Made by a program: the position numbers and the translations under genes. 64,000 nucleotides of DNA. It comes from an uncultured Gemmatimonadaceae bacterium (GTDB lineage Bacteria > Gemmatimonadota > Gemmatimonadetes > Gemmatimonadales > Gemmatimonadaceae). The stretch is from assembly GCA_963781585.1 (NCBI GenBank), contig CAWAGQ010000015.1, forward strand, positions 1-64,000, given 5' to 3'. Below the pieces are notes generated by a model. The model had not been told where the DNA came from, searched no databases, and saw nothing but the letters and a program-made list of their open reading frames with translations. This document shows positions 1-64,000 of the stretch, one piece after another; positions within the stretch are counted from its first letter, which is position 1; each line of letters opens with the position of its first letter.

Positions 1-2
1 TC

Positions 3-284
3 ACGTACGATCTCATGGCGACCCCGGACGGCACCGGGTGGACCGTGAACTTTGCCAATCGCCCACCTGTGCCCGCCCGCATCGTCAGCGTGGGCGGCGA
101 CAGTATCGTCGTTGAATCCGGCCCCTATGAAAGCGTGCTGCAGAAGGGTGTCCAGGTCTCGACACACACAGTCTTCCACCTGCAGAGCGGCATGCTGAAA
201 GGCATGACCACCGCGCATTACGCCGGCGTCAAGACAGCCGATTCGGTGCGCATGCTGTCGCAGGAAGGAACGAAGAAGCCCTAA
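3..284 (+). CDS. Hypothetical protein, 5'-truncated by the window edge
   Basis: Frame is open from position 3 to TAA at 282-284; beta-strand-rich composition; followed by a hairpin. Confidence 0.7.
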   Translation, partial: TYDLMATPDGTGWTVNFANRPPVPARIVSVGGDSIVVESGPYESVLQKGVQVSTHTVFHLQSGMLKGMTTAHYAGVKTADSVRMLSQEGTKKP

Positions 285-299
285 CGAGACAGTACGAGA

Positions 300-328
300 G
301 ACGGGGAGCAAGTGAACGCTCCCCGTCA
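300..328. terminator. Stem-loop between convergent genes
   Basis: GACGGGGAGC-N8-GCTCCCCGTC perfect 10-bp stem about 15 nt after the stop. Confidence 0.6.
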
Positions 329-350
329 CCGTGCGGGCCGACCTTCGATC

Positions 351-393
351 TGCGGCCCTGCGGCCTCTGGCCTATGCCCTCTGGCCTGTGGCC
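351..393. repeat. Heptamer tandem array, TSTGGCC type
   Basis: tgcggcc ctgcggcc tctggcc tatgccc tctggcc tgtggcc. Confidence 0.75.
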
Positions 394-396
394 GCT

Positions 397-3141
397 TCAG
401 GGTTGGACCACCGCCTTCGTATTCGCGCCCCCCTTCCCCGCGTTCTTCACGTACACATCGAGCCACGCCACCCACCGCGCCCACTGATCGAGCACCGTCT
501 CGCGCGTGAGCGGGCCGTGATCCTCGTACGGATACATGTAGAGTGACGCGGTTTTGCCGTTCGCCCGCAACGCCTGCATCATCCGGATCGAGCTGATCGG
601 ATCGGTGCCGACGTTCTGGTCTTCCAGCGAGTGGTACATCAGCACCGCACCCTGCAGCTTGTCGGCATAGAGCATCGGCGACATGTCGAGATACGTCTTC
701 TGCCCGCTCCAGAGATCGCGCCGCTCGGTCTGGAATCCGTCGGGCGTGAGCGTGCGGTTGTACATCCCGTCGCCTGCGATCCCCGCCTTGAAGAACGGTG
801 TGTGCACCAGCGCATTCATGGTGCTGAACGCGCCGTAACTGTGCCCGCCGATCCCCAGTCGTGTGCGATCGATGTAGCCGTCCTTGTCCAGCTCGTCGAT
901 CGCCGATGAGAGATCCATCACCAGGTCGGAGACGTAGTTGTCGTTCATCGCGCCTTGCTCGCCCACGATCGGCGGGTCGAAGTCCGCGACCGCGTACCCC
1001 TGGGTGACGAGGTACTCGATGGTCCGCGGCGCGCCGTTCGGGAAGCTGTTGAGATTGGTGGTGCGCAGCGTGCGGTCGTAGCCGTTCTGCTCCGTATACT
1101 CGCGCGGATAGAACCAGAACATGCCGGGAAGTCGCGTGCCGGCACGGTAGTCGGCCGGCAGCGTGAGGCGCACCAGAAACCGGAACCCGTCGGCACGGGT
1201 CACGGTGATCCGCTTGCGGACGGCGTTGGTGAACTCCGGCGCGTAGTCCTTGTTGGTGGTGAGCTTCGTCATCGTGCCCGCCTTCACATCGCGCAGGTAC
1301 GAATCGGAAACGTCCTTCGGCGTCTCACGGTTCACGATCACTTTGGAAAAGTCATCGTCGAGTGCCGCGCCCACCGACTCGTCGGCGTCCTTCGCGCCCT
1401 CGAAGAGCCGCGTCTTCTGCCCGGACTGGATGTCCACCTTGTCGACGAACTCCACCGGGGGCTGCTGCTCGTAGTCCTTGTAGTAGCGCGTCCCCTGAAG
1501 GAAGACGGCGCCGTCGGACGAGACCATCGCCACCTGGCCGCCGGCGCTGCCGCGCTTGGTGACCAGCGCGCCGGGGTTCCCGTAGAACGAGAGCGAGTCG
1601 TCCGCGCCCGCTCCACCGCGACCGCCACCACCCCCGCCGCCGAACCGTCCGCCGCGGCCCGCGGCAAACGCCGGCGTGTACGCCCGCTGCCGGACGATCA
1701 CATGCTTCGTGGCGGGGTCGTCGAGATTCACGGCGAAGATCTCACCCTGTCCGCCGGCGGTCGTTCCCACGAAGATCGTCTTCGCGTCGTCGGTGAACAT
1801 CACCTGCGACATCGGCCCGTCGTTCTGATAGAGCACCTTCGTGTCGTTAGGCGCGAACGGCGGCATCCACTGCACCAGGCGGTCGGGGCGCGTGGCACCC
1901 TGCGCCCCTCGCCCCCCTGCGGCCCCGGCCCCGCCCCCACGGGCACCACGCGCGCCACCGGCCGCCACATCGGTGGAATCACTCCCGCCGCGACGTCCTC
2001 CGGGCACCTGCTCCAAGTAGTAGAGGCCCGGCCCCTGCGGCATCCACGAGAGCCCGCGCTTCGATCCGGTGCCCCCACCGCCACGACCGCCGAACCCGCC
2101 GCCCCCCGTGGTGTCGCCGGCGAAGCGCAGCGACCGCTTCGACAACTCGGCCAGCGCCTTCCCGGTCGCGTCCCAGATCTCTTCGGTAGACGGGAATGCG
2201 TTGTACTGTACGATGTACGAGAACGGCTTGTGCATCGTGGTGACGCGGAAATACTGCCCGTCCGGCGAGGCATCGACATTCGAGATCATCGCCGGCACGC
2301 CGATCTTCCGCACCGCCTTCGTCTTCACATCGATCAGCGCGAGCTGGCCCGTCACGTAGTACTCCATCAGCTCGGCGTCGAAAGGATCGTCGAGCAGGCT
2401 CGCGTAGTTCCGCTCCGACGCCTTCACCCCGTCGGTCCACGTGCGCACCAGCGGGCCGGTGGCGATCGCCGGCCGCTTCGGCTCGGGCGTGCGGTTGTCC
2501 GGGAGGAGCACCGTGATGACGCTCTTGCCATCGGCGGTCCAGTCGATCGACGTCTCGAGCGTGGCAAGGAGCGGCGTCTTCGTCACCTGCACCGACTTGC
2601 CGGTGGCGACATCGGCCACGTAGATCTGCGATGCATCGTCGAAGTTGGCGATGTAGGCCAGTTGCTTCCCGTCAGGCGACCACGCCGGGCTGCTGACCGT
2701 CGCCCCCTTTGGGGTCTCGATCGACATCGACTTGCCGGTCAGCGCGTCTATCAGAGCCAGACCAGCGGAGCCGCGATCGGTGAGCGTGCGGGCGCGATTC
2801 GCCTTGAAGTCGACCTGCAGCCCGGCGAAGTAGTAGTGCGGTTTCCCGAAGGTCTGCACGCTGGGCAGTCCCTCGCTTTCCTGCTTGAGGAAGTGACGCC
2901 GGTCAGGGCTGGGCTGCGCGAGCGTCACGTTCTGGAAGCGCGGCGCGGTCACGAGCTTCTGGATCTCCGGCGGCGGCACCTGGTACGACTCCGCGTCGAG
3001 GACGGCGCGGTCGGCCGCGAGCCACGGCGGGACGTCGTTCGGGTTCTGTGGGGGCGCCTGCTGCGCGCGCAGCGAGCTTGCGGCGATGAGGACCGCCAGC
3101 AGCGATCGGAGCACCAAACGAGGGGGGAAGGTCGGACGCAT
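397..3141 (-). CDS. Secreted S9 prolyl-oligopeptidase-family serine peptidase (beta-propeller plus alpha/beta hydrolase)
   Basis: Signal peptide from MRPTFPPRL (ATG 3141); PD40-like PAWSPDG repeats; GGHSYGA nucleophile, EDQNV Asp, EDHG His. Confidence 0.9.
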   Translation of the reverse strand: MRPTFPPRLVLRSLLAVLIAASSLRAQQAPPQNPNDVPPWLAADRAVLDAESYQVPPPEIQKLVTAPRFQNVTLAQPSPDRRHFLKQESEGLPSVQTFGKPHYYFAGLQVDFKANRARTLTDRGSAGLALIDALTGKSMSIETPKGATVSSPAWSPDGKQLAYIANFDDASQIYVADVATGKSVQVTKTPLLATLETSIDWTADGKSVITVLLPDNRTPEPKRPAIATGPLVRTWTDGVKASERNYASLLDDPFDAELMEYYVTGQLALIDVKTKAVRKIGVPAMISNVDASPDGQYFRVTTMHKPFSYIVQYNAFPSTEEIWDATGKALAELSKRSLRFAGDTTGGGGFGGRGGGGTGSKRGLSWMPQGPGLYYLEQVPGGRRGGSDSTDVAAGGARGARGGGAGAAGGRGAQGATRPDRLVQWMPPFAPNDTKVLYQNDGPMSQVMFTDDAKTIFVGTTAGGQGEIFAVNLDDPATKHVIVRQRAYTPAFAAGRGGRFGGGGGGGRGGAGADDSLSFYGNPGALVTKRGSAGGQVAMVSSDGAVFLQGTRYYKDYEQQPPVEFVDKVDIQSGQKTRLFEGAKDADESVGAALDDDFSKVIVNRETPKDVSDSYLRDVKAGTMTKLTTNKDYAPEFTNAVRKRITVTRADGFRFLVRLTLPADYRAGTRLPGMFWFYPREYTEQNGYDRTLRTTNLNSFPNGAPRTIEYLVTQGYAVADFDPPIVGEQGAMNDNYVSDLVMDLSSAIDELDKDGYIDRTRLGIGGHSYGAFSTMNALVHTPFFKAGIAGDGMYNRTLTPDGFQTERRDLWSGQKTYLDMSPMLYADKLQGAVLMYHSLEDQNVGTDPISSIRMMQALRANGKTASLYMYPYEDHGPLTRETVLDQWARWVAWLDVYVKNAGKGGANTKAVVQP

Positions 3142-3268
3142 CGTTGGATCCTCTGGGGGTGGGGCCGAGCGGGGTGACCGGACGCGGGACTTGGCGGGGG
3201 CTGGTCCGGACGCGGTCGCCTGCCGCCCTAACATACGTCTGATTTGCAGCGCTCGCTGCGGCCGAAAC

Positions 3269-4084
3269 TCAGGAGCCCCGGCTCACGACCTCCACCTGGT
3301 CCCCGACGCGCAGGCGCCCCGGGGCGTGGTGCGTGGCGTTCTGGCCGAAGTACACGTCAGATCCCTCCCGGCGATATGTCGCGAGGGTGCGCAAGGGCTC
3401 CTGTCCCCTGATGCCCGTGGCCTGATCGACGGTGGTCGTGGCACAGCGCGGGCATGCATTCGCGATCTCGAGGAGGACGCCGCCGGCGCGCACGGTCTGC
3501 CAGGCGTCTTCCTCGTAGGGCTCGGCGCCCCGGATGACGATGTTGGGCCGAAACCGGTTCATCGGCAGCGGCGTCGACAGCCGGGTGTTGAGATCGTCGA
3601 GCGAGGACTCCCCGATTACGAGCAGGGGCGAGCCGTCGGTCAGCGCGATCTGTCTCTGGCCGGACAGCGTCCCGGCGTACTTCCGAGCCATCGGAAGGTC
3701 GGCGTCGTCGGGCTGGTAGACGAGGCGACAGGGCCGTTCGAGAAACCTCGAGAGCCACTCACCCGCTTCTCCGTGCGCCACCAACACGCGGGTCTCACCG
3801 TCCCACACCCGTCCGGTGACCGATTCCGCGCCTGACGACTCTCTCGGTGTGGGCACTTCGAGCGGCGCCATGCCGGGCGCCTCGATACGGAGGCCGCCGG
3901 CGGTGATCGCGGGAACGAGGAGCGCGAGGCGGGGGATCTCGCGCTGTGAGAGAAAGCGGTGGTGCTCGTCGGTCACCATCCAGCGGCGGTCGCCCACCGC
4001 GCCGCGGTCGTCGAGCTCCATCTCCTGGAGCGCGACCCCGAGGGCCGACTTCAGGGGATAGATGTGGAGGGAGGAGATGAGCAC
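3269..4084 (-). CDS. MOSC domain protein (YcbX/mARC-like)
   Basis: LHIYPLKS, GDRRWM, RFRPNIV and CPRC motifs. Confidence 0.92.
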   Translation of the reverse strand: MLISSLHIYPLKSALGVALQEMELDDRGAVGDRRWMVTDEHHRFLSQREIPRLALLVPAITAGGLRIEAPGMAPLEVPTPRESSGAESVTGRVWDGETRVLVAHGEAGEWLSRFLERPCRLVYQPDDADLPMARKYAGTLSGQRQIALTDGSPLLVIGESSLDDLNTRLSTPLPMNRFRPNIVIRGAEPYEEDAWQTVRAGGVLLEIANACPRCATTTVDQATGIRGQEPLRTLATYRREGSDVYFGQNATHHAPGRLRVGDQVEVVSRGS

Positions 4085-4188
4085 GGAGGGCGGAGGGCGG
4101 AGGACGGCGCCGAGACGTCATCGCTCATGGGTCATGGCTCATAACCTACAGCCCCCGCCAGGACGTTCCGCAAGTCTGTCGTGATACT

Positions 4189-4210
4189 GGCACTGGTACG
4201 TACCAGTGCC
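4189..4210. promoter_or_regulatory. Perfect 22-bp palindrome (operator or terminator hairpin)
   Basis: GGCACTGGTAC|GTACCAGTGCC, intergenic, about 105 bp upstream of the MOSC gene. Confidence 0.5.
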
Positions 4211-4267
4211 GTGATATCGAAAGGCGCGAAGTGCCTGAGCGATCACGCCGGCGGAACGCGCGGTCCG

Positions 4268-5152
4268 CTATGGCAGCGGATTCGTCAGATCCAGGACGAT
4301 CCTCCACTGCCCGTTCGCCTCGCGCCGCCAGATCCGAAGGTAGTAGCCGTGCTCGTCTCCGGGTTGGGCCCCGCTGGCCGCGGTGAGAGTGTAGCTCCCC
4401 CACGTGTACCCGAAATCCCCCGCGGCGCCTGCGCCGCCACCGAGTGGTGCCGACCCATAGAGGCGCTTGTCGTTCGCCAGCGCACCACGCACCGCGCCCT
4501 GCCCCACCACGGGCGGCGTACCGTCACGGTAGAGCCGAGCATCCGCCGCCAGTCGGTTCGTCAACAGCGTCACCAGCATGGCTGGCGTTGCGCCTAACGA
4601 CGCGTCTACGCGCACCAGCGCGTCACGCCGGGCCGCGCCATCGGCAGAGGCAGGAGAACGGCCGCTCCGCACCGTAAGGCTGTCGGAAGCGACCGCGTCG
4701 TGTGTGATACCGATGTCGAGTGCCACCTTCCACGCTCCGGCGCCACCGGCACCGCGCGACCACATGGTCACGTAATGCCCAAACACAGGCGTGGCATCGG
4801 CACTCTGCGGCCGCAGCTCGAATGGCCCGGTCGTAAAGCCCAGTTCACCACTCGCCGACACCTCGGCATAGCGCGGCTCCCAGTTCAGATGCGCGCTCGA
4901 AGCCGCGTGGGTCGCGAACCACTGTCGCCCCGTCACCGGGCCGGGCCGGAAGATCACCGCGCTGTCGCCGAGGTTGGCGAGAAAGGCATCCCGGATACCG
5001 TGGTCGACCGAGGCCTTCGCGAAGGCGCGTTCGGCCGCCACCAATGACTCAACCGCGGCGTTCGACGACGCAGTCTGCGCGGCCGGACTGCGCGGGTGCA
5101 GTACGGCAAGCGCGAATACACAGCCGAGCGAAATCGGACGAGATGTGGTCAT
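4268..5152 (-). CDS. Secreted tandem NTF2/SnoaL-like (DUF4440-type) protein
   Basis: Signal peptide from MTTSRP; two repeats ending GELGFTTG..GHYVTMW..WKVALD and GDFGYTWG..GYYLRIW..WRIVLD. Confidence 0.8.
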   Translation of the reverse strand: MTTSRPISLGCVFALAVLHPRSPAAQTASSNAAVESLVAAERAFAKASVDHGIRDAFLANLGDSAVIFRPGPVTGRQWFATHAASSAHLNWEPRYAEVSASGELGFTTGPFELRPQSADATPVFGHYVTMWSRGAGGAGAWKVALDIGITHDAVASDSLTVRSGRSPASADGAARRDALVRVDASLGATPAMLVTLLTNRLAADARLYRDGTPPVVGQGAVRGALANDKRLYGSAPLGGGAGAAGDFGYTWGSYTLTAASGAQPGDEHGYYLRIWRREANGQWRIVLDLTNPLP

Positions 5153-5489
5153 GAGCAGGAAGTTCCGGTAGAAGAAGTCTCGATGCGCCCAAAAGCGAAC
5201 GCATTCCGCAACCGGCCGGAAGAGTCCGGGGACGACCTGACAGAATCGCGTGTCGAGTTCGCTCGCCCGGTGTTCCGTCCGCACTGTTTCATCACCCCGC
5301 CTCCCGTTTCGTGAACGCAGCGAGCGAGCCCGCATGGAGCGCAGCCGACTCCATAACGCGCGTCGCCCCATGCGGCTCCCGCGAGCACGACCGCAGGAGA
5401 ACGACCCGGCCCCGCCCTTGCCCTGCACCACCGGCTGTCGGCCGCACGATGGTGCGCGCCGCTCCGACTCCAACGCGAGGTGGGATCAA

Positions 5490-6632
5490 ATGAAAGTTGC
5501 GCGAGCGATGCTTCTTGTGGCCGCCGTGGCGGCGTGCAGCAACGATCACGACGCGTCACGCCAGTTTCCGCTGTCTCCGTCGGCGAACAGATCGACGGCC
5601 GTGATCGGGAACGTGTACACGATGGACAATTCCGCCTCGGGCAACTCGGTGCTCGTCTTCGACCGCGCGGCCGACGGCTCGCTCACGCCGGCGGGCTCGT
5701 ACGCGACCGGCGGGCTCGGCACCGGCGCCGGCCTCGGGAATCAGAGCGGGATGGTGCTGGACGAGTCGGGGAAGACGTTGCTGGCGGTCGACGCCGGAAG
5801 CAACCAGGTCACGTCGTTCCGCGTGAACGGAGACGGCAGTCTCGCGCTTGCGAGCACCGTCGGGTCGGGCGGCACGATGCCGATCAGCGTGACGACCGCT
5901 GGCCACCTGGTGTACGTGCTGAACGCGGGTGGAAGCGGCAACATCGTTGGATTCACTCTCTCCTCGCATGGTGCGCTCTCGATGATTCCGGGTTCAGCGC
6001 GGCCGCTCAGCACCGGCGCCTCGGGACCGGCGCAGATCGGCTTCGATCACACCGGGAGCCTGCTGGTCGTTTCCGAGAAGGCGACCAGCGCGCTCAGCAC
6101 CTACACGGTCGATCACGCCGGGCTGGCGACCGGTCCGGTGGTGACGCCTTCAAGCGGGTCCACTCCCTTCGGCTTCTCCTTCACGCAACACGGCACGCTG
6201 ATCGTGTCGGAGGCGGCCGGCGGCAGCGGCGGGACCAGCGCGGTATCGTCGTACGCTCCGGCCGGCAACGGCGGGTGGTCGATCATCAGCGGTTCGGTGG
6301 ACGATCATCAGATGGCGGCGTGCTGGATCGTGATCACGAACAGCGGGCGCTTCGCGTACACCACCAACGCGGCCAGCGGCACGATCAGCGGGTTTGGCGT
6401 GCAGCAGGGCGCACTGACGTTGCTCAATGCCAGCGGCGTGACGGGGAACGTGGGCGGCGGGACGTCGCCGATCGACATGACGACATCGCGCGACAGCAAG
6501 TATCTGTACGCGTTGGCGAGCGGCACGCACGCGATTTCCGCGTTTGCCGTCGGCGCCGACGGGTCGCTGTCGTCATTGTCCGGCGGCGCCAGCGGGCTTC
6601 CGGTGACGGCCAACGGCCTGGCGGCGCGCTAG
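5490..6632 (+). CDS. Lactonase-family beta-propeller lipoprotein
   Basis: Lipobox VAAC; repeated blades such as VYVLNAG, TPFGFSF, AACWI, GRFAYTTNA. Confidence 0.85.
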   Translation: MKVARAMLLVAAVAACSNDHDASRQFPLSPSANRSTAVIGNVYTMDNSASGNSVLVFDRAADGSLTPAGSYATGGLGTGAGLGNQSGMVLDESGKTLLAVDAGSNQVTSFRVNGDGSLALASTVGSGGTMPISVTTAGHLVYVLNAGGSGNIVGFTLSSHGALSMIPGSARPLSTGASGPAQIGFDHTGSLLVVSEKATSALSTYTVDHAGLATGPVVTPSSGSTPFGFSFTQHGTLIVSEAAGGSGGTSAVSSYAPAGNGGWSIISGSVDDHQMAACWIVITNSGRFAYTTNAASGTISGFGVQQGALTLLNASGVTGNVGGGTSPIDMTTSRDSKYLYALASGTHAISAFAVGADGSLSSLSGGASGLPVTANGLAAR

Positions 6633-6651
6633 GTGGCGCGTGATAAGCCCT

Positions 6652-6692
6652 CGCCCGGGGCGGAACCGCCGATTCTGGTTCCGCCCCGGGCG
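6652..6692 (+). terminator. 16-bp perfect stem-loop after the lactonase gene
   Basis: CGCCCGGGGCGGAACC-N9-GGTTCCGCCCCGGGCG; no U-tract. Confidence 0.55.
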
Positions 6693-6800
6693 CCGGGATA
6701 AGTTGGACCGGGATCATCTCATCGCCCAGCGAGCCCGGCGAGGGCGAGGCGGCGCTGCTCCGCGCGCGACGCCTCGCCCTGGCATTTGCGCTCTCCTCTG

Positions 6801-8612
6801 ATGGCACCTCGAATCACACTCCAGCGCGCGTTGTTAGGCACGGTTGTCGCCGCCATTCTCGTTGGCGTCGTGCCGGCCGGCTTCGCGCTCGACCGCCGCC
6901 TGGCCGGCGCGTTGATCGCCAAGGAGCGCTCCGATCTCGAGATGGCGCCGCACGTCCTGGCCGATCGGATGGCCGGACGCGCCGACGTGCTCAAGATGCA
7001 CGCCATGGAATTCGCGCGCTCGCCGGGCCTGGCCGAGGCCCTGTCGCGCGGCGACCGTCCGGGCGTGGAGCAGCTCGCGCAGCGGGCAGCTCCCGGACTG
7101 GACGGGAGCGAACCGGTGATCGTCGCCGCCGACGGCCGCGCGGTGGTGGGCCCGCCGCCCGACAGCGCCTGGGTGGACGCCACCCGACGCGGCACCACCA
7201 CGGTCTCGGTCGGTGTCGACCGCGGCGCGGTGTTCACCTTTGCCATCGCCCCCGTGGAGATGGGAGGCGCCTGGGCAGGCGCCGCCGGCCTCGCCTATCC
7301 CCTCGACTCTCGCGACGCGGACGCCCTCGCCCGGCTCACCCGCGCCGACGTCACCATTCTGGTGGATCCGCAAGCGACGGTCGCGGTGACCACCCTCGAC
7401 TCCGCCCTGGCGCAGGGGATCCGCCGCGTCTACTCGGCGCCGCGCGACACCGGCCAGGCGGTGGAATACCAGATCGGCCGCCGCACACTGCTGGCGGTCG
7501 CGGCGCCGCTGGGCGATGCCGCCCACGTGATCTTCTCGCGCGACCGCGACGCCGAGCTGGCGGTGATCCCGCAGTTGCATCGCGTCGCGTTGATCAGCGC
7601 GCTGCTGGCCCTGGCGGTGGCCCTCACGTTAGGCGCGGTGCTGGCCGCCCGCGTCAGCCGGCCCGCCCGCGAGCTCTCGGCGGCCGCCACCGCCATCGCC
7701 CAGGGTTCGTTCGACGCGCCCCTGCCCCACGGCTCGCGGATCGACGAGGTGGCGCGCGTCGCCGGGCGGTTCGAGGAGATGCGCGAGACGTTGCGACGCC
7801 AGATGACCGACCTGCGCCAGGCCAACGACGCGCTCGCCGATCGCAATGCGCGACTCGTGTCGCTGCAGGCCGATCTCATGCAGCGCGACCGGCTGGCCGC
7901 CACTGGGCGCCTGGTGGCCCAGCTGGCGCACGAGATCCGCAACCCGGTAGCCAACCTGCGGAATCTGCTCGAGCTGGTGCGGCGGCGGGTCGAGGGCGAC
8001 CCACAGGCGATCGAATATGCCGACCTGGCGATCGACGAGCTGCTGCGCATGCACGAGCTGGCGGAACAGATGCTGGATCTGAACCGGCCGCGCGATCCGG
8101 CGGCGCAGCGGTGCGACCCCGTGGCCGTGGCGCGCGAAGTCGCGCGGCTCGCCTCGGCCGGCGCGCTCGGCCGCGACCCGCGGCTCGTGGTGCGCGGGCC
8201 GGACCACGCACAGGCGGCGATCGCCCCCGATGCGCTCAAGCAGGTACTGGTGAATCTGGTCCAGAATGCGCGTGAGGCCGTGGCGCATGCCGGCAGCCGC
8301 ACCGCGCAGATCAGCATCGCCATCACCCGGCAGGACGCCGGCGTCACGATTGCGGTCGAGGACAACGGGCCGGGTGTGCCTGACGAGTTGCGCGAGCGGA
8401 TCTTCGACCCGTTCTTCACCACCAAGGGCGCGGTGCACGGCGTGGGGCTGGGACTGTTCGTGGCCGAAGGCCTGGTGCGGAGCGCCGGCGGCCGCCTGAC
8501 GCTCGCGGACGCGCCCGGCGGCGGCGCGCGGTTCGTCGTCGAGCTGCCGCTGGTGGCCCCCGTCCCTGTCCCCACCGCAACCCCGTCCACACCGGCGAGT
8601 GCCCCGCCATGA
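6801..8612 (+). CDS. HAMP-domain sensor histidine kinase (NtrB-like)
   Basis: Two TM segments, HAMP, H-box LAHEIRNP, N-box NLVQNA, DNGPG, PFFTTK, GVGLGL. Confidence 0.95.
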   Translation: MAPRITLQRALLGTVVAAILVGVVPAGFALDRRLAGALIAKERSDLEMAPHVLADRMAGRADVLKMHAMEFARSPGLAEALSRGDRPGVEQLAQRAAPGLDGSEPVIVAADGRAVVGPPPDSAWVDATRRGTTTVSVGVDRGAVFTFAIAPVEMGGAWAGAAGLAYPLDSRDADALARLTRADVTILVDPQATVAVTTLDSALAQGIRRVYSAPRDTGQAVEYQIGRRTLLAVAAPLGDAAHVIFSRDRDAELAVIPQLHRVALISALLALAVALTLGAVLAARVSRPARELSAAATAIAQGSFDAPLPHGSRIDEVARVAGRFEEMRETLRRQMTDLRQANDALADRNARLVSLQADLMQRDRLAATGRLVAQLAHEIRNPVANLRNLLELVRRRVEGDPQAIEYADLAIDELLRMHELAEQMLDLNRPRDPAAQRCDPVAVAREVARLASAGALGRDPRLVVRGPDHAQAAIAPDALKQVLVNLVQNAREAVAHAGSRTAQISIAITRQDAGVTIAVEDNGPGVPDELRERIFDPFFTTKGAVHGVGLGLFVAEGLVRSAGGRLTLADAPGGGARFVVELPLVAPVPVPTATPSTPASAPP

Positions 8613-9952
8613 CACCGGCCCCGGCGCGTCTCCTGGTGGTCGACGACGACCCCACCTTCCGCCTGACGACGGCCGCGCTGCTCGCCGCCGACGGATTCAC
8701 GGTGGACACGGCCGCCGATGGTCGAGAGGCGGTCGATCGCCTGCAGGAGACTCGCTACGACCTTCTCCTCGTCGACCTCCGGATGCCCGGCATCGACGGC
8801 CTGGGACTGGTGGAGGCGCTTCGTCTGTGGGGGCACGGAGTCCCGATCCTGATGATCTCGGGATTCGGCACGGTCGACAGCGCGGTACGCGCGCTCCACC
8901 TCGGCGCCGACGATTTCCTCGTGAAGCCGGTGGAGCCCGACGTGCTGAGCGCTCGGGTGAGCGAGCTCCTGGAACGGCGGCCGCAAGCGAAAGCCGAGGA
9001 TGCCACGGCGCCAGGGATCATCGGACGCTCCGGGGCGATGCGCGCACTGCTCGAGCGGATCGCACGGGTGGCGCCGACCGAGACCACGGTGCTGGTCACC
9101 GGCGAGACGGGAGTGGGCAAGGAGCTCGTGGCGCGCGCGGTGCATCTGGGGTCGCCGCGACGGGACGATCCGTTTCTCGCCGTGAACTGTGCGGCGCTCG
9201 CCGAGGGACTCCTGGAGAGCGAGCTGTTCGGGCACGTGCGCGGCGCCTTCACCGGCGCGATGCGCGACCGGGCGGGGGTGTTCGAGGCCGCGAACGGCGG
9301 CACGCTCTTTCTCGACGAAATCGGCGCCACATCGCCCGCGCTGCAATCGCGCCTGCTGCGCGCGCTGCAGGAACGCGAGATCACGCGCGTGGGGTCGACC
9401 ACCGCGGTTCCGGTGGACGTCCGAGTGATCGCCGCGACCAACCGCGACTTGCGCACACTGGTGGATGATGGAAGGGTGCGTGAGGACCTCTACTACCGGC
9501 TGGCGGTGTTCCCGCTGGCCGTTCCGCCGCTGCGTGAGCGGACGAGCGACATCCCGCTGCTCGTGGAGCACGCGCTGGGTCGACTGCGCCAACGGTTGCC
9601 GGACGGCGCGGGCCTCACCTGTTCTCCGCTCGCCATGCGATTGCTGCGTCGTTACGACTGGCCGGGCAACGTGCGACAGCTGTTCGCGGTGCTGGAGAGC
9701 GCGGCCATCTCGACCGAGAGCGGCCGGATCGAGGCCCAGCATCTTCCCGAAGAGGTGCGCGGCAGCCACGACGTGGATGCGCCGGTGCCGCGATACCGGT
9801 CGGATCAGCCGGCCGAGGACGAGCGGGCGGCGATCGAGGCGGCACTGGCGCAGTCCGGCGGAACGCTGTCACGCGCCGCCGAACTACTCGGCATGGGGCG
9901 GACGACACTCTGGCGGAAGATGCGGGGCTACGGGCTCAGTCCCGAGCGCTGA
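8609..9952 (+). CDS. Sigma54-dependent response regulator (NtrC/AtoC family)
   Basis: REC domain (VVDDD, DLRMP), GETGVGKE, GAFTGA, WPGNVRQL, Fis-type HTH; ATGA overlap with the kinase. Confidence 0.95.
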   Translation: MTPAPARLLVVDDDPTFRLTTAALLAADGFTVDTAADGREAVDRLQETRYDLLLVDLRMPGIDGLGLVEALRLWGHGVPILMISGFGTVDSAVRALHLGADDFLVKPVEPDVLSARVSELLERRPQAKAEDATAPGIIGRSGAMRALLERIARVAPTETTVLVTGETGVGKELVARAVHLGSPRRDDPFLAVNCAALAEGLLESELFGHVRGAFTGAMRDRAGVFEAANGGTLFLDEIGATSPALQSRLLRALQEREITRVGSTTAVPVDVRVIAATNRDLRTLVDDGRVREDLYYRLAVFPLAVPPLRERTSDIPLLVEHALGRLRQRLPDGAGLTCSPLAMRLLRRYDWPGNVRQLFAVLESAAISTESGRIEAQHLPEEVRGSHDVDAPVPRYRSDQPAEDERAAIEAALAQSGGTLSRAAELLGMGRTTLWRKMRGYGLSPER

Positions 9953-9986
9953 GGCGCGATCGAGTCCCGGAACGGCGCCGGGCGGT

Positions 9987-10021
9987 GTCCGCGGCGTGGA
10001 TCATTCCCGCACGCCGCGGAC
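9987..10021. terminator. Stem-loop between convergent genes
   Basis: GTCCGCGGCGTG-N11-CACGCCGCGGAC perfect 12-bp stem. Confidence 0.55.
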
Positions 10022-10066
10022 GGATCGGGGCCGACCGTGGTCATGCGGTCGGCGCGCAGTACGGGG

Positions 10067-11308
10067 CTACTTTCCGCTCGCCAGCGCCCACACGATCGTG
10101 AGCGCCCACTGCGGCCCCAGCCAGCCGCGGTCGCCATCGCTGTACGACTCGGCCGTGGAGTGTGCGCCACGCCCATCTCCGCCGCCATCGATGGTGATGG
10201 CCGGGATGCCGAGCGACATGGGGATATTGGCGTCGGTGCTGGAGGTCCCGAGCTGCGCTTCGAAACCTAACGAGCGACCGGCCGCCTGGGCGGTGCGGAC
10301 GATGCGGCTGGTGTCGCTGGGCGCCGCCGCCGGGCGCACCCCCATCGACTGGACGTCGACGGTGATCTTCACCGGCGACTCGGGCCAGCGGGCGTTCTCC
10401 TCGGCCAGCGCATCGTTGACCGCCTGGCGGAACTTCGCGTCCAGCTTCGCCAGCTCCTCGGGCGACTCCGACCGCAAATCCACCTCCATCGCCCCCAGCG
10501 GGGAAATGCTGTTGACCGAGGTGCCGCCCTCGATCATCCCCACGTTGAAGGTGGTCTTGGGCGATTTCGGCACCTGGAGGTCGGCGATCCTGGCGATCGC
10601 GCGGCCGAGCGCGTGGATCGGGCTCGGCATGCCGAACGCGCCGTAGCTGTGGCCGCCGGGCCCCTGGAACGACACCTTGTACCGGTTGCTGCCGACGGCG
10701 CGATAGGTAATCCCGAGTCCCGTGCCGTCGATGGCGATGAAATAGTCGATCCGGGCCGGCGGGTGCGCGAACAGATAGCGCATGCCGCGCAGATTCCCCG
10801 GCCCTTCTTCGCCCACGTTGGCGACGAACACGATGTTGCCGGCAGTCGTGACCTGCGCGTCGCGCATCGCACGGGCCACCGTGAGGAGCACCGCCAATCC
10901 CCGGCAGTCGTCGCCGATACCGGGGCCGCGGAAGACGTCGCCGTCCTTCGTGACGTGGACCTCCGTTCCCTCGGGGAAGACGGTGTCGAGGTGGGCCGAG
11001 AACAGGACGGTCGGGCCGGCGCCGGAGCCGGGGCGCTCGGCGATCACGTTGCCTACCGAGTCGATCCGCACGGCGCGCAGGCCTAACGACTCGAAGCGCC
11101 GCTTCATTTCGGCGGCGCGCTGTTGCTCGTGGAACGGCGGGGCCGCGATCTCGCAGATCGACACCTGCTGGTTGAGTGTCCACGCGTTGCCGGTACGCAC
11201 GCCGTCGAGAGCCGCCTTCACGGTGGGCGGGAGAGCCGGCAGCGGCTGCTGGGCGCCGAGAATCGAGGCGGCCATGGCGAGAAGGGTCAGGCTCGAACGC
11301 GAGATCAT
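10067..11308 (-). CDS. Secreted M20/M25/M40 metallohydrolase
   Basis: Signal peptide from MISRSS; SAHLDTV, GIGDD, VGEEG, GGHS and AHS motifs. Confidence 0.9.
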   Translation of the reverse strand: MISRSSLTLLAMAASILGAQQPLPALPPTVKAALDGVRTGNAWTLNQQVSICEIAAPPFHEQQRAAEMKRRFESLGLRAVRIDSVGNVIAERPGSGAGPTVLFSAHLDTVFPEGTEVHVTKDGDVFRGPGIGDDCRGLAVLLTVARAMRDAQVTTAGNIVFVANVGEEGPGNLRGMRYLFAHPPARIDYFIAIDGTGLGITYRAVGSNRYKVSFQGPGGHSYGAFGMPSPIHALGRAIARIADLQVPKSPKTTFNVGMIEGGTSVNSISPLGAMEVDLRSESPEELAKLDAKFRQAVNDALAEENARWPESPVKITVDVQSMGVRPAAAPSDTSRIVRTAQAAGRSLGFEAQLGTSSTDANIPMSLGIPAITIDGGGDGRGAHSTAESYSDGDRGWLGPQWALTIVWALASGK

Positions 11309-11427
11309 CCCGGCGAGGCTGGTCCGGCGTGCTGCCGCACGGCGCGCTGACAACGCTCCGGTATCCGCGCCCCGGTGCTGCCCCGGCGGATCCTCCGAGC
11401 CTGTCGCGTCGGACTTGCCGCGTGCGC

Positions 11428-12318
11428 TCATCGCAGCCCTGCCCCCGCCCCCGCCCCCGCCCCAGCCGGGACGGCGTGGAGACGCGCCGCCAGCGCTTCG
11501 TGCAGCGCGAGCGTGATGGGGCCCGGCGTTCCCTTCCCGACCGGCTGGCCGTCGAGCTTCACCACCGGCATCACGTCGCTCGTGGTTCCGGTGACGAAGC
11601 ACTCCTCCAACCGCGGAATCTCATGCGTCAAGATCGGCGTTTCGCTGATCGGATACCCGACCTCGCGCGCGATCTCGACCACCACGTCGCGCGTGACGCC
11701 GGGCAGGATGTAGTTGGAGACCGGATATGTCCGGATCGTTCCATCGATGACACCGAACACGTTGGTATGCGCGCCCTCGGTAATCGCCGCGCCGCGCAGG
11801 AAGATCGATTCGTAGGCGCCGTGATCCACCGCGAACTGCTTGGCCATCACCGCGGGCAGGAGGTTCACGGTCTTGAGGTCGCAGCGGGACCACCGGTAAT
11901 CGGGATAGGTCACCGCCGCCACTCCGCGCCGGCGGGTCTCCTCGGACGGCGAGAACGCGGATGCCGAGAGAAAGACCGTGGGCGGCGTGCCCGGAGGAGG
12001 AAAGGCGTGCGCCCGAGGGGCGGCGCCCCGGGTGATCTGGAGATATACCGTCGCCTGGCCGCGGTCGAGGCCATTCTCGCGCAGCAGGCGGTAATGGATA
12101 TCGAGGAGGGCGTCGGCCGGGAGCGGCGGATCGATGCGCAGTTCGCGCATCCCGCGCGCCAGTCGCTGCATGTGGCGATCGGGTTCGAACAGCCGACCCT
12201 CGACCGCTCGGCTCACCTCATAGACGCCATCGCCGAAAAAGAACCCGCGCTCGTCCACGGAGAGCCTGGCCTGGTCGCGCGGGAGGAACTCGCCATTGAG
12301 ATAGACTGTGCTGGACAT
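11428..12318 (-). CDS. dat: PLP class IV aminotransferase, D-amino-acid aminotransferase-like
   Basis: VYLNGEF, ERGFFFGDGVYE, RCDLKTVNLL, EGAHTNVF, ILPGVTR. Confidence 0.85.
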   Translation of the reverse strand: MSSTVYLNGEFLPRDQARLSVDERGFFFGDGVYEVSRAVEGRLFEPDRHMQRLARGMRELRIDPPLPADALLDIHYRLLRENGLDRGQATVYLQITRGAAPRAHAFPPPGTPPTVFLSASAFSPSEETRRRGVAAVTYPDYRWSRCDLKTVNLLPAVMAKQFAVDHGAYESIFLRGAAITEGAHTNVFGVIDGTIRTYPVSNYILPGVTRDVVVEIAREVGYPISETPILTHEIPRLEECFVTGTTSDVMPVVKLDGQPVGKGTPGPITLALHEALAARLHAVPAGAGAGAGAGLR

Positions 12319-12398
12319 GGTCGGAGGGAGTGAGGGACATCGCTGCGTCGCCTCAAAGATGGCGCCGCGGCCGTCACTCCGGCGAGCCCACGGCACCG

Positions 12399-12497
12399 AG
12401 GCCAGAGTGCAGACGCCAAGGGCCAGAGGGATGGCCATCCGACCTCTGGGTCTCCGGACTCAGGACTCGGGACTTCCGGCCTTTGGTCTTTGGCCTC
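12399..12497. repeat. Degenerate heptamer arrays in inverted arrangement
   Basis: ggccaga..cgccaag ggccaga followed by cctctgg..cctttgg tctttgg cc. Confidence 0.6.
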
Positions 12498-12503
12498 CAC
12501 CCA

Positions 12504-13310
12504 CTATCTCTTTGTCGCCAGCAGCTCCTCGATCAGATCCAGCGCTCGCGGATCGCGCGACTGGGCGAGCCAGAAGAGCGCCTGGCGCCGCAGCTCCGGG
12601 TCCTTGCTGGTCCGGACGACGTTGATGAGTGGCGGGATGCCCTCCTTGTCGTGCCGCTGCGAGAGCGCGAAGATCGCCTGCTTTCGCACCTCCCGATCCA
12701 CATCGTCCGCTCCTACCAGGTCGGTCAGCCCCTTGGTCGCCGGTTCCTCGGCAAGTTGGCCGAGCCAGAAGACGGCCTGGTTGCGTGTCTCGCTCGGGCG
12801 CCGCTCGTTCCGCGCGATGCGCATCAGATCGGGCCAGATGGTCACGCTGTCCACCAGCGTCGCGGGAAAGATCGCCTGTCGGGCGGGATTCCGATCGTTC
12901 GTCTCGGCGATCGAGATCAGGTAATCCGCCGCTTCGCGGGTGCTCACCTGTCCCAGGTCGGTGGCCGACGACGAAGGGCGCCAGTGTCCACCCACGTAGA
13001 AACGCAGGTCGGCCACTTCCCCGTCGCGACGGTCGATGACGACGCGCCCAGGACCGGACTGGCAGTCGACGTCGTACTCCACGTCGCGCGAGCTGCGGTC
13101 GTTGGACCAGTTCGTCTGGTGACGGCCGCTGTTCCACGAGATCGACTGGCCGGACCCACAGACCTCGGGCCGCAGGGTGAACGTGAAGCGGACGTCTCCG
13201 TCGCGCACGCGGTTCACCCGGCTGACCAGCGACTGTGCTCCGGCGGCGCCGGCCGCTGCCGTGAGAAGCACGGCCGCCATGGCGGCCCGGGAGAAGTGCA
13301 TGGAGGACAT
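12504..13310 (-). CDS. Secreted HEAT-repeat protein
   Basis: Signal peptide; repeats RNQAVFWLGQ, RKQAIFALSQ, RRQALFWLAQ. Confidence 0.85.
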   Translation of the reverse strand: MSSMHFSRAAMAAVLLTAAAGAAGAQSLVSRVNRVRDGDVRFTFTLRPEVCGSGQSISWNSGRHQTNWSNDRSSRDVEYDVDCQSGPGRVVIDRRDGEVADLRFYVGGHWRPSSSATDLGQVSTREAADYLISIAETNDRNPARQAIFPATLVDSVTIWPDLMRIARNERRPSETRNQAVFWLGQLAEEPATKGLTDLVGADDVDREVRKQAIFALSQRHDKEGIPPLINVVRTSKDPELRRQALFWLAQSRDPRALDLIEELLATKR

Positions 13311-13337
13311 GATAGGCGACTCCTGAGATTCAATCGG

Positions 13338-14768
13338 TCAGCGGTCCGGCGACTTGTTGATCAGGTCCTCGAGGAACTTCAGCACGCGTGGGTCGCGGGA
13401 CTGTCCCAGCCAGAAGATGGCCTTGCTGCGCAGATCCTTGTCTGGATCGTTCTTCGCGATGGCCATCAGCTTGTCCACCGCATCCGGATCGCGCTTCTGC
13501 GACAGCACGAAGATGACCTGCTCCTTCATCTCCCGGTCCTTCACCGTGTCGTACAGCCTGGCGACATCGGCGATGTTCACGCCGCCTGACTGGCCGGCCC
13601 AGAACAGCGCCTGCTTCCGCATCTCCATGTCCGCGCGATCGTTCATCGCGAGCGCGAGCAGCCATTTCTGGTTGTCGTCGTTCCGTTGCTGGGAAATCGA
13701 GAACAGCACCTTGTCCTTCAGCTCCGAGCTCTTCAGCCGGCCGAACAGGTCGCGCAGGAACTGCGCGTTGTCGGGATCGCGCCGCTGACCGAGCCAGAAG
13801 ATCGCCTGCTCGCGCACGCTGGATGCGGCGTTGTCGTCCGCGGCCACGTTGCGGATCAGCTGCTGCGCCCGGCTGTTGCGCTGCTGCCCGAGCGCGAAGA
13901 TCGCCTTTTCCTTGGCCTGGGGATCGGTGCTCTTCTGCAGAATGTCCGCCAGCAGATCCGTGGATCGGTCGGTGTTCGACTGGCCGAGCCAGAAGATCGC
14001 CTGCTCCCGCACGTCGGCGCTCGGATCATTGCGCGCGACGTCGATCAGGATGTCGGCGGCGCGGTCGGAACGCTTCTGCGAGACCAGGAACACGGCCTTC
14101 TTCCGGAGCACCTCGCAGCCCTGCCGGTTGGCGAGCAGCCGCTCCAGGATCGGGAGCGCCTGATCGGAGTTCATCTGAAGCAACGCATTCAGGGCCGCGA
14201 TCCGAACGTCGTTCTCGTCGTCCTCGCGCGGGCACCCGGTCTGTTGCTGTTGCCCGGCAGTCGTCGCGGTCGACTGACGCCCCGGATCGGCCTCGCGAAC
14301 GACTTCGCTGGCACACCGCTCGTCGCCCTGACGAGCGCGCTCGCCGCAGATCTGGATGCGCAGCGTGCCGCCATCGAGGCTCCGGTACGCAGCGGAGTAA
14401 TCGATTTGCAGCTTCTGCAGTGCGTCGAGTGCGTTGGACAGGTTGGTCGATCCGCCCGCCTTGTAGAGCGCGAACGCCTGGTAGTACAACGCGGAGCTGG
14501 CCCGGCTGGACCCGGAATAGCGATCCGCCACCCGCTGGAAGAGCGTCGCTGCGCGGCTGTAGTTGCCGTCGTTCATCGCGTCCATGGCGGCGCGGTACGC
14601 GGAGTCCGCCTGTTGCTCCCGGTCCGACGCGCGGCCGGAAACCGTCGCGTGCGCGTTGGCGGCGTCGCTGGTGCGTCGGGACTGCGCGGGGAGGGCGAAC
14701 GGCGCCACCGATGCCGCGGACAGCGCAAGGAGCAGGAATGCACGCATTGATGTATTGGCCTTGTTCAT
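13338..14768 (-). CDS. Secreted TPR-like plus HEAT-repeat protein
   Basis: Signal peptide; TPR-like AYRAAMDAMNDGNYSRAA..ALYYQAFALY; about 9 repeats of R.QAIFWLGQ type. Confidence 0.85.
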   Translation of the reverse strand: MNKANTSMRAFLLLALSAASVAPFALPAQSRRTSDAANAHATVSGRASDREQQADSAYRAAMDAMNDGNYSRAATLFQRVADRYSGSSRASSALYYQAFALYKAGGSTNLSNALDALQKLQIDYSAAYRSLDGGTLRIQICGERARQGDERCASEVVREADPGRQSTATTAGQQQQTGCPREDDENDVRIAALNALLQMNSDQALPILERLLANRQGCEVLRKKAVFLVSQKRSDRAADILIDVARNDPSADVREQAIFWLGQSNTDRSTDLLADILQKSTDPQAKEKAIFALGQQRNSRAQQLIRNVAADDNAASSVREQAIFWLGQRRDPDNAQFLRDLFGRLKSSELKDKVLFSISQQRNDDNQKWLLALAMNDRADMEMRKQALFWAGQSGGVNIADVARLYDTVKDREMKEQVIFVLSQKRDPDAVDKLMAIAKNDPDKDLRSKAIFWLGQSRDPRVLKFLEDLINKSPDR

Positions 14769-14782
14769 TGTTGGATGTCTCC

Positions 14783-15601
14783 TCACGTCCCGCTGACGAA
14801 GCCTGGCGGAATGGACGTGCGAATGCGGGTGATGACTTGTCGACGCGAGATGGCCTGATCGATCAGCTCGCGGTCGAGGGTGGCATCGTGCGTGGGGAGA
14901 TGGGAGAGTTGCACGAGAATGAGCTCGAGATCGTTGAACAGCCGGCGCCGGACGGGATCCTGTCCCGCCGGGGAGTCGGCCAACAGCCGCGTGGTGGAGA
15001 GCAGATCGCGCGCCCACCGACGCATGATGGCGTCCATGCTGGTGTCTTCCGACGCGCGGAACGACACCAGCAGCGCTTCGGCCGCCGAGAGGTGCTGGGC
15101 CGCCAGCACGTCGTAGCCGGTGGGGATCGCGAGGTCGGCGCCAGTGGACCGGGTACCGGCGTCGGCGCTTCCGGGGGACGGTGCCTGCGGCCGGCCGGCG
15201 CCCTCATCCGGGCCCGGTCGCGCGTCCGCCACGCGGACGGAGGTATCGGCGGAGGGAGCAACCGGCGTCGGCGCTGCGGGCGCCGGCTGCACGCCGGCCA
15301 GGTCGTTCGTTCCATGCGTGGGTCGGGCACTCGTCAGGCGGCCGATGCCGATCCCGGCCGCGACCAGCAGCATCGCGGCGGCGGCCAGCATCCACGGTCG
15401 GGCGGCGGACCTGGCGCGGGACCGGGAGTCCAGTGCGACCACCACCGCGGCAGCCGGCCGGGTGCCTTCGCCCGGCGCCTCGGTCTTCGACCGTCGCGAC
15501 TGGATTGCGTCCCACATTGCGTCGCGGGGAGGAATGTCGGGCGGGCGGTTGTAGTCCCGCGCCGCCTCGCGCACCCACTCGTCGAACCGATCGTCACTCA
15601 T
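14783..15601 (-). CDS. Putative single-pass anti-sigma factor
   Basis: Overlaps the sigma stop codon; short N-terminal domain, one TM (PWMLAAAAMLLVAAGIGIG), Pro/Ala linker, helical C-terminus. Confidence 0.7.
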   Translation of the reverse strand: MSDDRFDEWVREAARDYNRPPDIPPRDAMWDAIQSRRSKTEAPGEGTRPAAAVVVALDSRSRARSAARPWMLAAAAMLLVAAGIGIGRLTSARPTHGTNDLAGVQPAPAAPTPVAPSADTSVRVADARPGPDEGAGRPQAPSPGSADAGTRSTGADLAIPTGYDVLAAQHLSAAEALLVSFRASEDTSMDAIMRRWARDLLSTTRLLADSPAGQDPVRRRLFNDLELILVQLSHLPTHDATLDRELIDQAISRRQVITRIRTSIPPGFVSGT

Positions 15602-16200
15602 GCCGACCATGCTCCTGCGAAGTCCGCCAGCGCCTCGCGCAGTTTGGCGCGGGCGCGGAAGAGTTGCGCCTTGGAGGTGCCCACCTGGATGCCGAGCGCC
15701 TCGCCGATTTCCTCGTGGGTGAATCCTTCCACATCGTGCATCACGAACACCGTTCGGTATCCCTGCGGCAGGTCGTCGATCGCCCGGTGCAGGCGGTCGC
15801 GCAGATCCGGATCGACCGGACCGCGCGAGGTGCCCAGTGATTCCGCGGCGTCGATCCCGATCTCGCGGGCGCGCAATCGTCGAATGGACCGCAGTCCGTT
15901 GAGCGAGACCGACATCGCGATGGAATAGAGCCACGTGCCGAATGCCGATTCGCCGCGAAACCCGTTCAGCCGCTCGAACGCGCGAATGAACGTCTCCTGG
16001 GTGAAATCGCGCGCCAGGTCGTCCTCGCCGGCGAGCCGGAACGCCAGACGGTAGACGCGGTCCACGTGCGCGTCATACAACGCGCGCTGCGCCGATGTCT
16101 CACCGGCCACTGCCCGGGCGATCAGACTCGATTCGTTCACGTCGCCTGGTGTCGGGTCGATCCGCCGAACCACATTTCCAAAGACCTGGCTCCTGGACAT
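15598..16200 (-). CDS. ECF RNA polymerase sigma factor
   Basis: Region 2 DFTQETFIRAF..FGTWLYSIA; region 4 VFVMHDVEGFTHEEI..GTSKAQLFRAR; start could instead be GTG 16140. Confidence 0.93.
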   Translation of the reverse strand: MSRSQVFGNVVRRIDPTPGDVNESSLIARAVAGETSAQRALYDAHVDRVYRLAFRLAGEDDLARDFTQETFIRAFERLNGFRGESAFGTWLYSIAMSVSLNGLRSIRRLRAREIGIDAAESLGTSRGPVDPDLRDRLHRAIDDLPQGYRTVFVMHDVEGFTHEEIGEALGIQVGTSKAQLFRARAKLREALADFAGAWSA

Positions 16201-16431
16201 ATCCGCCGCCGAAGGCCGCTCGTCAAATCCCGATGGCTGCTCGATTTCCCACGGTCCGGTCCGGCAGATGTCGCCGTTCCGGACGCCCTTGGGACACGAG
16301 CCGGGGCTGATGGGTTGCGCGGCGGGTGAAACCCGTGGCCGCCCGGAACCGGCCACGGCCGGGCTGTCCTATCCTGTCCTGTACGCGGCCTTCATACTTG
16401 GGCGAGCGCGATCCCGGAACGTGGGACCGGA

Positions 16432-16498
16432 AATTGGGTCAGACCCGAATTTCCGTGGAAATGGGGTCATTCGGCAGAAATTCGAATCTGACCCAATT
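16432..16498. repeat. REP-like imperfect inverted repeat, GGGTCAGACCC type
   Basis: AATTGGGTCAGACCCGAATTTC-N23-GAAATTCGAATCTGACCCAATT, 20/22 complementary, AT-rich. Confidence 0.7.
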
Positions 16499-16523
16499 AC
16501 AGTCCGCAATTACACCTCCATCC

Positions 16524-17681
16524 ATGGCCCGCAGCGTTCTACCCACGCACAGGGGAGCCCCCAGCGCACCCCAGTTCGTCGCCGACCTCGAGACGCCTGC
16601 GGCCCTGGTCGACCTCGACCGCCTGGCCGCCAATCTGGACCGGATGGCATCGTACTGCGCGATCCACAGCCTTGCCCTGCGCCCGCACGTCAAGACCCAC
16701 AAATCGCCGCGCATCGCCGCCGAGCAGCTGCGCATGGGTGCGGTGGGTCTTACCTGCGCGACGCCGCGGGAGCTGGAGGTCATGAGCGCGACCTGCGACG
16801 ACCTCCTCCTCGCCTATCCCCTCATCGGCCCCGCCAGGTTGCGGCGGGTGCTCGCCCTGCCGCCTAACGTGCGGCTCACCGTGGCGGTCGATTCGGTCGA
16901 AGCCATCGACCAGCTTGCCGAAGCGGCTGACGCCGCCCGACGCGAGCTGGGTGTGTACGTGGAAGTCGACCTCGGCATGCATCGGGTGGGGGTGCCCACG
17001 CGGGATCTGGCGCTCCAACTGGCGCGTCGCGTGCGGGCGCGACCGCCGCTCTTCTATCGCGGGATCACCTTCTACCCGGGCCACATCCGCGACTCCGTGG
17101 ACGCGCAGAGCGCGAAGCTCGAGCAGCTGGAACGCGATCTCGGAGCACTGCGGGACGCGTTGGGGTCCGCCGGCCTGGCGCCCGACGTGGTGAGCGGCGG
17201 ATCGACACCGGCCGCCTGGCGCATGCACGAGGTGGAGGGGATCACCGAAGTGCGACCGGGCACGTACGTCTACAACGACCGCGGCACGTCCGACATCGGA
17301 GCCTGCTCCTGGGACGACTGCGCATTCACCGTGCTGGCCACGGTGGTGAGTACCGCGGTGCCCGATCAGGCGGTGGTGGATGCGGGGAGCAAGGCCCTGG
17401 GACGGGAACCGATGCGCGGCGTCGAGGGCGAGGGCTTTGGCGCCCTGCTCGACGATCCGGCCGTGATCGTGAGCCGGATGTCGGAGGAGCACGGCATCCT
17501 GGATCTGCGCGGGACGCACTGGCGACCGCGTGTGGGCGAGGTGGTGCGGATCGTGCCGAACCACGTCTGCGTCGTCGTGCACCTCAACGACGTCATTTAT
17601 GGAATGCGCGATGACGTAGTCGAGACCAGCTGGCCCGTCAGCGCCCGAGGGAGGGGAGGAGCGCCGGCAGGAGCTCGCTAG
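16524..17681 (+). CDS. Fold-type III PLP enzyme (D-threonine aldolase / DSD1-like, alanine-racemase fold)
   Basis: LETPAALVD, LRPHVKTHK, SGGSTP, EVRPGTYVYND, SEEHG, PNHVC. Confidence 0.9.
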   Translation: MARSVLPTHRGAPSAPQFVADLETPAALVDLDRLAANLDRMASYCAIHSLALRPHVKTHKSPRIAAEQLRMGAVGLTCATPRELEVMSATCDDLLLAYPLIGPARLRRVLALPPNVRLTVAVDSVEAIDQLAEAADAARRELGVYVEVDLGMHRVGVPTRDLALQLARRVRARPPLFYRGITFYPGHIRDSVDAQSAKLEQLERDLGALRDALGSAGLAPDVVSGGSTPAAWRMHEVEGITEVRPGTYVYNDRGTSDIGACSWDDCAFTVLATVVSTAVPDQAVVDAGSKALGREPMRGVEGEGFGALLDDPAVIVSRMSEEHGILDLRGTHWRPRVGEVVRIVPNHVCVVVHLNDVIYGMRDDVVETSWPVSARGRGGAPAGAR

Positions 17682-18234
17682 CAGGCAGGAGGACGTCGGC
17701 CCGCACATGGACTTCGGGGCCGATGGCATACAGGAGCGGATTGAGCCGCTCGAGACGGTGGGCCACGCCGATGCCGTGCTCGAGACGCGGGACGCTGAAG
17801 CTCGCGGAGAGCCGCACTTTCGCGCAGATCCCGGAGGCGCCGGAGAAATCGATCGGACACGTGGCCCGGATCTCGCGCCCGGTGCCCCGGAGTGACAGTG
17901 TCCCGGTGATGATCAGGAGTCCGTTGGCGCGCTCGATCCGGGTACTGCGGAACGTGATCAGGGGAAAGCGCGCGACATCGAGGAATTGCGGCCCTCGCAG
18001 GTGCCGGTCCCGCAGTCCTATCCCCGAGCGCAGGCTGGCGGCCACGACGTCGACGCGAAGCGCCGATCGATCCACGCACCCGTCGGCGACATGGATCGCC
18101 CCGTCCACCTTCGTGAACCGGCCTCGCACGGTGAGCACGCCCAGCCAGCTCACGGCAAACGTGACCGCGGTGTTCTGGGCGTCGAGTCTGATGCCGCGAT
18201 CTTCCTCTTCGCGCGGGAGCGTTGCGGTCGACAT
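17638..18234 (-). CDS. YceI-family lipid/polyisoprenoid-binding protein
   Basis: VRGRF, RDRHLRGPQFLDVARFPLITFRST, GTLSLRG. Confidence 0.88.
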   Translation of the reverse strand: MSTATLPREEEDRGIRLDAQNTAVTFAVSWLGVLTVRGRFTKVDGAIHVADGCVDRSALRVDVVAASLRSGIGLRDRHLRGPQFLDVARFPLITFRSTRIERANGLLIITGTLSLRGTGREIRATCPIDFSGASGICAKVRLSASFSVPRLEHGIGVAHRLERLNPLLYAIGPEVHVRADVLLPASELLPALLPSLGR

Positions 18235-18460
18235 CACGCCGGTTCCTCTTGGTGACCTGATATCAGCTGCACGCGACACCTCATGGCGGGACGCACAGCG
18301 TGCCGCCGACGACCACCTGCCTGCTCCACCCCCGCGGTCGGCGACGACACGTTGTGTTCCTCTCCTTGTTCCGGCTTGACACCGCGCAGCGCCCGATCAC
18401 GAGCCCGGTGATGTCGGGATGGATGCCCCCAGCGGGTCCTGGCGCGCCAGGGGCGGCTGC

Positions 18461-19135
18461 CTAACGAACGACGACCTCTCCAGTCATGTCGGGATGGATC
18501 GAACAGGCGTACGAGAACGTCCCGGGGGTGTTGAAGGTGCGCTGCACCTCCTGCGCGTAGGTGGCGCCGATGCTGGCCGGGGTACCCGCACCTCCGGTCT
18601 GAAACGTCACCGTGTGCTCGATGGCCCCGAACTGCCAGGTCACGGTGCCGCCCGCCTTGATCGCGATGTGATCCGGAGTGAACGCGTAGTAGCTCGAACC
18701 CGCTACCACGACCGCGGCGTTGGGAAGCGAACCCGACACGTCTACCGGGATGGTAGCCGTCTTGGTCACCGATCCCTTGGTGACCGACACCTGGATGTGC
18801 GCGCTGCCGGCCGCGAAGCCCGTCACGGTCCCGTCGCCCGCGACGTCGGCGACCTCGGGATTGTCGGACGAGAAGGACGGAGCGAGCCCGGTGATCGTCG
18901 CCCCATTCACGTCGCGCGCGCTGACCAGGATCGTCGACGCCTGTCCGGCAGACAACGACAACGACGGGACGTTGGTCGAGATCGACCCCAGCACCTGGTT
19001 GCCACCGCCATTGTTATTGCCGCCGTTATTGTTGCCGCCATTGTTGTTGCCGTACGGGCCCGTACTCCCGCCTCCGCCGCATCCGGCCACCAGAAGCGCC
19101 ACGGTCACCGTCAGAGTCCGACGAAGCAGTGTCAT
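18461..19135 (-). CDS. Lipoprotein with Ig-like (Big_2) domain and plastocyanin-type cupredoxin domain
   Basis: Lipobox LVAGC; (GNNNG)3 linker; FSSDNPEVADV; type-1 copper ligands HTV..YACSIHPDM. Confidence 0.88.
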   Translation of the reverse strand: MTLLRRTLTVTVALLVAGCGGGGSTGPYGNNNGGNNNGGNNNGGGNQVLGSISTNVPSLSLSAGQASTILVSARDVNGATITGLAPSFSSDNPEVADVAGDGTVTGFAAGSAHIQVSVTKGSVTKTATIPVDVSGSLPNAAVVVAGSSYYAFTPDHIAIKAGGTVTWQFGAIEHTVTFQTGGAGTPASIGATYAQEVQRTFNTPGTFSYACSIHPDMTGEVVVR

Positions 19136-19211
19136 AGCGAGTCCCTCGCAAGGTGTGGAGCACCGACCGCCGCCGAACGACCTGATGTCTGCGTTCGGAG
19201 CGACGCGGGGC

Positions 19212-19241
19212 ATCTTACCCGCCGCCGCCGGCAAGCGACAA
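19212..19241 (-). promoter_or_regulatory. Candidate sigma70 promoter for the cupredoxin gene
   Basis: Minus strand TTGTCG-N18-TAAGAT. Confidence 0.4.
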
Positions 19242-19268
19242 TGACTGGGCGGCGAGAGGCCGGGGCCG

Positions 19269-19300
19269 GCCGGTAAAGGGCTGTCAGCCGCCGGTGAAGG
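19269..19300 (-). promoter_or_regulatory. Candidate LytTR binding site
   Basis: Minus strand CCTTCACCGGC-N10-CCTTTACCGGC (21-bp period), upstream of the candidate -35. Confidence 0.5.
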
Positions 19301-19318
19301 TCCGTCGGCCCGCCCCGC

Positions 19319-20107
19319 TCAGCGCTCGATGAGCTGGCGGATGCGCTGGCGGTAGCTCTTGCCCGACTGCAGCCGGGTGCCGTCGGCGAGCACGAGGATC
19401 CAGTCGCCCTGGAACCAGGGCTGGAATTCCCGGATCCGATCCACGTTCACCACCGTGGATCGGTGGATCCGCAGAAAGTGCGTGGCCGGCAATCGCTGCT
19501 CGATCTGCGAGAGGGTGGAGCGGTGCTCGTAGACGTGACGACCCGCGTGGATGCGCACGAGGTCGTCGGCGGCCTCGATGTAATCGATCTCGGCGATCCG
19601 GACATAGAGCAGGCGGTCGCCGACCTTGATCGTGAGCCGATCCGCGGCCGCGGCTTTCGCGCCCGCCAGTTCCTCCACGAGTTGGGCGAGCTGCGCCGGC
19701 GCGCGCGGCGCGGTGTCCTGATGCTCACGCCCTGTCCGCGCCAGTCGAACCACGCGGTCGATGGCGCGATGAAAGCGCGTCCGGTTCACCGGCTTCAGGA
19801 TGTAGTCCAGCGCGTGCACTTCAAACGCCCGGAGCGCATGCTGGTCGAACGCCGTGACGAACACCACGGGCGGCATGCGATCCGCGCCGATTGCCCGGAC
19901 GACGTCGATGCCGTCCAGCTCGGGCATCTGCACGTCCAGCAGGACGAGCTCGGGGCCGTCCGCGCGGATGCGTGCCACAGCCGACTTCCCGTCGCCGCAC
20001 TCCCCGATCACCTCGATATCCCCGCGCGACTCGAGGAGCGTGCGCAGGTGCTGCCGCGCTACGGGCTCATCGTCGACGATGAGCGTGCGCAGAGGCAAAT
20101 CGGTCAT
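19319..20107 (-). CDS. LytTR-family response regulator
   Basis: IVDDE, LDVQMP, FVTAFDQHA, FLRIHRSTVVN. Confidence 0.95.
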   Translation of the reverse strand: MTDLPLRTLIVDDEPVARQHLRTLLESRGDIEVIGECGDGKSAVARIRADGPELVLLDVQMPELDGIDVVRAIGADRMPPVVFVTAFDQHALRAFEVHALDYILKPVNRTRFHRAIDRVVRLARTGREHQDTAPRAPAQLAQLVEELAGAKAAAADRLTIKVGDRLLYVRIAEIDYIEAADDLVRIHAGRHVYEHRSTLSQIEQRLPATHFLRIHRSTVVNVDRIREFQPWFQGDWILVLADGTRLQSGKSYRQRIRQLIER

Positions 20108-21435
20108 TGGTCCGCACGGTCGGGCGGTGTGGAGGCGCCGCCGTCGCGATCCTCTGGCGGGCGGGTATGGAATGGAATCTCGATATGAACCCGAAAGCCC
20201 GCGCGGTCGTTTCCCTTCCCGGCCGGCACGCCGGCTTCGAACCGATGCGCATCACCGTAGAGCGAACGGAGCCGGGCGCGAGCGTTGCCGAGCCCCACGC
20301 CCTCGCGCCGCACCACGTCCCGCGGCTCTCCCACACCGTCATCGCTCACCTCGAGCGCCAGCACGCCGTTGTCGCGGTGCGCGGCAATCGTGATGCACCC
20401 CGCGGCCGCCCGCGGCCCGATGCCGTGCTTGATGGCGTTCTCGACCAGGGGCTGGAGCAGCAGGTTGGGGACGTAGGCCCGGGCGGCGTCGTCGCCGACA
20501 TCGAACAGCACGCTCAGCCGATCGCGGAAGCGCACCTGCTGGATGTCCAGATAGTGCCGCAGCACCTCCAGTTCCCGTTCCAGTGGCACCTCCTGCTCGC
20601 CCGCGCTACCCAACGAGAACCGCAGCAGTTCGCTCAGGCCGGACACCATCCGTTCCGCGGCCTCGGGATCGGTGTGCACCAGCGCGGTAATCGTGTTCAG
20701 GGTGTTGAAGAGGAAGTGCGGCTGGAGCTGGAGCTTGAGCGCCTGGAGCTGGGCCTGGTCGAGCCGGGCCTGGAGCCGTTCGCTCTCGTGCGCCGCCTGC
20801 GAGTATCGCATCGTGAGGCGCTCCTGCCAGCGCGTGGCGTACGTGGCCACGGCACCCGCGCAGGCCAGCAGGAGGATCTTCGCGCCCTCGTCCAGCGGTG
20901 ACACGGCCGCGGTGGCGCTGGCCTGCAGCGGGCTGCGAACCGTTGTCAACGCGCCGCTCCAGTAGAACCAGGCGATCACGCCGGCGTACTCGGCGACGGC
21001 GAGTGCGGCTACCGCCGCCGCCTTGCGCGTGGACGACGCCACCGGCAACGCCGCAAGTATGATGAAATAGACCGCGAACATCGGCGTCTTGAGCGCCAGC
21101 TCGGCCGCGTAGGCGATCCCGTACGCGGCCAGGACCGTGCTCACCGCGCTCAGGTCGACGATCGGATTCACCAGCGCGAGCCAGCCGGGCAACATCGCGC
21201 GGTCGTAGAACAGCCGGTACTGCAGCAGCGTCCACGCGATGGTCGGGATCAGCAGACTCACGTTGACCCGGTTGAGCGCCGGCGGCAGCGTGGGCGCGTA
21301 CGCCATGGCGGCCATCGCCAGCAACACCAGCACCACCAGGCGCACGCCGTTGAGCAGCCGCTCGGCGCGATCCCGTTCGATTGCGAGCAGCGATGGCTCG
21401 TCGAGGGCGATAGTGCTGTGGACGGGAGGAGTCAT
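20104..21435 (-). CDS. LytS/YehU-family sensor histidine kinase
   Basis: About 6 TM segments; QLQPHFLFNTLN, LQPLVENAIKHG, DDGVG, GVGLGN. Confidence 0.95.
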   Translation of the reverse strand: MTPPVHSTIALDEPSLLAIERDRAERLLNGVRLVVLVLLAMAAMAYAPTLPPALNRVNVSLLIPTIAWTLLQYRLFYDRAMLPGWLALVNPIVDLSAVSTVLAAYGIAYAAELALKTPMFAVYFIILAALPVASSTRKAAAVAALAVAEYAGVIAWFYWSGALTTVRSPLQASATAAVSPLDEGAKILLLACAGAVATYATRWQERLTMRYSQAAHESERLQARLDQAQLQALKLQLQPHFLFNTLNTITALVHTDPEAAERMVSGLSELLRFSLGSAGEQEVPLERELEVLRHYLDIQQVRFRDRLSVLFDVGDDAARAYVPNLLLQPLVENAIKHGIGPRAAAGCITIAAHRDNGVLALEVSDDGVGEPRDVVRREGVGLGNARARLRSLYGDAHRFEAGVPAGKGNDRAGFRVHIEIPFHTRPPEDRDGGASTPPDRADQ

Positions 21436-21450
21436 GGGCAGTGGTACGTG

Positions 21451-21585
21451 TCACCGGTCAGCGGTCACCAGTCAGGGGTCAGCAGTGCAGTCAGCAGCAG
21501 TGAGCAGTGAGCAGTGGGCAGTGGGCAGCGAGCAGTTTCGCTGATAGCTGAAGGCTGATGCCTGAACGCTGATACCAGAACGCTG
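21451..21585. repeat. Heptamer arrays (TSAGCAG type, then inverted GCTGAWN type)
   Basis: tcaccgg tcagcgg tcaccag tcagggg tcagcag..tgagcag tgagcag tgggcag tgggcag cgagcag, then gctgata gctgaag gctgatg cctgaac gctgata. Confidence 0.85.
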
Positions 21586-21587
21586 CC

Positions 21588-22721
21588 CTACTTCTGAAAC
21601 CGCGCCACGCTGAAGGGCCCAAGATCGATACATGGCTGTTTCTCTTCCACCAGGTCGGCCGCGATCTCGCCCACGGCCGACGAAAACTTGAACCCATGCC
21701 CTGAACACGCGCTCACCACCACCACATTCTCATGCCGGGGATGACGGTCGATGATGAAGTGTTCGTCCGGGGTGTCAGTGTAAAGACAGACCGCCGAACC
21801 TCGCGACGGACCGGCCGCCTCTGGCACCAGTGCCCGCAGTGTGCGCTGCGCCTCCCTCATCTCGTCAGGCGTGACCTCGCGGCGGACGGTGTCGGCACTT
21901 GTGGTCTCCCCACCGTGGTGGAAGCCCGCCTTCACCCCACGCCCCACGTCGGGCGTGGTGTAGAAGATACGCGCACCATCCAGTTCCCACATCGTCACCG
22001 GCATCGTGTCCGGGCCGAACGGGGCCGCGCCGGCAGGCGCGAACCAGTGACTGACCTGGCGCTCCACGCGCAGGGGCAATTCCAGCCCGGGAAGCAGCGA
22101 CCCGATCCACGCACCGGCCGCGATCACCAGGTGCGACGCAGCGATGTCGCCGCCCGCACGGTGTACGGTGACATCGCCTTTCACAGCCCGCCACCTCGTT
22201 GCCGGCTCATCGAGACGCAACTCGGCGCCGAGGTCTCGAGCCAGCGCCAGGTGAGCCGCGATGACCGCCTCGGGACGGACGAAGCCGGCCCCGGGCTCCC
22301 ACACCGCCACCCGGTCCTCGCGTTCCACATAGGCTGGGAATCTCGCGGAGAGCTGGCCAGGCGCCAGCAGCTCATGTGTCACCCCATGCTCGTGCGCGCT
22401 GGCCAGGACACCGCGCACCAACGCCCCGTCGCGCGCACCGATGGTCAGCCCCCCGTTGCGCACAAGGAGCGACTTCCCCCCCGAGGCCTGCTCGAGGTCG
22501 AGCCAGAGCGCCAGCGCTCTGCGCACGAGCGGTACATAGAGCGGATGCTCGTAGTACGCCTCGCGAATGATGCGCGTGAGACCGAGCGACGACCCCATCG
22601 CGTGAGGTGGAGCGAAGCGATCGAAGCCGACCACCTTCAGGCCGCGGCGTGACAGATGATAGGCGGCGGCGCTCCCCATCGCGCCTAGCCCGATCACGGC
22701 GACGTCGAATCGCGCACTCAC
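21588..22721 (-). CDS. solA: N-methyl-L-tryptophan oxidase / monomeric sarcosine oxidase
   Basis: VIGLGAMGSA, GSSLGLTRIIR, CLYTDTPDEHFIID, CSGHGFKF. Confidence 0.9.
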   Translation of the reverse strand: MSARFDVAVIGLGAMGSAAAYHLSRRGLKVVGFDRFAPPHAMGSSLGLTRIIREAYYEHPLYVPLVRRALALWLDLEQASGGKSLLVRNGGLTIGARDGALVRGVLASAHEHGVTHELLAPGQLSARFPAYVEREDRVAVWEPGAGFVRPEAVIAAHLALARDLGAELRLDEPATRWRAVKGDVTVHRAGGDIAASHLVIAAGAWIGSLLPGLELPLRVERQVSHWFAPAGAAPFGPDTMPVTMWELDGARIFYTTPDVGRGVKAGFHHGGETTSADTVRREVTPDEMREAQRTLRALVPEAAGPSRGSAVCLYTDTPDEHFIIDRHPRHENVVVVSACSGHGFKFSSAVGEIAADLVEEKQPCIDLGPFSVARFQK

Positions 22722-22767
22722 GGTTCGTGTCCCGGTGCGCGCGGCAACCGCCACGCGGCCGCGATCG

Positions 22768-24966
22768 CTACGGCATCCCGCCGTCTACCCGGACCGGCGG
22801 CTTCTGGCCGGTCACGGGCACCCAGTGGGTGAACCACTCCACGTTCCGCTGCATCAGGTCGCGGTTCAACCGGGGATCACTGATGCCGTGCGGCTGTCCC
22901 GGATACATCACCAGCTTCACCGGAACCTTCCCGATCTCCTTCACCGCCTCGTAGAACTCGATGCTCTGCTCGGCCGGTACCCGGCGATCGGCCTGACCCA
23001 CCTGGATCAGCAGCGGCGTGCTCACGTTCTTCACGAATCGGAACGCCGATCGCTGCTCATACAGATCGAAGTTTTCCCAGGGGCGCGGGCCGAGATAGGT
23101 CTGGTAGAACTCGGGAATGTCGGTCTCCGAGTACATCGAAATGAGATCGTTGGCGCCGGCCCCGGCGCTCGCCGCCGAGAAGCGGGGCGTGTGCGTGATG
23201 CCCCAGTAGGTGTGATGCCCACCGAAGCTCCATCCCATGATTCCCATCTTCGTGGAATCGACGATACCCATCCTGATGAGCGCGTCGACTCCCGAGTTCA
23301 CGTCGACCCAGTCGTTGCCGGAAATGTCGCCCACGTTGAGTCCACGGAAACGCTGCCCGTAGCCAGCCGATCCGCGGTAATTGGGTTGAAGCACCGCGTA
23401 TCCGAGTGAGGCGAACACGGTGACGGGGTAGGCGCCGCGCATGGGGGGATAGCGGTTCGACGAGACTCCGCTGGGGCCACCGTGAATCACCAGGAGCAGC
23501 GGGACCTTCTTTCCTGCTTCATATCCGACGGGCAAGGTGAGAATGCCCTCGATGGCTTCGCTGTCGGCCTTCGAATTCCACCGTACCACCCGCTGCGCGC
23601 CGTACGCGAACGTGGTCGCCTGCGGGTTGACGCTCGTCAGGCGCCTGGGACTGAATGTCGCGATGGACGAGGCATGTACGTCCGGCGGCTGGCTCGGCGA
23701 TTCCGCCAGGAAGGCGATCATGTCCCCTGTCACTGGAGCGGCGGCCTTCGGTGCGCCCTGGCTCTGCGCGCCTCTGGTCCGCGCTGCGGGCTTCGACCCA
23801 GGAGCCATCGACCGGCCGGCGATTGCCGCCGAGAATCCACTGTAGAAATACGCGGAATCGCTGATCCGCTGCGGCGGTCCGGCGGCCTGGCCCGCAGCGA
23901 GCGGAATGCGAAAGAGCGCGCGGCTCGTGCCGACGGCTGCCTCGACGAGCAGCTCGGTCGCGTTGGCTGCCACGTACCGCGCATCCTCGTCCAGTGCGTC
24001 GGTCAGCGGGACCGGGTCTGTTCCGGTGATCGGCACCACCCACAGGCGCTGGTTGGCGGTCGAGTGCAGCTTGCCCGAGGCCGCCACGATCAGGCCCAGT
24101 CCTTCGGGCCAGCCGACGACGTCCACGCCGCCTTCCAGGTGCGTGACCTGCCGTGCCTCGGCGCCGCCTTCGCTCTGCACAAAGACGTTACCCATCTCGT
24201 ACGTGCGGAGCACCGGGGAGGGATTCGCCGACCAGGCGAGGACGCGGGAGTCGGGGGCCCAGACCACGCTCGTCACGTCCAGGCTGTCCGGTGAACTTGG
24301 CCTGACGATACCGGCCGTCCGGTTCACGAGGTCGGCCGTCCAGACGCGCGTCCAGTCGCTCGCGTAGGCGCTGTCGCGCACCATCGGACGGCCACGCTCC
24401 TTCTCCAGATCCTTGTCGGCGCTCGGCTCGGGCGCGGTCGCGAGGAAGGCAACCCGTTCACCGTTCGGTGAGATCTCGAAGTCCGACACGCTCGTCTCGT
24501 GCTTCGTCACCGGCCACGCCTCGCCTCCCGACGGGTCGATGCCGTACACCTGCATCCTGCCCTTCTCGGCGCGGTCGGACAGAAACGCCAGCCAGCTGCC
24601 GTCGGCCACCCACTGGGGGGCTCTGTTCGCGCGGGGCCCGTACGTCACCTGCACCGGCGTCCCGCCGTCGGTCGAGACGATCCAGATATCGGAGCGATTG
24701 ACGTCGGCTTCGCGGTCGCTCGTGGTCACGACGTAGGCGACCCGCTTGCCGTCTGGACTGATGGCGACACCACCCACCGACTTCATCGCGAGGACGTCGT
24801 CCACCGTCCAGGGCTTTGCTGCCGGCGCCTGTCCGGGGAGGCTCAAGGGGAGGGCGCAGAGGGCCAGAATCGCGATTGTCGAGGAAACGGCGGTACCGCG
24901 ACGCCGGACCCTGACCAGGGTCAGACTCCGTTTTTGTGCGGTCAGGAGGGTGGTGCGCACCTTCAT
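22768..24966 (-). CDS. Secreted S9 family peptidase (acylaminoacyl-peptidase-like)
   Basis: SPDG repeats; IHGGP, PNYRGS, GWSFGG, DRRVP, PHG. Confidence 0.92.
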   Translation of the reverse strand: MKVRTTLLTAQKRSLTLVRVRRRGTAVSSTIAILALCALPLSLPGQAPAAKPWTVDDVLAMKSVGGVAISPDGKRVAYVVTTSDREADVNRSDIWIVSTDGGTPVQVTYGPRANRAPQWVADGSWLAFLSDRAEKGRMQVYGIDPSGGEAWPVTKHETSVSDFEISPNGERVAFLATAPEPSADKDLEKERGRPMVRDSAYASDWTRVWTADLVNRTAGIVRPSSPDSLDVTSVVWAPDSRVLAWSANPSPVLRTYEMGNVFVQSEGGAEARQVTHLEGGVDVVGWPEGLGLIVAASGKLHSTANQRLWVVPITGTDPVPLTDALDEDARYVAANATELLVEAAVGTSRALFRIPLAAGQAAGPPQRISDSAYFYSGFSAAIAGRSMAPGSKPAARTRGAQSQGAPKAAAPVTGDMIAFLAESPSQPPDVHASSIATFSPRRLTSVNPQATTFAYGAQRVVRWNSKADSEAIEGILTLPVGYEAGKKVPLLLVIHGGPSGVSSNRYPPMRGAYPVTVFASLGYAVLQPNYRGSAGYGQRFRGLNVGDISGNDWVDVNSGVDALIRMGIVDSTKMGIMGWSFGGHHTYWGITHTPRFSAASAGAGANDLISMYSETDIPEFYQTYLGPRPWENFDLYEQRSAFRFVKNVSTPLLIQVGQADRRVPAEQSIEFYEAVKEIGKVPVKLVMYPGQPHGISDPRLNRDLMQRNVEWFTHWVPVTGQKPPVRVDGGMP

Positions 24967-25043
24967 CGTGCGAGCTCCTTGGATTCGGAAGCGGACGAAG
25001 CGAAAGTGCAGCCAGGGGAGGGGAAATTCAACGCTCCTACGGC

Positions 25044-25116
25044 GGCTACAGGCCAAAGATCAAAGGCATAGGCCAAAGGTCATAGGCCACTGGCCACAGG
25101 CCACAGGCCAAGGCTA
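25044..25116. repeat. Heptamer tandem array, GGCCAMA type
   Basis: ggctaca ggccaaa gatcaaa ggcata ggccaaa ggtcata ggccact ggccaca ggccaca ggccaa. Confidence 0.85.
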
Positions 25117-25449
25117 CGGTGAGGTGTCGCGCGGTGTCGCGCGGAACGGGCCGGTCACGTCGACCCTCACGCGATAGCCTTCCAGCTCCTCGGGAAGATG
25201 CAGGCGCCGAGCGGCGGCTGAGTCCACCAGCATGATACGGATGCATGGGACGCCGTCGCAAAGGGCGATGGCTGTCCCGGTCACGCCCGGCAGCGCCATC
25301 AGCGAGTCGGTATGCGCGGCGAGCACGTCGGCGATCGGTCTGGCGGGCATGTGGCGTCCGGGATTGGCGTGGGGCGCGCGGGTGCAGGACGCAGCCAGGG
25401 CGAACGCGAACGCCGGTAGTGCGCGCCTAACGAGGACTGGGAACGTCAC
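25114..25449 (-). CDS. Small lipoprotein homologous to the N-terminal domain of the upstream protease
   Basis: GTG start 25449; lipobox LAASC; GVTGTA..G.P..LP..LEG..V..VTG aligns with the protease N-terminal domain. Confidence 0.75.
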   Translation of the reverse strand: MTFPVLVRRALPAFAFALAASCTRAPHANPGRHMPARPIADVLAAHTDSLMALPGVTGTAIALCDGVPCIRIMLVDSAAARRLHLPEELEGYRVRVDVTGPFRATPRDTSP

Positions 25450-25479
25450 CCGGGCAATTCCGGTGTGGCGCAGACACGA

Positions 25480-25515
25480 CGTCCCCGGACCGGGTTTCCA
25501 CCCGGCCCGGGGACG
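25480..25515 (-). terminator. Stem-loop between the protease and small lipoprotein genes
   Basis: CGTCCCCGGACCGGGT-TTCC-ACCCGGCCCGGGGACG, one mismatch. Confidence 0.5.
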
Positions 25516-25543
25516 ATGGTGCGATGCAGCGCGAGCAGCCCGA

Positions 25544-27334
25544 TCAGGGCTTCGCGACGGTGATCGATGTTCCGTTGCTGTCACCGTCCGGGTCGTGATT
25601 ACTTGACGCCGCATAGGTGAGGCCGGACTTCGTCAGGCTCGTCACCGTGAAGGTCACCGACGACAGACCGCCCCGGATCGAAGGCGCGAGGACGATGCAC
25701 TGTCCGGCTCCGCTGGTCGTGCACTGGTTGACGTTGAACTCGCCCTTGCTCCACGATCCCTGCACCACGACCCCGTTCAGCGGGTTGTGGCTGGCGTCGT
25801 GGGCCGTGATCTCGACCGTCGCCGCCCACCGCTTCCCGTTGTCGACCACGTACACTGCATCCAGATCGCCGACGTGCATGGTGCCCGATTGGCTTGGCGC
25901 ATTGACGGTCACTGCAATTGTGCCCACGTCGTTGGCGGCGTTGTCGTCGGCAAGTCTCTGGCGCGCCCGGAGGGTGTGAGGGCCGGTGGGAGTGCTGGTC
26001 GACGTGCTCCAGGTGAAAGTCAGCGTCTTCGAGGCACCCACGTTCAAGCCGGCCACGGTTTGTGTGCCGATGACCGCACTGGCCGTCACGTCACGTAACC
26101 TGACGTCGAAGGACTGCACATTCTGGCTGCCGACGTTCTGCACGGTCACACCGATGTTCGCCGAGTTCCCCTGCGTCACCGACGATGGGGCGGTCATGCC
26201 GGTGATCGCGATGTCGGTCAGCGGCGGCGGGGGCGGCCCACCACTGCCGCCGTCCACGTGGACGCCAAAGTAATTCAGGACCAGGTCGATCCGGTTGGCG
26301 ATTGTCTCGCTCGAGCTCCCGGCAAACAGCAGGGCCACCGGATTGGACGTGGCGTCGTCGGTCACGATCAACGAGCCCGAATCGCCGCCGTCGCTGAATG
26401 TGCCGGGCGTGATGATCAGCTGGTCGACGAACGTCGCGCTCTTGACGCAGAAGATGTAGACGACCTCGTAGCACACGGTCACCGTGGCGTTGATCCCGGT
26501 GATCGTGCCGTGCGTCAGCTTCGTGGTCCGGCCGTACTTCTTGACCGCCAGGTTGAGCAGGTTGTTCTCGTTGTCGAACACGCCGTCGTTGTTGCCGTCC
26601 CCGTAGATGTGACTGTCGGGCGTGCCGTACCCGTCGTCGAGCGGAGTGCCATTGCCCACGTTGGCGGCATTGGTGATGGCGATCGCGGCGTCGATGGTGT
26701 TCGACCCGCCCGAGAAGTCGATCGTCTTGAACGCCGACAGGTTGGCGACGATGTCGGCGCTGGTACCGCCGTCGTACACACCGGGCTGATATTCCGGGTC
26801 GCCGAGACTGGCCGCGTTGGCGTTTGCCAGGACGTGGTTGTTGCTCAGGATGTACAGGTGGCCCGATCCGTCGGCGACTCGCGCGCCGATGGTGCCGGCG
26901 GTGATGGCCGGATGGCCCACTGAATAGCCGAGCGGGGCCGGACGCGCCCGCGTCGTGGGATCGCTGAACGCCATGATCCGGCCGGTCACGTTCTGCACCA
27001 CCGGTACCCCGTCGAGCGCATCGGGCAGGCCGGCTATCCCGCCGTGCTCGAGCAGGATTTCGACCGCCGGAGTCCCGTTAGGCAGCCTGGTGACCGCTGT
27101 CCCCACCACCCCGGCGATCCGCCTGAGCGCGTCGCCATGTCGGGCGTGTGCCGCGATCGCGACGTCAAGGCCCTGCTGGCCCTGGGTGACCGACAGCGAC
27201 GGCCCGGGAGCCGGACCGGTGATCCGACCATCGGGACCGTCCGAGCAGGCCGTCACCAGAACGGTGACCGACAGCACGACGGCGGTCGCCGCCGAGCGTC
27301 CGGTGTGGAACAGGTTCGTGAGCGAGGACGTCAT
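25544..27334 (-). CDS. Lipoprotein trypsin-like serine protease with N-terminal domain, CARDB domain and C-terminal Ig-like domain
   Basis: Lipobox VTAC; triad SNNHVLA, IDAAIA, GGDSGS; KYGRTTKLTHG; CARDB-like VTVQNVG..DDNAAND. Confidence 0.85.
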   Translation of the reverse strand: MTSSLTNLFHTGRSAATAVVLSVTVLVTACSDGPDGRITGPAPGPSLSVTQGQQGLDVAIAAHARHGDALRRIAGVVGTAVTRLPNGTPAVEILLEHGGIAGLPDALDGVPVVQNVTGRIMAFSDPTTRARPAPLGYSVGHPAITAGTIGARVADGSGHLYILSNNHVLANANAASLGDPEYQPGVYDGGTSADIVANLSAFKTIDFSGGSNTIDAAIAITNAANVGNGTPLDDGYGTPDSHIYGDGNNDGVFDNENNLLNLAVKKYGRTTKLTHGTITGINATVTVCYEVVYIFCVKSATFVDQLIITPGTFSDGGDSGSLIVTDDATSNPVALLFAGSSSETIANRIDLVLNYFGVHVDGGSGGPPPPPLTDIAITGMTAPSSVTQGNSANIGVTVQNVGSQNVQSFDVRLRDVTASAVIGTQTVAGLNVGASKTLTFTWSTSTSTPTGPHTLRARQRLADDNAANDVGTIAVTVNAPSQSGTMHVGDLDAVYVVDNGKRWAATVEITAHDASHNPLNGVVVQGSWSKGEFNVNQCTTSGAGQCIVLAPSIRGGLSSVTFTVTSLTKSGLTYAASSNHDPDGDSNGTSITVAKP

Positions 27335-27655
27335 GATGCGCTCCCGTGAAGTTGCGGACGATGGAGAGGCGCCACCGTGAACCAGGGCACGAACGCCGCG
27401 ATACCGCACGCGTGTCCCGTGGCGAGTATGCGGAATTCCGGCAGGCCTGGCAACCACCATGGCGGAAACGTGACCGCCCGCTCGTGTCGGGCGCGGCTCC
27501 ATGGTGCCATTGCCCTGCGCCGCGTGCCGTGCTCGGCCATACAGGTATCGCGCGGGCGCCGTCACACAGTGGGCCATTTCTGCCGGGAGCGAACCGGGAA
27601 GCGGTAACCGGTCGCTGTTTCAGCGTATCCTCCGGCACTCGCGGGCTCGCGATGC

Positions 27656-29191
27656 CTAGGAGGAAACAGCTGCTATCGCGCCGGTCGGGGCCTGCGCTTC
27701 ATCCAGCCCGGCCATGAGTCGCAGCAGCCGGTCCTGGGTCGCCTCGCCGCGCGCCAGGTCGCCCACGATGCGGCCGCCGCGCATAACGAGGATGCGCGTC
27801 GACAGGTTGAGCAGCTCGGGCAGCTCGCTCGAGATGAGGAGAACTCCCGCACCGTCCGACGCCAGGCGATCCACCCAGGCGTGGAGCTCGGCCTTGGCAC
27901 CCACATCGACCCCGCGGGTCGGCTCATCCAGGATGAGAACCTGGCTCCGCGCGGCGAGCCACTTGGCCAGCACCAACTTCTGCTGGTTGCCCCCCGACAG
28001 CTCCACCGCCGGCGCGTCGAGAGTGGCCGCCCGCAGGCGCAACGGCCCGGTGTAGCGCGCCGCCAGGTCGCGCTCGCGGCGCCTGTTCACCCATCCGAAG
28101 CGCGCCACCGACGCGAGCGTCGGGAGCGTGACGTTCTTCCGGGCCGTCAGCGACAGGACGAGCCCCTGCCGCTTGCGATCTTCCGGCACGTAGCCGATGC
28201 CGAGCGCCATGGCGCGCCGGGGCGACCGGATCCGTACGCGCCGGCCACGCACGGTCACGGTGCCGGTGGCATCGGCGTCGAGGCCGAAGATCGCGTTGGC
28301 GACCTCTGAGCGGCCGGCGCCCACGAGACCGGCCAGCCCCACCACCTCACCCCCGTGCACCGAAAACGACACGCCACGGAACTTCCCTGGCGAGGACAAT
28401 TCCTCCACCCGGAGGAGTTCGTCTCCCACACCCGTCTGCACGTGGACGGGGAAGTACTGCTCGATGCGGCGGCCGATCATTTCGTGCACCAGCGTTCCCT
28501 CGTCGATTTCGGCCACCCGCTTCGTGCACACGTGGCGTCCGTCGCGCAACACCGTCACCCGGTCGCAGAGGCGGAAGATTTCGGCCATCCGGTGCGAGAC
28601 GTAGAGCTGGGTGATGCCCCGCTCGCGCAGCGCGCCGATCAGCCGGTACAGGCGCCCGGCTTCGGCCTCGCCCAGGCTGCTGGTGGGCTCGTCGAAGACG
28701 ATGATCCGGGCGCCGCTTCCCACCGCCGCCGCGATCTGGACCACCTGCTGACCGGCGATGCCTAACGAGCTGAGTGGACGATCGGGCGCGATCCCGGTGG
28801 CGCCCACGTCGGCCAGCAGTTGCACGGCGCGGCGGTGCAGTTCGCCCCGCGCCACGAAGCTCCACCGCGACGGCAGACGCGCCAGGCAGAGATTCTCGGC
28901 AACGGTGAGATTGTCGCAGAACGCCAGCTCCTGGTGTACCATCGCCACCCGTGCGGCCAGCGCGTCGCGTGGACCGGTGAATCGCACCGCCCGGCCGTCG
29001 AGATACACCTGGCCGGCGTCGGGTGTGTGGATCCCCGCCAGGATTCGTCCCAGCGTGCTCTTCCCCGCTCCGTTCTCGCCACAGATGGCGTGGACTTCGC
29101 CGCGCTCCACCTCGAACGAGACGCGGTCCAGCGCCACCACTCCGGGGAACCGCCTGGTGATGTTCTCGAAACGCACCGCCGGCGGGGTCAT
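27656..29191 (-). CDS. Monosaccharide (CUT2) ABC transporter ATP-binding protein
   Basis: GENGAGKST, DEPT, PEDRK, LSGGNQQK, DEPTRGVDVGAK. Confidence 0.95.
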   Translation of the reverse strand: MTPPAVRFENITRRFPGVVALDRVSFEVERGEVHAICGENGAGKSTLGRILAGIHTPDAGQVYLDGRAVRFTGPRDALAARVAMVHQELAFCDNLTVAENLCLARLPSRWSFVARGELHRRAVQLLADVGATGIAPDRPLSSLGIAGQQVVQIAAAVGSGARIIVFDEPTSSLGEAEAGRLYRLIGALRERGITQLYVSHRMAEIFRLCDRVTVLRDGRHVCTKRVAEIDEGTLVHEMIGRRIEQYFPVHVQTGVGDELLRVEELSSPGKFRGVSFSVHGGEVVGLAGLVGAGRSEVANAIFGLDADATGTVTVRGRRVRIRSPRRAMALGIGYVPEDRKRQGLVLSLTARKNVTLPTLASVARFGWVNRRRERDLAARYTGPLRLRAATLDAPAVELSGGNQQKLVLAKWLAARSQVLILDEPTRGVDVGAKAELHAWVDRLASDGAGVLLISSELPELLNLSTRILVMRGGRIVGDLARGEATQDRLLRLMAGLDEAQAPTGAIAAVSS

Positions 29192-29287
29192 CCCGCCCTC
29201 GTGCGCTTCGCATGGCACACCGCGCTCCACCCGCCCTGCGGCAGGATCGCCGCCAGATCGCGCCGTCGGTCGACGGTCACCCGCGCC

Positions 29288-30352
29288 TCACTTCGGCATC
29301 GCCAGGTACTTCGCATCCACATTCTCGAAGCCCCAGTCACGAAGCTGTCGCGCCCAGGTGCCGAGGTTGTCCCTGGTCACGCGAACCAGGTCCATCTGGA
29401 CGTGCGCCGGGACGTCCTTCTTGAGGTACACGTGATCGAAGATCGTCCGCACCGAGACATCGCCCCACAGATACACCGGCTGCGCCAGCAGCACCGGAGC
29501 CAGGCCGGCGTCCACGTAGGGCAGCTCGGCCGGGAGCGCGTCCACCGACACGATCTTCACTTTCGCCGCGCTCAGGTCGGTGAGCAGCGCCTTCGTGAAC
29601 AGCGCCCACCCACCGATCATCGCCCACCCCTGGATGTCGGGATACGCATTCTGCGCCCGGAGGACTTCGGCGGCCGCGTCCTGCGGCGTTTCGGCGTGAT
29701 AGAACGTGTTGAGAATCGTGATCCCCGGATACTTCGCCGCTTCTTCCTTCACCCCCTGCACCCGCTTCTGGAGATTGGGGGCGTTCTGATTCCCGGCCAG
29801 GATCGCGATCTTCCCCCGGCCGCCCATCTGGGTGGCCAGCTCCGACATCACCTGGCGTCCCATCGCCACGTCGTCGCCGCCGTAGAAGGAAAACCGCCTG
29901 GAGTCCGGCGCGTCGCTGTCGAACATCATGACCGGGACACCGCGCGCCACCGCGGCGTCGATCGCCCCGGTGACCTTGTTGGCGTCGCTGGTGGAGACCA
30001 GGATCGCGTTGGCGCCGTCGTTCACCGCCTGGGCGATGCGCTGGGCCTGGACCGTGCCGTCTTCGTTAGGCGGGGTGAGCCAGTCTACCCGCACGTCCAC
30101 CCCGTACTGCTTCGACAGATCGGCCGCCGCGCGGTCGGCCCCGGTCCGGGCCGCGAGGAAGACCGGATTGGTCGAGCTCTTGGCGATCATGGCGATGCGA
30201 AAGGTGCCGCCGCGCCCGGCGCCGGCCGCACCGCCTGACGAGGAATCGGCCGAGCCGCCCTCCTTCGCGCCCGAGCAGGCGCCCGCCAGCACCATCGCCA
30301 CGGCGCCGGCGACCAGCGCGCCGCGCCTCCCCAGCACAGTCACGTCAGACAT
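29288..30352 (-). CDS. Sugar ABC substrate-binding lipoprotein (RbsB-like)
   Basis: Lipobox AGAC; NPVF, GVPVMMFDSD, IVSVD, LAQP. Confidence 0.92.
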   Translation of the reverse strand: MSDVTVLGRRGALVAGAVAMVLAGACSGAKEGGSADSSSGGAAGAGRGGTFRIAMIAKSSTNPVFLAARTGADRAAADLSKQYGVDVRVDWLTPPNEDGTVQAQRIAQAVNDGANAILVSTSDANKVTGAIDAAVARGVPVMMFDSDAPDSRRFSFYGGDDVAMGRQVMSELATQMGGRGKIAILAGNQNAPNLQKRVQGVKEEAAKYPGITILNTFYHAETPQDAAAEVLRAQNAYPDIQGWAMIGGWALFTKALLTDLSAAKVKIVSVDALPAELPYVDAGLAPVLLAQPVYLWGDVSVRTIFDHVYLKKDVPAHVQMDLVRVTRDNLGTWARQLRDWGFENVDAKYLAMPK

Positions 30353-30376
30353 GCCGATTCTCCACGGTTGATGGGG

Positions 30377-31543
30377 TCATCCCGATGTCGTGCCCTCGGG
30401 CCCGCGCGCGGCGGTGGAGCGCGCGAGGCGCCGGGCCACCAGCCGGGACCCGCTGTGATCGATGACGACCGCCAGGATCAGCGCGCCGCCGATGATGATC
30501 CACTCGTAGTTCTGGTCGAGGTGCAGCGTGCGGATCGCCTGCCGGATCACCACGATCAGCAGCGCCCCCAGCATCGCGCTCACCGCGCTCCCGCGGCCGC
30601 CGTTGAGACTCGCCCCGCCCACCACCGCCGCCGCGATCACGTACAGCTCGTAGCCCGACGCGTCCGACGAGGTCGCCGACCCGTAGAACGCTGCGCCCAG
30701 GAACGCCGCGATCCCCGCAGTAAGGCTCGACAGCACGAACACGCCCAGCAGGATCCGATTCACGCCGAGCCCCGAAAACCGGCTGGCCTCGGCGTTGCCA
30801 CCGACCGCGAAGATGTGCCGCCCCATCACCGTCCGCGTGAGATAGAGCGCCCCCGCCGCCGTCACCGCCAGCATAACGAGCAACGGGACCGGATAGAGCG
30901 AGGCGCCCATCCCCAGCGACGCCTTGGCCACCGCGGTGAGCGACTGGGGCACCAGAATGCTCTCGGCATGGCTCACCACGAACGCCAGCCCGCGCAACAT
31001 CCACATCGTCCCCAGCGTGATGATGAACGGATGCACCCCCAATCCGATCACCATCAGCCCGTTGGCGAGCCCGGCGGCCAGACTCACCGACAGGCAGGTG
31101 GCGAGGCCCAGCGCCACGGTCGCGCCACCGCTCATCGGTCCGGCGGCGCGCAGCACCATCGCCATGATCACGCCCGACAGCGCGTAGACCGCGCCCACCG
31201 ACAGGTCGATCCCGCCCGCGATGATCACCAGCGTGGCGCCCACACCCATGATCGCAAAGCCGCTGGCATCGGTCGCCATCTGAATGAGCGTGTACTCGTT
31301 CAGGAAATTGTTGATCCGGTGTCCCGATTCCGGATCCACATGCGACCCGGCGGCCATGGTCAACCCGGCCCCCAGCACCAGCAGCACCAGCAGCAGACCC
31401 GCCTGCTGCGAGCGAATGAGCCGGCGTCCAATGGAGTCTCCTTCCGTCTGACGAGGGTCAGTCGCCCGGTCCGCGGGAGTTGCCGCCTCGATCGTGCCGG
31501 ATGACGGAATCGCGGGTGAGTTCGCGTCGACGGAAGGAGTCAC
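30377..31543 (-). CDS. Sugar ABC permease (RbsC-like)
   Basis: GGIDLSVG, PFIITLG, GGNAEASRFSG, YELYVIAAAVVGGASL; start uncertain (GTG 31543 or TTG 31576). Confidence 0.92.
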   Translation of the reverse strand: MTPSVDANSPAIPSSGTIEAATPADRATDPRQTEGDSIGRRLIRSQQAGLLLVLLVLGAGLTMAAGSHVDPESGHRINNFLNEYTLIQMATDASGFAIMGVGATLVIIAGGIDLSVGAVYALSGVIMAMVLRAAGPMSGGATVALGLATCLSVSLAAGLANGLMVIGLGVHPFIITLGTMWMLRGLAFVVSHAESILVPQSLTAVAKASLGMGASLYPVPLLVMLAVTAAGALYLTRTVMGRHIFAVGGNAEASRFSGLGVNRILLGVFVLSSLTAGIAAFLGAAFYGSATSSDASGYELYVIAAAVVGGASLNGGRGSAVSAMLGALLIVVIRQAIRTLHLDQNYEWIIIGGALILAVVIDHSGSRLVARRLARSTAARGPEGTTSG

Positions 31544-31560
31544 GGATGCGCCGGCTCTGG

Positions 31561-31584
31561 CGGTAAGCGTTTGCAACGTTACCG
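31561..31584. promoter_or_regulatory. Candidate LacI-family operator(s) between divergent sugar operons
   Basis: CGGTAAGCGTTTGCAACGTTACCG contains AAnCGnTT and GCAACGTTAC cores and is near-palindromic overall. Confidence 0.6.
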
Positions 31585-31664
31585 GGGCGTGACCGGGGTG
31601 TCAACGCGACTCCCGGCGGACTTCCGCTCGTCCTTGCGCGCGCGCTACTGTGTAGACGAAACCC

Positions 31665-33185
31665 GTGTCCGAGGTGCGCATGGCCCTGCATCAACTGGTC
31701 TCCAACGCCGGCGGCAAGGCGTCGCCGTCCCGCCTCCCCTCGCCGGCGCCGGCCCGGCCGCCCGCGGTCGCGGTGCGGCGCGCGATCGCGCTGATCGTGG
31801 GGAACCGCGGCTTCTTTCCCGGTCATCTGGTGCGGGACGGTCGGACCGACATGCTTCGCGTGCTCGCCGAGGAGGGGCTCGACGTGGTCGCGCTCGGCGA
31901 ACAGGACTCGCGTTACGGCGCGGTGGAGAGCCGCGACGAGGCGAAGGCGTGCGCGGCGCTCCTTCGCGAGCACCGCGATCGCATCGGCGGGATTCTCGTG
32001 ACACTGCCCAACTTCGGCGACGAACGGGCGATCGCCGAGACGATCAGGCTGGCCGGCCTCGACGTCCCGGTCCTGATCCACGCCACCGGGGATACCGCCG
32101 CCCGCATGACCATCGCCGATCGCCGCGACTCGTTCTGCGGAAAGATGTCGGTGTGCAACGTGCTCACGCAGTACGGCATCCCGTTCTCGCTCACCTCGCG
32201 GCACACGGTGGCGCCTGACGACGAACGGTTTCGGGGCGACCTGCGGCGATTCATGGCCGTGTGCCGGGTGGTGAACGGTCTGCGCACGGCGCGTATCGGC
32301 GCGATCGGCGCGCGTCCGGCGGCGTTCAAGACGGTGCGCTACAGCGAGAAGATTCTCGAGGGCGCCGGGATCGCAGTGGAGACCGTCGACCTCTCCGAGA
32401 TCCTCGGCCGGATTCAGCGGCTGGCGGACGACGATCCCGCAACCACCGCCAAACTCGACGCGATGCGCGCCTACGTCTCCACCGACGGCATTCCCGCGAG
32501 CGCGCTCACCAAGATGGCCAAACTCGGCGTGGTGCTCGACGGCTGGATGGCCGAAGCCGACGTCACGGTGACCGCCGTCCAGTGCTGGACCGCCATCGAG
32601 GAGTACTTCGGGGTGGTGCCCTGCACCCTCATGAGCATGATGAGCGACGAACTGGCGCCCAGTGCCTGCGAGGTGGACGTGTGCGGCACGCTCAGCATGT
32701 ACGCGCTGGCACTCGCCTCCGAGACCCCCAGCGCGCTGCTCGACTGGAACAACAACTACGGCGACGATCCCGACAAGGCGGTCTGCTTCCACTGCAGCAA
32801 CCTGCCGAAACACTTCTTTGCCGATGTCCGCATGGACTACCAGGAGATCATCGCCGGCACGGTGGGACGGGAGAACACCTACGGCACCTGCGTGGGCCGG
32901 GTCCGCGCGTCGCCGATGAGTTTCGCCCGATTCTCCACCGATGACCGCACCGGCCGGATCCGCGGCTACGTGGGCGAGGGGCGATTCACCGACGATCCCC
33001 TGGAGACGTTCGGCGGTGCCGGCGTGGTGGAGATCGCTGCGCTGCAGTCGCTCCTTCGCTTCATCTGCACGAACGGCTTCGAGCACCACGTGGCCGCGAA
33101 TCTGTCGTCGGTGGCCGACGTGGTGCACGAAGCCACCACGCGGTACCTCGGGTGGGACGTGCATCGGCATCCGTCGCCGGCATGA
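31665..33185 (+). CDS. L-fucose/L-arabinose isomerase family protein (FucI-like fold)
   Basis: IVGNRGFFP, NFGDE, RRDSFCGK, VQCW, ACEVD, FHC, FEHH; start uncertain. Confidence 0.85.
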   Translation: MSEVRMALHQLVSNAGGKASPSRLPSPAPARPPAVAVRRAIALIVGNRGFFPGHLVRDGRTDMLRVLAEEGLDVVALGEQDSRYGAVESRDEAKACAALLREHRDRIGGILVTLPNFGDERAIAETIRLAGLDVPVLIHATGDTAARMTIADRRDSFCGKMSVCNVLTQYGIPFSLTSRHTVAPDDERFRGDLRRFMAVCRVVNGLRTARIGAIGARPAAFKTVRYSEKILEGAGIAVETVDLSEILGRIQRLADDDPATTAKLDAMRAYVSTDGIPASALTKMAKLGVVLDGWMAEADVTVTAVQCWTAIEEYFGVVPCTLMSMMSDELAPSACEVDVCGTLSMYALALASETPSALLDWNNNYGDDPDKAVCFHCSNLPKHFFADVRMDYQEIIAGTVGRENTYGTCVGRVRASPMSFARFSTDDRTGRIRGYVGEGRFTDDPLETFGGAGVVEIAALQSLLRFICTNGFEHHVAANLSSVADVVHEATTRYLGWDVHRHPSPA

Positions 33186-34771
33186 CGATCGTCGCCGGCG
33201 TCGACTTCGGCACGCAGAGTGTGCGCGTGTCGATCGTCGAGCGGGAGACGGGCGTGATCGGGCACGGGGTCTCGGAGTATCCGGTCAACCGCAGTTCGTC
33301 GGATCCCGATTTCGCGACCCAGTCGCACCGCGCGCACATGGACGCGCTGGTGGACGCGATGACGATCGCCCTAGGTGAGGCGGGAGTGCAAGGCGGTGTG
33401 GTGCGGGCGCTGGCCCTCGACACCACCGGCTCGACGGTGATTCCGGTGGGTGAGGGGCTGGTGCCGCTCGACGATTACTACCTCTGGTGCGATCATCGCG
33501 CGAAGAACGAAGCCGCGCGGATCACCGAGGTGGCGCATGAGGAACGGCTGCCGGCGATCGAGTGGTGCGGAGGCGTCTATTCGTCGGAGTGGGGGTTCGC
33601 CAAACTGCTCCACTGGCTGCGGCACAATCCGGCGAAGCGTGGGGCACTAGTCGCGGCGCTCGAGCACTGCGACATGGTGGCCGCGGTGCTGTGCGGGATC
33701 ACCGATCCGGATGCCCTCCCCCGCAGCGTGTGCGCCATGGGGCACAAGTGGCTCTGGAGCGCCGAGCTGGGGGGCCTTCCGCCTAACGACTTTCTGCGCA
33801 GGGTGGACCCGCTGCTCAACGGCGCCGCCGCCTGGCTGCGCGGTCGCTACCGGACGTCGAATCATCTGGCCGGACACCTCACGACGGACTGGGCGGCGAA
33901 GCTCGGTCTCGCCCCCGGGATTCCGATTCCGGTGGGCGCCTTCGACGCGCACTGGGACGCCGTCGGCGCCGGGATCGCCGAGGGCGACGTGGTGAACGTG
34001 ATCGGCAGCTCCACCTGCATCATGGCGATGGCGAGGCGGGCGGAATGCGTCCCGGGCGTGTGCGGGGTGGTGCGCGGCTCGATTCACCCGGAGTTCATTG
34101 GTGTGGAAGCGGGACTGTCGGGCTGCGGCTACGTGTTCGAGTCGATTGCCGGCCGGGCCGGCAGGCCGCTGGAGGCGATGACGCGCGAACTCGAGCCGTA
34201 CCGTGCCGGCCAGACGGGACTCCTGCGCCTCGTCTGGGACAACGGCGATCGCACCGTGCTGGTGAACGCGAACCTGGGCGGCGTGACGCTGGGATGGCAC
34301 CTCAACCACACCGCCGTGGACGAGCTGTTCGCGGCGATCGAGGGGACCGCGTTCCACACGCGGATCGTCTTCGACCGCATGGCGGAGCACGGCGTCCCGA
34401 TTGCACGCGTCGTCCATGCGGGCGGCATACCGCAGAAGAACGAGACGCTGAATCGCGTTTACGCGAATGTCCTTGGCGTGCCGGTACTCATTCCCGAGCG
34501 GCCGATCACCAGCCTCGGGTCCGCCATCTTCGCGTTCATGGCGGCCGGAGCCTTCCCTTCTATAGAAGAGGCGCAGCGGGCGCTCTGTCCTCCCTACCGG
34601 ATCGTGGCACCGGATGCCGCCGAGCACGAGCGATACGCCCCGCTGCTCGAGATGTACCGCTCGCTCTATTTTGCGTTGGGGAGTCCGCGATCCGAGCCGC
34701 TGGCGACAGGGAACGTGCTGCCGCTCCTCCGGACTATCGCCGCGGAGGCACGTCGCGTGCAGGGCGACTGA
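33182..34771 (+). CDS. araB: Ribulokinase (FGGY family)
   Basis: GVDFGTQSVR, DTTGST, LWCDHRA, YSSEW, CAMGHK, FDAH, NGDRT, GGIPQKN. Confidence 0.88.
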   Translation: MTIVAGVDFGTQSVRVSIVERETGVIGHGVSEYPVNRSSSDPDFATQSHRAHMDALVDAMTIALGEAGVQGGVVRALALDTTGSTVIPVGEGLVPLDDYYLWCDHRAKNEAARITEVAHEERLPAIEWCGGVYSSEWGFAKLLHWLRHNPAKRGALVAALEHCDMVAAVLCGITDPDALPRSVCAMGHKWLWSAELGGLPPNDFLRRVDPLLNGAAAWLRGRYRTSNHLAGHLTTDWAAKLGLAPGIPIPVGAFDAHWDAVGAGIAEGDVVNVIGSSTCIMAMARRAECVPGVCGVVRGSIHPEFIGVEAGLSGCGYVFESIAGRAGRPLEAMTRELEPYRAGQTGLLRLVWDNGDRTVLVNANLGGVTLGWHLNHTAVDELFAAIEGTAFHTRIVFDRMAEHGVPIARVVHAGGIPQKNETLNRVYANVLGVPVLIPERPITSLGSAIFAFMAAGAFPSIEEAQRALCPPYRIVAPDAAEHERYAPLLEMYRSLYFALGSPRSEPLATGNVLPLLRTIAAEARRVQGD

Positions 34772-34798
34772 TCCATTGCCGCCATCGCCGTCGTGCGC

Positions 34799-35071
34799 TC
34801 AGTACTCCGCGTACGCGTCGTCCTGATAGCAATAGAGCCATCGCTCACCCGGCTCCGATGAGCACGCGACCGGGTGCCCACTGACGCGCGAGTGCCGGCT
34901 GGCGTGGTGGTTGGGCGACTCGTCGCAGCAGAGGGTCGCCCCGCAGTCCTGGCAGGTGCGCAGGTGCACCCACTCCGCGCCGATCTTCACGCACTCGTCG
35001 CACTGGTGCTTCTTCTCGTGCCTGACGGTCGCGATCGCGCCCAGGTGCGGGCACTCCGGATCTGAAATCAT
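34799..35071 (-). CDS. Stand-alone UBP-type zinc finger protein
   Basis: CPHL..CDEC..WVHLRTCQDCGATLCCDESPNHHASRH..HP..WLYCYQDD. Confidence 0.9.
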   Translation of the reverse strand: MISDPECPHLGAIATVRHEKKHQCDECVKIGAEWVHLRTCQDCGATLCCDESPNHHASRHSRVSGHPVACSSEPGERWLYCYQDDAYAEY

Positions 35072-35821
35072 CTAGTTCCCCGTCGGTCCAAATCGCTCGG
35101 TCCGGATCCGCGTTGCGTCGTGCCCGAGCTCGACAAGTCCGTTCGCCGCCGCCTCCACGAACGCGGTCGGACCGCAAATGTATGCCAGCGGCCGTTCCTC
35201 CGGAGGCCACGAGACATCACGCATCATATCCCGATCGATCCGTCGCCGGTATCCGGCCCACCGCTCCGGCCACTCCCGCGTGAGTGTGAAGCGAATGTCC
35301 GCCTCATGGTGGGCAGCCAGACGAGCGAGCTCATCCCGATAAATGACCTGCGACAGCGATCGGGCCGAATAGAGCAGTCGCGCCGGAACCGTGCTTCGCA
35401 CCGCCGCCCGGTGCCGCAGCATCGCGCGGAGCGGTACGATGCCGGAGCCGCCGGCCAGCAGGAGCAGCGGTCCGCCGAGCGGCTCGTGCCAGACGAAGTA
35501 CCCACCGATCGGCCCGCGCAGCTCGAGCTCCCCACCCGGCTTGAGCACATCGAACAGATAGGGAGACACTTCTCCTTCCTCGAGGCGCTCCACGGTGAGC
35601 ACGACCATCTCGTCCTCCGGCGCTGACGCGATCGAGTAGCTCCGCTCCGCCTGATATCCGTCCTCGGCCGTCAGGCGGACGTCCACATGCTGTCCCGCCA
35701 GGTGCCCGGGCCACTCCGGCATGTCGAGGACGAGGCTGCGCACGCGGCTGGTTTCATCGATCACATCGACGACTTTCGCGACGTGCCAGTTCAATCGCCC
35801 TGGTAGCGCTGCTCCCGCCAC
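35072..35821 (-). CDS. FAD/NAD(P)-binding ferredoxin-reductase-like oxidoreductase
   Basis: GQHVDV, RSYSIAS, GEVS, GPIG, AGGSGIVP, YICGP, ERF; GTG start 35821. Confidence 0.92.
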   Translation of the reverse strand: MAGAALPGRLNWHVAKVVDVIDETSRVRSLVLDMPEWPGHLAGQHVDVRLTAEDGYQAERSYSIASAPEDEMVVLTVERLEEGEVSPYLFDVLKPGGELELRGPIGGYFVWHEPLGGPLLLLAGGSGIVPLRAMLRHRAAVRSTVPARLLYSARSLSQVIYRDELARLAAHHEADIRFTLTREWPERWAGYRRRIDRDMMRDVSWPPEERPLAYICGPTAFVEAAANGLVELGHDATRIRTERFGPTGN

Positions 35822-36399
35822 GGGTCTCCGTAGTTGTGGTAGCCGTTTACCTCCCAGAACCCGGGCGCGTCGTCCTCGCGCAGCTCGATGCCGCGCACCC
35901 ATTTGGCGCTCTTCCAGAAATACAGGCGCGGGACGAGGAGCCGGGCAGGCCCTCCATGCTCGGGGTGCAGCGGCTGACCATCGTACTCGACCGCGATCCA
36001 CGCCTTCCCGCCGCTGATCTCCGCGAGCGGGAGATTCGTGGTGTAGCCGCCGTCGCTCCAGGCGACGACAAACCCGGCGTTCGCGTCAGGCACCGCCTGC
36101 GCCAGCAGCACATCGAGCGAGACCCCCGTCCACTGCGTGTCCAGCTTGGACCACTTGGTGACGCAGTGAATGTCGACGGTGAAGGACTCTCGAGGGAGCG
36201 CCATGAAATCGTCCCACGACCATGACCGCGGGTTCGCCACCGCGCCACGAATGGCAAAGCTCCACTTCTCGAGCGGCGTGCGCGGGGTAGGGCCCGCGGA
36301 AAGAACCGGAAAGTCGGTGGTGACGTACTGCCCCGGCGGTACGCGCGACGGATCGGCGGCCGTTCGTCTGCCGCGGAATCCGAAGGAGACGGGGGTCAT
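35791..36399 (-). CDS. Sulfite-oxidase-like molybdopterin oxidoreductase, no signal peptide
   Basis: PPGQY, DIHCVTKWS, YTTNLPL, EHGGPARL, YFWKSAKW, GFWE.NGYH. Confidence 0.92.
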   Translation of the reverse strand: MTPVSFGFRGRRTAADPSRVPPGQYVTTDFPVLSAGPTPRTPLEKWSFAIRGAVANPRSWSWDDFMALPRESFTVDIHCVTKWSKLDTQWTGVSLDVLLAQAVPDANAGFVVAWSDGGYTTNLPLAEISGGKAWIAVEYDGQPLHPEHGGPARLLVPRLYFWKSAKWVRGIELREDDAPGFWEVNGYHNYGDPWREQRYQGD

Positions 36400-36409
36400 G
36401 GGGAGCTCC

Positions 36410-38014
36410 TCACTTGGACAGCGGCAGCACGCTGATCGGAAACGAGCCGGTGAGCACGTGCCCGTGTCGCTTGACCTGGACCCAGATCGTGTACTCGCCG
36501 GGCTGCGGAAACGCGTACGGAAAATACAGGGTGTCGCTCATTGGTTCCGATGAGGGCATGACATGGGTCATGTCCATCGGCGCGCCCGGCGCCGCATGCA
36601 TGAGCCGCGCCTGGGCCGCGAGCGAGATGGTCCCGATCGGGTGGAGGTGCACGAACACCTGGCCGTCATTCCTCACGACGGCGGCGTGCGCCGCCATACC
36701 CATGTAGGGCTCCAGCCCGGTCGCGTCGCCTGTCGGCGGCGAGACGGCGAACCGCAGGTCTGCCTCATCGTTCGCGTGCAGGGGGGCCTGCGGCCGCAGC
36801 CAGGTCATCGTGCTGCCGTCCGCCAGCGTGCTGCCGCGCGGGTCAGGACCGGTCGATCCCAATGCCCACGAATCGTCGGGGTCCGGCGTCTGCTCCGGCG
36901 ATCCGGGCACGGCACTGGTTGCTGGTTCAGGCAGATCGACCTCCGACGTCAGCGTTTCCGCGAAGCCGCTCGCGTGGAGGATATCGCCGAATGCCCAATA
37001 GCGACCTGGCGGAAGCGGCGGGAGCGTGACCGCGAACGTTACCGAATCCGCCGTCCTGGGGTGGATGTGTGCGAGCGCCGCGCGTCCGCCCGCCGCGATC
37101 AGATACAGGTGAACGAGCTTGCCGTGATCTTCGATCAGCTCGCTGGGCGGCCGCAGTCCGCGCGCCCGCAGCCAGACCTCATCGTTGCGATGGATCCACG
37201 CCGAGTCCTCGATCGACAGCAGCAGGCGCGACGCGCGCGGACCCGGATCGACGCGGGAGCTGGCCGTCATCGGGCGATACAGCGTGCGGGCGAAGGTCGC
37301 GTCGGCCGAACGCCACCACAGCGCGGACCCGGTCAGCGCCAGAGCGATCACGACCACCGCGCGTGCCATGGCGAAGCGGGCACGGCGCCGGCGCGGCAGA
37401 TCGGGTTCTTCGCCGGGCGCGAGCACGCTCTCGCGCACCGCCGCCCCCACGATCGACACGACGCCTAACGCGAGAAAGAGGCCGGCCGCGATCAGCACGG
37501 CCGCAAGCGGCCGGCTGAACCCCAGCCGTCGCGACGCGACCGCCACCAGAGGTATCACCACCGAACCGGTCCCCTTCCCGCCGCGCACCCCCACGGTCAC
37601 GCTATTGGAGCCGGCGCTCATCACCCACAGCCGGGTGCGATACCAGCCGGGACTGCCGGGGACCGGCGCCGCCACGTCGGGCGGCGGCGCCCCACCGGTG
37701 GCGTCGAACTTGTTCGCGAACGCGGTGACCCGCTCCACCCCGGGCTCGTTCGCCCGCACATTCACGATTGCGATGCCGGGCACCACCGCCGGCGTCTGGA
37801 TGTGCACCAGCACATGGTACGGGCCCGCCGGCCCGTCGTACCACGCGTCGGGGCTGCCCACATGGGCCGAACACACCAGCACTGTTGCGGTGAGCATGGC
37901 GACCCGCTTGACGAGCGCTGGAATGCCGCCGCGACGGACGTACGGCTCGTGCCGCGGTCCCGTCCCTGCGGGGTGCGCCACAGGCGCGGCCGGCGACGGC
38001 CAGGCCACGGACAT
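36410..38014 (-). CDS. His-rich membrane-anchored periplasmic protein, putative copper-binding
   Basis: Signal-like segment ending VCSA-HVGSP; two central TM helices; HGKLVH..AHIHP and MGMAAH..VHLHP; start uncertain. Confidence 0.7.
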   Translation of the reverse strand: MSVAWPSPAAPVAHPAGTGPRHEPYVRRGGIPALVKRVAMLTATVLVCSAHVGSPDAWYDGPAGPYHVLVHIQTPAVVPGIAIVNVRANEPGVERVTAFANKFDATGGAPPPDVAAPVPGSPGWYRTRLWVMSAGSNSVTVGVRGGKGTGSVVIPLVAVASRRLGFSRPLAAVLIAAGLFLALGVVSIVGAAVRESVLAPGEEPDLPRRRRARFAMARAVVVIALALTGSALWWRSADATFARTLYRPMTASSRVDPGPRASRLLLSIEDSAWIHRNDEVWLRARGLRPPSELIEDHGKLVHLYLIAAGGRAALAHIHPRTADSVTFAVTLPPLPPGRYWAFGDILHASGFAETLTSEVDLPEPATSAVPGSPEQTPDPDDSWALGSTGPDPRGSTLADGSTMTWLRPQAPLHANDEADLRFAVSPPTGDATGLEPYMGMAAHAAVVRNDGQVFVHLHPIGTISLAAQARLMHAAPGAPMDMTHVMPSSEPMSDTLYFPYAFPQPGEYTIWVQVKRHGHVLTGSFPISVLPLSK

Positions 38015-38034
38015 CACCGCGACACGCACGCGTT

Positions 38035-39204
38035 TCACCGCTGCACCCGTCCCATGCCCGACCCGATCCACAATCCCAGGCGCGACGTGACTACGGCTGT
38101 GACAATCGCGATCGCCAGCGTCCGCGCGAACGCGAGGGCGTTGGGCTCGGGCGTCCAGAACTGATACCGCCAGTCACCGAGCCGCACGTAGTAGTCCCAA
38201 TGGTCCGCGCCGAAGACGAAATTGCGCGCGTGAGGCATGAGCAGGAACTCACCCCACCACCAATGCGCCGCGAGCATCAGGAGCACGAACGACACGCCGA
38301 TCGTCACCGACAACACCCCGTCGCGCCCACGCAGCCGGCGCATCAGCAGATCGATCGCCAACGCCGGCACCACCACCAGCAGCGGAAACGGGGGCGGCAC
38401 CATGTGGGTGACCGGATTGTAGATCGGCGCCAGCTTGGGTGTGGCGGGAAAAAGCTGCAGCGTCCACATCATCACGAGGACGATCGACATGTAGATCGTC
38501 GCCGTGGTCGTGGCCGGCCACCGCAGCCGCGATGGCCGGGAGGTGGCCGTGAGGATCAGCGGCATGCCGATCGCCGTGAGCCGGTAGAAGCGTCCGGCGT
38601 GCATGTCGTTCGGGAACGCCGCGTACTCCATCAGCACCGTCGCGTGCATGGTGAGCAGAATCCCCGCCGATGCCGCGTAGAGCATTCCGAGCCGTCGCTG
38701 GGTATCCGGTGTCGCCCGGTTCTGCCTGGCGAGGCACATCAGCATTGCGCCGATCTCGATGGCGATCATGCCCCAGGCGAGCACCATGTGTGGCGGGCTC
38801 ATGATCTTCACGTCCAGGCCGTACGCGTCGTGCCACCAGTTGTCGAGCGGCGCGGACGTGATCATCATCAGCGTCCCCCAGATGCATAACCAGGCGCCGA
38901 GCGGACCGCGGAACCCCCAGAAACGCACCCCCCGTGTGTGGGCCGCGGGATCGCCGAACGTCATCCGCAACACGAGTGTCCCACACGTTGCGCCCGCCAC
39001 GATCGCGGCCAACTGCTCGAGCAGGTGGGCGGGGGTCCAGAATGTGTCGCGCCCGATGGTGCGGTGCCACGAAATGTCCCAGATCAGCCCCACCACGATC
39101 GACACCGACGCGAACAGCACCGCGTAAAGGGGCCACATCCGCTCCGTGACCTGAGCTCGTGCGGCGCTCCGGACCACTGGGGTCGCTTCGATGATCGTGC
39201 TCAC
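38035..39204 (-). CDS. Polytopic membrane protein with PmoC/AmoC-like copper motifs
   Basis: About 10 TM segments; DISWHRTIGRDTFWTPAH and LDNWWHDAYGLDVKIMSPPH; GTGA overlap with the GH15 gene. Confidence 0.75.
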   Translation of the reverse strand: MSTIIEATPVVRSAARAQVTERMWPLYAVLFASVSIVVGLIWDISWHRTIGRDTFWTPAHLLEQLAAIVAGATCGTLVLRMTFGDPAAHTRGVRFWGFRGPLGAWLCIWGTLMMITSAPLDNWWHDAYGLDVKIMSPPHMVLAWGMIAIEIGAMLMCLARQNRATPDTQRRLGMLYAASAGILLTMHATVLMEYAAFPNDMHAGRFYRLTAIGMPLILTATSRPSRLRWPATTTATIYMSIVLVMMWTLQLFPATPKLAPIYNPVTHMVPPPFPLLVVVPALAIDLLMRRLRGRDGVLSVTIGVSFVLLMLAAHWWWGEFLLMPHARNFVFGADHWDYYVRLGDWRYQFWTPEPNALAFARTLAIAIVTAVVTSRLGLWIGSGMGRVQR

Positions 39205-41621
39205 CTGGGGACCGATTCCTGGGAATGCACTCCTGCGAGAGGCGGGGCCGCGGCATCAACTGCCACGTGGAAATCCCGGCCCACCCATTCCGCGCTGTCG
39301 CGCCATTGGAATGTGAAGTCTACCACGCGCGCCTGTGACGACGGAGCTACGCCGAGCTCGAAGGCGTGCAGACCAAGGCCGGTATCGTCGGTCTCACCAT
39401 CGGACGGACTCTGCCAGCCATTCACACCCCAGTGGATGCGCGCAGCACGGGGCACCGCCACCACGAGCGACGACCCGCGCTCGATCCGGCCAATGGGCGC
39501 ATGAAGGCACCAGATGGCGCGCCGGGCATCCGGCCGCCGGCCGCCGTAACGCCGCCACACCGCCGCCGGCCGGTCGAACGGATATCCCAGGTGACGCGAG
39601 ATCATCAGCTTCAGAAACTCCGCGTGCGCCCACACCAAGGGCATGGCCGCTCCGGTGGGCCGGCCCGGGAAGAGCCGCAGTGCCGGCAGGGCATCCGTGT
39701 CCCACACCTGCTCCGGCATCATGCCGCCCGGTCCCACCATTGCCGCCATCACTTTCAGATAGGACGAGGGATCGTTACCCGCGGCCAGCTCGTAGTGCCC
39801 GCGCTCGCCCGTCAGCAGCGGCCAGGCACGTCCCCGGCCACTCCCATCGAACGGACGGCCGTCGCGATGCTCGCCATATCCGTCGCCATTGTAGCGATGC
39901 CACGCGGGCCCACTCGGCGTCTCCACCTTGAGCAGGGCGTCGGCCACCTTCAGGCTGCCGCGAACGCACGGATCGTCCGGCGCCCGCAGACCGAAACGCA
40001 CGAGCTGCAGGAAATCCAGGCTGACCTGCTCGTCGGCCGGCACGCCGGACATCTGTCGCCGATTCTTGATCTCGAGCATGCCCTCCAGCGACGCGCGGTC
40101 GTGCAGCACCTCCGGGGGCGCCACTCGCACGTAGTAGCTTTCCACGCCAACACGCCTGGCGAGTGGCGTGTCCTGCGCCGCCATCCACGACTCGGCGCGC
40201 GAATTCCAGAAATCGGCCAGCGCGAGGGCGAGCCGCTTCGCCGGCGCGTGCACGAACTCCGCACCCGCAACCAGTGCCGCGATACACACCGCCAGCGTGA
40301 ACGGATTGATCCCCGCGTTCTCTTCCCACCGGTCCTGGTCGCTCGATGGTCCCGTGGTCGCGAGGAACGACAGGGCACGAGCGATCATGTCGTGCACCAC
40401 GATGCCCTGCAGAGCATCGCGCTCCGCGAGCGCGGCAGCGAGCAGCACCGGGAACGCGACCTCGTCCAGCTGCAGACCTTCCCAGTATGGAGTCCCGCCA
40501 AGCCACTGGTTCTGGTTCCAGCTTCCGTCCTGCCTCTGGGTGGCGATCAGGTAGCGGAGGGTGTTGCGTGCCTCCTTCTCGGCGCCTAACGCGAGAAAGG
40601 CGCTCGCGCACTGCACCAGGTCGCGCGGCCACACCAGGTGATAGCCGCCGCGATCGTCCCGGCTGTTGCCCCACGGTACGCTCAGGCTCGCGACCATCGC
40701 GCCGGGATACGTCTTGTCGCAGTGCGCGCGCAGCACCATGGTGGAGAGATGGAACTGCTCGGCGAACTCGTCTGCCTCATCGGGTCGGAGCAGGGTGCGT
40801 CGTTCGCGGCGCGCATGCCACTGGCGCCACATCTCGATCTGGCGCTCGAGGATGGAATCGAACGGCTGCATCAGAGTCGAAACAGCCAGCGTGGCAGCCG
40901 AGTGCATGCTGCTCCCGAAACCGAGCCCCAGGACCGACACGCGGGGCAGCGCCCCGATCATGGCGACGTTCCCGGGACCGGCGCTGGCGTACTGCCACGT
41001 GAGGGCGCCGTTGCGATGAAAATCCTGCCAGCCGTCGCTCTCGCCCACATACCCGGCGCTGGCGGCGCCCAGCGCGTCCTGCTGGGCCTCGTCCACGGCC
41101 GCCAGCGCGAGCCCGAAAGGTCCCTGCTCCGCCGCCAGCACACGGCGCGTTCCATAGCGCGCGATGACCGCCGTGTTCTCACGGCCACTGGTGCCGAGTC
41201 GGGGAGCGATGAGCACGTAGGGCCGAAGGTCGTCGTCGCCGGTAAGGCGCACGTCGATCACCAGCGCGTCCCGGTCGGGATCCGGCGTAATCCTCAGTGC
41301 GAGGGCGAAGCGCTCGTGCGTGTGGACGATCTCGACGGCGGGTGTCCCCGGGCCGAGCAGCCGCAATCGGTAGTTCTCGAGGCGTTTGACCTCGACCCAG
41401 AACCCACGTCCGTCGCCAACGATGAACCCGAGGTCGCGAATCTGCGCCAGGTCCACTCTCGGATAGTATACCTCGTTGATGATTCCGAAGCCGAGCGTGA
41501 ACCAGACGCGCGACCGGCCCAGCGCGCAGCCGACAACGTCCTTGGCGCTGCTGCACCAGGTGGGCGCGATACCCGGACTGCCTGGGGCCTCGCCTCGTGG
41601 CTCTTCTCCGGAATCATGCAT
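39201..41621 (-). CDS. GH15 glucoamylase/glucodextranase-type glycoside hydrolase
   Basis: TWCSSAKD, YHLVWPRD, QLDE, QDRWEE, RYNGDGYGE, WPLLTGERGHYE, PEQVWD, PLVWAHAE. Confidence 0.93.
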   Translation of the reverse strand: MHDSGEEPRGEAPGSPGIAPTWCSSAKDVVGCALGRSRVWFTLGFGIINEVYYPRVDLAQIRDLGFIVGDGRGFWVEVKRLENYRLRLLGPGTPAVEIVHTHERFALALRITPDPDRDALVIDVRLTGDDDLRPYVLIAPRLGTSGRENTAVIARYGTRRVLAAEQGPFGLALAAVDEAQQDALGAASAGYVGESDGWQDFHRNGALTWQYASAGPGNVAMIGALPRVSVLGLGFGSSMHSAATLAVSTLMQPFDSILERQIEMWRQWHARRERRTLLRPDEADEFAEQFHLSTMVLRAHCDKTYPGAMVASLSVPWGNSRDDRGGYHLVWPRDLVQCASAFLALGAEKEARNTLRYLIATQRQDGSWNQNQWLGGTPYWEGLQLDEVAFPVLLAAALAERDALQGIVVHDMIARALSFLATTGPSSDQDRWEENAGINPFTLAVCIAALVAGAEFVHAPAKRLALALADFWNSRAESWMAAQDTPLARRVGVESYYVRVAPPEVLHDRASLEGMLEIKNRRQMSGVPADEQVSLDFLQLVRFGLRAPDDPCVRGSLKVADALLKVETPSGPAWHRYNGDGYGEHRDGRPFDGSGRGRAWPLLTGERGHYELAAGNDPSSYLKVMAAMVGPGGMMPEQVWDTDALPALRLFPGRPTGAAMPLVWAHAEFLKLMISRHLGYPFDRPAAVWRRYGGRRPDARRAIWCLHAPIGRIERGSSLVVAVPRAARIHWGVNGWQSPSDGETDDTGLGLHAFELGVAPSSQARVVDFTFQWRDSAEWVGRDFHVAVDAAAPPLAGVHSQESVPR

Positions 41622-41696
41622 GTCGCGTTCTCGTCGTTATGGAATCCGATGATGATGGCGACGCGCCCGACTTCGGGCCACATTCACGATAGTAAC

Positions 41697-42680
41697 ATGC
41701 GGCGCTGCCGTGTCTTGAAGCCTCGAAGCACGACGGGTTCCACACTCTGGGGCGCCGCCCTGGCGATCGGTCTGGCGCTGGTGCCCATCAGGGCCCGGGC
41801 GCAGGGCCCCACAAGCACCCTCACCGGGGTGGTGCGCGACACCTCCGGTCTTCCCCTTGCCCAGGCGGTCGTCGCGCTCGATCCCGGCGGAGCCATTCGC
41901 GCCACACGCGCCGATGCCCAGGGACGATTTCGATTCGAGCGCGTGCCGCGCGGCCCGCATGAGCTGCGCACCACATGGATCGGCTATCGTCCGGAAGACC
42001 GGTTCATCGACGTCAACGAAGCAGTGGTGCAACTCGAGATCGTGCTCGTGCCGGTGCCCTATCAACTCGATACCATGGAGATCGTGGCGCGACGCACGGG
42101 CATCCAGGGCACGGTCATTTCACACACGCCTTTCCGGCCGCTCCCCAGCGCATCCGTCGAGGCCATGGGTACACGATTCAAGACCGGGAGCGGGGCAGAC
42201 GGACGGTTCGATCTTCCGGAGCTCGGAGAAGGCGCGTACGCCATCGAGGCCCGGCACGACGGGTTCAAGACTCGTGTGATCTCGGCCGCCGTCGCGCGCG
42301 AAGGGGCGACCGAGGTCGCGCTAATCCTCGATTCGTTGAACACGAAAGCCGCGCGCATCGCCGAGCATCTGATGCGCGACATGGAGCATCGCGTGCATTG
42401 GCGAAGTACCAGCACGTCGGCCATCGTCGGCCGGCAGGAGCTGGCCGCCAAGGGCGACCAGTCGCTCGACGTGGCGCTGCGGTACGCGCCATCGGTTCTG
42501 GTGAAGGGGCTCTACGGGGAGTACGTAGACGTCTGCGGCATATTCGTCGACGGGCGTCGCGAGATCATCCGCCGTCTCAAGGACTTCAAAGCGGACGAGG
42601 TGATCATGGTGGAGGTGTATCGGGAGAGAATGTGCAGGCGCCGGCTCAGCGTGACGGTCTTCATCTGGCTGAAGCATTGA
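41697..42680 (+). CDS. Secreted protein with two carboxypeptidase-regulatory-like domains and a plug-like tail (paralog 1)
   Basis: LTGVVRDTSGLPL..ADAQGRFRF..IGY; second repeat GTVI..DGRF; tail CGIFVDG..MVEVY..VFIWLKH. Confidence 0.8.
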   Translation: MRRCRVLKPRSTTGSTLWGAALAIGLALVPIRARAQGPTSTLTGVVRDTSGLPLAQAVVALDPGGAIRATRADAQGRFRFERVPRGPHELRTTWIGYRPEDRFIDVNEAVVQLEIVLVPVPYQLDTMEIVARRTGIQGTVISHTPFRPLPSASVEAMGTRFKTGSGADGRFDLPELGEGAYAIEARHDGFKTRVISAAVAREGATEVALILDSLNTKAARIAEHLMRDMEHRVHWRSTSTSAIVGRQELAAKGDQSLDVALRYAPSVLVKGLYGEYVDVCGIFVDGRREIIRRLKDFKADEVIMVEVYRERMCRRRLSVTVFIWLKH

Positions 42681-43711
42681 TGTCTTGTTGCCATTCCGGT
42701 CTCACGGGGCGTTGGGCTGGAGCCCTCTCGAGGCACTTCGGCATCGTCGTGACCGCGGCGCTGATCCTGCATCACGTCCCGGCCCGGGCGCAGGGAGCCA
42801 CCAGCACGCTCACCGGCGTGGTGCGCGACACGTCCGGTCTTCCCCTTGCCCAGGCGGTCGTCGCACTCGATCCCGGTGGAGATATCCGCGCGACCCGCGC
42901 CGACTCGGCCGGTCGGTTCCGATTCGAACGAGTGCGCCGCGGCGCCCACGAGCTGCGCACCACATGGCTTGGCTACCGGCCCGAGGACCGGCTCATCGAC
43001 ATCACCGAAGCGGTCGTGCAACTGGAGATCGTTCTTGTCCCGCTCCCCTACCAGCTCGACACGATGGAGATTCGCGCCCGGCGCAGCGGCATCGAGGGAA
43101 CAGTCATTGCCCACGCCACCTTTCGACCGCTTGCCGGCGCCGACGCCGAAGCGCTCGGCACCAGGTTCCGGACGCGCACCACCACCGACGGTCGCTTCAC
43201 GCTGCCGCAGCTCGGCGAGGGGGCGTACGCGATCGAGGCGCGGCATGACGGATTCAAGACGCGTGTGATCTCGGCGGCGGTTGCGCGCGAAGGCGCCACG
43301 GAAGTTGCGTTGAGTCTCGATTCGCTGCACACCAAGGCCGAGAAGATCGCCGAACATCTCATGCGCGACATGGAGTCGCGCATTCACTGGCGCAGCATGG
43401 CCAATTCGGCGATCGTCGGCCGGCAGGAGCTCGCGGCAAAGCGCGATCAATCGTTGGAGACGGCCCTGCGCTACGCTCCGTCAGTGCTCGTCAAGGGATT
43501 GATGACGGGGACGCTGAACGTGTGCAATATTGTGGTGGATGGTCGCCCGGACATCATCCGGCGTCTCGGCGACTTTCGCGCGGACGAGGTGTCGATGGTC
43601 GAAGTGTACGGCGTGCGCGTCTGTTCGGGTCGCTCCATGGGCGGCATGCCGGTCATCGTCGACCATCCGGGTCGGCCAGGCGTGAACGTGTTCATCTGGC
43701 TGAAGCACTGA
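42680..43711 (+). CDS. Tandem paralog 2 of the preceding gene
   Basis: TGATG stop/start coupling; collinear and highly similar to 41697-42680; also ends VFIWLKH. Confidence 0.8.
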   Translation: MSCCHSGLTGRWAGALSRHFGIVVTAALILHHVPARAQGATSTLTGVVRDTSGLPLAQAVVALDPGGDIRATRADSAGRFRFERVRRGAHELRTTWLGYRPEDRLIDITEAVVQLEIVLVPLPYQLDTMEIRARRSGIEGTVIAHATFRPLAGADAEALGTRFRTRTTTDGRFTLPQLGEGAYAIEARHDGFKTRVISAAVAREGATEVALSLDSLHTKAEKIAEHLMRDMESRIHWRSMANSAIVGRQELAAKRDQSLETALRYAPSVLVKGLMTGTLNVCNIVVDGRPDIIRRLGDFRADEVSMVEVYGVRVCSGRSMGGMPVIVDHPGRPGVNVFIWLKH

Positions 43712-43735
43712 CCCATCCCGATGGGACAAATCCGG

Positions 43736-44602
43736 CTAAAAACGTCGGATCGCTGACGGTCCGGTCCGGCTCTCGCCTTCTCCCGAGCGAATTCGCCTGG
43801 AGAAATCCTCCGCGGCCCCGATCGCGCGCGCCCGATCACTCACGTAGGCCCGCCGCCTCAGCTCGGGAAAAGCCAGGCTGGTGTCCAGCAGGCCGATGTC
43901 GTACGCCAGTGCGTCGGCGAACCCCGGCAGGATGAAACGGTAGCTGAACGGGACGCGTCCCGGAACGAGATCATTGACGTGTCGCACAATCGTCGTGGTG
44001 CAATTCCGCGTGAGCGTGTTGTAGAACTCGGGCCGGCTGCGCAAGGCGTTCGCTCGCTTCAGCATCGAGACGAACAGCGCGCGCCCTCGCTCGGCGGTGG
44101 TGTGCACGCGATACAGAAAGACGCTGTCCGGACGGAAGTTCGTGCGTACTCGCAGAATGTCGCGCTCATCGGCCACCACGTACATCAGCTCGTACTGGCG
44201 GAACAGTCCACTGAGCGCATTGTACTCCTCGCCAGCCTCCTTGCGGGCCTCGACCGAGATGCCGACGTACTCGGAGTCGGCGAAGCCGAAGCTGACGAAC
44301 GTATGGGCGACCGCGCGTTCGCCGGTGAACGGCACGACCACGTACCACACCGAGCTCAGCCGGGAGAGGTCGAACGTGCGTTCCTCCCAGCGAGCAACGG
44401 CATCGTCGGACGATCGATAGTCGAAATTCCGTACGTTGCGCACAACGACCGTGTCACCCCGAAACGTGGCATCCGGCAGCCTTGCTTCGTCGACCTTCCA
44501 GTTCCGGGCATTCGACGGATGCCTCGTGGCGAGCCATCCCGCACCCGCCAGCACCGATGCGCCGACGATGGCCAGCGCGATGCGCCATGGTCTGATCCTC
44601 AC
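43736..44602 (-). CDS. DUF4105 (Lnb N-terminal-like) domain protein
   Basis: N-terminal TM; NVRNFDY, AHTFVSFGF, SVEARKE, QYELMY, FYNTLTRNCTT. Confidence 0.85.
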   Translation of the reverse strand: MRIRPWRIALAIVGASVLAGAGWLATRHPSNARNWKVDEARLPDATFRGDTVVVRNVRNFDYRSSDDAVARWEERTFDLSRLSSVWYVVVPFTGERAVAHTFVSFGFADSEYVGISVEARKEAGEEYNALSGLFRQYELMYVVADERDILRVRTNFRPDSVFLYRVHTTAERGRALFVSMLKRANALRSRPEFYNTLTRNCTTTIVRHVNDLVPGRVPFSYRFILPGFADALAYDIGLLDTSLAFPELRRRAYVSDRARAIGAAEDFSRRIRSGEGESRTGPSAIRRF

Positions 44603-44798
44603 TGGCGGAAGGTACGCCGGCACGGGCGCGGCCAGCAACCAGGCGGTCGGCGCCCCTTGGAGAATTGGCGAGACGGTTGACACGCAGACGCGAGCCGGCA
44701 ACAGTTGCGCCCTGATGCAGCCTGGCCATCCGCCGCTTGATGGTTCGACAGGGCGGAGGAGCGACGCGACAACCTGATGTCTCCTTGGGGGGGTGCCG

Positions 44799-45239
44799 AT
44801 GAAGGGGCTCGTGCTCGCACACCCACGTTTTGTGCTCGCCGCATCGGCCGCCGGACTCTGGGTGGTGGCCAGCGGGATGGTCATGGCGGCGACATTCGGA
44901 TACCGCGAGATGCGCGTCGCGTTCGACGCCGTGGGACTGCCGATCCCGCAGGGCGCGGCGCCGCTGATCGTTCATACGATCGTCCGGCTCCTGCTGGGCG
45001 CGTCGGTCGTCGGACTCTACGCGATCATTTCACAGCTCCTGTCGCCCACGCCGTCCCTCCTGATCGCCGCGGCGTTCGCCTGGCTGCTTTCGATGGTGCT
45101 TCCTTACGCCGTGATCGCAGAATGGGGACTGTTCCCCTGGTCGCTCGCAGCCAAGCTGTGGCTGTGGAGCGCGGCGGAATTGTTGATCGCCGGAGTAATT
45201 GGCAGACAGTTGTACCGGATTCCGCGCGCACCCTCCTGA
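44799..45239 (+). CDS. Hypothetical 4-TM membrane protein
   Basis: Four hydrophobic segments; fills the gap between neighbouring genes. Confidence 0.7.
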   Translation: MKGLVLAHPRFVLAASAAGLWVVASGMVMAATFGYREMRVAFDAVGLPIPQGAAPLIVHTIVRLLLGASVVGLYAIISQLLSPTPSLLIAAAFAWLLSMVLPYAVIAEWGLFPWSLAAKLWLWSAAELLIAGVIGRQLYRIPRAPS

Positions 45240-45312
45240 GAGACAGGCACGCAGCTGTGCTTCGCGTCGCGGCAACCCTCCCGACACGTCAGTCGGACTA
45301 ATAGCGGGAAGA

Positions 45313-45331
45313 GGCCACAGGCCATAGGCCA
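45313..45331. repeat. Short GGCCAYA heptamer array
   Basis: ggccaca ggccata ggcca. Confidence 0.5.
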
Positions 45332-45408
45332 GGATGGAAGTCCTCGTTCGTGATGCTCCTGGCTACCGACGCTGGACACCAGCCTCCCCTCTCACCACCT
45401 CCTGCTCC

Positions 45409-46518
45409 GTGTCCCGACTTCCCTCCGTATTCGTGGCTGCAGCGGTGCTGTGCGCCACCCCGTGCGATGTTCGTGCTCAGGGGTCGGCGTACGCGACCCT
45501 TGGCGCCAGAATCGCCGCATCGTCCCCTCCCTTCACGCACGTCAGTGGGGTGGTGGAACTCTCCGGCAATCGCATTCTCGTTGCCGACGACAAGGAGAAC
45601 CGGCTCTCGCTTCTCGACCTGCGCACCGGCGCGACACGCAACATCGGGCGGACGGGTTCAGGCCCCGGGGAGTTCCGACTCATTGGCGAGCTGTTGCCCA
45701 GACCGGCGGGAGCCGCGTACCTCACGGACTTCGTTCAACGCCGCCTCCTTCCCATCACCGACGACGCCACGTTCACGAACACGATCCGCTTCCCGGGATC
45801 CATCCTCGTGCATGGGATCGATGGTCGGGGACGCATCTATGGTGAAACGTTCCTGCCGCGGGTTGGCACCGCGCCTGACGATTCAATGCTGATCGTGCGC
45901 TGGGATCCGGCGGTCCCGCACTTCGACACCCTCACGAAGTACGACGCGGCTGTTTCGCAGATGATCGTCCGGCCGGGCGGCACGTATCACGTCTTCCATC
46001 CGAAGGATGCCTGGGTGGCGACGTCGGAAGGCGACATCGCCGTCGTGAACGCCGCCACGTATCAGGTCAGCTGGCCTGTCGGCGCGCGTGGCACCACGCC
46101 CGTCTCGGTTCCGTGGCAGCCGCTTCCGGTCACCGATGCGGACAGGAAGGCGTACCTCGCCGCGCAGGCGTCACAGCGCACCACGGTGCTCGGGAATCCG
46201 GGAGCGGGCGCCGCGTCGGCACCGCGCCCGGAAATCCACTACGACTTCCCGGCCTTCCTTCCCGCATTTCCGGAGGATGCGCTGCGTATCGCTCCGGGCG
46301 ACCGGATCTGGGTGGAGCGGTCGCGGCCGGCGAGCGACACGCTGTCTCGATTCGACGTCCTCGATGCGGCCGACGGGCACTTGATTGGCCGCGTCGCGTT
46401 GCCGCCGCGCACACGGCTGGTGGGCTTCGGCAAACAGAGCGTCTTCCTGGTCGAGAAGGACCAGGACGACCTCGAATACGTGCGACAGTTCGTGATGCCG
46501 CCATTGAGCAGCCGCTGA
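45409..46518 (+). CDS. Secreted 6-bladed beta-propeller (NHL-like) protein
   Basis: Signal peptide; IGRTGSGPGEF; C-terminal FDVLD..GRVALP..DQDDLEYV. Confidence 0.8.
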   Translation: MSRLPSVFVAAAVLCATPCDVRAQGSAYATLGARIAASSPPFTHVSGVVELSGNRILVADDKENRLSLLDLRTGATRNIGRTGSGPGEFRLIGELLPRPAGAAYLTDFVQRRLLPITDDATFTNTIRFPGSILVHGIDGRGRIYGETFLPRVGTAPDDSMLIVRWDPAVPHFDTLTKYDAAVSQMIVRPGGTYHVFHPKDAWVATSEGDIAVVNAATYQVSWPVGARGTTPVSVPWQPLPVTDADRKAYLAAQASQRTTVLGNPGAGAASAPRPEIHYDFPAFLPAFPEDALRIAPGDRIWVERSRPASDTLSRFDVLDAADGHLIGRVALPPRTRLVGFGKQSVFLVEKDQDDLEYVRQFVMPPLSSR

Positions 46519-46577
46519 TCGCTCTCCGCTTCGCCGGGGAGCGACTTCGGCGCGCCGCGGTGCGGCGTGCGGCCGTG

Positions 46578-48689
46578 TCAGGACTTCTTCGGTGCGAGCT
46601 TGATCGATCCCTGCGCCTCCCGTGCGCGCAGCACCGCCATCACGTCGCCCAGCGGCAGCGGCGTGAACTCGCCCGAGAGAAAGTCCCGGATCTGCAATAC
46701 CGAGAGGTGTTTGCCGAGCAGGATGCTGAACTCCGCGTTGAACTCGTCAGGCAGCGAAGGGCCTCCAGCTCCGCGGCCTCCTCTCCCTCCGCCTCCACCA
46801 CCTCCTCCTCCCCCTCCCCGACCCCCGCGTCCTCCCGCGTTAGGCACCTGCTCCACGACAAGGTTCGCCGCCTCCCGTTCCTCGGTCGTCATCGCCGGCT
46901 CCGGTGCCGGCACCCCGCGCTGCACGGCCTGGAGCTGGTAGGCGGCCTTCGCCTCGCTCAACAGACCAACGGCGCGCTGATCGATCAGCGGCTCGAACGC
47001 CGCCGTCCGCTTGTTCCCCTCATCGACATTGGTCCACAGCACGCTCGCTGACCGCACGACCGCCTTCTCGATGCGTGCCTGATGCTGGATGGCCACGCGT
47101 GCTTCCTTGTACGCCCGCAGGAGTGACGCCGCATCGGTCGCGTCGGCCATGTAGCCCAGCCCCTTGGTGTGCGACTCACCCATCCGCGAGAGCCCGCGGC
47201 CCAGGTTCTCGTTCACCACCCGCGCGGCCATCTCGTCGGTTCCGGTGGACAGTACGGCGAGGGCGCCAAGTCCCACTGCCGCCGCGCGCTTGTACTGGGT
47301 GGGGTCCTGCTTGTCGGGGGTGTCCTCCGACGAGTGATACCACATGTCGGGCCAGGTAATGAACATGACCGCCGGAATGCCGTGCTGCATATAGGTCACG
47401 TGGTCGCTCGACCCGTAGTGCTTGTCGATCCTGATGTAGAAGGCGTCCTTGCTGCCGCGCGGTGATTCCACGGGCTCCGTGGGCGCGTACCCACCCCGGC
47501 GGTACCGCACCCGTTCGCGCGAGATATCGGCGATGTATTCCATCACGCTCTGGGCGATGTCGTTCAGGTATGACGGGAACGTGTCGGGAGTGCGTTGCAG
47601 TACCCAGTAGCTTCGGCTGTCGCCGACCCGTATCGCCTCCATGTCGAAGTTGAGCGTACCGATGATGTTTTTCGCCTTCTGTGGGTGCGCGTTGAGAAAA
47701 GCGTTCGTCCCGGAGATCTCGGGCACCCACTGGAAGTTGATCGTTCGCCCGGGGCGGGGCAGCTTCCCCTCGGCGATCAGCTTGAGATAGGCCCGTCCGA
47801 TCTCGAGCGTCAGGGCACACCCCGAGTTGTCGTCGTTGGCCCCCTGCTTAATCACCCCCTCGTAGAGGTGCCCGCTGAGGGCCACTTCCTGCGTCGTGCT
47901 CCCGTCACCCGGGATCTCGGCGTGGACGTACTCCGCCTTGTTAGGCACCTCGACACTCTTCGTGATGGACCGGATAGTGATGTGGTCGCCGCGGAGGAGC
48001 TGCGCCTCGAGCTCGTGGTGTACTTCCGGCGTGACCGACCAGGCGACGGTCCCGGGTTGCGCGTTCACCGTGGACGAGACGATCTGGTTCGGGAAGTCGA
48101 TCGCGCGCTGATAGCCGATGGCGCTGATCCCGAGGACGCCGATGGCGCCGCGTTGCACCGCCTGCTGGTAGGTGGCGTTGGTGGACCCTGACGACAGGAC
48201 GAACTTCCCCTTCACGTCCTTCCCGTCGAAGTCCTGCGCCCGCCCCGGTCCGACATCCACCAGGTCAGCCGAGAGGTCGCCGTTGGCGTTGAGCGAGGCG
48301 AGGGCAAGTGCGAGGTCGTGGATGTCGAACAGCTTCACGCTCTTGGGCGCGGTCATCCACAGCTCGCCCTGGGTGGGCTGCCAGGCCGTGCCGCCCGACT
48401 GAAACACTTCTATGGATACGTTGCTGAAGCCGTACTGCTTCGCGAAGTCGGCCATCACGCGGCTCTCGCGATATGGTCCCGAGTACTCCTCCGGCAGCCG
48501 CACGCGCTGGTACGGCACGAGTTCGAGCACCTGGTGCATCGCGCGTTCGCCCGACACCTCGTTGATGATGGCGGTCATCTGCTCCTGCGTGAGGAGTGTG
48601 CGGTCCTCGCGTTCCTGCGCGGCGAGGGACGCAGAGGCAGCGGGTGCGGCCAGAACGACCACGGTCAGCGCGAGTGCGGTGCGTGTCAT
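46578..48689 (-). CDS. Secreted M28-family metallopeptidase with PA domain
   Basis: Signal peptide from MTRTAL; SGHLYE, GANDDNSG, VPEISG, NFDM, SSDH, YHSSED. Confidence 0.88.
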   Translation of the reverse strand: MTRTALALTVVVLAAPAASASLAAQEREDRTLLTQEQMTAIINEVSGERAMHQVLELVPYQRVRLPEEYSGPYRESRVMADFAKQYGFSNVSIEVFQSGGTAWQPTQGELWMTAPKSVKLFDIHDLALALASLNANGDLSADLVDVGPGRAQDFDGKDVKGKFVLSSGSTNATYQQAVQRGAIGVLGISAIGYQRAIDFPNQIVSSTVNAQPGTVAWSVTPEVHHELEAQLLRGDHITIRSITKSVEVPNKAEYVHAEIPGDGSTTQEVALSGHLYEGVIKQGANDDNSGCALTLEIGRAYLKLIAEGKLPRPGRTINFQWVPEISGTNAFLNAHPQKAKNIIGTLNFDMEAIRVGDSRSYWVLQRTPDTFPSYLNDIAQSVMEYIADISRERVRYRRGGYAPTEPVESPRGSKDAFYIRIDKHYGSSDHVTYMQHGIPAVMFITWPDMWYHSSEDTPDKQDPTQYKRAAAVGLGALAVLSTGTDEMAARVVNENLGRGLSRMGESHTKGLGYMADATDAASLLRAYKEARVAIQHQARIEKAVVRSASVLWTNVDEGNKRTAAFEPLIDQRAVGLLSEAKAAYQLQAVQRGVPAPEPAMTTEEREAANLVVEQVPNAGGRGGRGGGGGGGGGGGRGGRGAGGPSLPDEFNAEFSILLGKHLSVLQIRDFLSGEFTPLPLGDVMAVLRAREAQGSIKLAPKKS

Positions 48690-49259
48690 GAGCGGCGACG
48701 TGGGGGGGGCGGCGTGCGACGGAGGGCTACGCGAGAGTATACGCCCCGACGACGGCCGGTGCGAGCATGTGACCCGCGAGCGGCGCGGGGCTCGACCACC
48801 GCCTGCCAACCGGCGCGGCCGGCCTGGCGACCGCCCGCGCTCCGTCAGTCTGCTCGCATCACCGTGGTCGGATCCATACGCGATGCGCGGCGCCCGGGAA
48901 TCGGGCTCGCCAGCACGGTCCAGGTCACCCAGGCTGCTCACGCGCGCGTTCGCGCGCGGTTTCGGCGTCGGGGCCGCCTCCGAGCGCACCCGTCACTGCC
49001 GGGGTGGTCCGCACCACCGGCCGAGACCGCGTCACGGTATCCACCTGTCGTCCGCCCGCTTGTCCCTTCCCGCTGCCCTGTCGAGGCATTCCGGACCTCG
49101 CCGGCGGGGAGAGGAGACGTCGCCACGCCGGCTTCACTCGAAGATGGCCCGGCCGATGAATGGCGTCGCCAGGCCCGCCGCCCTTAGGTTGACCGGCAGC
49201 GAGCAACCTGGCGCGCGAAGTCGCGGTCGAGGCCATCCCGCCTCGAGCGGGGGCCGGCT

Positions 49260-49380
49260 TCTCGTCAGGCGCTGCGCCGCCCCTTCGGGCACGGGAGGCG
49301 CACGACAAAGCGGTCCACCGGACCCCGTTGACGTGCGCCCCCGTGCCCGAAGGCGCTTCAACCCGGGTCTCGTCAGGCGC
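49260..49380. other. Long hairpin flanked by 13-bp direct repeats
   Basis: TCTCGTCAGGCGC at 49260-49272 and 49368-49380; stem 49282-49304 pairs with 49332-49353. Confidence 0.55.
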
Positions 49381-49419
49381 CAGCCGGCGCGGCAAGTCCC
49401 CTTTCCCGAGGTCCGTCAC

Positions 49420-49572
49420 ATGCTCCTGACCATCGCAATCATTCTGCTGTTTCTATGGATGCTGGGTATGGTCTCGTCCTACACGTTTGGCGGCTTCCTC
49501 CATATCCTGCTCATCCTGGCCATCATCGTGGTGCTGGTCCGCATCATCAGCGGCCGCCGACCGGTGCTCTGA
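49420..49572 (+). CDS. lmo0937-family small membrane protein (50 aa)
   Basis: MLLTIAIILLFLWMLG..YTFGGFLHILLILAIIVVLVRIISGRR. Confidence 0.88.
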   Translation: MLLTIAIILLFLWMLGMVSSYTFGGFLHILLILAIIVVLVRIISGRRPVL

Positions 49573-49608
49573 CGCACCCGGTTGGCTTCCCGCCGACCGG
49601 GCGCAATG

Positions 49609-49656
49609 CGCATTCGGCCGCTCATCCACCAGTGGATGGGCGGCCGAATGCGTTTT
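49609..49656 (+). terminator. Intrinsic terminator
   Basis: 20-bp stem CGCATTCGGCCGCTCATCCA / TGGATGGGCGGCCGAATGCG (one G-U pair) followed by TTTT. Confidence 0.75.
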
Positions 49657-49858
49657 GCGCCGATACTGGCTACGGATGCGTCCGCGGTCGGACCACCTCC
49701 GCGATCAGTGCCTGCTGCCAACAGTCCACCGCGGTGGCGACTGTGCATTGGCCCACGGAGAGATGGCGTTAGGCAGCGGTCGGGGTCGCCAGGGATGTGG
49801 AACGCCGCGAGTCGGTCCTGGTACGACCACCCACTCCATACCGAGGCGGCATACCCCG

Positions 49859-50323
49859 ATGATTCCCGACACCGCACCTCCGCTCCCACCGCGTCCCTTC
49901 TCGCGGTTTGCCCAGCGTATCGCCAACACGGCCGGCCGGCCCGCGGCCTTCGTCGTCGCCGTGGCGGGCCTGGTCGTCTGGGCCGTGTTCGGACCGGTGT
50001 TCCGGTTCAGCGATACCTGGCAGCTGTTGATCAATACCATGACCACCATCATCACCTTCCTGATGGTGTTCCTCATCCAGAATACGCAGAATCGCGACAG
50101 CCTGAGCATTCACATCAAGCTCGACGAGTTGATCCGCACCCATCGGGCAGCCCGCAACGCGCTGATGATGCTCGAGCAACTCGATGACGACGATCTGCAG
50201 CGGATGCGGAACCAGCTGGAGGGCGTTGCCCGGGATGGTCCCGCGGCGGAGATACCGACGGCGCGGCATCCGCGTCGCCGCCGCGGCGCGCGCCGCCGTC
50301 CACGCCCGGGGCGCACCGGATAG
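49859..50323 (+). CDS. Low-affinity iron permease family (Fet4-like) protein
   Basis: FSDTWQLLINTMTTIITFLMVFLIQNTQNRD..KLDELI. Confidence 0.92.
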   Translation: MIPDTAPPLPPRPFSRFAQRIANTAGRPAAFVVAVAGLVVWAVFGPVFRFSDTWQLLINTMTTIITFLMVFLIQNTQNRDSLSIHIKLDELIRTHRAARNALMMLEQLDDDDLQRMRNQLEGVARDGPAAEIPTARHPRRRRGARRRPRPGRTG

Positions 50324-50504
50324 GCGTCTCGTGCACCGGTGTCGATTGTCGAGGAACGGACGGACGTCGGGGCTGTTGGCGCACCGCCGGCGCACTGTAA
50401 GGCGACGGGCGACTTGACGGGCAAGGGACGGCGAAGACATTCGTCGTCGGCAACGCGCGATTCCTCCCGTTCGGGAACGCGGCAGCATGGGCCGGAGATC
50501 CTCC

Positions 50505-51302
50505 ATGACCAGGCAGGAGCAGAAAGCGCTCGACTTCCGCGCCCTCCACATCGGCGCGCCGTTCGTTATTCCCAACCCGTGGGACGCGGGCTCTGCCCGA
50601 GTGTTCGCCGCACTGGGCTTCAAGGCGCTGGCCACCACGAGTTCGGGATTCGCGTTCACGCTCGGGCGCAGAGACGGTAGCGTCACCCTGGATGAGATGG
50701 TAGAACACGCGCGGGCGCTCGATCGGGCCACCAAACTGCCGGTATCGGTCGACCTGGAGAACGGCTACGGTCCGCTGCCGGAGGACGCCGCGAATGCGAT
50801 CGTACGGATCGCCGGAGCCGGCGCGGTCGGCGGATCCATTGAAGACTACGACCGCGACGGCGACTTCCTGTATGACTTGGGGCTCGCCACCGAGCGGGTC
50901 GCCGCGGCGGCGCGCGCCGCGCACGGCCTCGCGTTTCCGTTCACGCTGACGGCGCGTGCTGAGAACCTCATCCGTGGCAATCCCGATCTCGGGGATACCA
51001 TCGCGCGTCTCCAGGCGTTCGAGGCGGCCGGGGCCGATGTCCTGTACGCCCCGGGACTGCGGACGATCGACGAGATACGTGCAGTGTGCCGAGCGCTGTC
51101 CAGACCGGTGAACGTGCTGGCGCGATCCGATCTTCCGGTCGCAGCGATCTTCGAGGCCGGCGCCCAGCGCGTCAGCGTGGGCGGTGCTCTCACCTGGGTT
51201 GCGGTCAAGGCGATGGCCGATGCCGCCACCGCGATCCGTGATGGCGGAGATCTTTCCCCGCTGGCCGCCCGTGTTCCGCTGGACGCGTGGTTCGGGCGCT
51301 GA
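50505..51302 (+). CDS. Isocitrate lyase / PEP mutase family protein
   Basis: PNPWDAGSA, LATTSSG, VDLENGYG, GGSIED, ARAEN, GADVLYAPG. Confidence 0.92.
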   Translation: MTRQEQKALDFRALHIGAPFVIPNPWDAGSARVFAALGFKALATTSSGFAFTLGRRDGSVTLDEMVEHARALDRATKLPVSVDLENGYGPLPEDAANAIVRIAGAGAVGGSIEDYDRDGDFLYDLGLATERVAAAARAAHGLAFPFTLTARAENLIRGNPDLGDTIARLQAFEAAGADVLYAPGLRTIDEIRAVCRALSRPVNVLARSDLPVAAIFEAGAQRVSVGGALTWVAVKAMADAATAIRDGGDLSPLAARVPLDAWFGR

Positions 51303-51584
51303 GCGGTCTGGACGCGGAGCCGATTCGACGGCGGCGAGGTTGTCACGCAGGACGTTGGCATGGAGCTGCGCCCTGCGACGTCGCTAGCGCATCCGGGGCG
51401 CGCTCCGCCGCTCGTGGTTGGACTGCAGCCTCTGCAGCACGAGGGCGGCCTCAGGCGCAACGGAAGAGTTGGTCAGGAGACGCGCGGGGCACATTGCGTT
51501 TTGTGCTCCTTCAGCCTATCAAGGATCCCCTTCGTTACGGCGTTCACTGCGAACGTGACCACGCATCGCCTCGGAGAACAAGTC

Positions 51585-52463
51585 ATGACCAGCGCGCCAC
51601 TCAAGACCCCGCCGACCGGAACGGCGGCGATCAGCGATCACGACACGCACCAGGTCGAGCGCGCGAACGCCACGGGACGCGTGCCGGTGGTGTTCGTCCA
51701 TGGACTCTGGCTGCTGCCGAGCAGCTGGGACCGATGGGCCACGCTGTTCGATGACGCGGGGTACGCCGCGCTCACCCCCGGATGGCCGGACGATCCCGAG
51801 ACGGTCGGAGCGGCGAAGGCGCATCCCGAGGTCTTCGCGCACAAGACCGTTGGGCAGGTCGCCACGCATCTGGAAGGGATCATTCGCGCGCTCGACCGGA
51901 AGCCCGCGATCATCGGCCACTCGTTTGGCGGGTTACTCGTTCAGATCCTCGCCGGGCGCGGACTGGCGCACGCCACGGTCGCGATCGATCCCGCGCCGTT
52001 TCGCGGGGTGCTCCCCCTGCCCTATTCGGCGCTCCGTTCGGCGTGGCCCGTGCTGCACAATCCGGCGAACGTGCACCGCGCGGTGCCGCTCACCTTCGAG
52101 CAATTCCGCTTCGGATTCGCCAACGCGGTGAGCGAGGAGGAGGCCAAATCGCTCTACGAGACCTTTGCGGTACCCGCGTCAGGCACTCCAATCTTCGAAG
52201 CGGCCACCGCGAACATCAATCCGTGGACCGAGGTGAAGGTCGATACCATGAACCCGGCGCGCGGGCCGATGCTGATCATCTCAGGCGACAAGGATCACAC
52301 GGTGCCCTGGGCGATCGCGAACGCATCGTACAAGAAGCAGAAGCGCAATCCCGGGGTCACCGAGGTGGTCAAGATGAAGAACCGCGGGCACGCGCTGACC
52401 ATCGACAGCGGATGGCGCGAGGTGGCCGATACCGCGCTCGCGTTCGTCAGGCGGTTCGGCTGA
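51585..52463 (+). CDS. Alpha/beta hydrolase (non-heme haloperoxidase-like)
   Basis: VFVHGLW, GHSFGG, KDHTVP, RGHAL. Confidence 0.88.
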   Translation: MTSAPLKTPPTGTAAISDHDTHQVERANATGRVPVVFVHGLWLLPSSWDRWATLFDDAGYAALTPGWPDDPETVGAAKAHPEVFAHKTVGQVATHLEGIIRALDRKPAIIGHSFGGLLVQILAGRGLAHATVAIDPAPFRGVLPLPYSALRSAWPVLHNPANVHRAVPLTFEQFRFGFANAVSEEEAKSLYETFAVPASGTPIFEAATANINPWTEVKVDTMNPARGPMLIISGDKDHTVPWAIANASYKKQKRNPGVTEVVKMKNRGHALTIDSGWREVADTALAFVRRFG

Positions 52464-52550
52464 AGAACCCGCGCCGGCGGTACGGAACCGATTGCGACCC
52501 GTACCCGTGTCGTGGACTCACCACGACGCGCGCCGGCTCCCGCCTCGGCC

Positions 52551-53264
52551 TCACTCCCGCGCCGCCGATCCCCCCGGCCGCTGGCCGTAGTACGCCTCAG
52601 GGCCGTGCTTCCGCCGGAAGTGCCGCGCCAGGAGCGCCGGGGCGATCATCCCGGCGCCTGCCTCGAGGGTCAGCGTGCGATACGCCATCGTCGCCACCTC
52701 CTCCAGCATCGACGCGCACTCCACCGCGTCGCCCACCGACCGCCCCCAGCAGAAACTCGCGTGACCGGCCACCAGCACGGCCGGCATCTCGAGTGGATCG
52801 AGTTCTGCGAACCGGCGCACGATCGCGCGCCCGGTGTTCGCCTCGTACTCCCGTTCGATCTGGTCGTCGTCCAGCGGGTCGGTGACCGGGACCGGTCCGT
52901 TGAAGTAGTCGGCATGGGTGGTCCCGAGACACGGGATCTCGCGGCGCGCCTGCGCCCAGGCGGTGGCGTACGGGGAATGGGTGTGCACCACGCCGCCGAT
53001 CGCCGGCCAGGCGCAGTACAGCTGAAGGTGCGTCGCCAGATCGGATGACGGGCGGAACTTCCCCTCCACCACCTGTCCCTGCAGGTCGGTGATCACCATG
53101 TTCCGCAGCGTCAGGCTCTCGTAAGGCACCCCGCTCGGCTTGATCGCAACCAGCTGACTGTCGCGATCGATCGCGCTGGCGTTGCCGAACGTGTAGTGCG
53201 CCAGGTCCCGGCGCTGGAGCTCGGCGTTGGCTTCGAGCACCTGCTCGCGGAGCGCGCGCGTCAT
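52551..53264 (-). CDS. araD: L-ribulose-5-phosphate 4-epimerase
   Basis: TFGNAS, IKPSGV, PSSDLATH, VHTHS, GTTHADYF, RKHGPEAYYGQ. Confidence 0.95.
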   Translation of the reverse strand: MTRALREQVLEANAELQRRDLAHYTFGNASAIDRDSQLVAIKPSGVPYESLTLRNMVITDLQGQVVEGKFRPSSDLATHLQLYCAWPAIGGVVHTHSPYATAWAQARREIPCLGTTHADYFNGPVPVTDPLDDDQIEREYEANTGRAIVRRFAELDPLEMPAVLVAGHASFCWGRSVGDAVECASMLEEVATMAYRTLTLEAGAGMIAPALLARHFRRKHGPEAYYGQRPGGSAARE

Positions 53265-55084
53265 GCGATGCCCGCCCGTTCCTTCGCCTTCCCGATGATC
53301 GCCGCCATCACATCGCGGTACTTCGTGAACGTGTCGTCCACCACCTGCAGCGTGGGGATTGCGTTAGGCGAGAGGTTGAGCGTCTCGGCGTTGAACCGGC
53401 CGAACCCGGATTCGTGCACCCCGCTGCTGCCGCGCCCGGGCGCCGGGCTGCTGAGGTGCTGGAAGAAGCGCGCGTACTTCCGCCAGATGGCGCCCCCACC
53501 GGCGTGATACATCGGGATGAACCCGTACAGCGCGTCGTACGGCATCTCCCCGACGCACACCACCTTGGGGTACCTGGTCCGCAGGTTCGTCACCAGCCGC
53601 TTCGTCCCCTCGTGCATGTCGCCGGTGGTGCTGTTCACGTGCCCGCCCACGATGTCGAGGAAGTACGCGTCCACGCCGTAGCGGTCGATAGTGTCCGCGA
53701 TGCGCCCTTCCATCCAGGTGCGCCACGAATCGGCGCCGAGGTTCATGTAGGTGAGCCAACCGTCCTGATGTCGGTCGTTGTTCCAGTCCACCCAGTTCAG
53801 GTTGTAGATGTCACCGTCGATCTTGTGCGTCGCGCCGCTCTCGATGCGCGGCCAGCTGGCGAGTTTCCGGTTGGCCGCGTTGGTCCCGAACATCGGCATC
53901 ATCCGGAAACCGAGCTTCTGCCCTTCGCTGATCAATCGGCGGAATCCCGCTTCGCCGCCCATCCGGTCCGACGCCCGGTATTCCGGATAGTCCCAGTAGT
54001 AGCGCCCGTCCCAGGCCGAGATGAACGCCAACACCCGATCGGCCGGAATCTGCGTCGCCATCCAGCGGAGGATCTCCAGCATCCGGGCATAGTCGTTGAA
54101 CATGAAGCCCGTGTAGTGCATCCCGTGCAGCGTGGTGACCATCGCAATCTGCCGCATCCAGGCCGGCACGTCGTCGCGCTCGTCCCACTCGCGCAGCCCG
54201 TGCGCCCGCTCCAGGTGCTCGATGTGCGGCGCCAGCGCCGCCTCCATCGACGGCGCGCGGCCAAGGCGCCAGCGTGGAACCTCGACTCGCATGTCGTTGC
54301 GCCATCCGTCGTGCTCGTACACAGCCTCGACGCGATAGGCGCTCTCTCCCGGCTGAAAGTGGAATCGCTTCGGTCGCACCCGGTCGTCGAGCGACGAAAT
54401 GAAGAACACGTCCTGCGCGCCCGGCGCCTGGACCATCGCCAGCGGGGTCGCCATGCCGGCCGCGGAACCCGGGCCGTGCAGATCGCCGGCGCCGAACGTG
54501 TAGCCGCCGAGCATTTCCCCATCGCGCGGGTCGAAGAAGTTGCCACCGCCGAGCGAGAGCTGTCCACGCGGCACGTCGCGGATGATCGTCGTGACGGTCT
54601 TGACCGGGCGCCGCATCTCCACCACCGCATCCCACTCCACCGTGGACCCGTTTCGCCGAAAGGTGGCGGTGAGTTTCCCCGGTGCCTTCTCCTGTCCGCC
54701 CGCCCACACGAAACCGTCGCACGTCAGGCGCATTTCGTCGCCTGTCACCGCGGCGGTCATCGCATCACGGTCGAGGCTGTAGGTATTCTCATCGGTGAAA
54801 ACGAGGAAGCCGAAGCGCAGGTCGGCAAATGCCACCGACGGTTCGGGATTGTCGAAGCTGAACTTCATGTACGCGCGACCTCGCGGCGGCACGAACACGT
54901 CGCTCGTGGACGTGAGCGGGAAGATGTCGCCCGGCGCATGGCGCAACGCGGCGCCAGGTGCGACCAGTGCGGGTCCCGCCCGCTCGGCGTCGTGCAGCAC
55001 TCCCTCGGCGTCCGGGATCAGGCTTCCGGCGCCAACGGCCCCCACGACCTTGATCCAGTCGCGGCGCGAGATCGACTCATCCAT
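53261..55084 (-). CDS. Tat-exported uncharacterised protein, probable TIM-barrel glycoside hydrolase
   Basis: SRRDWIK Tat motif; WDGRYYWDYP, MGGEAGFRRLI, YGVDAYFLD, VGE; ATGA overlap with araD. Confidence 0.65.
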   Translation of the reverse strand: MDESISRRDWIKVVGAVGAGSLIPDAEGVLHDAERAGPALVAPGAALRHAPGDIFPLTSTSDVFVPPRGRAYMKFSFDNPEPSVAFADLRFGFLVFTDENTYSLDRDAMTAAVTGDEMRLTCDGFVWAGGQEKAPGKLTATFRRNGSTVEWDAVVEMRRPVKTVTTIIRDVPRGQLSLGGGNFFDPRDGEMLGGYTFGAGDLHGPGSAAGMATPLAMVQAPGAQDVFFISSLDDRVRPKRFHFQPGESAYRVEAVYEHDGWRNDMRVEVPRWRLGRAPSMEAALAPHIEHLERAHGLREWDERDDVPAWMRQIAMVTTLHGMHYTGFMFNDYARMLEILRWMATQIPADRVLAFISAWDGRYYWDYPEYRASDRMGGEAGFRRLISEGQKLGFRMMPMFGTNAANRKLASWPRIESGATHKIDGDIYNLNWVDWNNDRHQDGWLTYMNLGADSWRTWMEGRIADTIDRYGVDAYFLDIVGGHVNSTTGDMHEGTKRLVTNLRTRYPKVVCVGEMPYDALYGFIPMYHAGGGAIWRKYARFFQHLSSPAPGRGSSGVHESGFGRFNAETLNLSPNAIPTLQVVDDTFTKYRDVMAAIIGKAKERAGIA

Positions 55085-55223
55085 ACGCTCGTCCCCTCCG
55101 TCCCCATGGAACGTGGCCGGCGACGCACCTGGGCACCGCGGGCGCATTGCGGTCCGGCGACGCCTCGATAATGTAGGGGCGACCGCCTCTCCGCGAGGCC
55201 GGCACGACCATCCTCCAGAGCCG

Positions 55224-56411
55224 ATGCGCAGGCACCTCACCCCGGCGGCCCTTCTATTATGTATCCTCGGAACCGCCGGATGCGCCGGCGGTTCCCGCGA
55301 TCAGGGCTCATCCTCGACTGGCCGCAGCGCGGATCGCACGATGACGAACCATCCGTCGGTCGCCTCCGCGCCGTTCGGCGTCCTGCCGAGCGGCGATTCC
55401 GTTTCGATCTATACGATCACCAACCGGCACGGCCTGGAGGTGCGCGCCATGCCGTTCGGCGCCGAGATCGTCTCCATCCGCACTCCCGACCGGAACGGCG
55501 CATTCGCCGACATTACCCTCGGCTTCGATTCGCTGGCGGGCTATGAGGAGAACGCGCCGTACTTCGGGGCGCTGGTAGGGCGCTACGCCAATCGCATCGC
55601 ACGGGGACGCTTCACGCTCGATGGCACGACCTACCGGCTGGCCACCAACAACGGGGTGAATGCGTTGCACGGCGGTGTGCGCGGATTCAACAAGGTGCTC
55701 TGGCAGGCGACTCCATTCGAGCACGACAGCTCCGCCGGCGTGGAGCTGCGCTACACCAGTCCGGACGGTGAGGAGGGCTATCCGGGCACGCTGCAGGTGC
55801 TGGTGACTTACACGCTCGGCGACGATGATCGGCTCGAGGTGGACTATCACGCGACGACCGACAAGGCGACGCCGGTGAATCTCTCGCAGCACAGCTATTT
55901 CAATCTGGCGGGAGAAGGGTCGGGCGACGTACTCGGCCAGGTGCTGACGATAGACGCGGACCGGTTCATTCCGGTGGATTCGACGTTGATCCCGATCGGG
56001 GAGCTCAAGGCGGTCCGGGGTACCGCATTCGATTTTCGCACGCCGACGCCGATCGGGGCCCGGATCGAGGCGGCCGACATGCAGCTTGCGGATGGTCATG
56101 GTTATGACCACACCTTCGTGCTCAACCGGAGCGACACGGGGCTGGTGCATGCGGCCCACGTCCTCGACCCGACCTCGGGGCGCACGCTCGACGTCTGGAC
56201 CACCGAGCCGGGAGTGCAGTTCTACACGGGTAACTTTCTCGATGGGACGGTGATCGGGAAGAACGGACACGCCTACGTGCGGCGGGGCGGCTTCTGTCTC
56301 GAGACCCAGCACTTCCCGGATTCGCCTAACGAGCCGAGGTTCCCGTCGACGATTCTGCGTCCAGGCCAGGAATTCCGGTCGAAGACGGTATTCGGATTTG
56401 GCAGGCAGTAG
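55224..56411 (+). CDS. galM: Aldose 1-epimerase (mutarotase) with lipoprotein signal
   Basis: Lipobox TAGC; GRYANRI, LHGG, EEGYPG, NLSQHSYFNL, QFYTGN, CLETQHFPD. Confidence 0.95.
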   Translation: MRRHLTPAALLLCILGTAGCAGGSRDQGSSSTGRSADRTMTNHPSVASAPFGVLPSGDSVSIYTITNRHGLEVRAMPFGAEIVSIRTPDRNGAFADITLGFDSLAGYEENAPYFGALVGRYANRIARGRFTLDGTTYRLATNNGVNALHGGVRGFNKVLWQATPFEHDSSAGVELRYTSPDGEEGYPGTLQVLVTYTLGDDDRLEVDYHATTDKATPVNLSQHSYFNLAGEGSGDVLGQVLTIDADRFIPVDSTLIPIGELKAVRGTAFDFRTPTPIGARIEAADMQLADGHGYDHTFVLNRSDTGLVHAAHVLDPTSGRTLDVWTTEPGVQFYTGNFLDGTVIGKNGHAYVRRGGFCLETQHFPDSPNEPRFPSTILRPGQEFRSKTVFGFGRQ

Positions 56412-56417
56412 ATGGAA

Positions 56418-56453
56418 TCAGCCGTCAGCGAAACCAGCTGTCAGCGATCAGCA
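56418..56453. repeat. TCAGCNN heptamer array
   Basis: tcagccg tcagcg..ccagctg tcagcga tcagca. Confidence 0.6.
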
Positions 56454-56473
56454 TTTCCCGACCCTTTCAACCC

Positions 56474-57427
56474 ATGCTTCCCGATTCAATCGTCCGTGCT
56501 GCCGTCGTGCAGCCCACCGGAATGCCATTCGACGCGCCGGGCGCGGTGCGCCGCGTGGGTGAGCTCACCGCGGCGGCCGCGCGCGATGGCGCGCAGCTCG
56601 CGCTCTTCCCGGAGGCGTTCGTGGGCGGATACCCCTGGGGGTTGGTCTTCGGCACCAGCATCGGCCGGCGCACGGCGGAGGGCCGGCGCACCTGGGAGCG
56701 GTACTGGGCGAGTGCGATCGAGGTGCCGGGCGCCGAGACCGCGCAGCTCGGCGAGGCGGCGCGCGAGCATGGTCTGCACCTGGCTGTCGGCGTCATCGAA
56801 CGCGATTCCACGTTCTCGCACGGCACGCTTTTCTGCACGCTCCTCTACTTCGGGCCCGACGGCGCTCTGGCGGGCAAGCATCGCAAACTCAAACCCACTG
56901 CCGCCGAGCGACTGATCTGGGGTGAGGGCGATGGCAGTACGCTCACGGTGCTCGACACCCCGCTCGGCAGAGTTGGTGGGCTGATCTGCTGGGAGAACTA
57001 CATGCCCTTGGCGCGGATGGCCATGTACGCCAAGGGCGTGCAGATCTACCTCGCGCCCACGGCCGATGCGCGCGAGCGCTGGCAGGCGACGCTGCGCCAT
57101 ATTGCGCTGGAGGGGCGCTGCTTCGTGCTGGGGTGCAATCAGGTGGTGCGGAAGAGCGATTTCCCGAAGGACCTGGAGGTCGCGCCGGAACTTGATGCCT
57201 GGCCCGACCCGCTCTGCCGCGGCGGGAGCGCCATCTACTCGCCCCAGGGCGACTGCCTTGCCGGTCCGCTGTGGGATGAGGAGGGCGTCCTGATCGCGGA
57301 TCTCGATATCGGCGAGGTGGCGCGCGGTAAATTCGATTTCGACGTCACCGGGCACTATGCCCGGCCCGACGTGTTTCAGCTACAGGTGAATGAAAGCGCG
57401 AAGGAGCCGGTAATCAGGAGTCAGTGA
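56474..57427 (+). CDS. Nitrilase (carbon-nitrogen hydrolase)
   Basis: Triad motifs FPEAF, HRKLKPT, ICWEN; DVTGHYARPD. Confidence 0.93.
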   Translation: MLPDSIVRAAVVQPTGMPFDAPGAVRRVGELTAAAARDGAQLALFPEAFVGGYPWGLVFGTSIGRRTAEGRRTWERYWASAIEVPGAETAQLGEAAREHGLHLAVGVIERDSTFSHGTLFCTLLYFGPDGALAGKHRKLKPTAAERLIWGEGDGSTLTVLDTPLGRVGGLICWENYMPLARMAMYAKGVQIYLAPTADARERWQATLRHIALEGRCFVLGCNQVVRKSDFPKDLEVAPELDAWPDPLCRGGSAIYSPQGDCLAGPLWDEEGVLIADLDIGEVARGKFDFDVTGHYARPDVFQLQVNESAKEPVIRSQ

Positions 57428-57480
57428 CCAGCTTTCAGCCGTCAGCAACCAGTTCAGGCATTCAACAGCCAGCAACCTGC
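57414..57480. repeat. TCAGCNN heptamer array overlapping the nitrilase stop
   Basis: tcaggag tcagtga ccagctt tcagccg tcagcaa ccag. Confidence 0.6.
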
Positions 57481-57491
57481 GACATACATCC

Positions 57492-59255
57492 ATGTCTCGC
57501 CGCCTCGTTTTCGTCCTGATCCTCGCTCTCCTTCCCCTCGAGCCGCTCGCGGCCCAGCCGGCCCGCACCTTCACGCACGCCGATACGCTGCGCGGGTCGT
57601 TCGATACTCCCGGCCGTGTGTGGTGGGACGTCGCGTTCTACGACCTTCACGTCGCGATCCATCCGGCCGACAGCAGCATCCGCGGCTACAACGCCATCAG
57701 CTACCGCGTGCTGCAGCCCGCCCGCCAGATGCAGATCGACCTGATGGTGCCGCTGGAGGTGGACAGCATGATCCAGGACGGCCACGCGGTCGCCTTTCGT
57801 CGCGACGGGAACGCCTTCTTCGCCACCCTCGCCGCGCCGCAGCGAACGGGCGACCGGAACACCATCATCGTCTACTATCACGGCCAACCGCAGGTCGCGA
57901 AGCGGCCGCCGTGGGATGGAGGATTCACCTGGACCACCGACAGCCTCGGTCATCCCTGGGTGGTGACGACCGATCAGGGCTTGGGCGCAAGCGTCTGGTG
58001 GCCGAACAAGGACACTCAGGCGGACGAACCCGACAGCCAGCGCGTCGCGCTCACAGTTCCCGATCCGATGATCGACGTCTCCAACGGACGCCTCCGGAGC
58101 ACCGTGCATAACGCGGATGGCACTACAACCTATGAGTGGTTCGTGGTGAATCCCATCAACAACTACGCGATCGCTGTCAACGCCGGCACCTACGACCACT
58201 TCTCACAGGTCTACAAGGGCGAAAGCGGGCCGCTTACGCTCGACTTCTGGCCGCTCACGTACCACGCCGAGGCGGCGCGACGCCAGTTCGAGCAGGCGCA
58301 GTCGATGCTGCAGTGCTTCGAGCACTGGTTCGGCCCGTATCCCTGGTACGAGGACGGATACAAGCTGATCGAGGTGCCCCACAACGGGATGGAGCACCAG
58401 AGCGCGGTGGCCTACGGGAACGGCTACGCCAACGGGTATCGGGGCCGCGACGTCTCGTTCACCGGCCTCGGGATGAAGTTCGACTTCATCATCGTGCACG
58501 AGAGCGCCCACGAGTGGTTCGGCAACAACATCACCACCAGGGACATCGCCGACATGTGGGTGCACGAGAGTTTCGCCAATTACGCCGAGAACCTCTATAC
58601 CGAGTGCCTGTTCGGGAAGGAGGCGGGCGCGCAGTACGTCATCGGCTCACGGCGCAACATCCGGAACGACCGCCCAATCATCGGCACCTACGGCGTGAAC
58701 GCCGAAGGGTCGGGCGACATGTACTACAAGGGCGGCAACATGCTCCACACCATCCGCCAGATCGTGGACGACGACGAGAAGTGGCGCGGGATCCTGCGGG
58801 GGCTGAACAAGACGTTCTGGCACCAGACCGTGATGGGGAGCCAGATCGAGCAGTACATCTCGCAGCAGGCGGGCATCGATCTGTCGAAGGTCTTCGATCA
58901 GTATCTGCGCACGCCCAACGTTCCGGTGTTCGAGTATCGGGTGCAGAGGCCAGAGGCCACAGGCCAGAGGCCAGAGGCCATCGCAGATCGGCCACAGGCC
59001 ACAGCTCCGAGGCCACAGTTCATACCCGGTGGTCCACAGGCTACTCTCGCCTACCGGTGGAGCGGCGTGATCGACGGTTTCGACATGCCGCTCAAGGTCA
59101 CCGTCTCGGATTCCGGGTTCGCAGTGATCCATCCGACCGAGACGTGGCAGTCGATGTCGGTGCATCTCACCAACCCGGACGACTTCAAGGTCGATCCCAG
59201 CTTTTTCGTGACGGTGCGCAGGGTCGAGGGCGGCGAACGGGACTCGAGGCCATGA
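57492..59255 (+). CDS. Secreted M1-family metallo-aminopeptidase
   Basis: Signal peptide; GMEHQ, HESAHEWFGN..WVHE, YYKG. Confidence 0.93.
   Translation: MSRRLVFVLILALLPLEPLAAQPARTFTHADTLRGSFDTPGRVWWDVAFYDLHVAIHPADSSIRGYNAISYRVLQPARQMQIDLMVPLEVDSMIQDGHAVAFRRDGNAFFATLAAPQRTGDRNTIIVYYHGQPQVAKRPPWDGGFTWTTDSLGHPWVVTTDQGLGASVWWPNKDTQADEPDSQRVALTVPDPMIDVSNGRLRSTVHNADGTTTYEWFVVNPINNYAIAVNAGTYDHFSQVYKGESGPLTLDFWPLTYHAEAARRQFEQAQSMLQCFEHWFGPYPWYEDGYKLIEVPHNGMEHQSAVAYGNGYANGYRGRDVSFTGLGMKFDFIIVHESAHEWFGNNITTRDIADMWVHESFANYAENLYTECLFGKEAGAQYVIGSRRNIRNDRPIIGTYGVNAEGSGDMYYKGGNMLHTIRQIVDDDEKWRGILRGLNKTFWHQTVMGSQIEQYISQQAGIDLSKVFDQYLRTPNVPVFEYRVQRPEATGQRPEAIADRPQATAPRPQFIPGGPQATLAYRWSGVIDGFDMPLKVTVSDSGFAVIHPTETWQSMSVHLTNPDDFKVDPSFFVTVRRVEGGERDSRP
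58944..59043 (+). repeat. Intragenic CASAGGC heptamer array
   Basis: cagaggc cagaggc cacaggc cagaggc cagaggc..cacaggc cacagct ccgaggc cacag, in frame inside the M1 gene. Confidence 0.85.
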
Positions 59256-59286
59256 GCCGCGTCCACCGCGCACCACCGGTACGGCC

Positions 59287-60948
59287 ATGAACCGTCGCCG
59301 GTTTCTGGAGCAGTCTGCCGCGTTAGGTGGCCTCGCGGTCCTCGGCGCGGCGGCGCCAGCCTCCATCCCCCTCGTGCGATCCGCCCGCCGGTCCCGGCGC
59401 GCCATGCTCGCCGATTCGCACATCGAGATCCTCCTCGACGAGCCCATCGGCACCATCGCCCCGGAGCTCTACGGACACTTCACCGAACATCTGGGCGGCG
59501 TGATCTACGACGGCCTCTGGGTAGGAGAGGATTCACGGGTCCCGAACGTCGGCGGAATCCGGAAGGCCCTCGTGGACGCCCTGCGTGTGATCCATCCCTC
59601 GGTAATCCGCTGGCCCGGCGGGTGCTTCGCCGACTCCTACGACTGGCGCGACGGGGTCGGACCCCGCGACAATCGTCCCACGCGCGTCAACTTCTGGTCC
59701 GACGATCCCCACCTCAAGACGCTCGGCAACGTCCCGCAGAAGTACGAGCCCAACCGGTTCGGCACCAACGAATTCGCGCGCTTCTGCAGCCAGGTGAGCG
59801 CGCAGCCCTACTTCGGCGCAAACGTGCGCACCCAGCCGGCCGGCGTGTTTCACGAGTGGGTGGAGTATTGCAATGCGCCCGCCGGGAGCACCACGCTCGC
59901 CAGGCTGCGTGAGGCGGGCGGCGAGCGCGATCCGCTCGGCGTACGCTACTGGGGGATCGGCAACGAGTCGTGGGGGTGCGGCGGCAACTTCACGCCCGAG
60001 GAGTACGCGGAGAACTTCCGGCGCTATGCCACCTGGTCGGTCCCGGAGTTCGGCGTGCAGCTGGCCTTCGTGGGATCAGGGCCGAACGGGGGCGATTACG
60101 ACTGGACCCGCCGAGCCTTTCGCGCGCTCGCCGAGCGCAACGACCTGGGGCGACTGTGGGGATGGGCGCTGCACCACTACTGCAGCGCCCCCGGCGGTGA
60201 GGCCGTCGCCTACAGCGACACCGACTGGTACGAGCTCCTGGCGAGCGCCAACCGGATCGAGTCGCTGATCACGGGTCACTGGCAGGTGATGCGCGAGTCG
60301 GACCGGCAGCATCGCGTGAAGCTGGTGGTGGACGAGTGGGGGGCGTGGCACAAGATGACCACCAATGTCGACCCCACGCATCTCTTCGGGCAGCAGTCCA
60401 CGGTGCGGGACGCGCTGGTGGCGGGGCTCACCCTCGACATCTTCAACCGCCATGCCGACAAGGTGGCGATGGCGAACATCGCCCAGCTCGTCAACTGCAT
60501 CCAGTCGCTGTTCCTGGCGCACGAGGACAAGTTCGTGGTCACGCCGACGTATCACGTGTTCGGGATGTACACGCCGCACCACGGAGGACAGTCGCTGCGG
60601 ACCCTCGTGTCGGCGCCGGTCATCTCATGGACCGACACCCAGCGTCGGCCGCAACAGTTCTGGGGACTCGCCGGCTCAGCGTCGCTTCGCGAGAACGTCG
60701 TGACGCTCACGGTCACCAACCCGCACCTGAGCGAAGCGCGCGACGTGGAGATCGTGGTGCGCGGAGGGACCGCTCGTTCGGTGCAGGCCACGGTTCTGAC
60801 CAATGCCGATGTGCGCGCTCACAACACGTTCGACCAGCCGCGCGCGGTGCAGCCGCGACAGGCGGACGTTCAGGCGGCGGCGGGCGCGATGGTGTACCAC
60901 GCTCCCGCGGCATCGGTCAGCCGGTTGGATATCGCGCTCGGCGCCTGA
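59287..60948 (+). CDS. abfA: GH51 alpha-L-arabinofuranosidase, Tat-exported
   Basis: NRRRFL Tat motif; GHFTEHLG, RWPGGCFAD, WGIGNE, VDEWG, MANIAQLVN. Confidence 0.93.
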   Translation: MNRRRFLEQSAALGGLAVLGAAAPASIPLVRSARRSRRAMLADSHIEILLDEPIGTIAPELYGHFTEHLGGVIYDGLWVGEDSRVPNVGGIRKALVDALRVIHPSVIRWPGGCFADSYDWRDGVGPRDNRPTRVNFWSDDPHLKTLGNVPQKYEPNRFGTNEFARFCSQVSAQPYFGANVRTQPAGVFHEWVEYCNAPAGSTTLARLREAGGERDPLGVRYWGIGNESWGCGGNFTPEEYAENFRRYATWSVPEFGVQLAFVGSGPNGGDYDWTRRAFRALAERNDLGRLWGWALHHYCSAPGGEAVAYSDTDWYELLASANRIESLITGHWQVMRESDRQHRVKLVVDEWGAWHKMTTNVDPTHLFGQQSTVRDALVAGLTLDIFNRHADKVAMANIAQLVNCIQSLFLAHEDKFVVTPTYHVFGMYTPHHGGQSLRTLVSAPVISWTDTQRRPQQFWGLAGSASLRENVVTLTVTNPHLSEARDVEIVVRGGTARSVQATVLTNADVRAHNTFDQPRAVQPRQADVQAAAGAMVYHAPAASVSRLDIALGA

Positions 60949-62954
60949 ATCCGTCGCGCCGCCTGACGTGACGCTGTGTCCGGCGGCATGTAGAGTGGCT
61001 GGACGACGGGCCAGCCGAGAATGGGGGTCAACACCGTGGGGTCGATCTTCCGTTCGCCCACCGGGAAACTGAAGCCATGAGGAAGTGGGTGTAACGCGGG
61101 CTTGGCAACCCTGGCCGCACGTGCCAGCCGGTCCGGTCCGGCGGATTCACGTTCGGACGTGCCCCGCTGACGCGTTCGAACAGCTGCGCCGTCCCTTAGC
61201 ACCGGGGGCTTCGCGGGGATCACCCATTCGATTCGTTTCACCAGGCTGTCGTACACGGTGAGAAGCGTGTCTGCGATCGAGGTCGCTCCGTGGCGCACCT
61301 GCAATCGAATCGGTCGTTCGCGCACGACCCCGCATACTCGGAACCGCCCTTCCGGATCCACCGAAACCATCTGACCCGCGCCGAGGACCCCCAGGTTCCC
61401 GGTTGCGGTTTCGGTCGCCCAATCGATCCGGACGTTGCCCTTGTAGTCGGCCTGCCACGTCGCCCACACCTCGGCATCGGCAACAGGACGGTGGTCGGAG
61501 GTGGTTAGTCGCCCAACGACAATCGATGAACGCTCAGGCAGCTTTTGGCCCTTGCATGAGTGCCGCAGACTCTCGATCAGAGGAGAGAGGCGGATGGTCA
61601 CGTCTGTCTGTGGCGCGCGACGCAGGTCGATGCTCCGCGAAGCTGTCCGCGCTGGCGCATATTCGACGAGAGCGGTGTCCACGGCGTCGATCACATAGTG
61701 GCCGGGGACCACAGGCCACAGGGAGAATGCGCCGTCGGCGTCGGAGGTGACCGTGTCGGCGGTACCCAGGAGAAAGATCATCACGTTGTCCATGGGCCGG
61801 CCGGTGCCCTTCTCCGACACGTGTCCGGTCACACGACTGGTCGGGGCTGCCCAGTGTGCGCTGTCGGGCCACGCGGCGCTCATCACTTCTCCTCCTTTCT
61901 CCCGGATTTCGACCACCTGGAGGTCAAGCCGCTCGGTGCGTCGCGTGTCTTCTCGGACGTCAACCCGGGTCGCGGATCGAATCGCGGGTGGGAGCGGGCT
62001 CATGACCGGAATGCGCATCACCCACTGCTCGATGAACACCACCCCGTTAGGCATGGAGTGGAACCTCAGCGCGCCACCGGCTCCGGCGCGTTGCGCCGCT
62101 CTCTCCAGACCGGTGAACTGGAACTCGAGGGTGCGAAGGGCCGGCACCTTGGCGTCGAGCCACAACACGCCCGCGACATCGACAAGCGAATCGCGCCCGG
62201 GGATCGGGTCGAAGGCGAGGCCCACCTGATCCGGATGCGCGCTGTTGGCGCGCTGGAATCCGAGACAGTGCGTCGACGCAAACGTCGGGTCCAGCAGGAC
62301 GTCGGCGTCAGGAGCGCTATACGATCGCTCGGTCGAGTCCTCCTGCATATACCCTTTGGCCACGAACTCCGATGGCGGCGCCGACGCAAGAAATGGTCTG
62401 GTGGTACGACCAGACTGGAATCGCACCACCTGACTGCGAACAAGATCGTCGCCGGGGTGCATCGTGCGCTCGTAGACCAGCATGGTGGCGATCGCCGGCT
62501 TCGACTCGCGCGCCACCACGGCGGCCAGTAACCCGGCGCGTGCCTGATCCCATAGCTCCACAGCCGCATCCCGCGACGCGGACCCGGGACAGAGTTTCTC
62601 TCCAGATACCTTCACCGCGCTCAGAAGCGGCGGCAGTCGTTCCATGCTGATTTCGAATCCCCGGCCATCCGGTGTAGTCGGGATGTCGAGCTCATGCGGA
62701 CGAAAGCCAATGCGAACAACCCGCAGCCGTCTCGCGGAGGCGGTCACGACGATGGTGAATCGCCCGGTCGCGTCCGCAATCGTCCGCGCGGTGACGTCTC
62801 CCGCTGCGTCGAGGGACGAAACAACGGCGCCCGGAACGGGCAGCTGGCTCACGCTGTCCCGCACAACACCGGGCAGTTGCTGCGCACCAGCGGAGCGGAT
62901 CGCTCCTGCGAGAGCGAACCCGAGGAAGGCACGGCAATGACCTGAACCCCACAT
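60870..62954 (-). CDS. Secreted multi-repeat carboxypeptidase-regulatory-like domain protein
   Basis: GVVRDSVSQLPVPGA..ADATGRF..RIGF; later repeats GHVSE..SDADGAF and EGRFRVCGV; last ~110 codons look poorly coding. Confidence 0.75.
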   Translation of the reverse strand: MWGSGHCRAFLGFALAGAIRSAGAQQLPGVVRDSVSQLPVPGAVVSSLDAAGDVTARTIADATGRFTIVVTASARRLRVVRIGFRPHELDIPTTPDGRGFEISMERLPPLLSAVKVSGEKLCPGSASRDAAVELWDQARAGLLAAVVARESKPAIATMLVYERTMHPGDDLVRSQVVRFQSGRTTRPFLASAPPSEFVAKGYMQEDSTERSYSAPDADVLLDPTFASTHCLGFQRANSAHPDQVGLAFDPIPGRDSLVDVAGVLWLDAKVPALRTLEFQFTGLERAAQRAGAGGALRFHSMPNGVVFIEQWVMRIPVMSPLPPAIRSATRVDVREDTRRTERLDLQVVEIREKGGEVMSAAWPDSAHWAAPTSRVTGHVSEKGTGRPMDNVMIFLLGTADTVTSDADGAFSLWPVVPGHYVIDAVDTALVEYAPARTASRSIDLRRAPQTDVTIRLSPLIESLRHSCKGQKLPERSSIVVGRLTTSDHRPVADAEVWATWQADYKGNVRIDWATETATGNLGVLGAGQMVSVDPEGRFRVCGVVRERPIRLQVRHGATSIADTLLTVYDSLVKRIEWVIPAKPPVLRDGAAVRTRQRGTSERESAGPDRLARAARVAKPALHPLPHGFSFPVGERKIDPTVLTPILGWPVVQPLYMPPDTASRQAARRIQAPSAISNRLTDAAGAWYTIAPAAA

Positions 62955-63162
62955 CGGCAGCTATCCTTTGGGTTCGGCTGCATGAATACGCCCCCCGCCC
63001 CGCCCTGTCCATGTTGTCCGGAGAAAATTCTGTGACCGCCAGGATGCAACGCGCACTCATCACCCGCCCCCGTCGCTCCACGGCGCAACGTTCAGTGGGC
63101 CGGGCCGACGTGCGGACCGAACGCCAGCGCCTAACGTGACTCCGAGTCCCGCATTGCGGACC

Positions 63163-63999
63163 TCAAGACCCCTTCCGTCCGCCACGCGGCGCCGTGAACC
63201 GCGCGACATCGAGATTCGCCTCACGCAGCAGCGCGGCAAAGCGTGGACTCTGTCGCACCGGGTCGTACGCGGGATCGAGCAAAATGACAAACGATATCCA
63301 CAGCGGTCCCGTCGATCGTGCGGTCCGCTCTATTGCGCTGAGCGCACCCGCGTTGTCTCCGAGCGCCAGGAGAACCGAGGCCTTCTCCATGTCGGCATAC
63401 CACGGGCGCGGGGTGCTCGCGTCCACGGCGCGGACCATCCGATTCGCAGTCGTCGTGTCTCCCAGCTTGGCGTACACGTATGGCGCCAGCGACATTCCTC
63501 CCGACTGGACGAGTGCAGGCAGGAATCGTCGCGCGTCATCGTTTCTCCCCAGGCCGAGATAAATCTGGGCACCCATGTCCGCCATCGCGAGCAGCGTCGA
63601 ATCGAGCGTGAACGCCCGCTCGATCTCGGTCATCGCGGAATCAACCCGGCCGCTGTGGAAGTAGGCGGCCGCCGTCCAGGCGGAGACCAGCGGCGACACG
63701 GGCTCGACCCTCCCCGCCCGTGCGAGCAGGGCGAGCGCCTCGTTGAACTCGCCGCGCACGACCAGGTTGCGCGCCCAGGTGTGGAGGGCCTCGAAGTTCT
63801 TGGCCTCGAGTGCCAGCGCGCTCCGGAATTCCCCGTCTGACGCCTCCCACTGGCCGGCATCCGCGTAGGTTTGGCCGAGCGCGGTGTGGGCATCGGCCAG
63901 CTCGGGGTCGAGCGCGAGCGCCAATTTGGCCTCGCTGATGACGCGGGCCTCCAGTTCCGCGGGTGCGATTCCGAGGAAATACGGTTCGAACGTGAGCGC
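63163..63999 (-). CDS. TPR-repeat C-terminal part of a larger protein, 5'-truncated; possibly a kinase- or cyclase-TPR fusion
   Basis: Frame open to the window edge; ALALDPELADAHTALG TPR motifs; tail LDPAYDPVRQSPRF. Confidence 0.75.
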   Translation of the reverse strand, partial: ALTFEPYFLGIAPAELEARVISEAKLALALDPELADAHTALGQTYADAGQWEASDGEFRSALALEAKNFEALHTWARNLVVRGEFNEALALLARAGRVEPVSPLVSAWTAAAYFHSGRVDSAMTEIERAFTLDSTLLAMADMGAQIYLGLGRNDDARRFLPALVQSGGMSLAPYVYAKLGDTTTANRMVRAVDASTPRPWYADMEKASVLLALGDNAGALSAIERTARSTGPLWISFVILLDPAYDPVRQSPRFAALLREANLDVARFTAPRGGRKGS

Positions 64000-64000
64000 C

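Follow-up and report, generated by a model that had tools for sequence, protein, structure and literature searches.

The octamer GCCTAACG (reverse complement CGTTAGGC) recurs once per ~4,000 bases in a Gemmatimonadaceae genome and may well be a tag resembling a DNA uptake sequence, spread by molecular drive. We hold this reading tentatively, by analogy with known systems; it is the best fit among the options raised in an earlier note, which were an uptake sequence, a HIP1-like or methylation-linked motif, and a nucleoid-protein site. The window analyzed comprises the first 64,000 nt of one contig, and the whole genome (G000) comprises 5,715,271 bases on 17 contigs. The source organism is a soil bacterium.

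All 19 exact copies that the earlier note had counted in the window were recovered where it had placed them, 11 as GCCTAACG and 8 as CGTTAGGC on the plus strand, and none of 100 dinucleotide-preserving shuffles reached 19 copies (mean 0.84, standard deviation 0.98, maximum 4). The enrichment extends beyond the window. Genome-wide there are 1442 copies (718 plus, 724 minus), at 0.19 to 0.34 per kb on each of the 17 contigs, compared to expectations of 217 from a zero-order model and 50.6 from an order-3 Markov model (~28-fold over Markov). Under the order-3 model, GCCTAACG/CGTTAGGC ranks first among all 8-mers (z = 194). The enrichment persisted under a codon-preserving null: when synonymous codons were shuffled within the 3634 genes called in this analysis (20 runs; maximum 38 + 31 copies), a mean of 44.6 copies was obtained versus 1046 observed (~23-fold). 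Word density is 252 per Mb in G000 versus 0 to 5 per Mb in two word-poor relatives of like G+C content (200 kb each). These results confirm the extreme over-representation of the word in both the window and the genome.

Six additional copies of the motif core, reported near 280, 3227, 6833, 10266, 47940, and 59322, are correctly positioned, and all are near-copies. They are CCCTAACG (279..286, plus; one mismatch), CCCTAACA (3226..3233, plus; two mismatches), TGTTAGGC, equivalent to GCCTAACA (6832..6839, minus; one mismatch), ACCTAACG (10265..10272, plus; one mismatch), a second TGTTAGGC (47939..47946, minus; one mismatch), and CGTTAGGT, equivalent to ACCTAACG (59321..59328, minus; one mismatch). 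Across G000, single-mismatch variants that differ by transitions are over-represented relative to the order-3 model: ACCTAACG 5.4-fold (183 versus 34 expected), GCCTGACG 3.5-fold, and GCCTAACA 3.5-fold.

Within the window, the word is read through in several ways. It encodes Leu-Gly as TTA-GGC at 4592..4599 (plus; TCG TTA GGC, S-L-G; ORF 4268-5473(-)), 7627..7634 (minus; ACG TTA GGC, T-L-G; histidine kinase gene 6786-8612(+)), 11081..11088 (plus; TCG TTA GGC, S-L-G; M20 peptidase gene 10067-11602(-)), 28760..28767 (plus; TCG TTA GGC, S-L-G; ABC ATPase gene 27656-29230(-)), 37463..37470 (plus; GCG TTA GGC, A-L-G; gene 36410-38071(-)), and 40584..40591 (plus; GCG TTA GGC, A-L-G; GH15 gene 39201-41621(-)). 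It encodes Pro-Asn as CCT-AAC at 1845..1852 (minus; GCG CCT AAC GAC, A-P-N-D; S9 peptidase gene 397-3234(-)), 16862..16869 (plus; CCG CCT AAC GTG, P-P-N-V; gene 16326-17681(+)), 27076..27083 (minus; CTG CCT AAC GGG, L-P-N-G; gene 25544-27577(-)), 30064..30071 (minus; CCG CCT AAC GAA, P-P-N-E; binding-protein gene 29288-30352(-)), 33781..33788 (plus; CCG CCT AAC GAC, P-P-N-D; sugar kinase gene 33152-34771(+)), 46838..46845 (minus; GTG CCT AAC GCG, V-P-N-A; M28 peptidase gene 46578-48989(-)), 53362..53369 (minus; TCG CCT AAC GCA, S-P-N-A; gene 53261-55240(-)), and 62045..62052 (minus; ATG CCT AAC GGG, M-P-N-G; ORF 60870-62954(-)). Two copies supply stop codons, TAG at 18459..18466 (plus; CGT TAG GC; ORF 18461-19234(-)) and TAA at 49767..49774 (minus; GCC TAA CG; ORF 49769-50734(-)), and those at 25425..25432, 56324..56331, and 63129..63136 (all plus) are intergenic by our gene calls. 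The readings proposed earlier thus held for TTA-GGC (about six or seven copies), CCT-AAC (eight), the CGT-TAG stop, and the three intergenic copies, but GTT-AGG is used by no window copy.

Genome-wide, the frames are ~692 NCG-TTA-GGC, 253 G-CCT-AAC-G, 63 GC-CTA-ACG, and 38 C-GTT-AGG-C, and ~400 copies lie at gene borders or beyond called genes. The word holds 692 of the 1252 TTA codons (55%) and supplies 44 of 260 TAA and 58 of 1133 TAG stops. The reported lack of strand bias is correct for the two DNA strands but not relative to genes, where the ratio is 70:30 (730 CGTTAGGC versus 316 GCCTAACG on the coding strand). Only Y at −1 and not-G at +9 are conserved in the flanks, and therefore the word is not a repeat element.

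Sites were compared with those of G001, a congener with ~87% nucleotide identity. In 303 kb of alignment, 63 sites are common to both genomes, whereas 19 are private to G000 and 11 to G001; 77 to 85% of sites are retained in G001 versus 41% for any 8-column window. This conservation above background, together with the codon-preserving null, upholds the earlier claim of maintenance at the DNA level. The window copies at 28760 and 30064 are both retained in G001; orthologs of the former read S/E-L-S/T with different codons in G005, G009, and G002, and those of the latter read P-P-Q-E in G009 and G002. When one operon was followed through five genera, its sites were seen to originate in lineage-specific point changes, namely synonymous ones (ACG CTG GGA to ACG TTA GGC) together with mild amino acid substitutions (Q to N, M to T, S to G).

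Copies in G000 avoid one another regardless of orientation: pairs less than 300 bp apart number 17 in the same orientation (54.6 expected) and 13 in opposite orientations (54.4 expected). Genes with exactly one copy are in slight excess (775 versus 710 expected) and those with two or more are too few (129 versus 154), a slight under-dispersion. Several of the longest word-free stretches (21.5 to 38 kb) have 62 to 64% G+C and few typical genes; the word is missing from these atypical islands, which are probably foreign DNA.

The close-pair avoidance, per-gene under-dispersion, conservation, and island absence would also suit an intracellular "self" tag or binding site for a nucleoid, condensin-loading, or repair/nuclease-control protein that needs the word at regular intervals, as in Chi-like protection without polarity, with selection preserving a copy every few hundred to few thousand bases. 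The density in G000 is similar to that of Chi in E. coli. Like Chi (RecBCD/AddAB) and KOPS/SRS (FtsK/SpoIIIE), the word is an asymmetric, over-represented 8-mer at ~1 per 4 kb. Unlike them, it is far more strongly enriched, takes rare codons, and shows no replication polarity in G000, where its orientation tracks the coding strand to an equal degree whether genes lie on the leading (73%) or the lagging strand (67%). RecC turned up in 1 of 31 relatives, with no match in G000. The earlier argument against Chi and KOPS therefore stands. We consider a self tag unlikely, given also that selection could hardly hold thousands of sites of tiny benefit against rare codons and amino acid changes, that copy numbers among rich genomes range from 173 to 6360 (a 30-fold range in density), and that close relatives manage without any such word.

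The distribution of the word is patchy. Some Gemmatimonadaceae genera carry 450 to 6400 copies, while ~270 other Gemmatimonadota genomes carry 2 to 110, mostly under the reversed-word control. No substitute over-represented word was found in the two word-poor genomes sampled, and no cultured word-rich strain was found. A narrow clade of uncultured soil Verrucomicrobiota also carries this word in extreme abundance, with strands balanced: two Chthoniobacterales metagenome-assembled genomes (MAGs) of 3.2 and 4.3 Mb contain 4562 and 5186 copies, respectively, and a Verrucomicrobiae MAG contains 1155. There it is a strict 9-mer at ~1 per 700 bp, with A next in 95% of 475 sites, whereas G000 shares the same eight letters with a ninth that is merely not G, at 1 per 4 kb and with close pairs avoided. 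Gaps below 50 bp are about as frequent as expected in the Verrucomicrobiota genome G314 (8.5% versus 8.0%); close pairs are thus not depleted there, and the spacing argument is not universal.

One mobile enzyme could explain both the patchiness and the sharing between phyla if the word were produced by HIP1-like biased gene conversion, in which a candidate methyltransferase or nickase specific for the word, plus short-patch repair, would turn near-matches into it. The enriched transition variants, which are denser in G000 than in poor relatives, are consistent with this, as is a Vsr domain in G000 (C7:478239-478451). However, Vsr occurs in only 4 of the 31 relatives, a tally that includes G000; the other three (G002, G007, and G028) are word-poor, and it was not found in the rich G001, G005, G009, G014, and G015. 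The suggested methylation-repair origin thus gained no support. Gene conversion also predicts no close-pair avoidance, yet pairs are depleted ~4-fold in G000. It would be unusual for a methylation site to be asymmetric, uninterrupted, and 8 bp long. The word resembles cyanobacterial HIP1 and other highly iterated palindromes as an intragenic 8-mer of very high copy number but differs from HIP1 in being nonpalindromic and uncorrelated with Vsr. We regard this origin as improbable.

An integron origin, which could likewise account for one word in two phyla since the system is mobile and present in both, appears similarly doubtful. After an initial C, the word reads GTTAGGC, which fits the attC/attI core GTTRRRY; this core and the inverse core RYYYAAC are described in PMC3053210 and PMC12614218. 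This match is new; the earlier note had missed it, as well as the abundance in a second phylum. By our own count, the exact 7-mer is contained in only ~8 of 32,896 strand-collapsed 8-mers. In word-poor relatives, most copies lie on one strand in ~110-nt repeats 400 to 2300 bp apart (24 copies in 20 kb of G021:C95), which start with the inverse core G[CT]CTAAC and end with CGTTAGGC. For the bottom strand, a long hairpin with bulges is predicted (−39.7 kcal/mol, z = −6.5), and by these sequence features the word forms the R' end of true attC hairpins within the cassette arrays of these relatives. Some arrays adjoin intI matches (G021:C80 and G019:C26), and attC-like arrays carrying this 8-mer were also found by a contig search in Acidobacteriota, Capsulimonadaceae, Arenimonas, and Aquabacterium. 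The word would then be an attC R' core read by IntI, an IntI relative, or a cassette-end factor, with solitary copies serving as recombination or landing sites or as a tag favoring cassette capture.

The copies in G000 differ from attC sites: they are solitary and in frame in housekeeping genes, without inverse core, palindrome, neighboring intI, or correlation with intI. IntI scored above cutoff in 18 of the 31 relatives, including the poor G002, G003, G004, G006, G007, and G011; the richest genome, G009, has only fragments of it, and G005, G013, G015, and G314 gave no match. Only 10 convergent inverse-core/core pairs at 35 to 140 nt exist in G000, which limits possible attC ends to ~20 of the 1442 copies. 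The solitary copies have no conserved second (L-box-like) site beside them, and no array lies by the intI of G000. At genomic attG sites, integrases need only GWT, as one preprint states (bioRxiv 10.1101/2022.09.11.507474). We also see no route by which a recombinase would write in-frame point changes.

A translation-level signal, whether bldA-like control through rare TTA codons or a Leu-Gly or Pro-Asn peptide, is very improbable, and the distribution over frames and strands largely refutes it: more than half of TTA codons lie in the word and there is one tRNA-Leu(UAA) gene, but roughly half of all copies contribute no TTA codon (other strand or frames, stops, intergenic) and third codon positions are fixed on either side.

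An uptake-like tag agrees best with the form of the word. As with the USS of Pasteurellaceae and DUS of Neisseriaceae, it is short and asymmetric, occurs on either strand with copy numbers in the hundreds to thousands, is mostly intragenic in several frames, imposes codons and some amino acids, is clade specific and conserved among close relatives, has enriched single-mismatch variants, and in G000 is spaced more evenly than by chance. Unlike them, it is found in a new phylum, without a ComP-type pilin or inverted pairs as terminators, and most genera of the family lack the word rather than using a dialect. Known uptake sequences are lineage specific; the same word in a second phylum counts against an uptake reading and would not be predicted by simple vertical receptor evolution. 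So does the very uneven frame use (the word is present in 16% of compatible [SPTA]LG tripeptides versus 1 to 3% of [SRGC]LT and VR[LPHQR]), which uptake explains only loosely. ComEC, HHH_3/ComEA-like, and PilQ-like secretin genes were each found in 30 of the 31 relatives, the PilQ-like matches all below the curated cutoff of the family. Word-poor relatives have these genes too, and therefore they do not account for the distribution of the word. The ComP-type receptor (PF16732) exceeded its cutoff in one of 31 genomes, a word-poor one, and none of integron integrase, Vsr, RecC, and ComP tracks word richness among the 31. ComEA tracks phylogeny, with 42 to 50% identity within the family, 35% to G314, and 49% over ~60 residues in G315.

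We propose that GCCTAACG is a DNA-level signature that a sequence-specific factor would read on the duplex in either orientation, and that it would have been written into resident genes by molecular drive and not because individual copies are advantageous. Biased uptake, as proposed for USS and DUS, is most likely the drive. The uptake apparatus (type IV pilus/secretin, ComEA, and ComEC) would prefer word-bearing fragments, and homologous replacement would install word-bearing alleles, turning near-matches into the word despite rare codons and mild amino acid changes. A single copy would suffice for each fragment, so that an extra copy beside an existing one would gain little. The reader of the word may be a specificity factor that lineages gain and lose and that probably moved between phyla.

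A pattern search of the window (C15:1-64000) found 19 exact copies of the 8-mer GCCTAACG, or its reverse complement CGTTAGGC (the word), at precisely the positions listed in the earlier note, and six extra copies of its core where that note had placed them, five one base off the word and one two bases off. Across 100 dinucleotide-preserving shuffles of the window, the mean was 0.84 copies and the maximum 4. The whole assembly (G000; 5,715,271 bases, 17 contigs, 67% G+C) contains 1442 copies, 718 on the plus strand and 724 on the minus strand, at 0.19 to 0.34 per kb on every contig, compared with expectations of 217 from a zero-order model and 50.6 from an order-3 Markov model (z = 194). The word is by a large margin the highest-ranked 8-mer of this genome, and the 8-mers ranked below it are its overlapping neighbors. 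Order-5 and order-6 models absorb the signal because the sub-words of the word are part of them.

Genes were called crudely, from GC3 (3634 genes, ∼75% of the genome), and hold 1046 of the copies. Shuffling synonymous codons inside each called gene, a procedure that retains even the TTA codons contributed by the word, gave 44.6 copies, and shuffling codon order gave 31.7. The earlier note had allowed that the enrichment might vanish under a codon-preserving null or be limited to the window; it survives the former and is found on all contigs. The synonymous-codon shuffle excludes a codon artifact as the source of the word, which is a real and strong feature reaching far outside the window.

Within called genes, ∼692 copies are read as NCG-TTA-GGC, 253 as G-CCT-AAC-G, 63 as GC-CTA-ACG, and 38 as C-GTT-AGG-C, while 93 more lie across gene ends and 309 outside called genes. 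The word contains 692 of the 1252 TTA codons in the genome, together with 44 of 260 TAA and 58 of 1133 TAG stops. In the window, seven copies are read as TTA-GGC, eight as CCT-AAC, and two with a stop codon, and three lie between called genes. When the 1442 sites were aligned, information content in the flanks was at most 0.3 bit at each position (a pyrimidine at −1 in 79%, a base other than G at +9 in 88%). This indicates that the copies are solitary and not parts of a repeat element; a dispersed element such as a REP or MITE is ruled out by the lack of conservation beyond the core. Four one-off variants exceed the order-3 model (ACCTAACG 5.4-fold, GCATAACG 4.7-fold, GCCTGACG and GCCTAACA each 3.5-fold), and one-off variants are denser in G000 than in relatives with few copies of the word (word-poor genomes). 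The variant GCCTGACG, an A-to-G change at position 5 whose frames demand the rare codons CCT, TCA, and AGG, occurs at 207 to 266 per Mb in G000 and its congener G001, and also in the Chthoniobacterales genome G314, compared to 65 to 75 per Mb in word-poor relatives, a three- to fourfold difference. A second set of overrepresented 8-mers is accounted for by tandem arrays between genes, built of 7-nt units (GGCCACA, AGGCCAA, CAGAGGC, and GTCAGCG types; window positions 25044-25114, 58944-59018, 362-393, and 21450-21585). One of these 8-mers, AGGCCAAA, is present 331 times in G000 against 28 expected and 62 times in 363 kb of G001, where the array at 25044-25114 matches dozens of places.

The two DNA strands are balanced, yet within genes 70% of the copies have CGTTAGGC on the coding strand (730 versus 316). 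With leading and lagging strands assigned from 100-kb GC skew, this share is 245:92 (73%) in leading-strand genes and 149:74 (67%) in lagging-strand genes, and word density is equal in the two classes. The word therefore has no replication polarity and is unlike Chi and KOPS, which are skewed with the direction of replication. RecC (PF04257), the one component by which RecBCD was assessed, gave a match in one of 31 relatives and none in G000. Together, the lack of polarity and of a RecC match lead us to reject Chi and KOPS, against which the earlier note had argued from strand balance. Copies also avoid each other: same-orientation pairs less than 300 bp apart number 17 versus 54.6 expected, opposite-orientation pairs 13 versus 54.4, and gaps of less than 200 bp make up 1.4% of neighboring gaps versus 5.0%.

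Several of the longest word-free stretches (21.5 to 38 kb, on contigs C5 and C8) have 62 to 64% G+C and few typical genes, and for these reasons they look like acquired DNA. The regions that contain such stretches, C8:283862-357436 and C5:276646-324259, may represent acquired islands, a large duplication, or mixed strains (the stated contamination of the assembly is 7.19%). Near-duplicate pilin genes are found on the two contigs, C5:203336 with C8:211029 and C5:320227 with C8:325044.

G001 is syntenic with the window at ∼87% nucleotide identity. In a 303-kb alignment of the two genomes, 63 sites are common, and G000 and G001 have 19 and 11 private sites, respectively, so that 77 to 85% of word sites are conserved versus 41% of arbitrary 8-column windows. 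The origin of sites was followed in a sugar ABC operon (window 27656-31576) compared among G000, G001, two further word-rich relatives (G005 and G009), and G002. Sites in the operon are mainly lineage specific, one being common to G005 and G009, and they arose by synonymous changes (e.g., ACG CTG GGA to ACG TTA GGC) and mild amino acid changes (Q to N, M to T, and S to G). Pro-Asn and Leu-Gly tripeptides were also considered as a sign of amino acids imposed by the word: PN[VADEG] exceeds expectation (1034 versus 763), but so does its reversed control [VADEG]NP (932 versus 763), and we base the case on the orthologs in the operon.

Among 30 relatives, the word is abundant in G001 (915 copies), G005 (605), G009 (6360 in 5.1 Mb), G014 (460), G015 (516), and G030 (345) and moderately so in G013 (194) and G016 (173). 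The remaining relatives have 6 to 65 copies, fewer than the reversed-word control (roughly 50 to 430). When 301 Gemmatimonadota genomes were sampled evenly, high counts were confined to some genera of the same family (e.g., G233 with 3896 copies, G290 with 4141, G297 with 4469, and G158 with 1100) and one sister-family genus (G166 with 726 and G204 with 1061). A single genus contains both rich species (G233 and G290) and a poor one (G286, 66 copies). In 200 kb from each of two word-poor relatives, G003 and G018, the word occurs at 0 to 5 copies per Mb versus 252 in G000, and no alternative hyperabundant 8-mer was found (top z, ∼8), which leads us to dismiss "dialects" in these genomes. The trait is thus present or absent rather than one of a series of dialects. 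Such sharp boundaries between genera, and even within one, mean that the gene for a reader, i.e., a sequence-specific factor proposed to recognize the word, should be findable by genome comparison.

An uptake-like word had been noted before in soil Verrucomicrobia as TCGTTAGGC/GCCTAACGA, and this was tested independently. A scan of the genome_contigs collection for three copies spaced 250 to 280 bp apart matched at least 132 stretches, of which 80 were examined. Among the matches listed, dispersed copies on both strands occurred only in MAGs of Gemmatimonadaceae and of Chthoniobacterales/Verrucomicrobiae, a small number of one-strand loci in other taxa being left out of this grouping; attC-like arrays were found in several other phyla, and dense tandem arrays with a spacing of ∼70 to 140 bp were found in Haliangium and cyanobacteria. 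In these last (L093 to L095 and L141 to L143 in a Haliangium MAG; L086, L107, and L138 in cyanobacteria), CGTTAGGC recurs on one strand every ∼70 to 140 bp, and they resemble CRISPR-type or other tandem repeats in which the word occurs by chance. Two Chthoniobacterales MAGs have 4562 (G314, 3.2 Mb) and 5186 (4.3 Mb) copies and a Verrucomicrobiae MAG has 1155, against about 260 to 300 for reversed-word controls in Verrucomicrobiota MAGs. A Latescibacterota genome has 125 copies and a Dehalococcoidia genome has 42, and many of these form local clusters with regular spacing. Over 326 kb of G314, A is the next base at 95% of 475 sites, which makes the word a strict 9-mer there; there is one per ∼690 bp, and close pairs are not avoided. 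An evenly drawn set of 200 other Verrucomicrobiota genomes contained no rich one (highest count, 104). Given its restriction in the samples of both phyla, the word marks narrow clades in each. That a narrow clade of another phylum has the identical word speaks for a reader that can be transferred. The three-copy pattern matched only two stretches in viral_contigs, one of them an attC-like array. A contig filed as viral, L223 (IMGVR_UViG_3300037193_002291, 4325 bases, 61% G+C), has five same-strand copies in 1.8 kb without attC-like flanks and may come from a phage that infects a word-rich host or may be bacterial sequence filed wrongly.

Taken as a whole, these patterns suggest that the word may have spread by drive and not by benefit at single sites. 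This reading draws on the thousands of copies made by point changes that entail the rarest codons and alter some amino acids; on their conservation once present, their freedom of orientation, and their spacing in G000; and on the absence of the word from foreign-looking DNA and its presence or absence by clade. The known mechanism of such drive is preferential uptake of DNA and its subsequent incorporation by homologous replacement, and G000 encodes an uptake apparatus. We give somewhat less than an even chance to the word being an uptake-sequence-like tag spread in this way. Like USS and DUS, it is hyperabundant genome-wide beyond composition and codon usage, occurs in both orientations without replication polarity, is clade specific and kept between close relatives, and is found in a genome that encodes uptake machinery (secretin/pilus, ComEA, and ComEC). 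Counted against an uptake tag are that no receptor was found, that one word is common to two phyla, and that G314 lacks spacing avoidance.

G000 encodes ComEC, an HHH_3/ComEA-like protein, and a PilQ-like secretin (every match to the last below the curated cutoff), and each of them is present in 30 of 31 relatives; being near universal, word-poor genomes included, they are uninformative as to who carries the word. The only relative without ComEC and ComEA-like HHH_3 matches is the word-poor G018 (whole genome, 2.5 Mb, 96% complete). Neisseria recognizes its DUS through the ComP receptor, whereas G000 has no match to ComP_DUS (PF16732) above the cutoff. In the 31 genomes such a match was found only in word-poor G011, weaker pilin-type matches are unrelated to richness, and a ComP-type receptor does not correlate with the word. 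ComEA as a transferred reader is ruled out because its similarity tracks phylogeny, the G000 protein being no closer to Verrucomicrobiota versions than expected. Pilin candidates number 12 to 14 in G000 and 8 to 15 in five other genomes. A comparison of 326 kb of G314, from a genome of 3.2 Mb, with G000 for genes of unusually high identity brought out only conserved housekeeping clusters (median identity, 40%; best, 76%).

The word could instead be bound inside the cell or serve there as a "self" tag, which we consider unlikely. Conversion linked to repair or modification is a still less likely source, and sequence and Vsr content gave no support to the HIP1-like or methylation-linked option raised in the earlier note: HIP1 is a palindrome, whereas the word is asymmetric, and Vsr, found in four of the 31 relatives, of which three are word poor, does not correlate with richness. 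The Vsr domain of G000 (C7:478239-478451, 95.9 bits) lies inside a 790-amino-acid open frame, unusually long for a Vsr endonuclease.

The word is C followed by GTTAGGC, an instance of the integron core site GTTRRRY. An attC site has been outlined as an inverse core RYYYAAC, an imperfect palindrome, and then the core GTTRRRY (PMC3053210). In word-poor relatives, copies are clustered on short stretches, on one strand, 400 to 2300 bp apart. On contig C95 of G021 they end 24 repeats of ∼110 nt within 20 kb, each of which starts with G[CT]CTAAC and ends with CGTTAGGC. The bottom strand is predicted to form a long bulged hairpin (−39.7 kcal/mol, z = −6.5). By sequence and predicted fold, these repeats have the anatomy of attC sites, and some arrays adjoin integron-integrase (IntI) matches. 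Chromosomal cassette arrays of this kind are located at G021:C95:1-24000 (L008 and L009), G021:C80:1-6000 (L010, adjoining a fragmentary intI at 6419-7300), G021:C43 (L011), G019:C3 (L012), and G029:C1 (L013).

The criterion for attC was GTTRRRY paired with RYYYAAC across an imperfect palindrome of 57 to 141 bp. G000 has only 10 convergent core pairs 35 to 140 nt apart, and no conserved second binding box was found beside its solitary copies. The scarcity of pairs and the lack of flank conservation rule out attC sites as the origin of the copies in G000. The intI of this genome (C7:185885-186829, minus strand, 434 bits) is intact, and no attC array is obvious next to it. A 303-amino-acid tyrosine recombinase is encoded three times in identical form (C7:172407-173237, C7:183006-183836, and C13:309021-309851) and is also found in G001 and, adjoining intI, in G014. 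IntI matched above the cutoff in 18 of 31 relatives and is unrelated to richness. Intact copies are present in poor (G002, G003, G004, G006, G007, and G011) and rich (G000, G001, G014, G233, G297, and the Chthoniobacterales genome G315) genomes; the richest, G009, has fragments, and G005, G013, G015, and G314 gave no match. IntI itself is thus rejected as the reader, and integrases have been reported to require no more than GWT at genomic attG sites (10.1101/2022.09.11.507474). By our count, about 8 of the 32,896 strand-collapsed 8-mers contain GTTAGGC, and the match between the word and the core may be chance, or it may point to a reader that recognizes cassette ends. We consider an integron-linked reader improbable. 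In the full form of this idea, narrow clades in two phyla of soil bacteria would have adopted one horizontally moving reader of cassette ends (the attC R′ core, C-GTTAGGC), with the word as a tag for DNA acquisition. Such lineages would favor word-bearing DNA (their own, each other's, and cassette arrays from many phyla) in uptake or recombination, and the spread of the word through their genomes would be a side effect; this, too, is a speculative scenario of low probability. A translation-level signal can be all but set aside.

To our knowledge, uptake-type signature words have been established for two proteobacterial families only. Our literature search, beyond which most subscription journals lay, found no paper joining uptake sequences with Gemmatimonadota or, by its listing of matches, Verrucomicrobiota, and no report of a transferable reader for uptake sequences. 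Among the matches listed, occurrences of the word itself appear from titles and the openings of abstracts to be primers and similar sequences. What this analysis adds is a word that is present in Gemmatimonadota, is identical in Verrucomicrobiota, and matches the integron core site.

With an uptake tag as the preferred reading, a word of the uptake type is now at hand in Gemmatimonadota. Whatever its reader, the word skews codon usage, taking up half of all TTA codons, separates resident from foreign DNA in word-rich MAGs, and can mislead integron finders based on core-site matches. The match to the integron core provides a concrete hypothesis joining transformation and cassette capture in soil bacteria. 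If true, natural transformation would be tied to the capture of integron cassettes via a common sequence signal.

Follow-up and report, generated by a model that had tools for sequence, protein, structure and literature searches.

A coupled gene pair in the window

The window, 64,000 nucleotides of DNA from an uncultured Gemmatimonadaceae bacterium, holds on its minus strand a gene for a fused membrane protein and, directly behind it, a conserved partner gene. Their features are as follows.

38035..39204, minus strand: gene for the fused protein, with a PmoC-like core and a PmoA-like part, 389 aa from GTG 39204
39025..39078, minus strand: CuC-like site motif D43-x3-H47-x12-H60, DISWHRTIGRDTFWTPAH, aligned to the D/H/H of AmoC and PmoC
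38788..38844, minus strand: CuD-like site motif D121-x3-H125-x13-H139, DNWWHDAYGLDVKIMSPPH, aligned to the N/H/H of AmoC and PmoC
38716..39135, minus strand: PmoC/AmoC-like four-helix bundle, residues 24-163, from Pfam, TIGR03078, PDB and hhalign matches
38038..38712, minus strand: half with a predicted PmoA/AmoA fold, residues 165-389, from structural re-alignment of the AF2 model
36410..38038, minus strand: conserved partner gene, with a homologue downstream on the same strand in 79/80 loci of the fused gene
37862..37864, minus strand: codon for His12 of the partner, predicted first mature residue after ...CSA/HVGSPD cleavage, from the homologue alignment
37286..37513, minus strand: the two TM helices of the partner, residues 129-156 and 167-204 of its 495-aa form, from the secondary structure of the model
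36425..37267, minus strand: the partner's two predicted periplasmic His-rich beta-sandwich domains, residues 211-322 and 343-491, from model and alignment

The minus-strand frame of 389 aa with two D/H/H motifs that the first-pass annotation had described was found as written, with D121 placed 61 residues past H60 and behind GTLMMITSAPL, and with RLRWPAT and FPLLVVVPALAIDLL in the C-terminal half. Its GTG at 39204 shares GTGA with the TGA of the upstream GH15 gene; an alternative start at ATG 39138, with GGAG standing ahead of it, would give 367 aa, the length of a database protein that is 94% identical. The GTG of the partner at 38038 likewise shares GTGA with the TGA of the fused gene; the database form of the partner begins at ATG 37897 and has 495 aa, and the longest open reading frame reaches 38071. 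A scan of the locus for promoters and terminators gave nothing above shuffled expectation. A search of public sequencing runs listed none, and no RNA holder either.

Beyond the pair itself nothing recurs in more than 11 of the 80 loci, and no recurrent catabolic genes were found near it. The GH15 gene (0/80), the molybdopterin oxidoreductase (2/80) and the FAD/NAD reductase (0/80) are rare across these loci and are therefore local neighbours only. Neighbours of the redoxin, CcdA, two-component and FAA-hydrolase kinds are confined to particular clades, none of them in more than 11/80 loci.

The fused family comprises 2,029 clusters at 50% identity, without annotation, and is carried by 70 of the 301 genomes of its phylum. 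We found no description of it in the literature (PMC8782848, which names both pmoC and Gemmatimonadetes, proved irrelevant), and in the ESM Atlas the fused protein matched unnamed clusters only, while the leads for its partner stayed below 0.9. The remark that the window has no canonical amo/pmo genes is true of the whole 5.7-Mb genome (93.5% complete), in which the profiles PF02461 and PF04744 found no match and PF04896 matched the fused reading frame only. One apparent natural split form of the gene (G412) turned out to be a frameshift in a 2.3-kb contig.

Two halves resembling PmoC and PmoA

Several searches connect the N-terminal half to PmoC and AmoC. In the AF2 model of the fused protein (pLDDT 93.7, pTM 0.91) the helices of the bundle span residues 24-49, 58-83, 102-128 and 137-163, and Pfam AmoC (PF04896) matches residues 42-149 with an E value of 1.1e-3 at 18.8 bits, short of its curated cut-off of 26.7 bits. 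The NCBIfam model TIGR03078 gives E 6.9e-4 at 19.2 bits (cut-off 280.6 bits, not reached) and NF041641 gives 16.9 bits (below its cut-off of 319). AmoC is the only family matched in the Pfam and NCBIfam searches, and the sole Pfam family to recur among family members (12/64 at E ≤ 1). With phmmer against the PDB the best match is the AmoC chain 9leg_C (E 1.6e-4), and four of the five matches at E ≤ 10 are AmoC/PmoC, the fifth being an unrelated acetyltransferase (E 0.52); when a profile of the fused family is used instead, all five matches at E ≤ 10 are AmoC/PmoC chains. Alignment to nine genuine PmoC sequences with hhalign gives a probability of 74% and E 2.8e-5 over 93 columns across both motifs, against 28 reversed or cross-subunit control rows that score at most 24.0 with E values of at least 0.015. 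In the fold searches with the model, residues 18-166 drew only generic four-helix-bundle matches (Z 9-12), with no PmoC chain among the matches listed.

All six ligand positions align with AmoC/PmoC ligands in both the phmmer and the hhalign alignments. A non-ligand signature, W-H...R-D-T..T-P-x-H, is common to the fused family and PmoC/AmoC, and the fused family also has Trp-rich motifs of its own, W42-D-x-S-W-H and D-x-W-W-H. The sites of Methylococcus PmoC we take to be those numbered in the first-pass annotation, CuC as D156/H160/H173 and CuD as N227/H231/H245. Its count of 11/18 identical positions in motif 1 holds against the PmoC string of 6cxh_C/7s4l_C, and its statement that motif 2 has the spacing of CuD is borne out, with Asp and not Asn as the first ligand. 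The six ligands had been singled out for a conservation check; among 64 diverse homologues they are kept in 53-64, namely in 64/64, 53/64 and 63/64 for D43, H47 and H60 and in 63/64, 57/64 and 57/64 for D121, H125 and H139. The first ligand of site 2 is Asp in 63/64, Glu in 1/64 and Asn in 0/64. The positive-inside pattern of the sequence places both sites at the periplasmic face of the membrane. The earlier reading of the N-terminal half as a PmoC-like core is supported: it is a distant but specific relative of the PmoC/AmoC metal-site core, and the six ligands align.

The C-terminal half has, in its predicted structure, the PmoA/AmoA fold, and its link to PmoA is by fold only. VIA re-alignment of the model to PmoA/AmoA (chains compared include 6cxh_B, 7s4h_B, 9cl6_B and 9leg_A) gives Z 14.6-15.6 in 12 entries, with 185-214 residues aligned at an rmsd of 3.4-5.3 A; the aligned span runs from model residue 165 to 389 against 18 to 243 of the PmoA/AmoA chain, which is nearly the whole chain. 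The next unrelated fold match has Z 9.3. Comparison of the model with AMO/pMMO structures, which the first-pass annotation had in view, matches the C-terminal half to PmoA/AmoA at a Foldseek probability of 0.97-0.99, and the identities of the matched chains were checked to be PmoA/AmoA; a whole-model Foldseek search of the fused protein gave no match at E ≤ 1e-3. ECF S-components also match this half (e.g. 5edl_A, Z 12.4, 163 residues aligned), and the mere arrangement of helices in a bundle can give Z values up to about 13. In the structural alignments with PmoA identity is 10-13%, PF02461 (PmoA) finds no match at E ≤ 1 among the 64 family members, and hhalign against PmoA gives E 0.12 for the whole protein and 0.018 for the C-terminal half, inside the control band. 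Of the earlier suggestion of PmoA-like segments, what stands is the top hhalign local alignment, which places F273-P274...D285 against the invariant F116-P117...D128 of PmoA; its score is within the noise band. The proposed PmoC-PmoA-like fusion is nevertheless supported, because the match to PmoC in sequence and ligands is joined by the fold match to PmoA.

Could the resemblance to PmoC and PmoA be convergent or due to chance, the protein being an unrelated polytopic membrane protein? Every sequence score is sub-threshold, helical-bundle fold matches are error-prone, and the bare spacing of the double motif is not rare, being present in 11 of the 29,984 six-frame segments of this genome with a length of 100 aa or more (the fused gene and 10 others); what raises the double motif above chance is its sequence context and conservation. 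We consider such a coincidence highly improbable, however, as four different searches give only AmoC/PmoC, hhalign stands far above its control rows, the signature residues outside the ligands are common to both, and the neighbouring domain independently matches PmoA by fold, with C ahead of A as in the operon. The fused protein is very probably homologous to the C+A core of the CuMMOs.

The partner protein and the predicted complex

The AF2 model of the partner (pLDDT 91.4) has an N-terminal beta domain at residues 18-119, ahead of the two TM helices and the two His-rich domains. The predicted mature start is a His in 54/55 partner homologues, the residue ahead of it being A in 41, G in 13 and T in 1, and seven further His are invariant (H258, H263, H277, H279, H404, H417 and H419). 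Cu(II) sites of the CopC/YcnI type typically include a His at the N-terminus. Matches to YtkA occur in 8/55 partner members (best E 2.9e-6) and to CopC in 7/55 (best E 0.013; the partner at this locus has E 0.061, below the cut-off). The best fold matches of the N-terminal domain include CrdA (Z 10.0, 100/108 residues aligned), CopC (Z 8.2) and HftA (Z 8.0), and CrdA is also one of only two matches of the partner profile against the PDB, with E 0.18; generic Ig-like folds score as high as these copper proteins, with Ig/FnIII, CBM56, CrdA and CopC in the lead. PmoB was not found among the best 50 fold matches of the whole 495-residue model in either search, PF04744 (PmoB) has no match in the partner family, and hhalign of the partner against PmoB gives a probability of 0.3% and E 0.2, no better than the reversed control.

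The two proteins are predicted to bind each other. Models of the complex reach an ipSAE of 0.79 (runs of 0.80, 0.77 and 0.79), where the best of three controls gives 0.00; 93% or more of the contacts recur between runs, with a partner pLDDT of at least 81, and the mark used is reached by 116/157 solved complexes and by 2/215 mismatched pairs. The predicted interface takes in residues 125-140 of the fused protein, around H125 and H139, and TM helix 1 of the partner is predicted to pack on helix 102-128.

These properties of the partner bring in a second explanation, that the pair is a non-catalytic module for copper acquisition, relay or insertion. The His-first, His-rich partner would capture copper like CopC, YcnI or CrdA and pass it to both intramembrane sites in the fused protein; from these it would travel through or along the membrane or be inserted into other cuproenzymes. 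The CuMMOs would then have arisen from such a module as a catalytic branch. The mature N-terminal His and the YtkA, CopC, CrdA and HftA matches fit this, as do an upstream TlpA-like redoxin (11/80 loci) and CcdA/DsbD_TM (7/80), which point to periplasmic maturation, the lack of recurring catabolic neighbours, and an accessory, mostly single-copy gene carried by heterotrophs. On the other hand, the copper-protein matches of the partner are all weak, with generic Ig-like folds scoring equally, the sole relatives of the membrane subunit are enzyme subunits, and transport would give no obvious reason to retain a whole PmoA-like scaffold and both complete sites. A CopD domain is lacking in the membrane subunit too: PF05425 has no match in the fused protein or among the 25 families listed for the 64 members, and the genome has two separate CopD matches elsewhere. 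Nor does the pair replace CopD, which is present in 45/70 pair-positive and 156/231 pair-negative genomes, so that there is no overall anti-correlation; within one family the counts are 10/33 and 49/92, among genomes that are kin and not independent. We regard a copper module as possible, if somewhat doubtful.

The 2-His+Asp sites might instead serve another metal (Zn, Fe or Mn), in sensing or structure and without redox chemistry. Sites of 2-His+carboxylate type are not copper-specific, and zinc is held by the equivalent PmoC site in crystals. A paralogue in another genome (G517) has kept the PmoA-like half and lost both motifs and the partner, and two-component systems lie nearby in 6-7 of the 80 loci. 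These systems are generic and rare, however, falling below every curated cut-off for metal-specific types, and the weak family signals of the partner are all to copper proteins. According to reviews, the closest relatives bind copper at these positions. A role with another metal seems unlikely.

Interpretation and comparison with known systems

The most reasonable explanation is that the pair, which looks like an undescribed and widespread distant relative of the methane and ammonia monooxygenases, encodes in two translationally coupled genes a two-subunit inner-membrane metalloprotein complex, a deep relative of CuMMO (pMMO/AMO). Homology to PmoC, the PmoA fold, conservation of the ligands and the obligate pairing of the genes we count as shown or strongly supported. 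Subunit 1 would unite two parts in one chain: four initial helices, which share their origin with the PmoC/AmoC metal-site bundle and bear two 2-His+Asp sites, one where each of helix pairs 1/2 and 3/4 reaches the periplasm, and six final helices with the PmoA/AmoA fold. Subunit 2 would take the pmoB gene position, with a PmoB-like topology, a mature His start and seven invariant His. Both sites probably bind copper; the partner may dock over the site-2 loop and supply copper or electrons, and the intramembrane copper sites may activate O2 and oxidise a small or hydrophobic substrate.

That the pair is a CuMMO-like oxidase activating O2 at intramembrane copper sites is quite possible, and we put it forward as a putative function. 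Points against a CuMMO relative of this kind are the sub-cut-off AmoC scores, the hhalign probability of no more than 74%, the lack of a PmoA or PmoB sequence signal, the ECF S-component matches of the C-terminal half, the generic fold matches of the N-terminal half and the copper-trafficking-like domains of the partner, together with the absence of recurrent catabolic neighbours, Asp for Asn in site 2 and the accessory nature of the gene. The further step, to a functional deep-branching sister lineage of the CuMMOs, a two-gene enzyme of C-A chain and B-analogue that would activate O2 at PmoC-type copper sites in abundant heterotrophic soil phyla, we consider rather unlikely; the phyla named for it are Gemmatimonadota, Acidobacteriota and others.

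CuMMOs (pMMO, AMO) control methane and ammonia oxidation. Their evolutionary origin lacks a true outgroup, and the fused family could serve as one for the C and A subunits. It could also show, as an experiment of nature, which parts of the enzyme are indispensable, and its two chains make a simpler object for expression and structural work. A catalytic pair would mean that common soil heterotrophs hold an unrecognised copper oxygenase, and a copper relay that the CuMMOs would seem to derive from copper-handling machinery. A true sister lineage would act on a substrate not recognised so far, perhaps a trace gas or a small nitrogen or carbon compound; it would provide the outgroup with which the evolution of the CuMMOs could be rooted, and its naturally fused, simpler scaffold would allow study of the disputed CuC/CuD active site. 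In reviews the active site is debated between CuC and CuD of subunit C, and in Khadka et al. 2018 the remotest of the CuMMO branches serves as 'a logical outgroup'.

Among known systems, ECF S-components have a six-helix arrangement resembling the C-terminal half; they differ in a lower score and coverage than PmoA (Z 15.6, 200 aligned) and are without a link in sequence or context and without a high Foldseek probability. In CopC-CopD, YcnI-YcnJ and CrdA, too, a periplasmic beta-sandwich that begins with His goes with a polytopic membrane protein bearing His, and the partner has weak CopC, YtkA and CrdA signals, whereas the membrane subunit here is without a CopD domain, the partner matches are sub-threshold, and the pair co-occurs with CopD in most genomes (45/70).

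PmoC/AmoC (9leg_C, 9cl6_C, 6cxh_C and 7s4l_C) and the N-terminal half have four TM helices in the same order with two helix-hairpin metal sites, an Asp-His-His CuC set of the same D-x3-H-x12-H spacing (ligand types of CuC and CuD as given in reviews) and a site 2 of x-x3-H-x13-H spacing with both His aligned. They differ in the CuD Asn, invariant in 9/9 PmoC sequences, for which the fused protein has Asp, and in the first ~110 residues of PmoC, which are missing: the AmoC/PmoC match begins at profile position 112-124 of 245-275, and only 23 residues stand ahead of helix 1. The C-like part is moreover fused to an A-like domain, outside an xmoCAB operon. The A-like domain stands directly behind the C-like part, as pmoA behind pmoC, and differs from PmoA in being covalently joined to it. 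The partner resembles PmoB/AmoB in its gene position after C and A and in its topology of signal peptide, periplasmic beta-domain, two TM helices and periplasmic beta-domain(s); it has three beta-domains, one extra, and carries its H-x-H motifs in the C-terminal domains, which look YtkA/CopC-like. The mature partner starts with His, as does mature proteobacterial PmoB at its CuB site. The system as a whole has two genes, with C and A fused, in 79/80 loci, where CuMMOs have three separate genes, xmoC, xmoA and xmoB, and its order of C, A and then partner is colinear with the verified pmoC-pmoA-pmoB operon.

A fused gene with two D/H/H motifs

The first-pass annotation had described a membrane protein carrying both copper-site motifs of PmoC/AmoC, possibly fused to a PmoA-like half. 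The corresponding gene and its two candidate starts are as follows.

38035..39204, minus strand: fused ORF, 389 aa, from the ORF call on the window
39204, minus strand: start candidate 1, GTG, sharing an overlapping GTGA with the stop codon (TGA) of the GH15 glucoamylase gene upstream
39138, minus strand: start candidate 2, ATG, with GGAG ahead of the codon

A database protein 94% identical to the fused protein is 367 aa long. The 389-aa ORF contains the first motif, DISWHRTIGRDTFWTPAH (D43/H47/H60), and the second, DNWWHDAYGLDVKIMSPPH (D121/H125/H139), both at the spacings originally described, together with the C-terminal segments then quoted. Motif spacing alone is weak evidence. Six-frame translation of this His-rich genome (67% G+C) gives 29,984 segments of 100 aa or longer, and the bare double pattern is found in 11 of them, the fused gene counted in.

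Conservation was assessed in an alignment of 64 full-length family sequences, comprising 59 of 150 listed cluster representatives and 4 of 120 listed protein matches in addition to the window protein, with shorter or fragmentary sequences left out. All six proposed ligands are largely retained.

Residues at the six ligand positions in 64 family sequences
D43: 64/64; no other residue
H47: 53/64; others Q, E, D, T
H60: 63/64; one A
D121: 63/64; one E
H125: 57/64; five Q, one T, one S
H139: 57/64; five Q, one F, one E

An AlphaFold2 model built on this alignment (pLDDT 93.7, pTM 0.91) has four helices (24-49, 58-83, 102-128 and 137-163) followed by six more. As the Arg-rich segments (1-23, 84-101 and 160-171) fit a cytoplasmic location, we infer that helix pairs 1/2 and 3/4 would each bear a D/H/H site at their periplasmic end.

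Several searches support the PmoC-like character of the N-terminal half. AmoC was the sole Pfam family matched by the fused protein, below its cut-off (E 1.1e-3, 18.8 bits against 26.7; residues 42-149 on profile positions 124-227 of 245), and the only NCBIfam matches, TIGR03078 (E 6.9e-4) and NF041641 (3e-3), were far under theirs. Across the 64 members AmoC, the sole recurrent Pfam family, was found in 12 at E <= 1; PF02461 was matched by none at the same threshold. In a phmmer search of 177,635 PDB sequences the fused protein matched four AmoC/PmoC chains (best 9leg_C, E 1.6e-4), with all six ligand positions paired in the alignments, and a fifth, unrelated entry only at E 0.52; all five PDB matches of the family profile at E <= 10 were AmoC/PmoC (best 3.6e-4). 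Profile-profile references for hhalign (9 PmoC, 8 PmoA and 5 PmoB sequences) came from genuine pmoCAB operons located in genomes via PF04896, one of which was Pfam-verified (PmoC 2e-99, PmoA 5.8e-102, PmoB 8e-113). Over 93-94 columns that take in both motifs (query 35-140, PmoC 112-218), the family aligned with PmoC at a probability of 72-74% and an E-value between 2.8e-5 and 3.5e-5. The remaining 28 control rows, made up of reversed alignments, wrong subunits and the partner family, scored 24.0 (E 0.015) at most. A non-ligand signature is also common to the two: W46-H47, R52-D53-T54 and T57-P58-x-H60 correspond to the invariant PmoC W131-H132, R137-D138-T139 and T142-P143-S144-H145.

The proposed PmoA-like half held up in fold but not in sequence. 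Foldseek with the fused model gave no match at E <= 1e-3, and its only high-probability rows (0.97-0.99) were PmoA/AmoA chains. When its top 1000 were re-aligned, 12 PmoA/AmoA entries, their chains confirmed by a search with a PmoA query, led at Z 14.6-15.6, with 185-214 residues aligned between model positions 165..389 and chain positions 18..243 at an rmsd of 3.4-5.3 A, ahead of an unrelated entry at Z 9.3. A Foldseek-independent search of 48,161 chains matched the C-terminal half to ECF S-components (5edl_A, Z 12.4, 163 aligned) and to the old PmoA entry 3chx_B (Z 9.9), and the N-terminal half to generic four-helix bundles only. By hhalign the family matched PmoA at E 0.12 (whole protein) and 0.018 (C-terminal half), inside the control band, with the top local alignment pairing F273-P274...D285 with the invariant PmoA F116-P117...D128. 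Since sequence comparison gives no support, the relation to PmoA stands at the level of fold only, in a predicted model.

Distribution and variant forms of the family

More than 7,250 of 8,000 candidates scored belong to the family at E <= 1e-3; none of the 120 listed proteins has a precomputed Pfam domain, and each is either without a name or called 'hypothetical'. Among clusters at 50% identity, 2,029 match at E <= 1e-3, 257 of them at E <= 1e-30. In contigs from one genome per species, at least 598 pattern matches were confirmed among the 599 listed, and the best 80 of these come from MAGs assigned to Gemmatimonadota, Acidobacteriota (Vicinamibacterales, Thermoanaerobaculia), Eisenbacteria, Methylomirabilota and Verrucomicrobiota. 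Of 301 genomes sampled from the phylum of the window, 70 have the family, a tally that takes in G587, flagged unpublished; these represent 34 of 128 genera. The window's genome (93.5% complete) has a single copy. The earlier remark that the window lacks canonical amo/pmo genes extends to this genome, in which PF02461 and PF04744 have no match and PF04896 gives a signal on the fused ORF only; five other carrier genomes have no PF04896 above cut-off. Full-text literature outside most subscription journals yielded no description of a fused PmoC-PmoA-like family or of a PmoC relative in these phyla; one candidate paper, PMC8782848, proved to have no bearing on it. CuMMO trees are without a true outgroup (PMC6215863).

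Variant forms were also encountered. A 367-aa paralogue in genome G517 (L104:1544-2647, plus strand) keeps the PmoA-like half (E ~1e-62, family-profile positions 168-382), has lost both D/H/H motifs from its N-terminal half and has no partner gene downstream; it represents an offshoot of the family that is free of metal sites, and a similar match occurs in G554. On a 2,355-base contig (L103, genome G412) a frameshift interrupts the family gene almost precisely at the C-like/A-like boundary, about residue 160; rather than a natural split form, this is probably an assembly error or pseudogene. Many cluster representatives of 277-297 aa (P0170, P0171, P0178 and P0184 among them) begin exactly at query residue 114, just ahead of the second motif, and others at 132-133; these may reflect internal-Met gene calls where a contig is incomplete, or a genuinely shorter form without the first site. 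Genome G137, of methanotroph type, has three copies of pmoC. Behind the third lie a PmoA-sized 246-aa ORF (L096:11248-11985, plus strand) and then glucose-6-phosphate dehydrogenase. This ORF has no PF02461 at E <= 0.01, and BLASTP did not match it to PmoA; its product may be a membrane protein that is highly divergent, or one that is unrelated and merely occupies the place of pmoA.

The partner gene and a predicted complex

36410..38071, minus strand: partner gene, directly downstream of the fused gene

A partner homologue is present in 79 of 80 loci, each time downstream and on the strand of the fused gene; at the 80th the contig stops 5 bases past the fused gene. In the window a partner GTG at 38038 and the fused-gene stop codon, TGA, share an overlapping GTGA, and the database form starts at ATG 37897 (495 aa). 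We aligned the window partner with 54 of 61 full-length neighbours, leaving out five with doubtful long N-termini and two near-duplicates. In 54 of these 55 sequences a His directly follows the A or G that closes the signal peptide, and H258, H263, H277, H279, H404, H417 and H419 are invariant.

The partner model (pLDDT 91.4) comprises a beta-sandwich (18-119), TM helices 129-156 and 167-204, and two further beta-domains, a predicted topology like that of PmoB plus one extra domain. Sequence comparison by hhalign with controls gave no link to PmoB, and PmoB was absent among the rows shown in either fold search. Best among the matches of the N-domain were CBM56 at Z 10.5, CrdA, a copper protein, at Z 10.0 over 100 of 108 residues, and the CopC fold at Z 8.2. 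CrdA (E 0.18) was one of two PDB matches of the partner profile, and Pfam found YtkA in 8 of the 55 members (best 2.9e-6) and CopC in 7.

When the fused protein was co-folded with residues 12-495 of the partner, its mature form, on the basis of both alignments, the ipSAE was 0.79 (runs 0.80, 0.77 and 0.79), the best of three controls being 0.00. Among solved complexes 116 of 157 attain the mark, as against 2 of 215 mismatched pairs; with custom alignments these counts are only roughly valid. At least 93% of contacts agreed between runs, and partner pLDDT was at least 81. In the predicted interface the first TM helix of the partner packs on fused-protein helix 102-128, and N-domain loops 38-41, 60-72 and 91-98 contact residues 125-140, which surround H125 and H139, and 255-264. 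The prediction supports a putative binding of the partner to the fused protein.

Gene neighbourhood and possible functions

39201..41621, minus strand: GH15 glucoamylase/glucodextranase gene (Glucodextran_N 5.7e-81, TIGR01535 1.3e-176)
within 35072..36399, minus strand: molybdopterin-binding oxidoreductase gene (PF00174, 2.5e-40), directly downstream of the partner
within 35072..36399, minus strand: FAD/NAD(P)-binding reductase gene (PF00970, PF00175), overlapping the molybdoprotein gene

The overlap of the GH15 gene end with the fused-gene start suggests that the two are co-translated in the window. The linkage is local, since none of 80 other loci has a GH15 homologue near the pair. Only 2 of 80 loci have the molybdoprotein beside the pair, and none has the reductase; apart from the pair itself, no gene family is found in more than 11 of 80. 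Eight Gemmatimonadota loci have an unannotated ~272-aa ORF upstream on the same strand, 37-128 bases from the pair, with a faint LiaG-like match (E 6e-6, far under cut-off); further upstream lie TlpA-like redoxin genes in 11 loci and CcdA genes in 7.

That catabolic genes do not recur nearby, that the pair is accessory and that the partner resembles copper-trafficking proteins would all fit a putative copper relay or uptake module, which we regard as a credible second candidate. Complementarity with CopD, present in 201 of 301 genomes of the phylum sample (unpublished G502 and G562 included), was uninformative: it occurs in 45 of the 70 genomes with the pair and in 156 of the 231 without it. 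Use of other metals, or a chance resemblance, is unlikely. Our leading reading, held tentatively, is that the pair is a putative CuMMO-like oxidase: the fused protein has no relatives other than catalytic subunits, it has kept the A scaffold and both sites across deep divergence, and the gene order is colinear with pmoC-pmoA-pmoB. The ligand types of the CuMMO sites are confirmed by a 2026 AMO review (PMC13058606). At the position equivalent to D121, CuMMOs have Asn, invariant in our 9 PmoC sequences, whereas the fused family has Asp, and the family is therefore consistently different from CuMMOs at that ligand.
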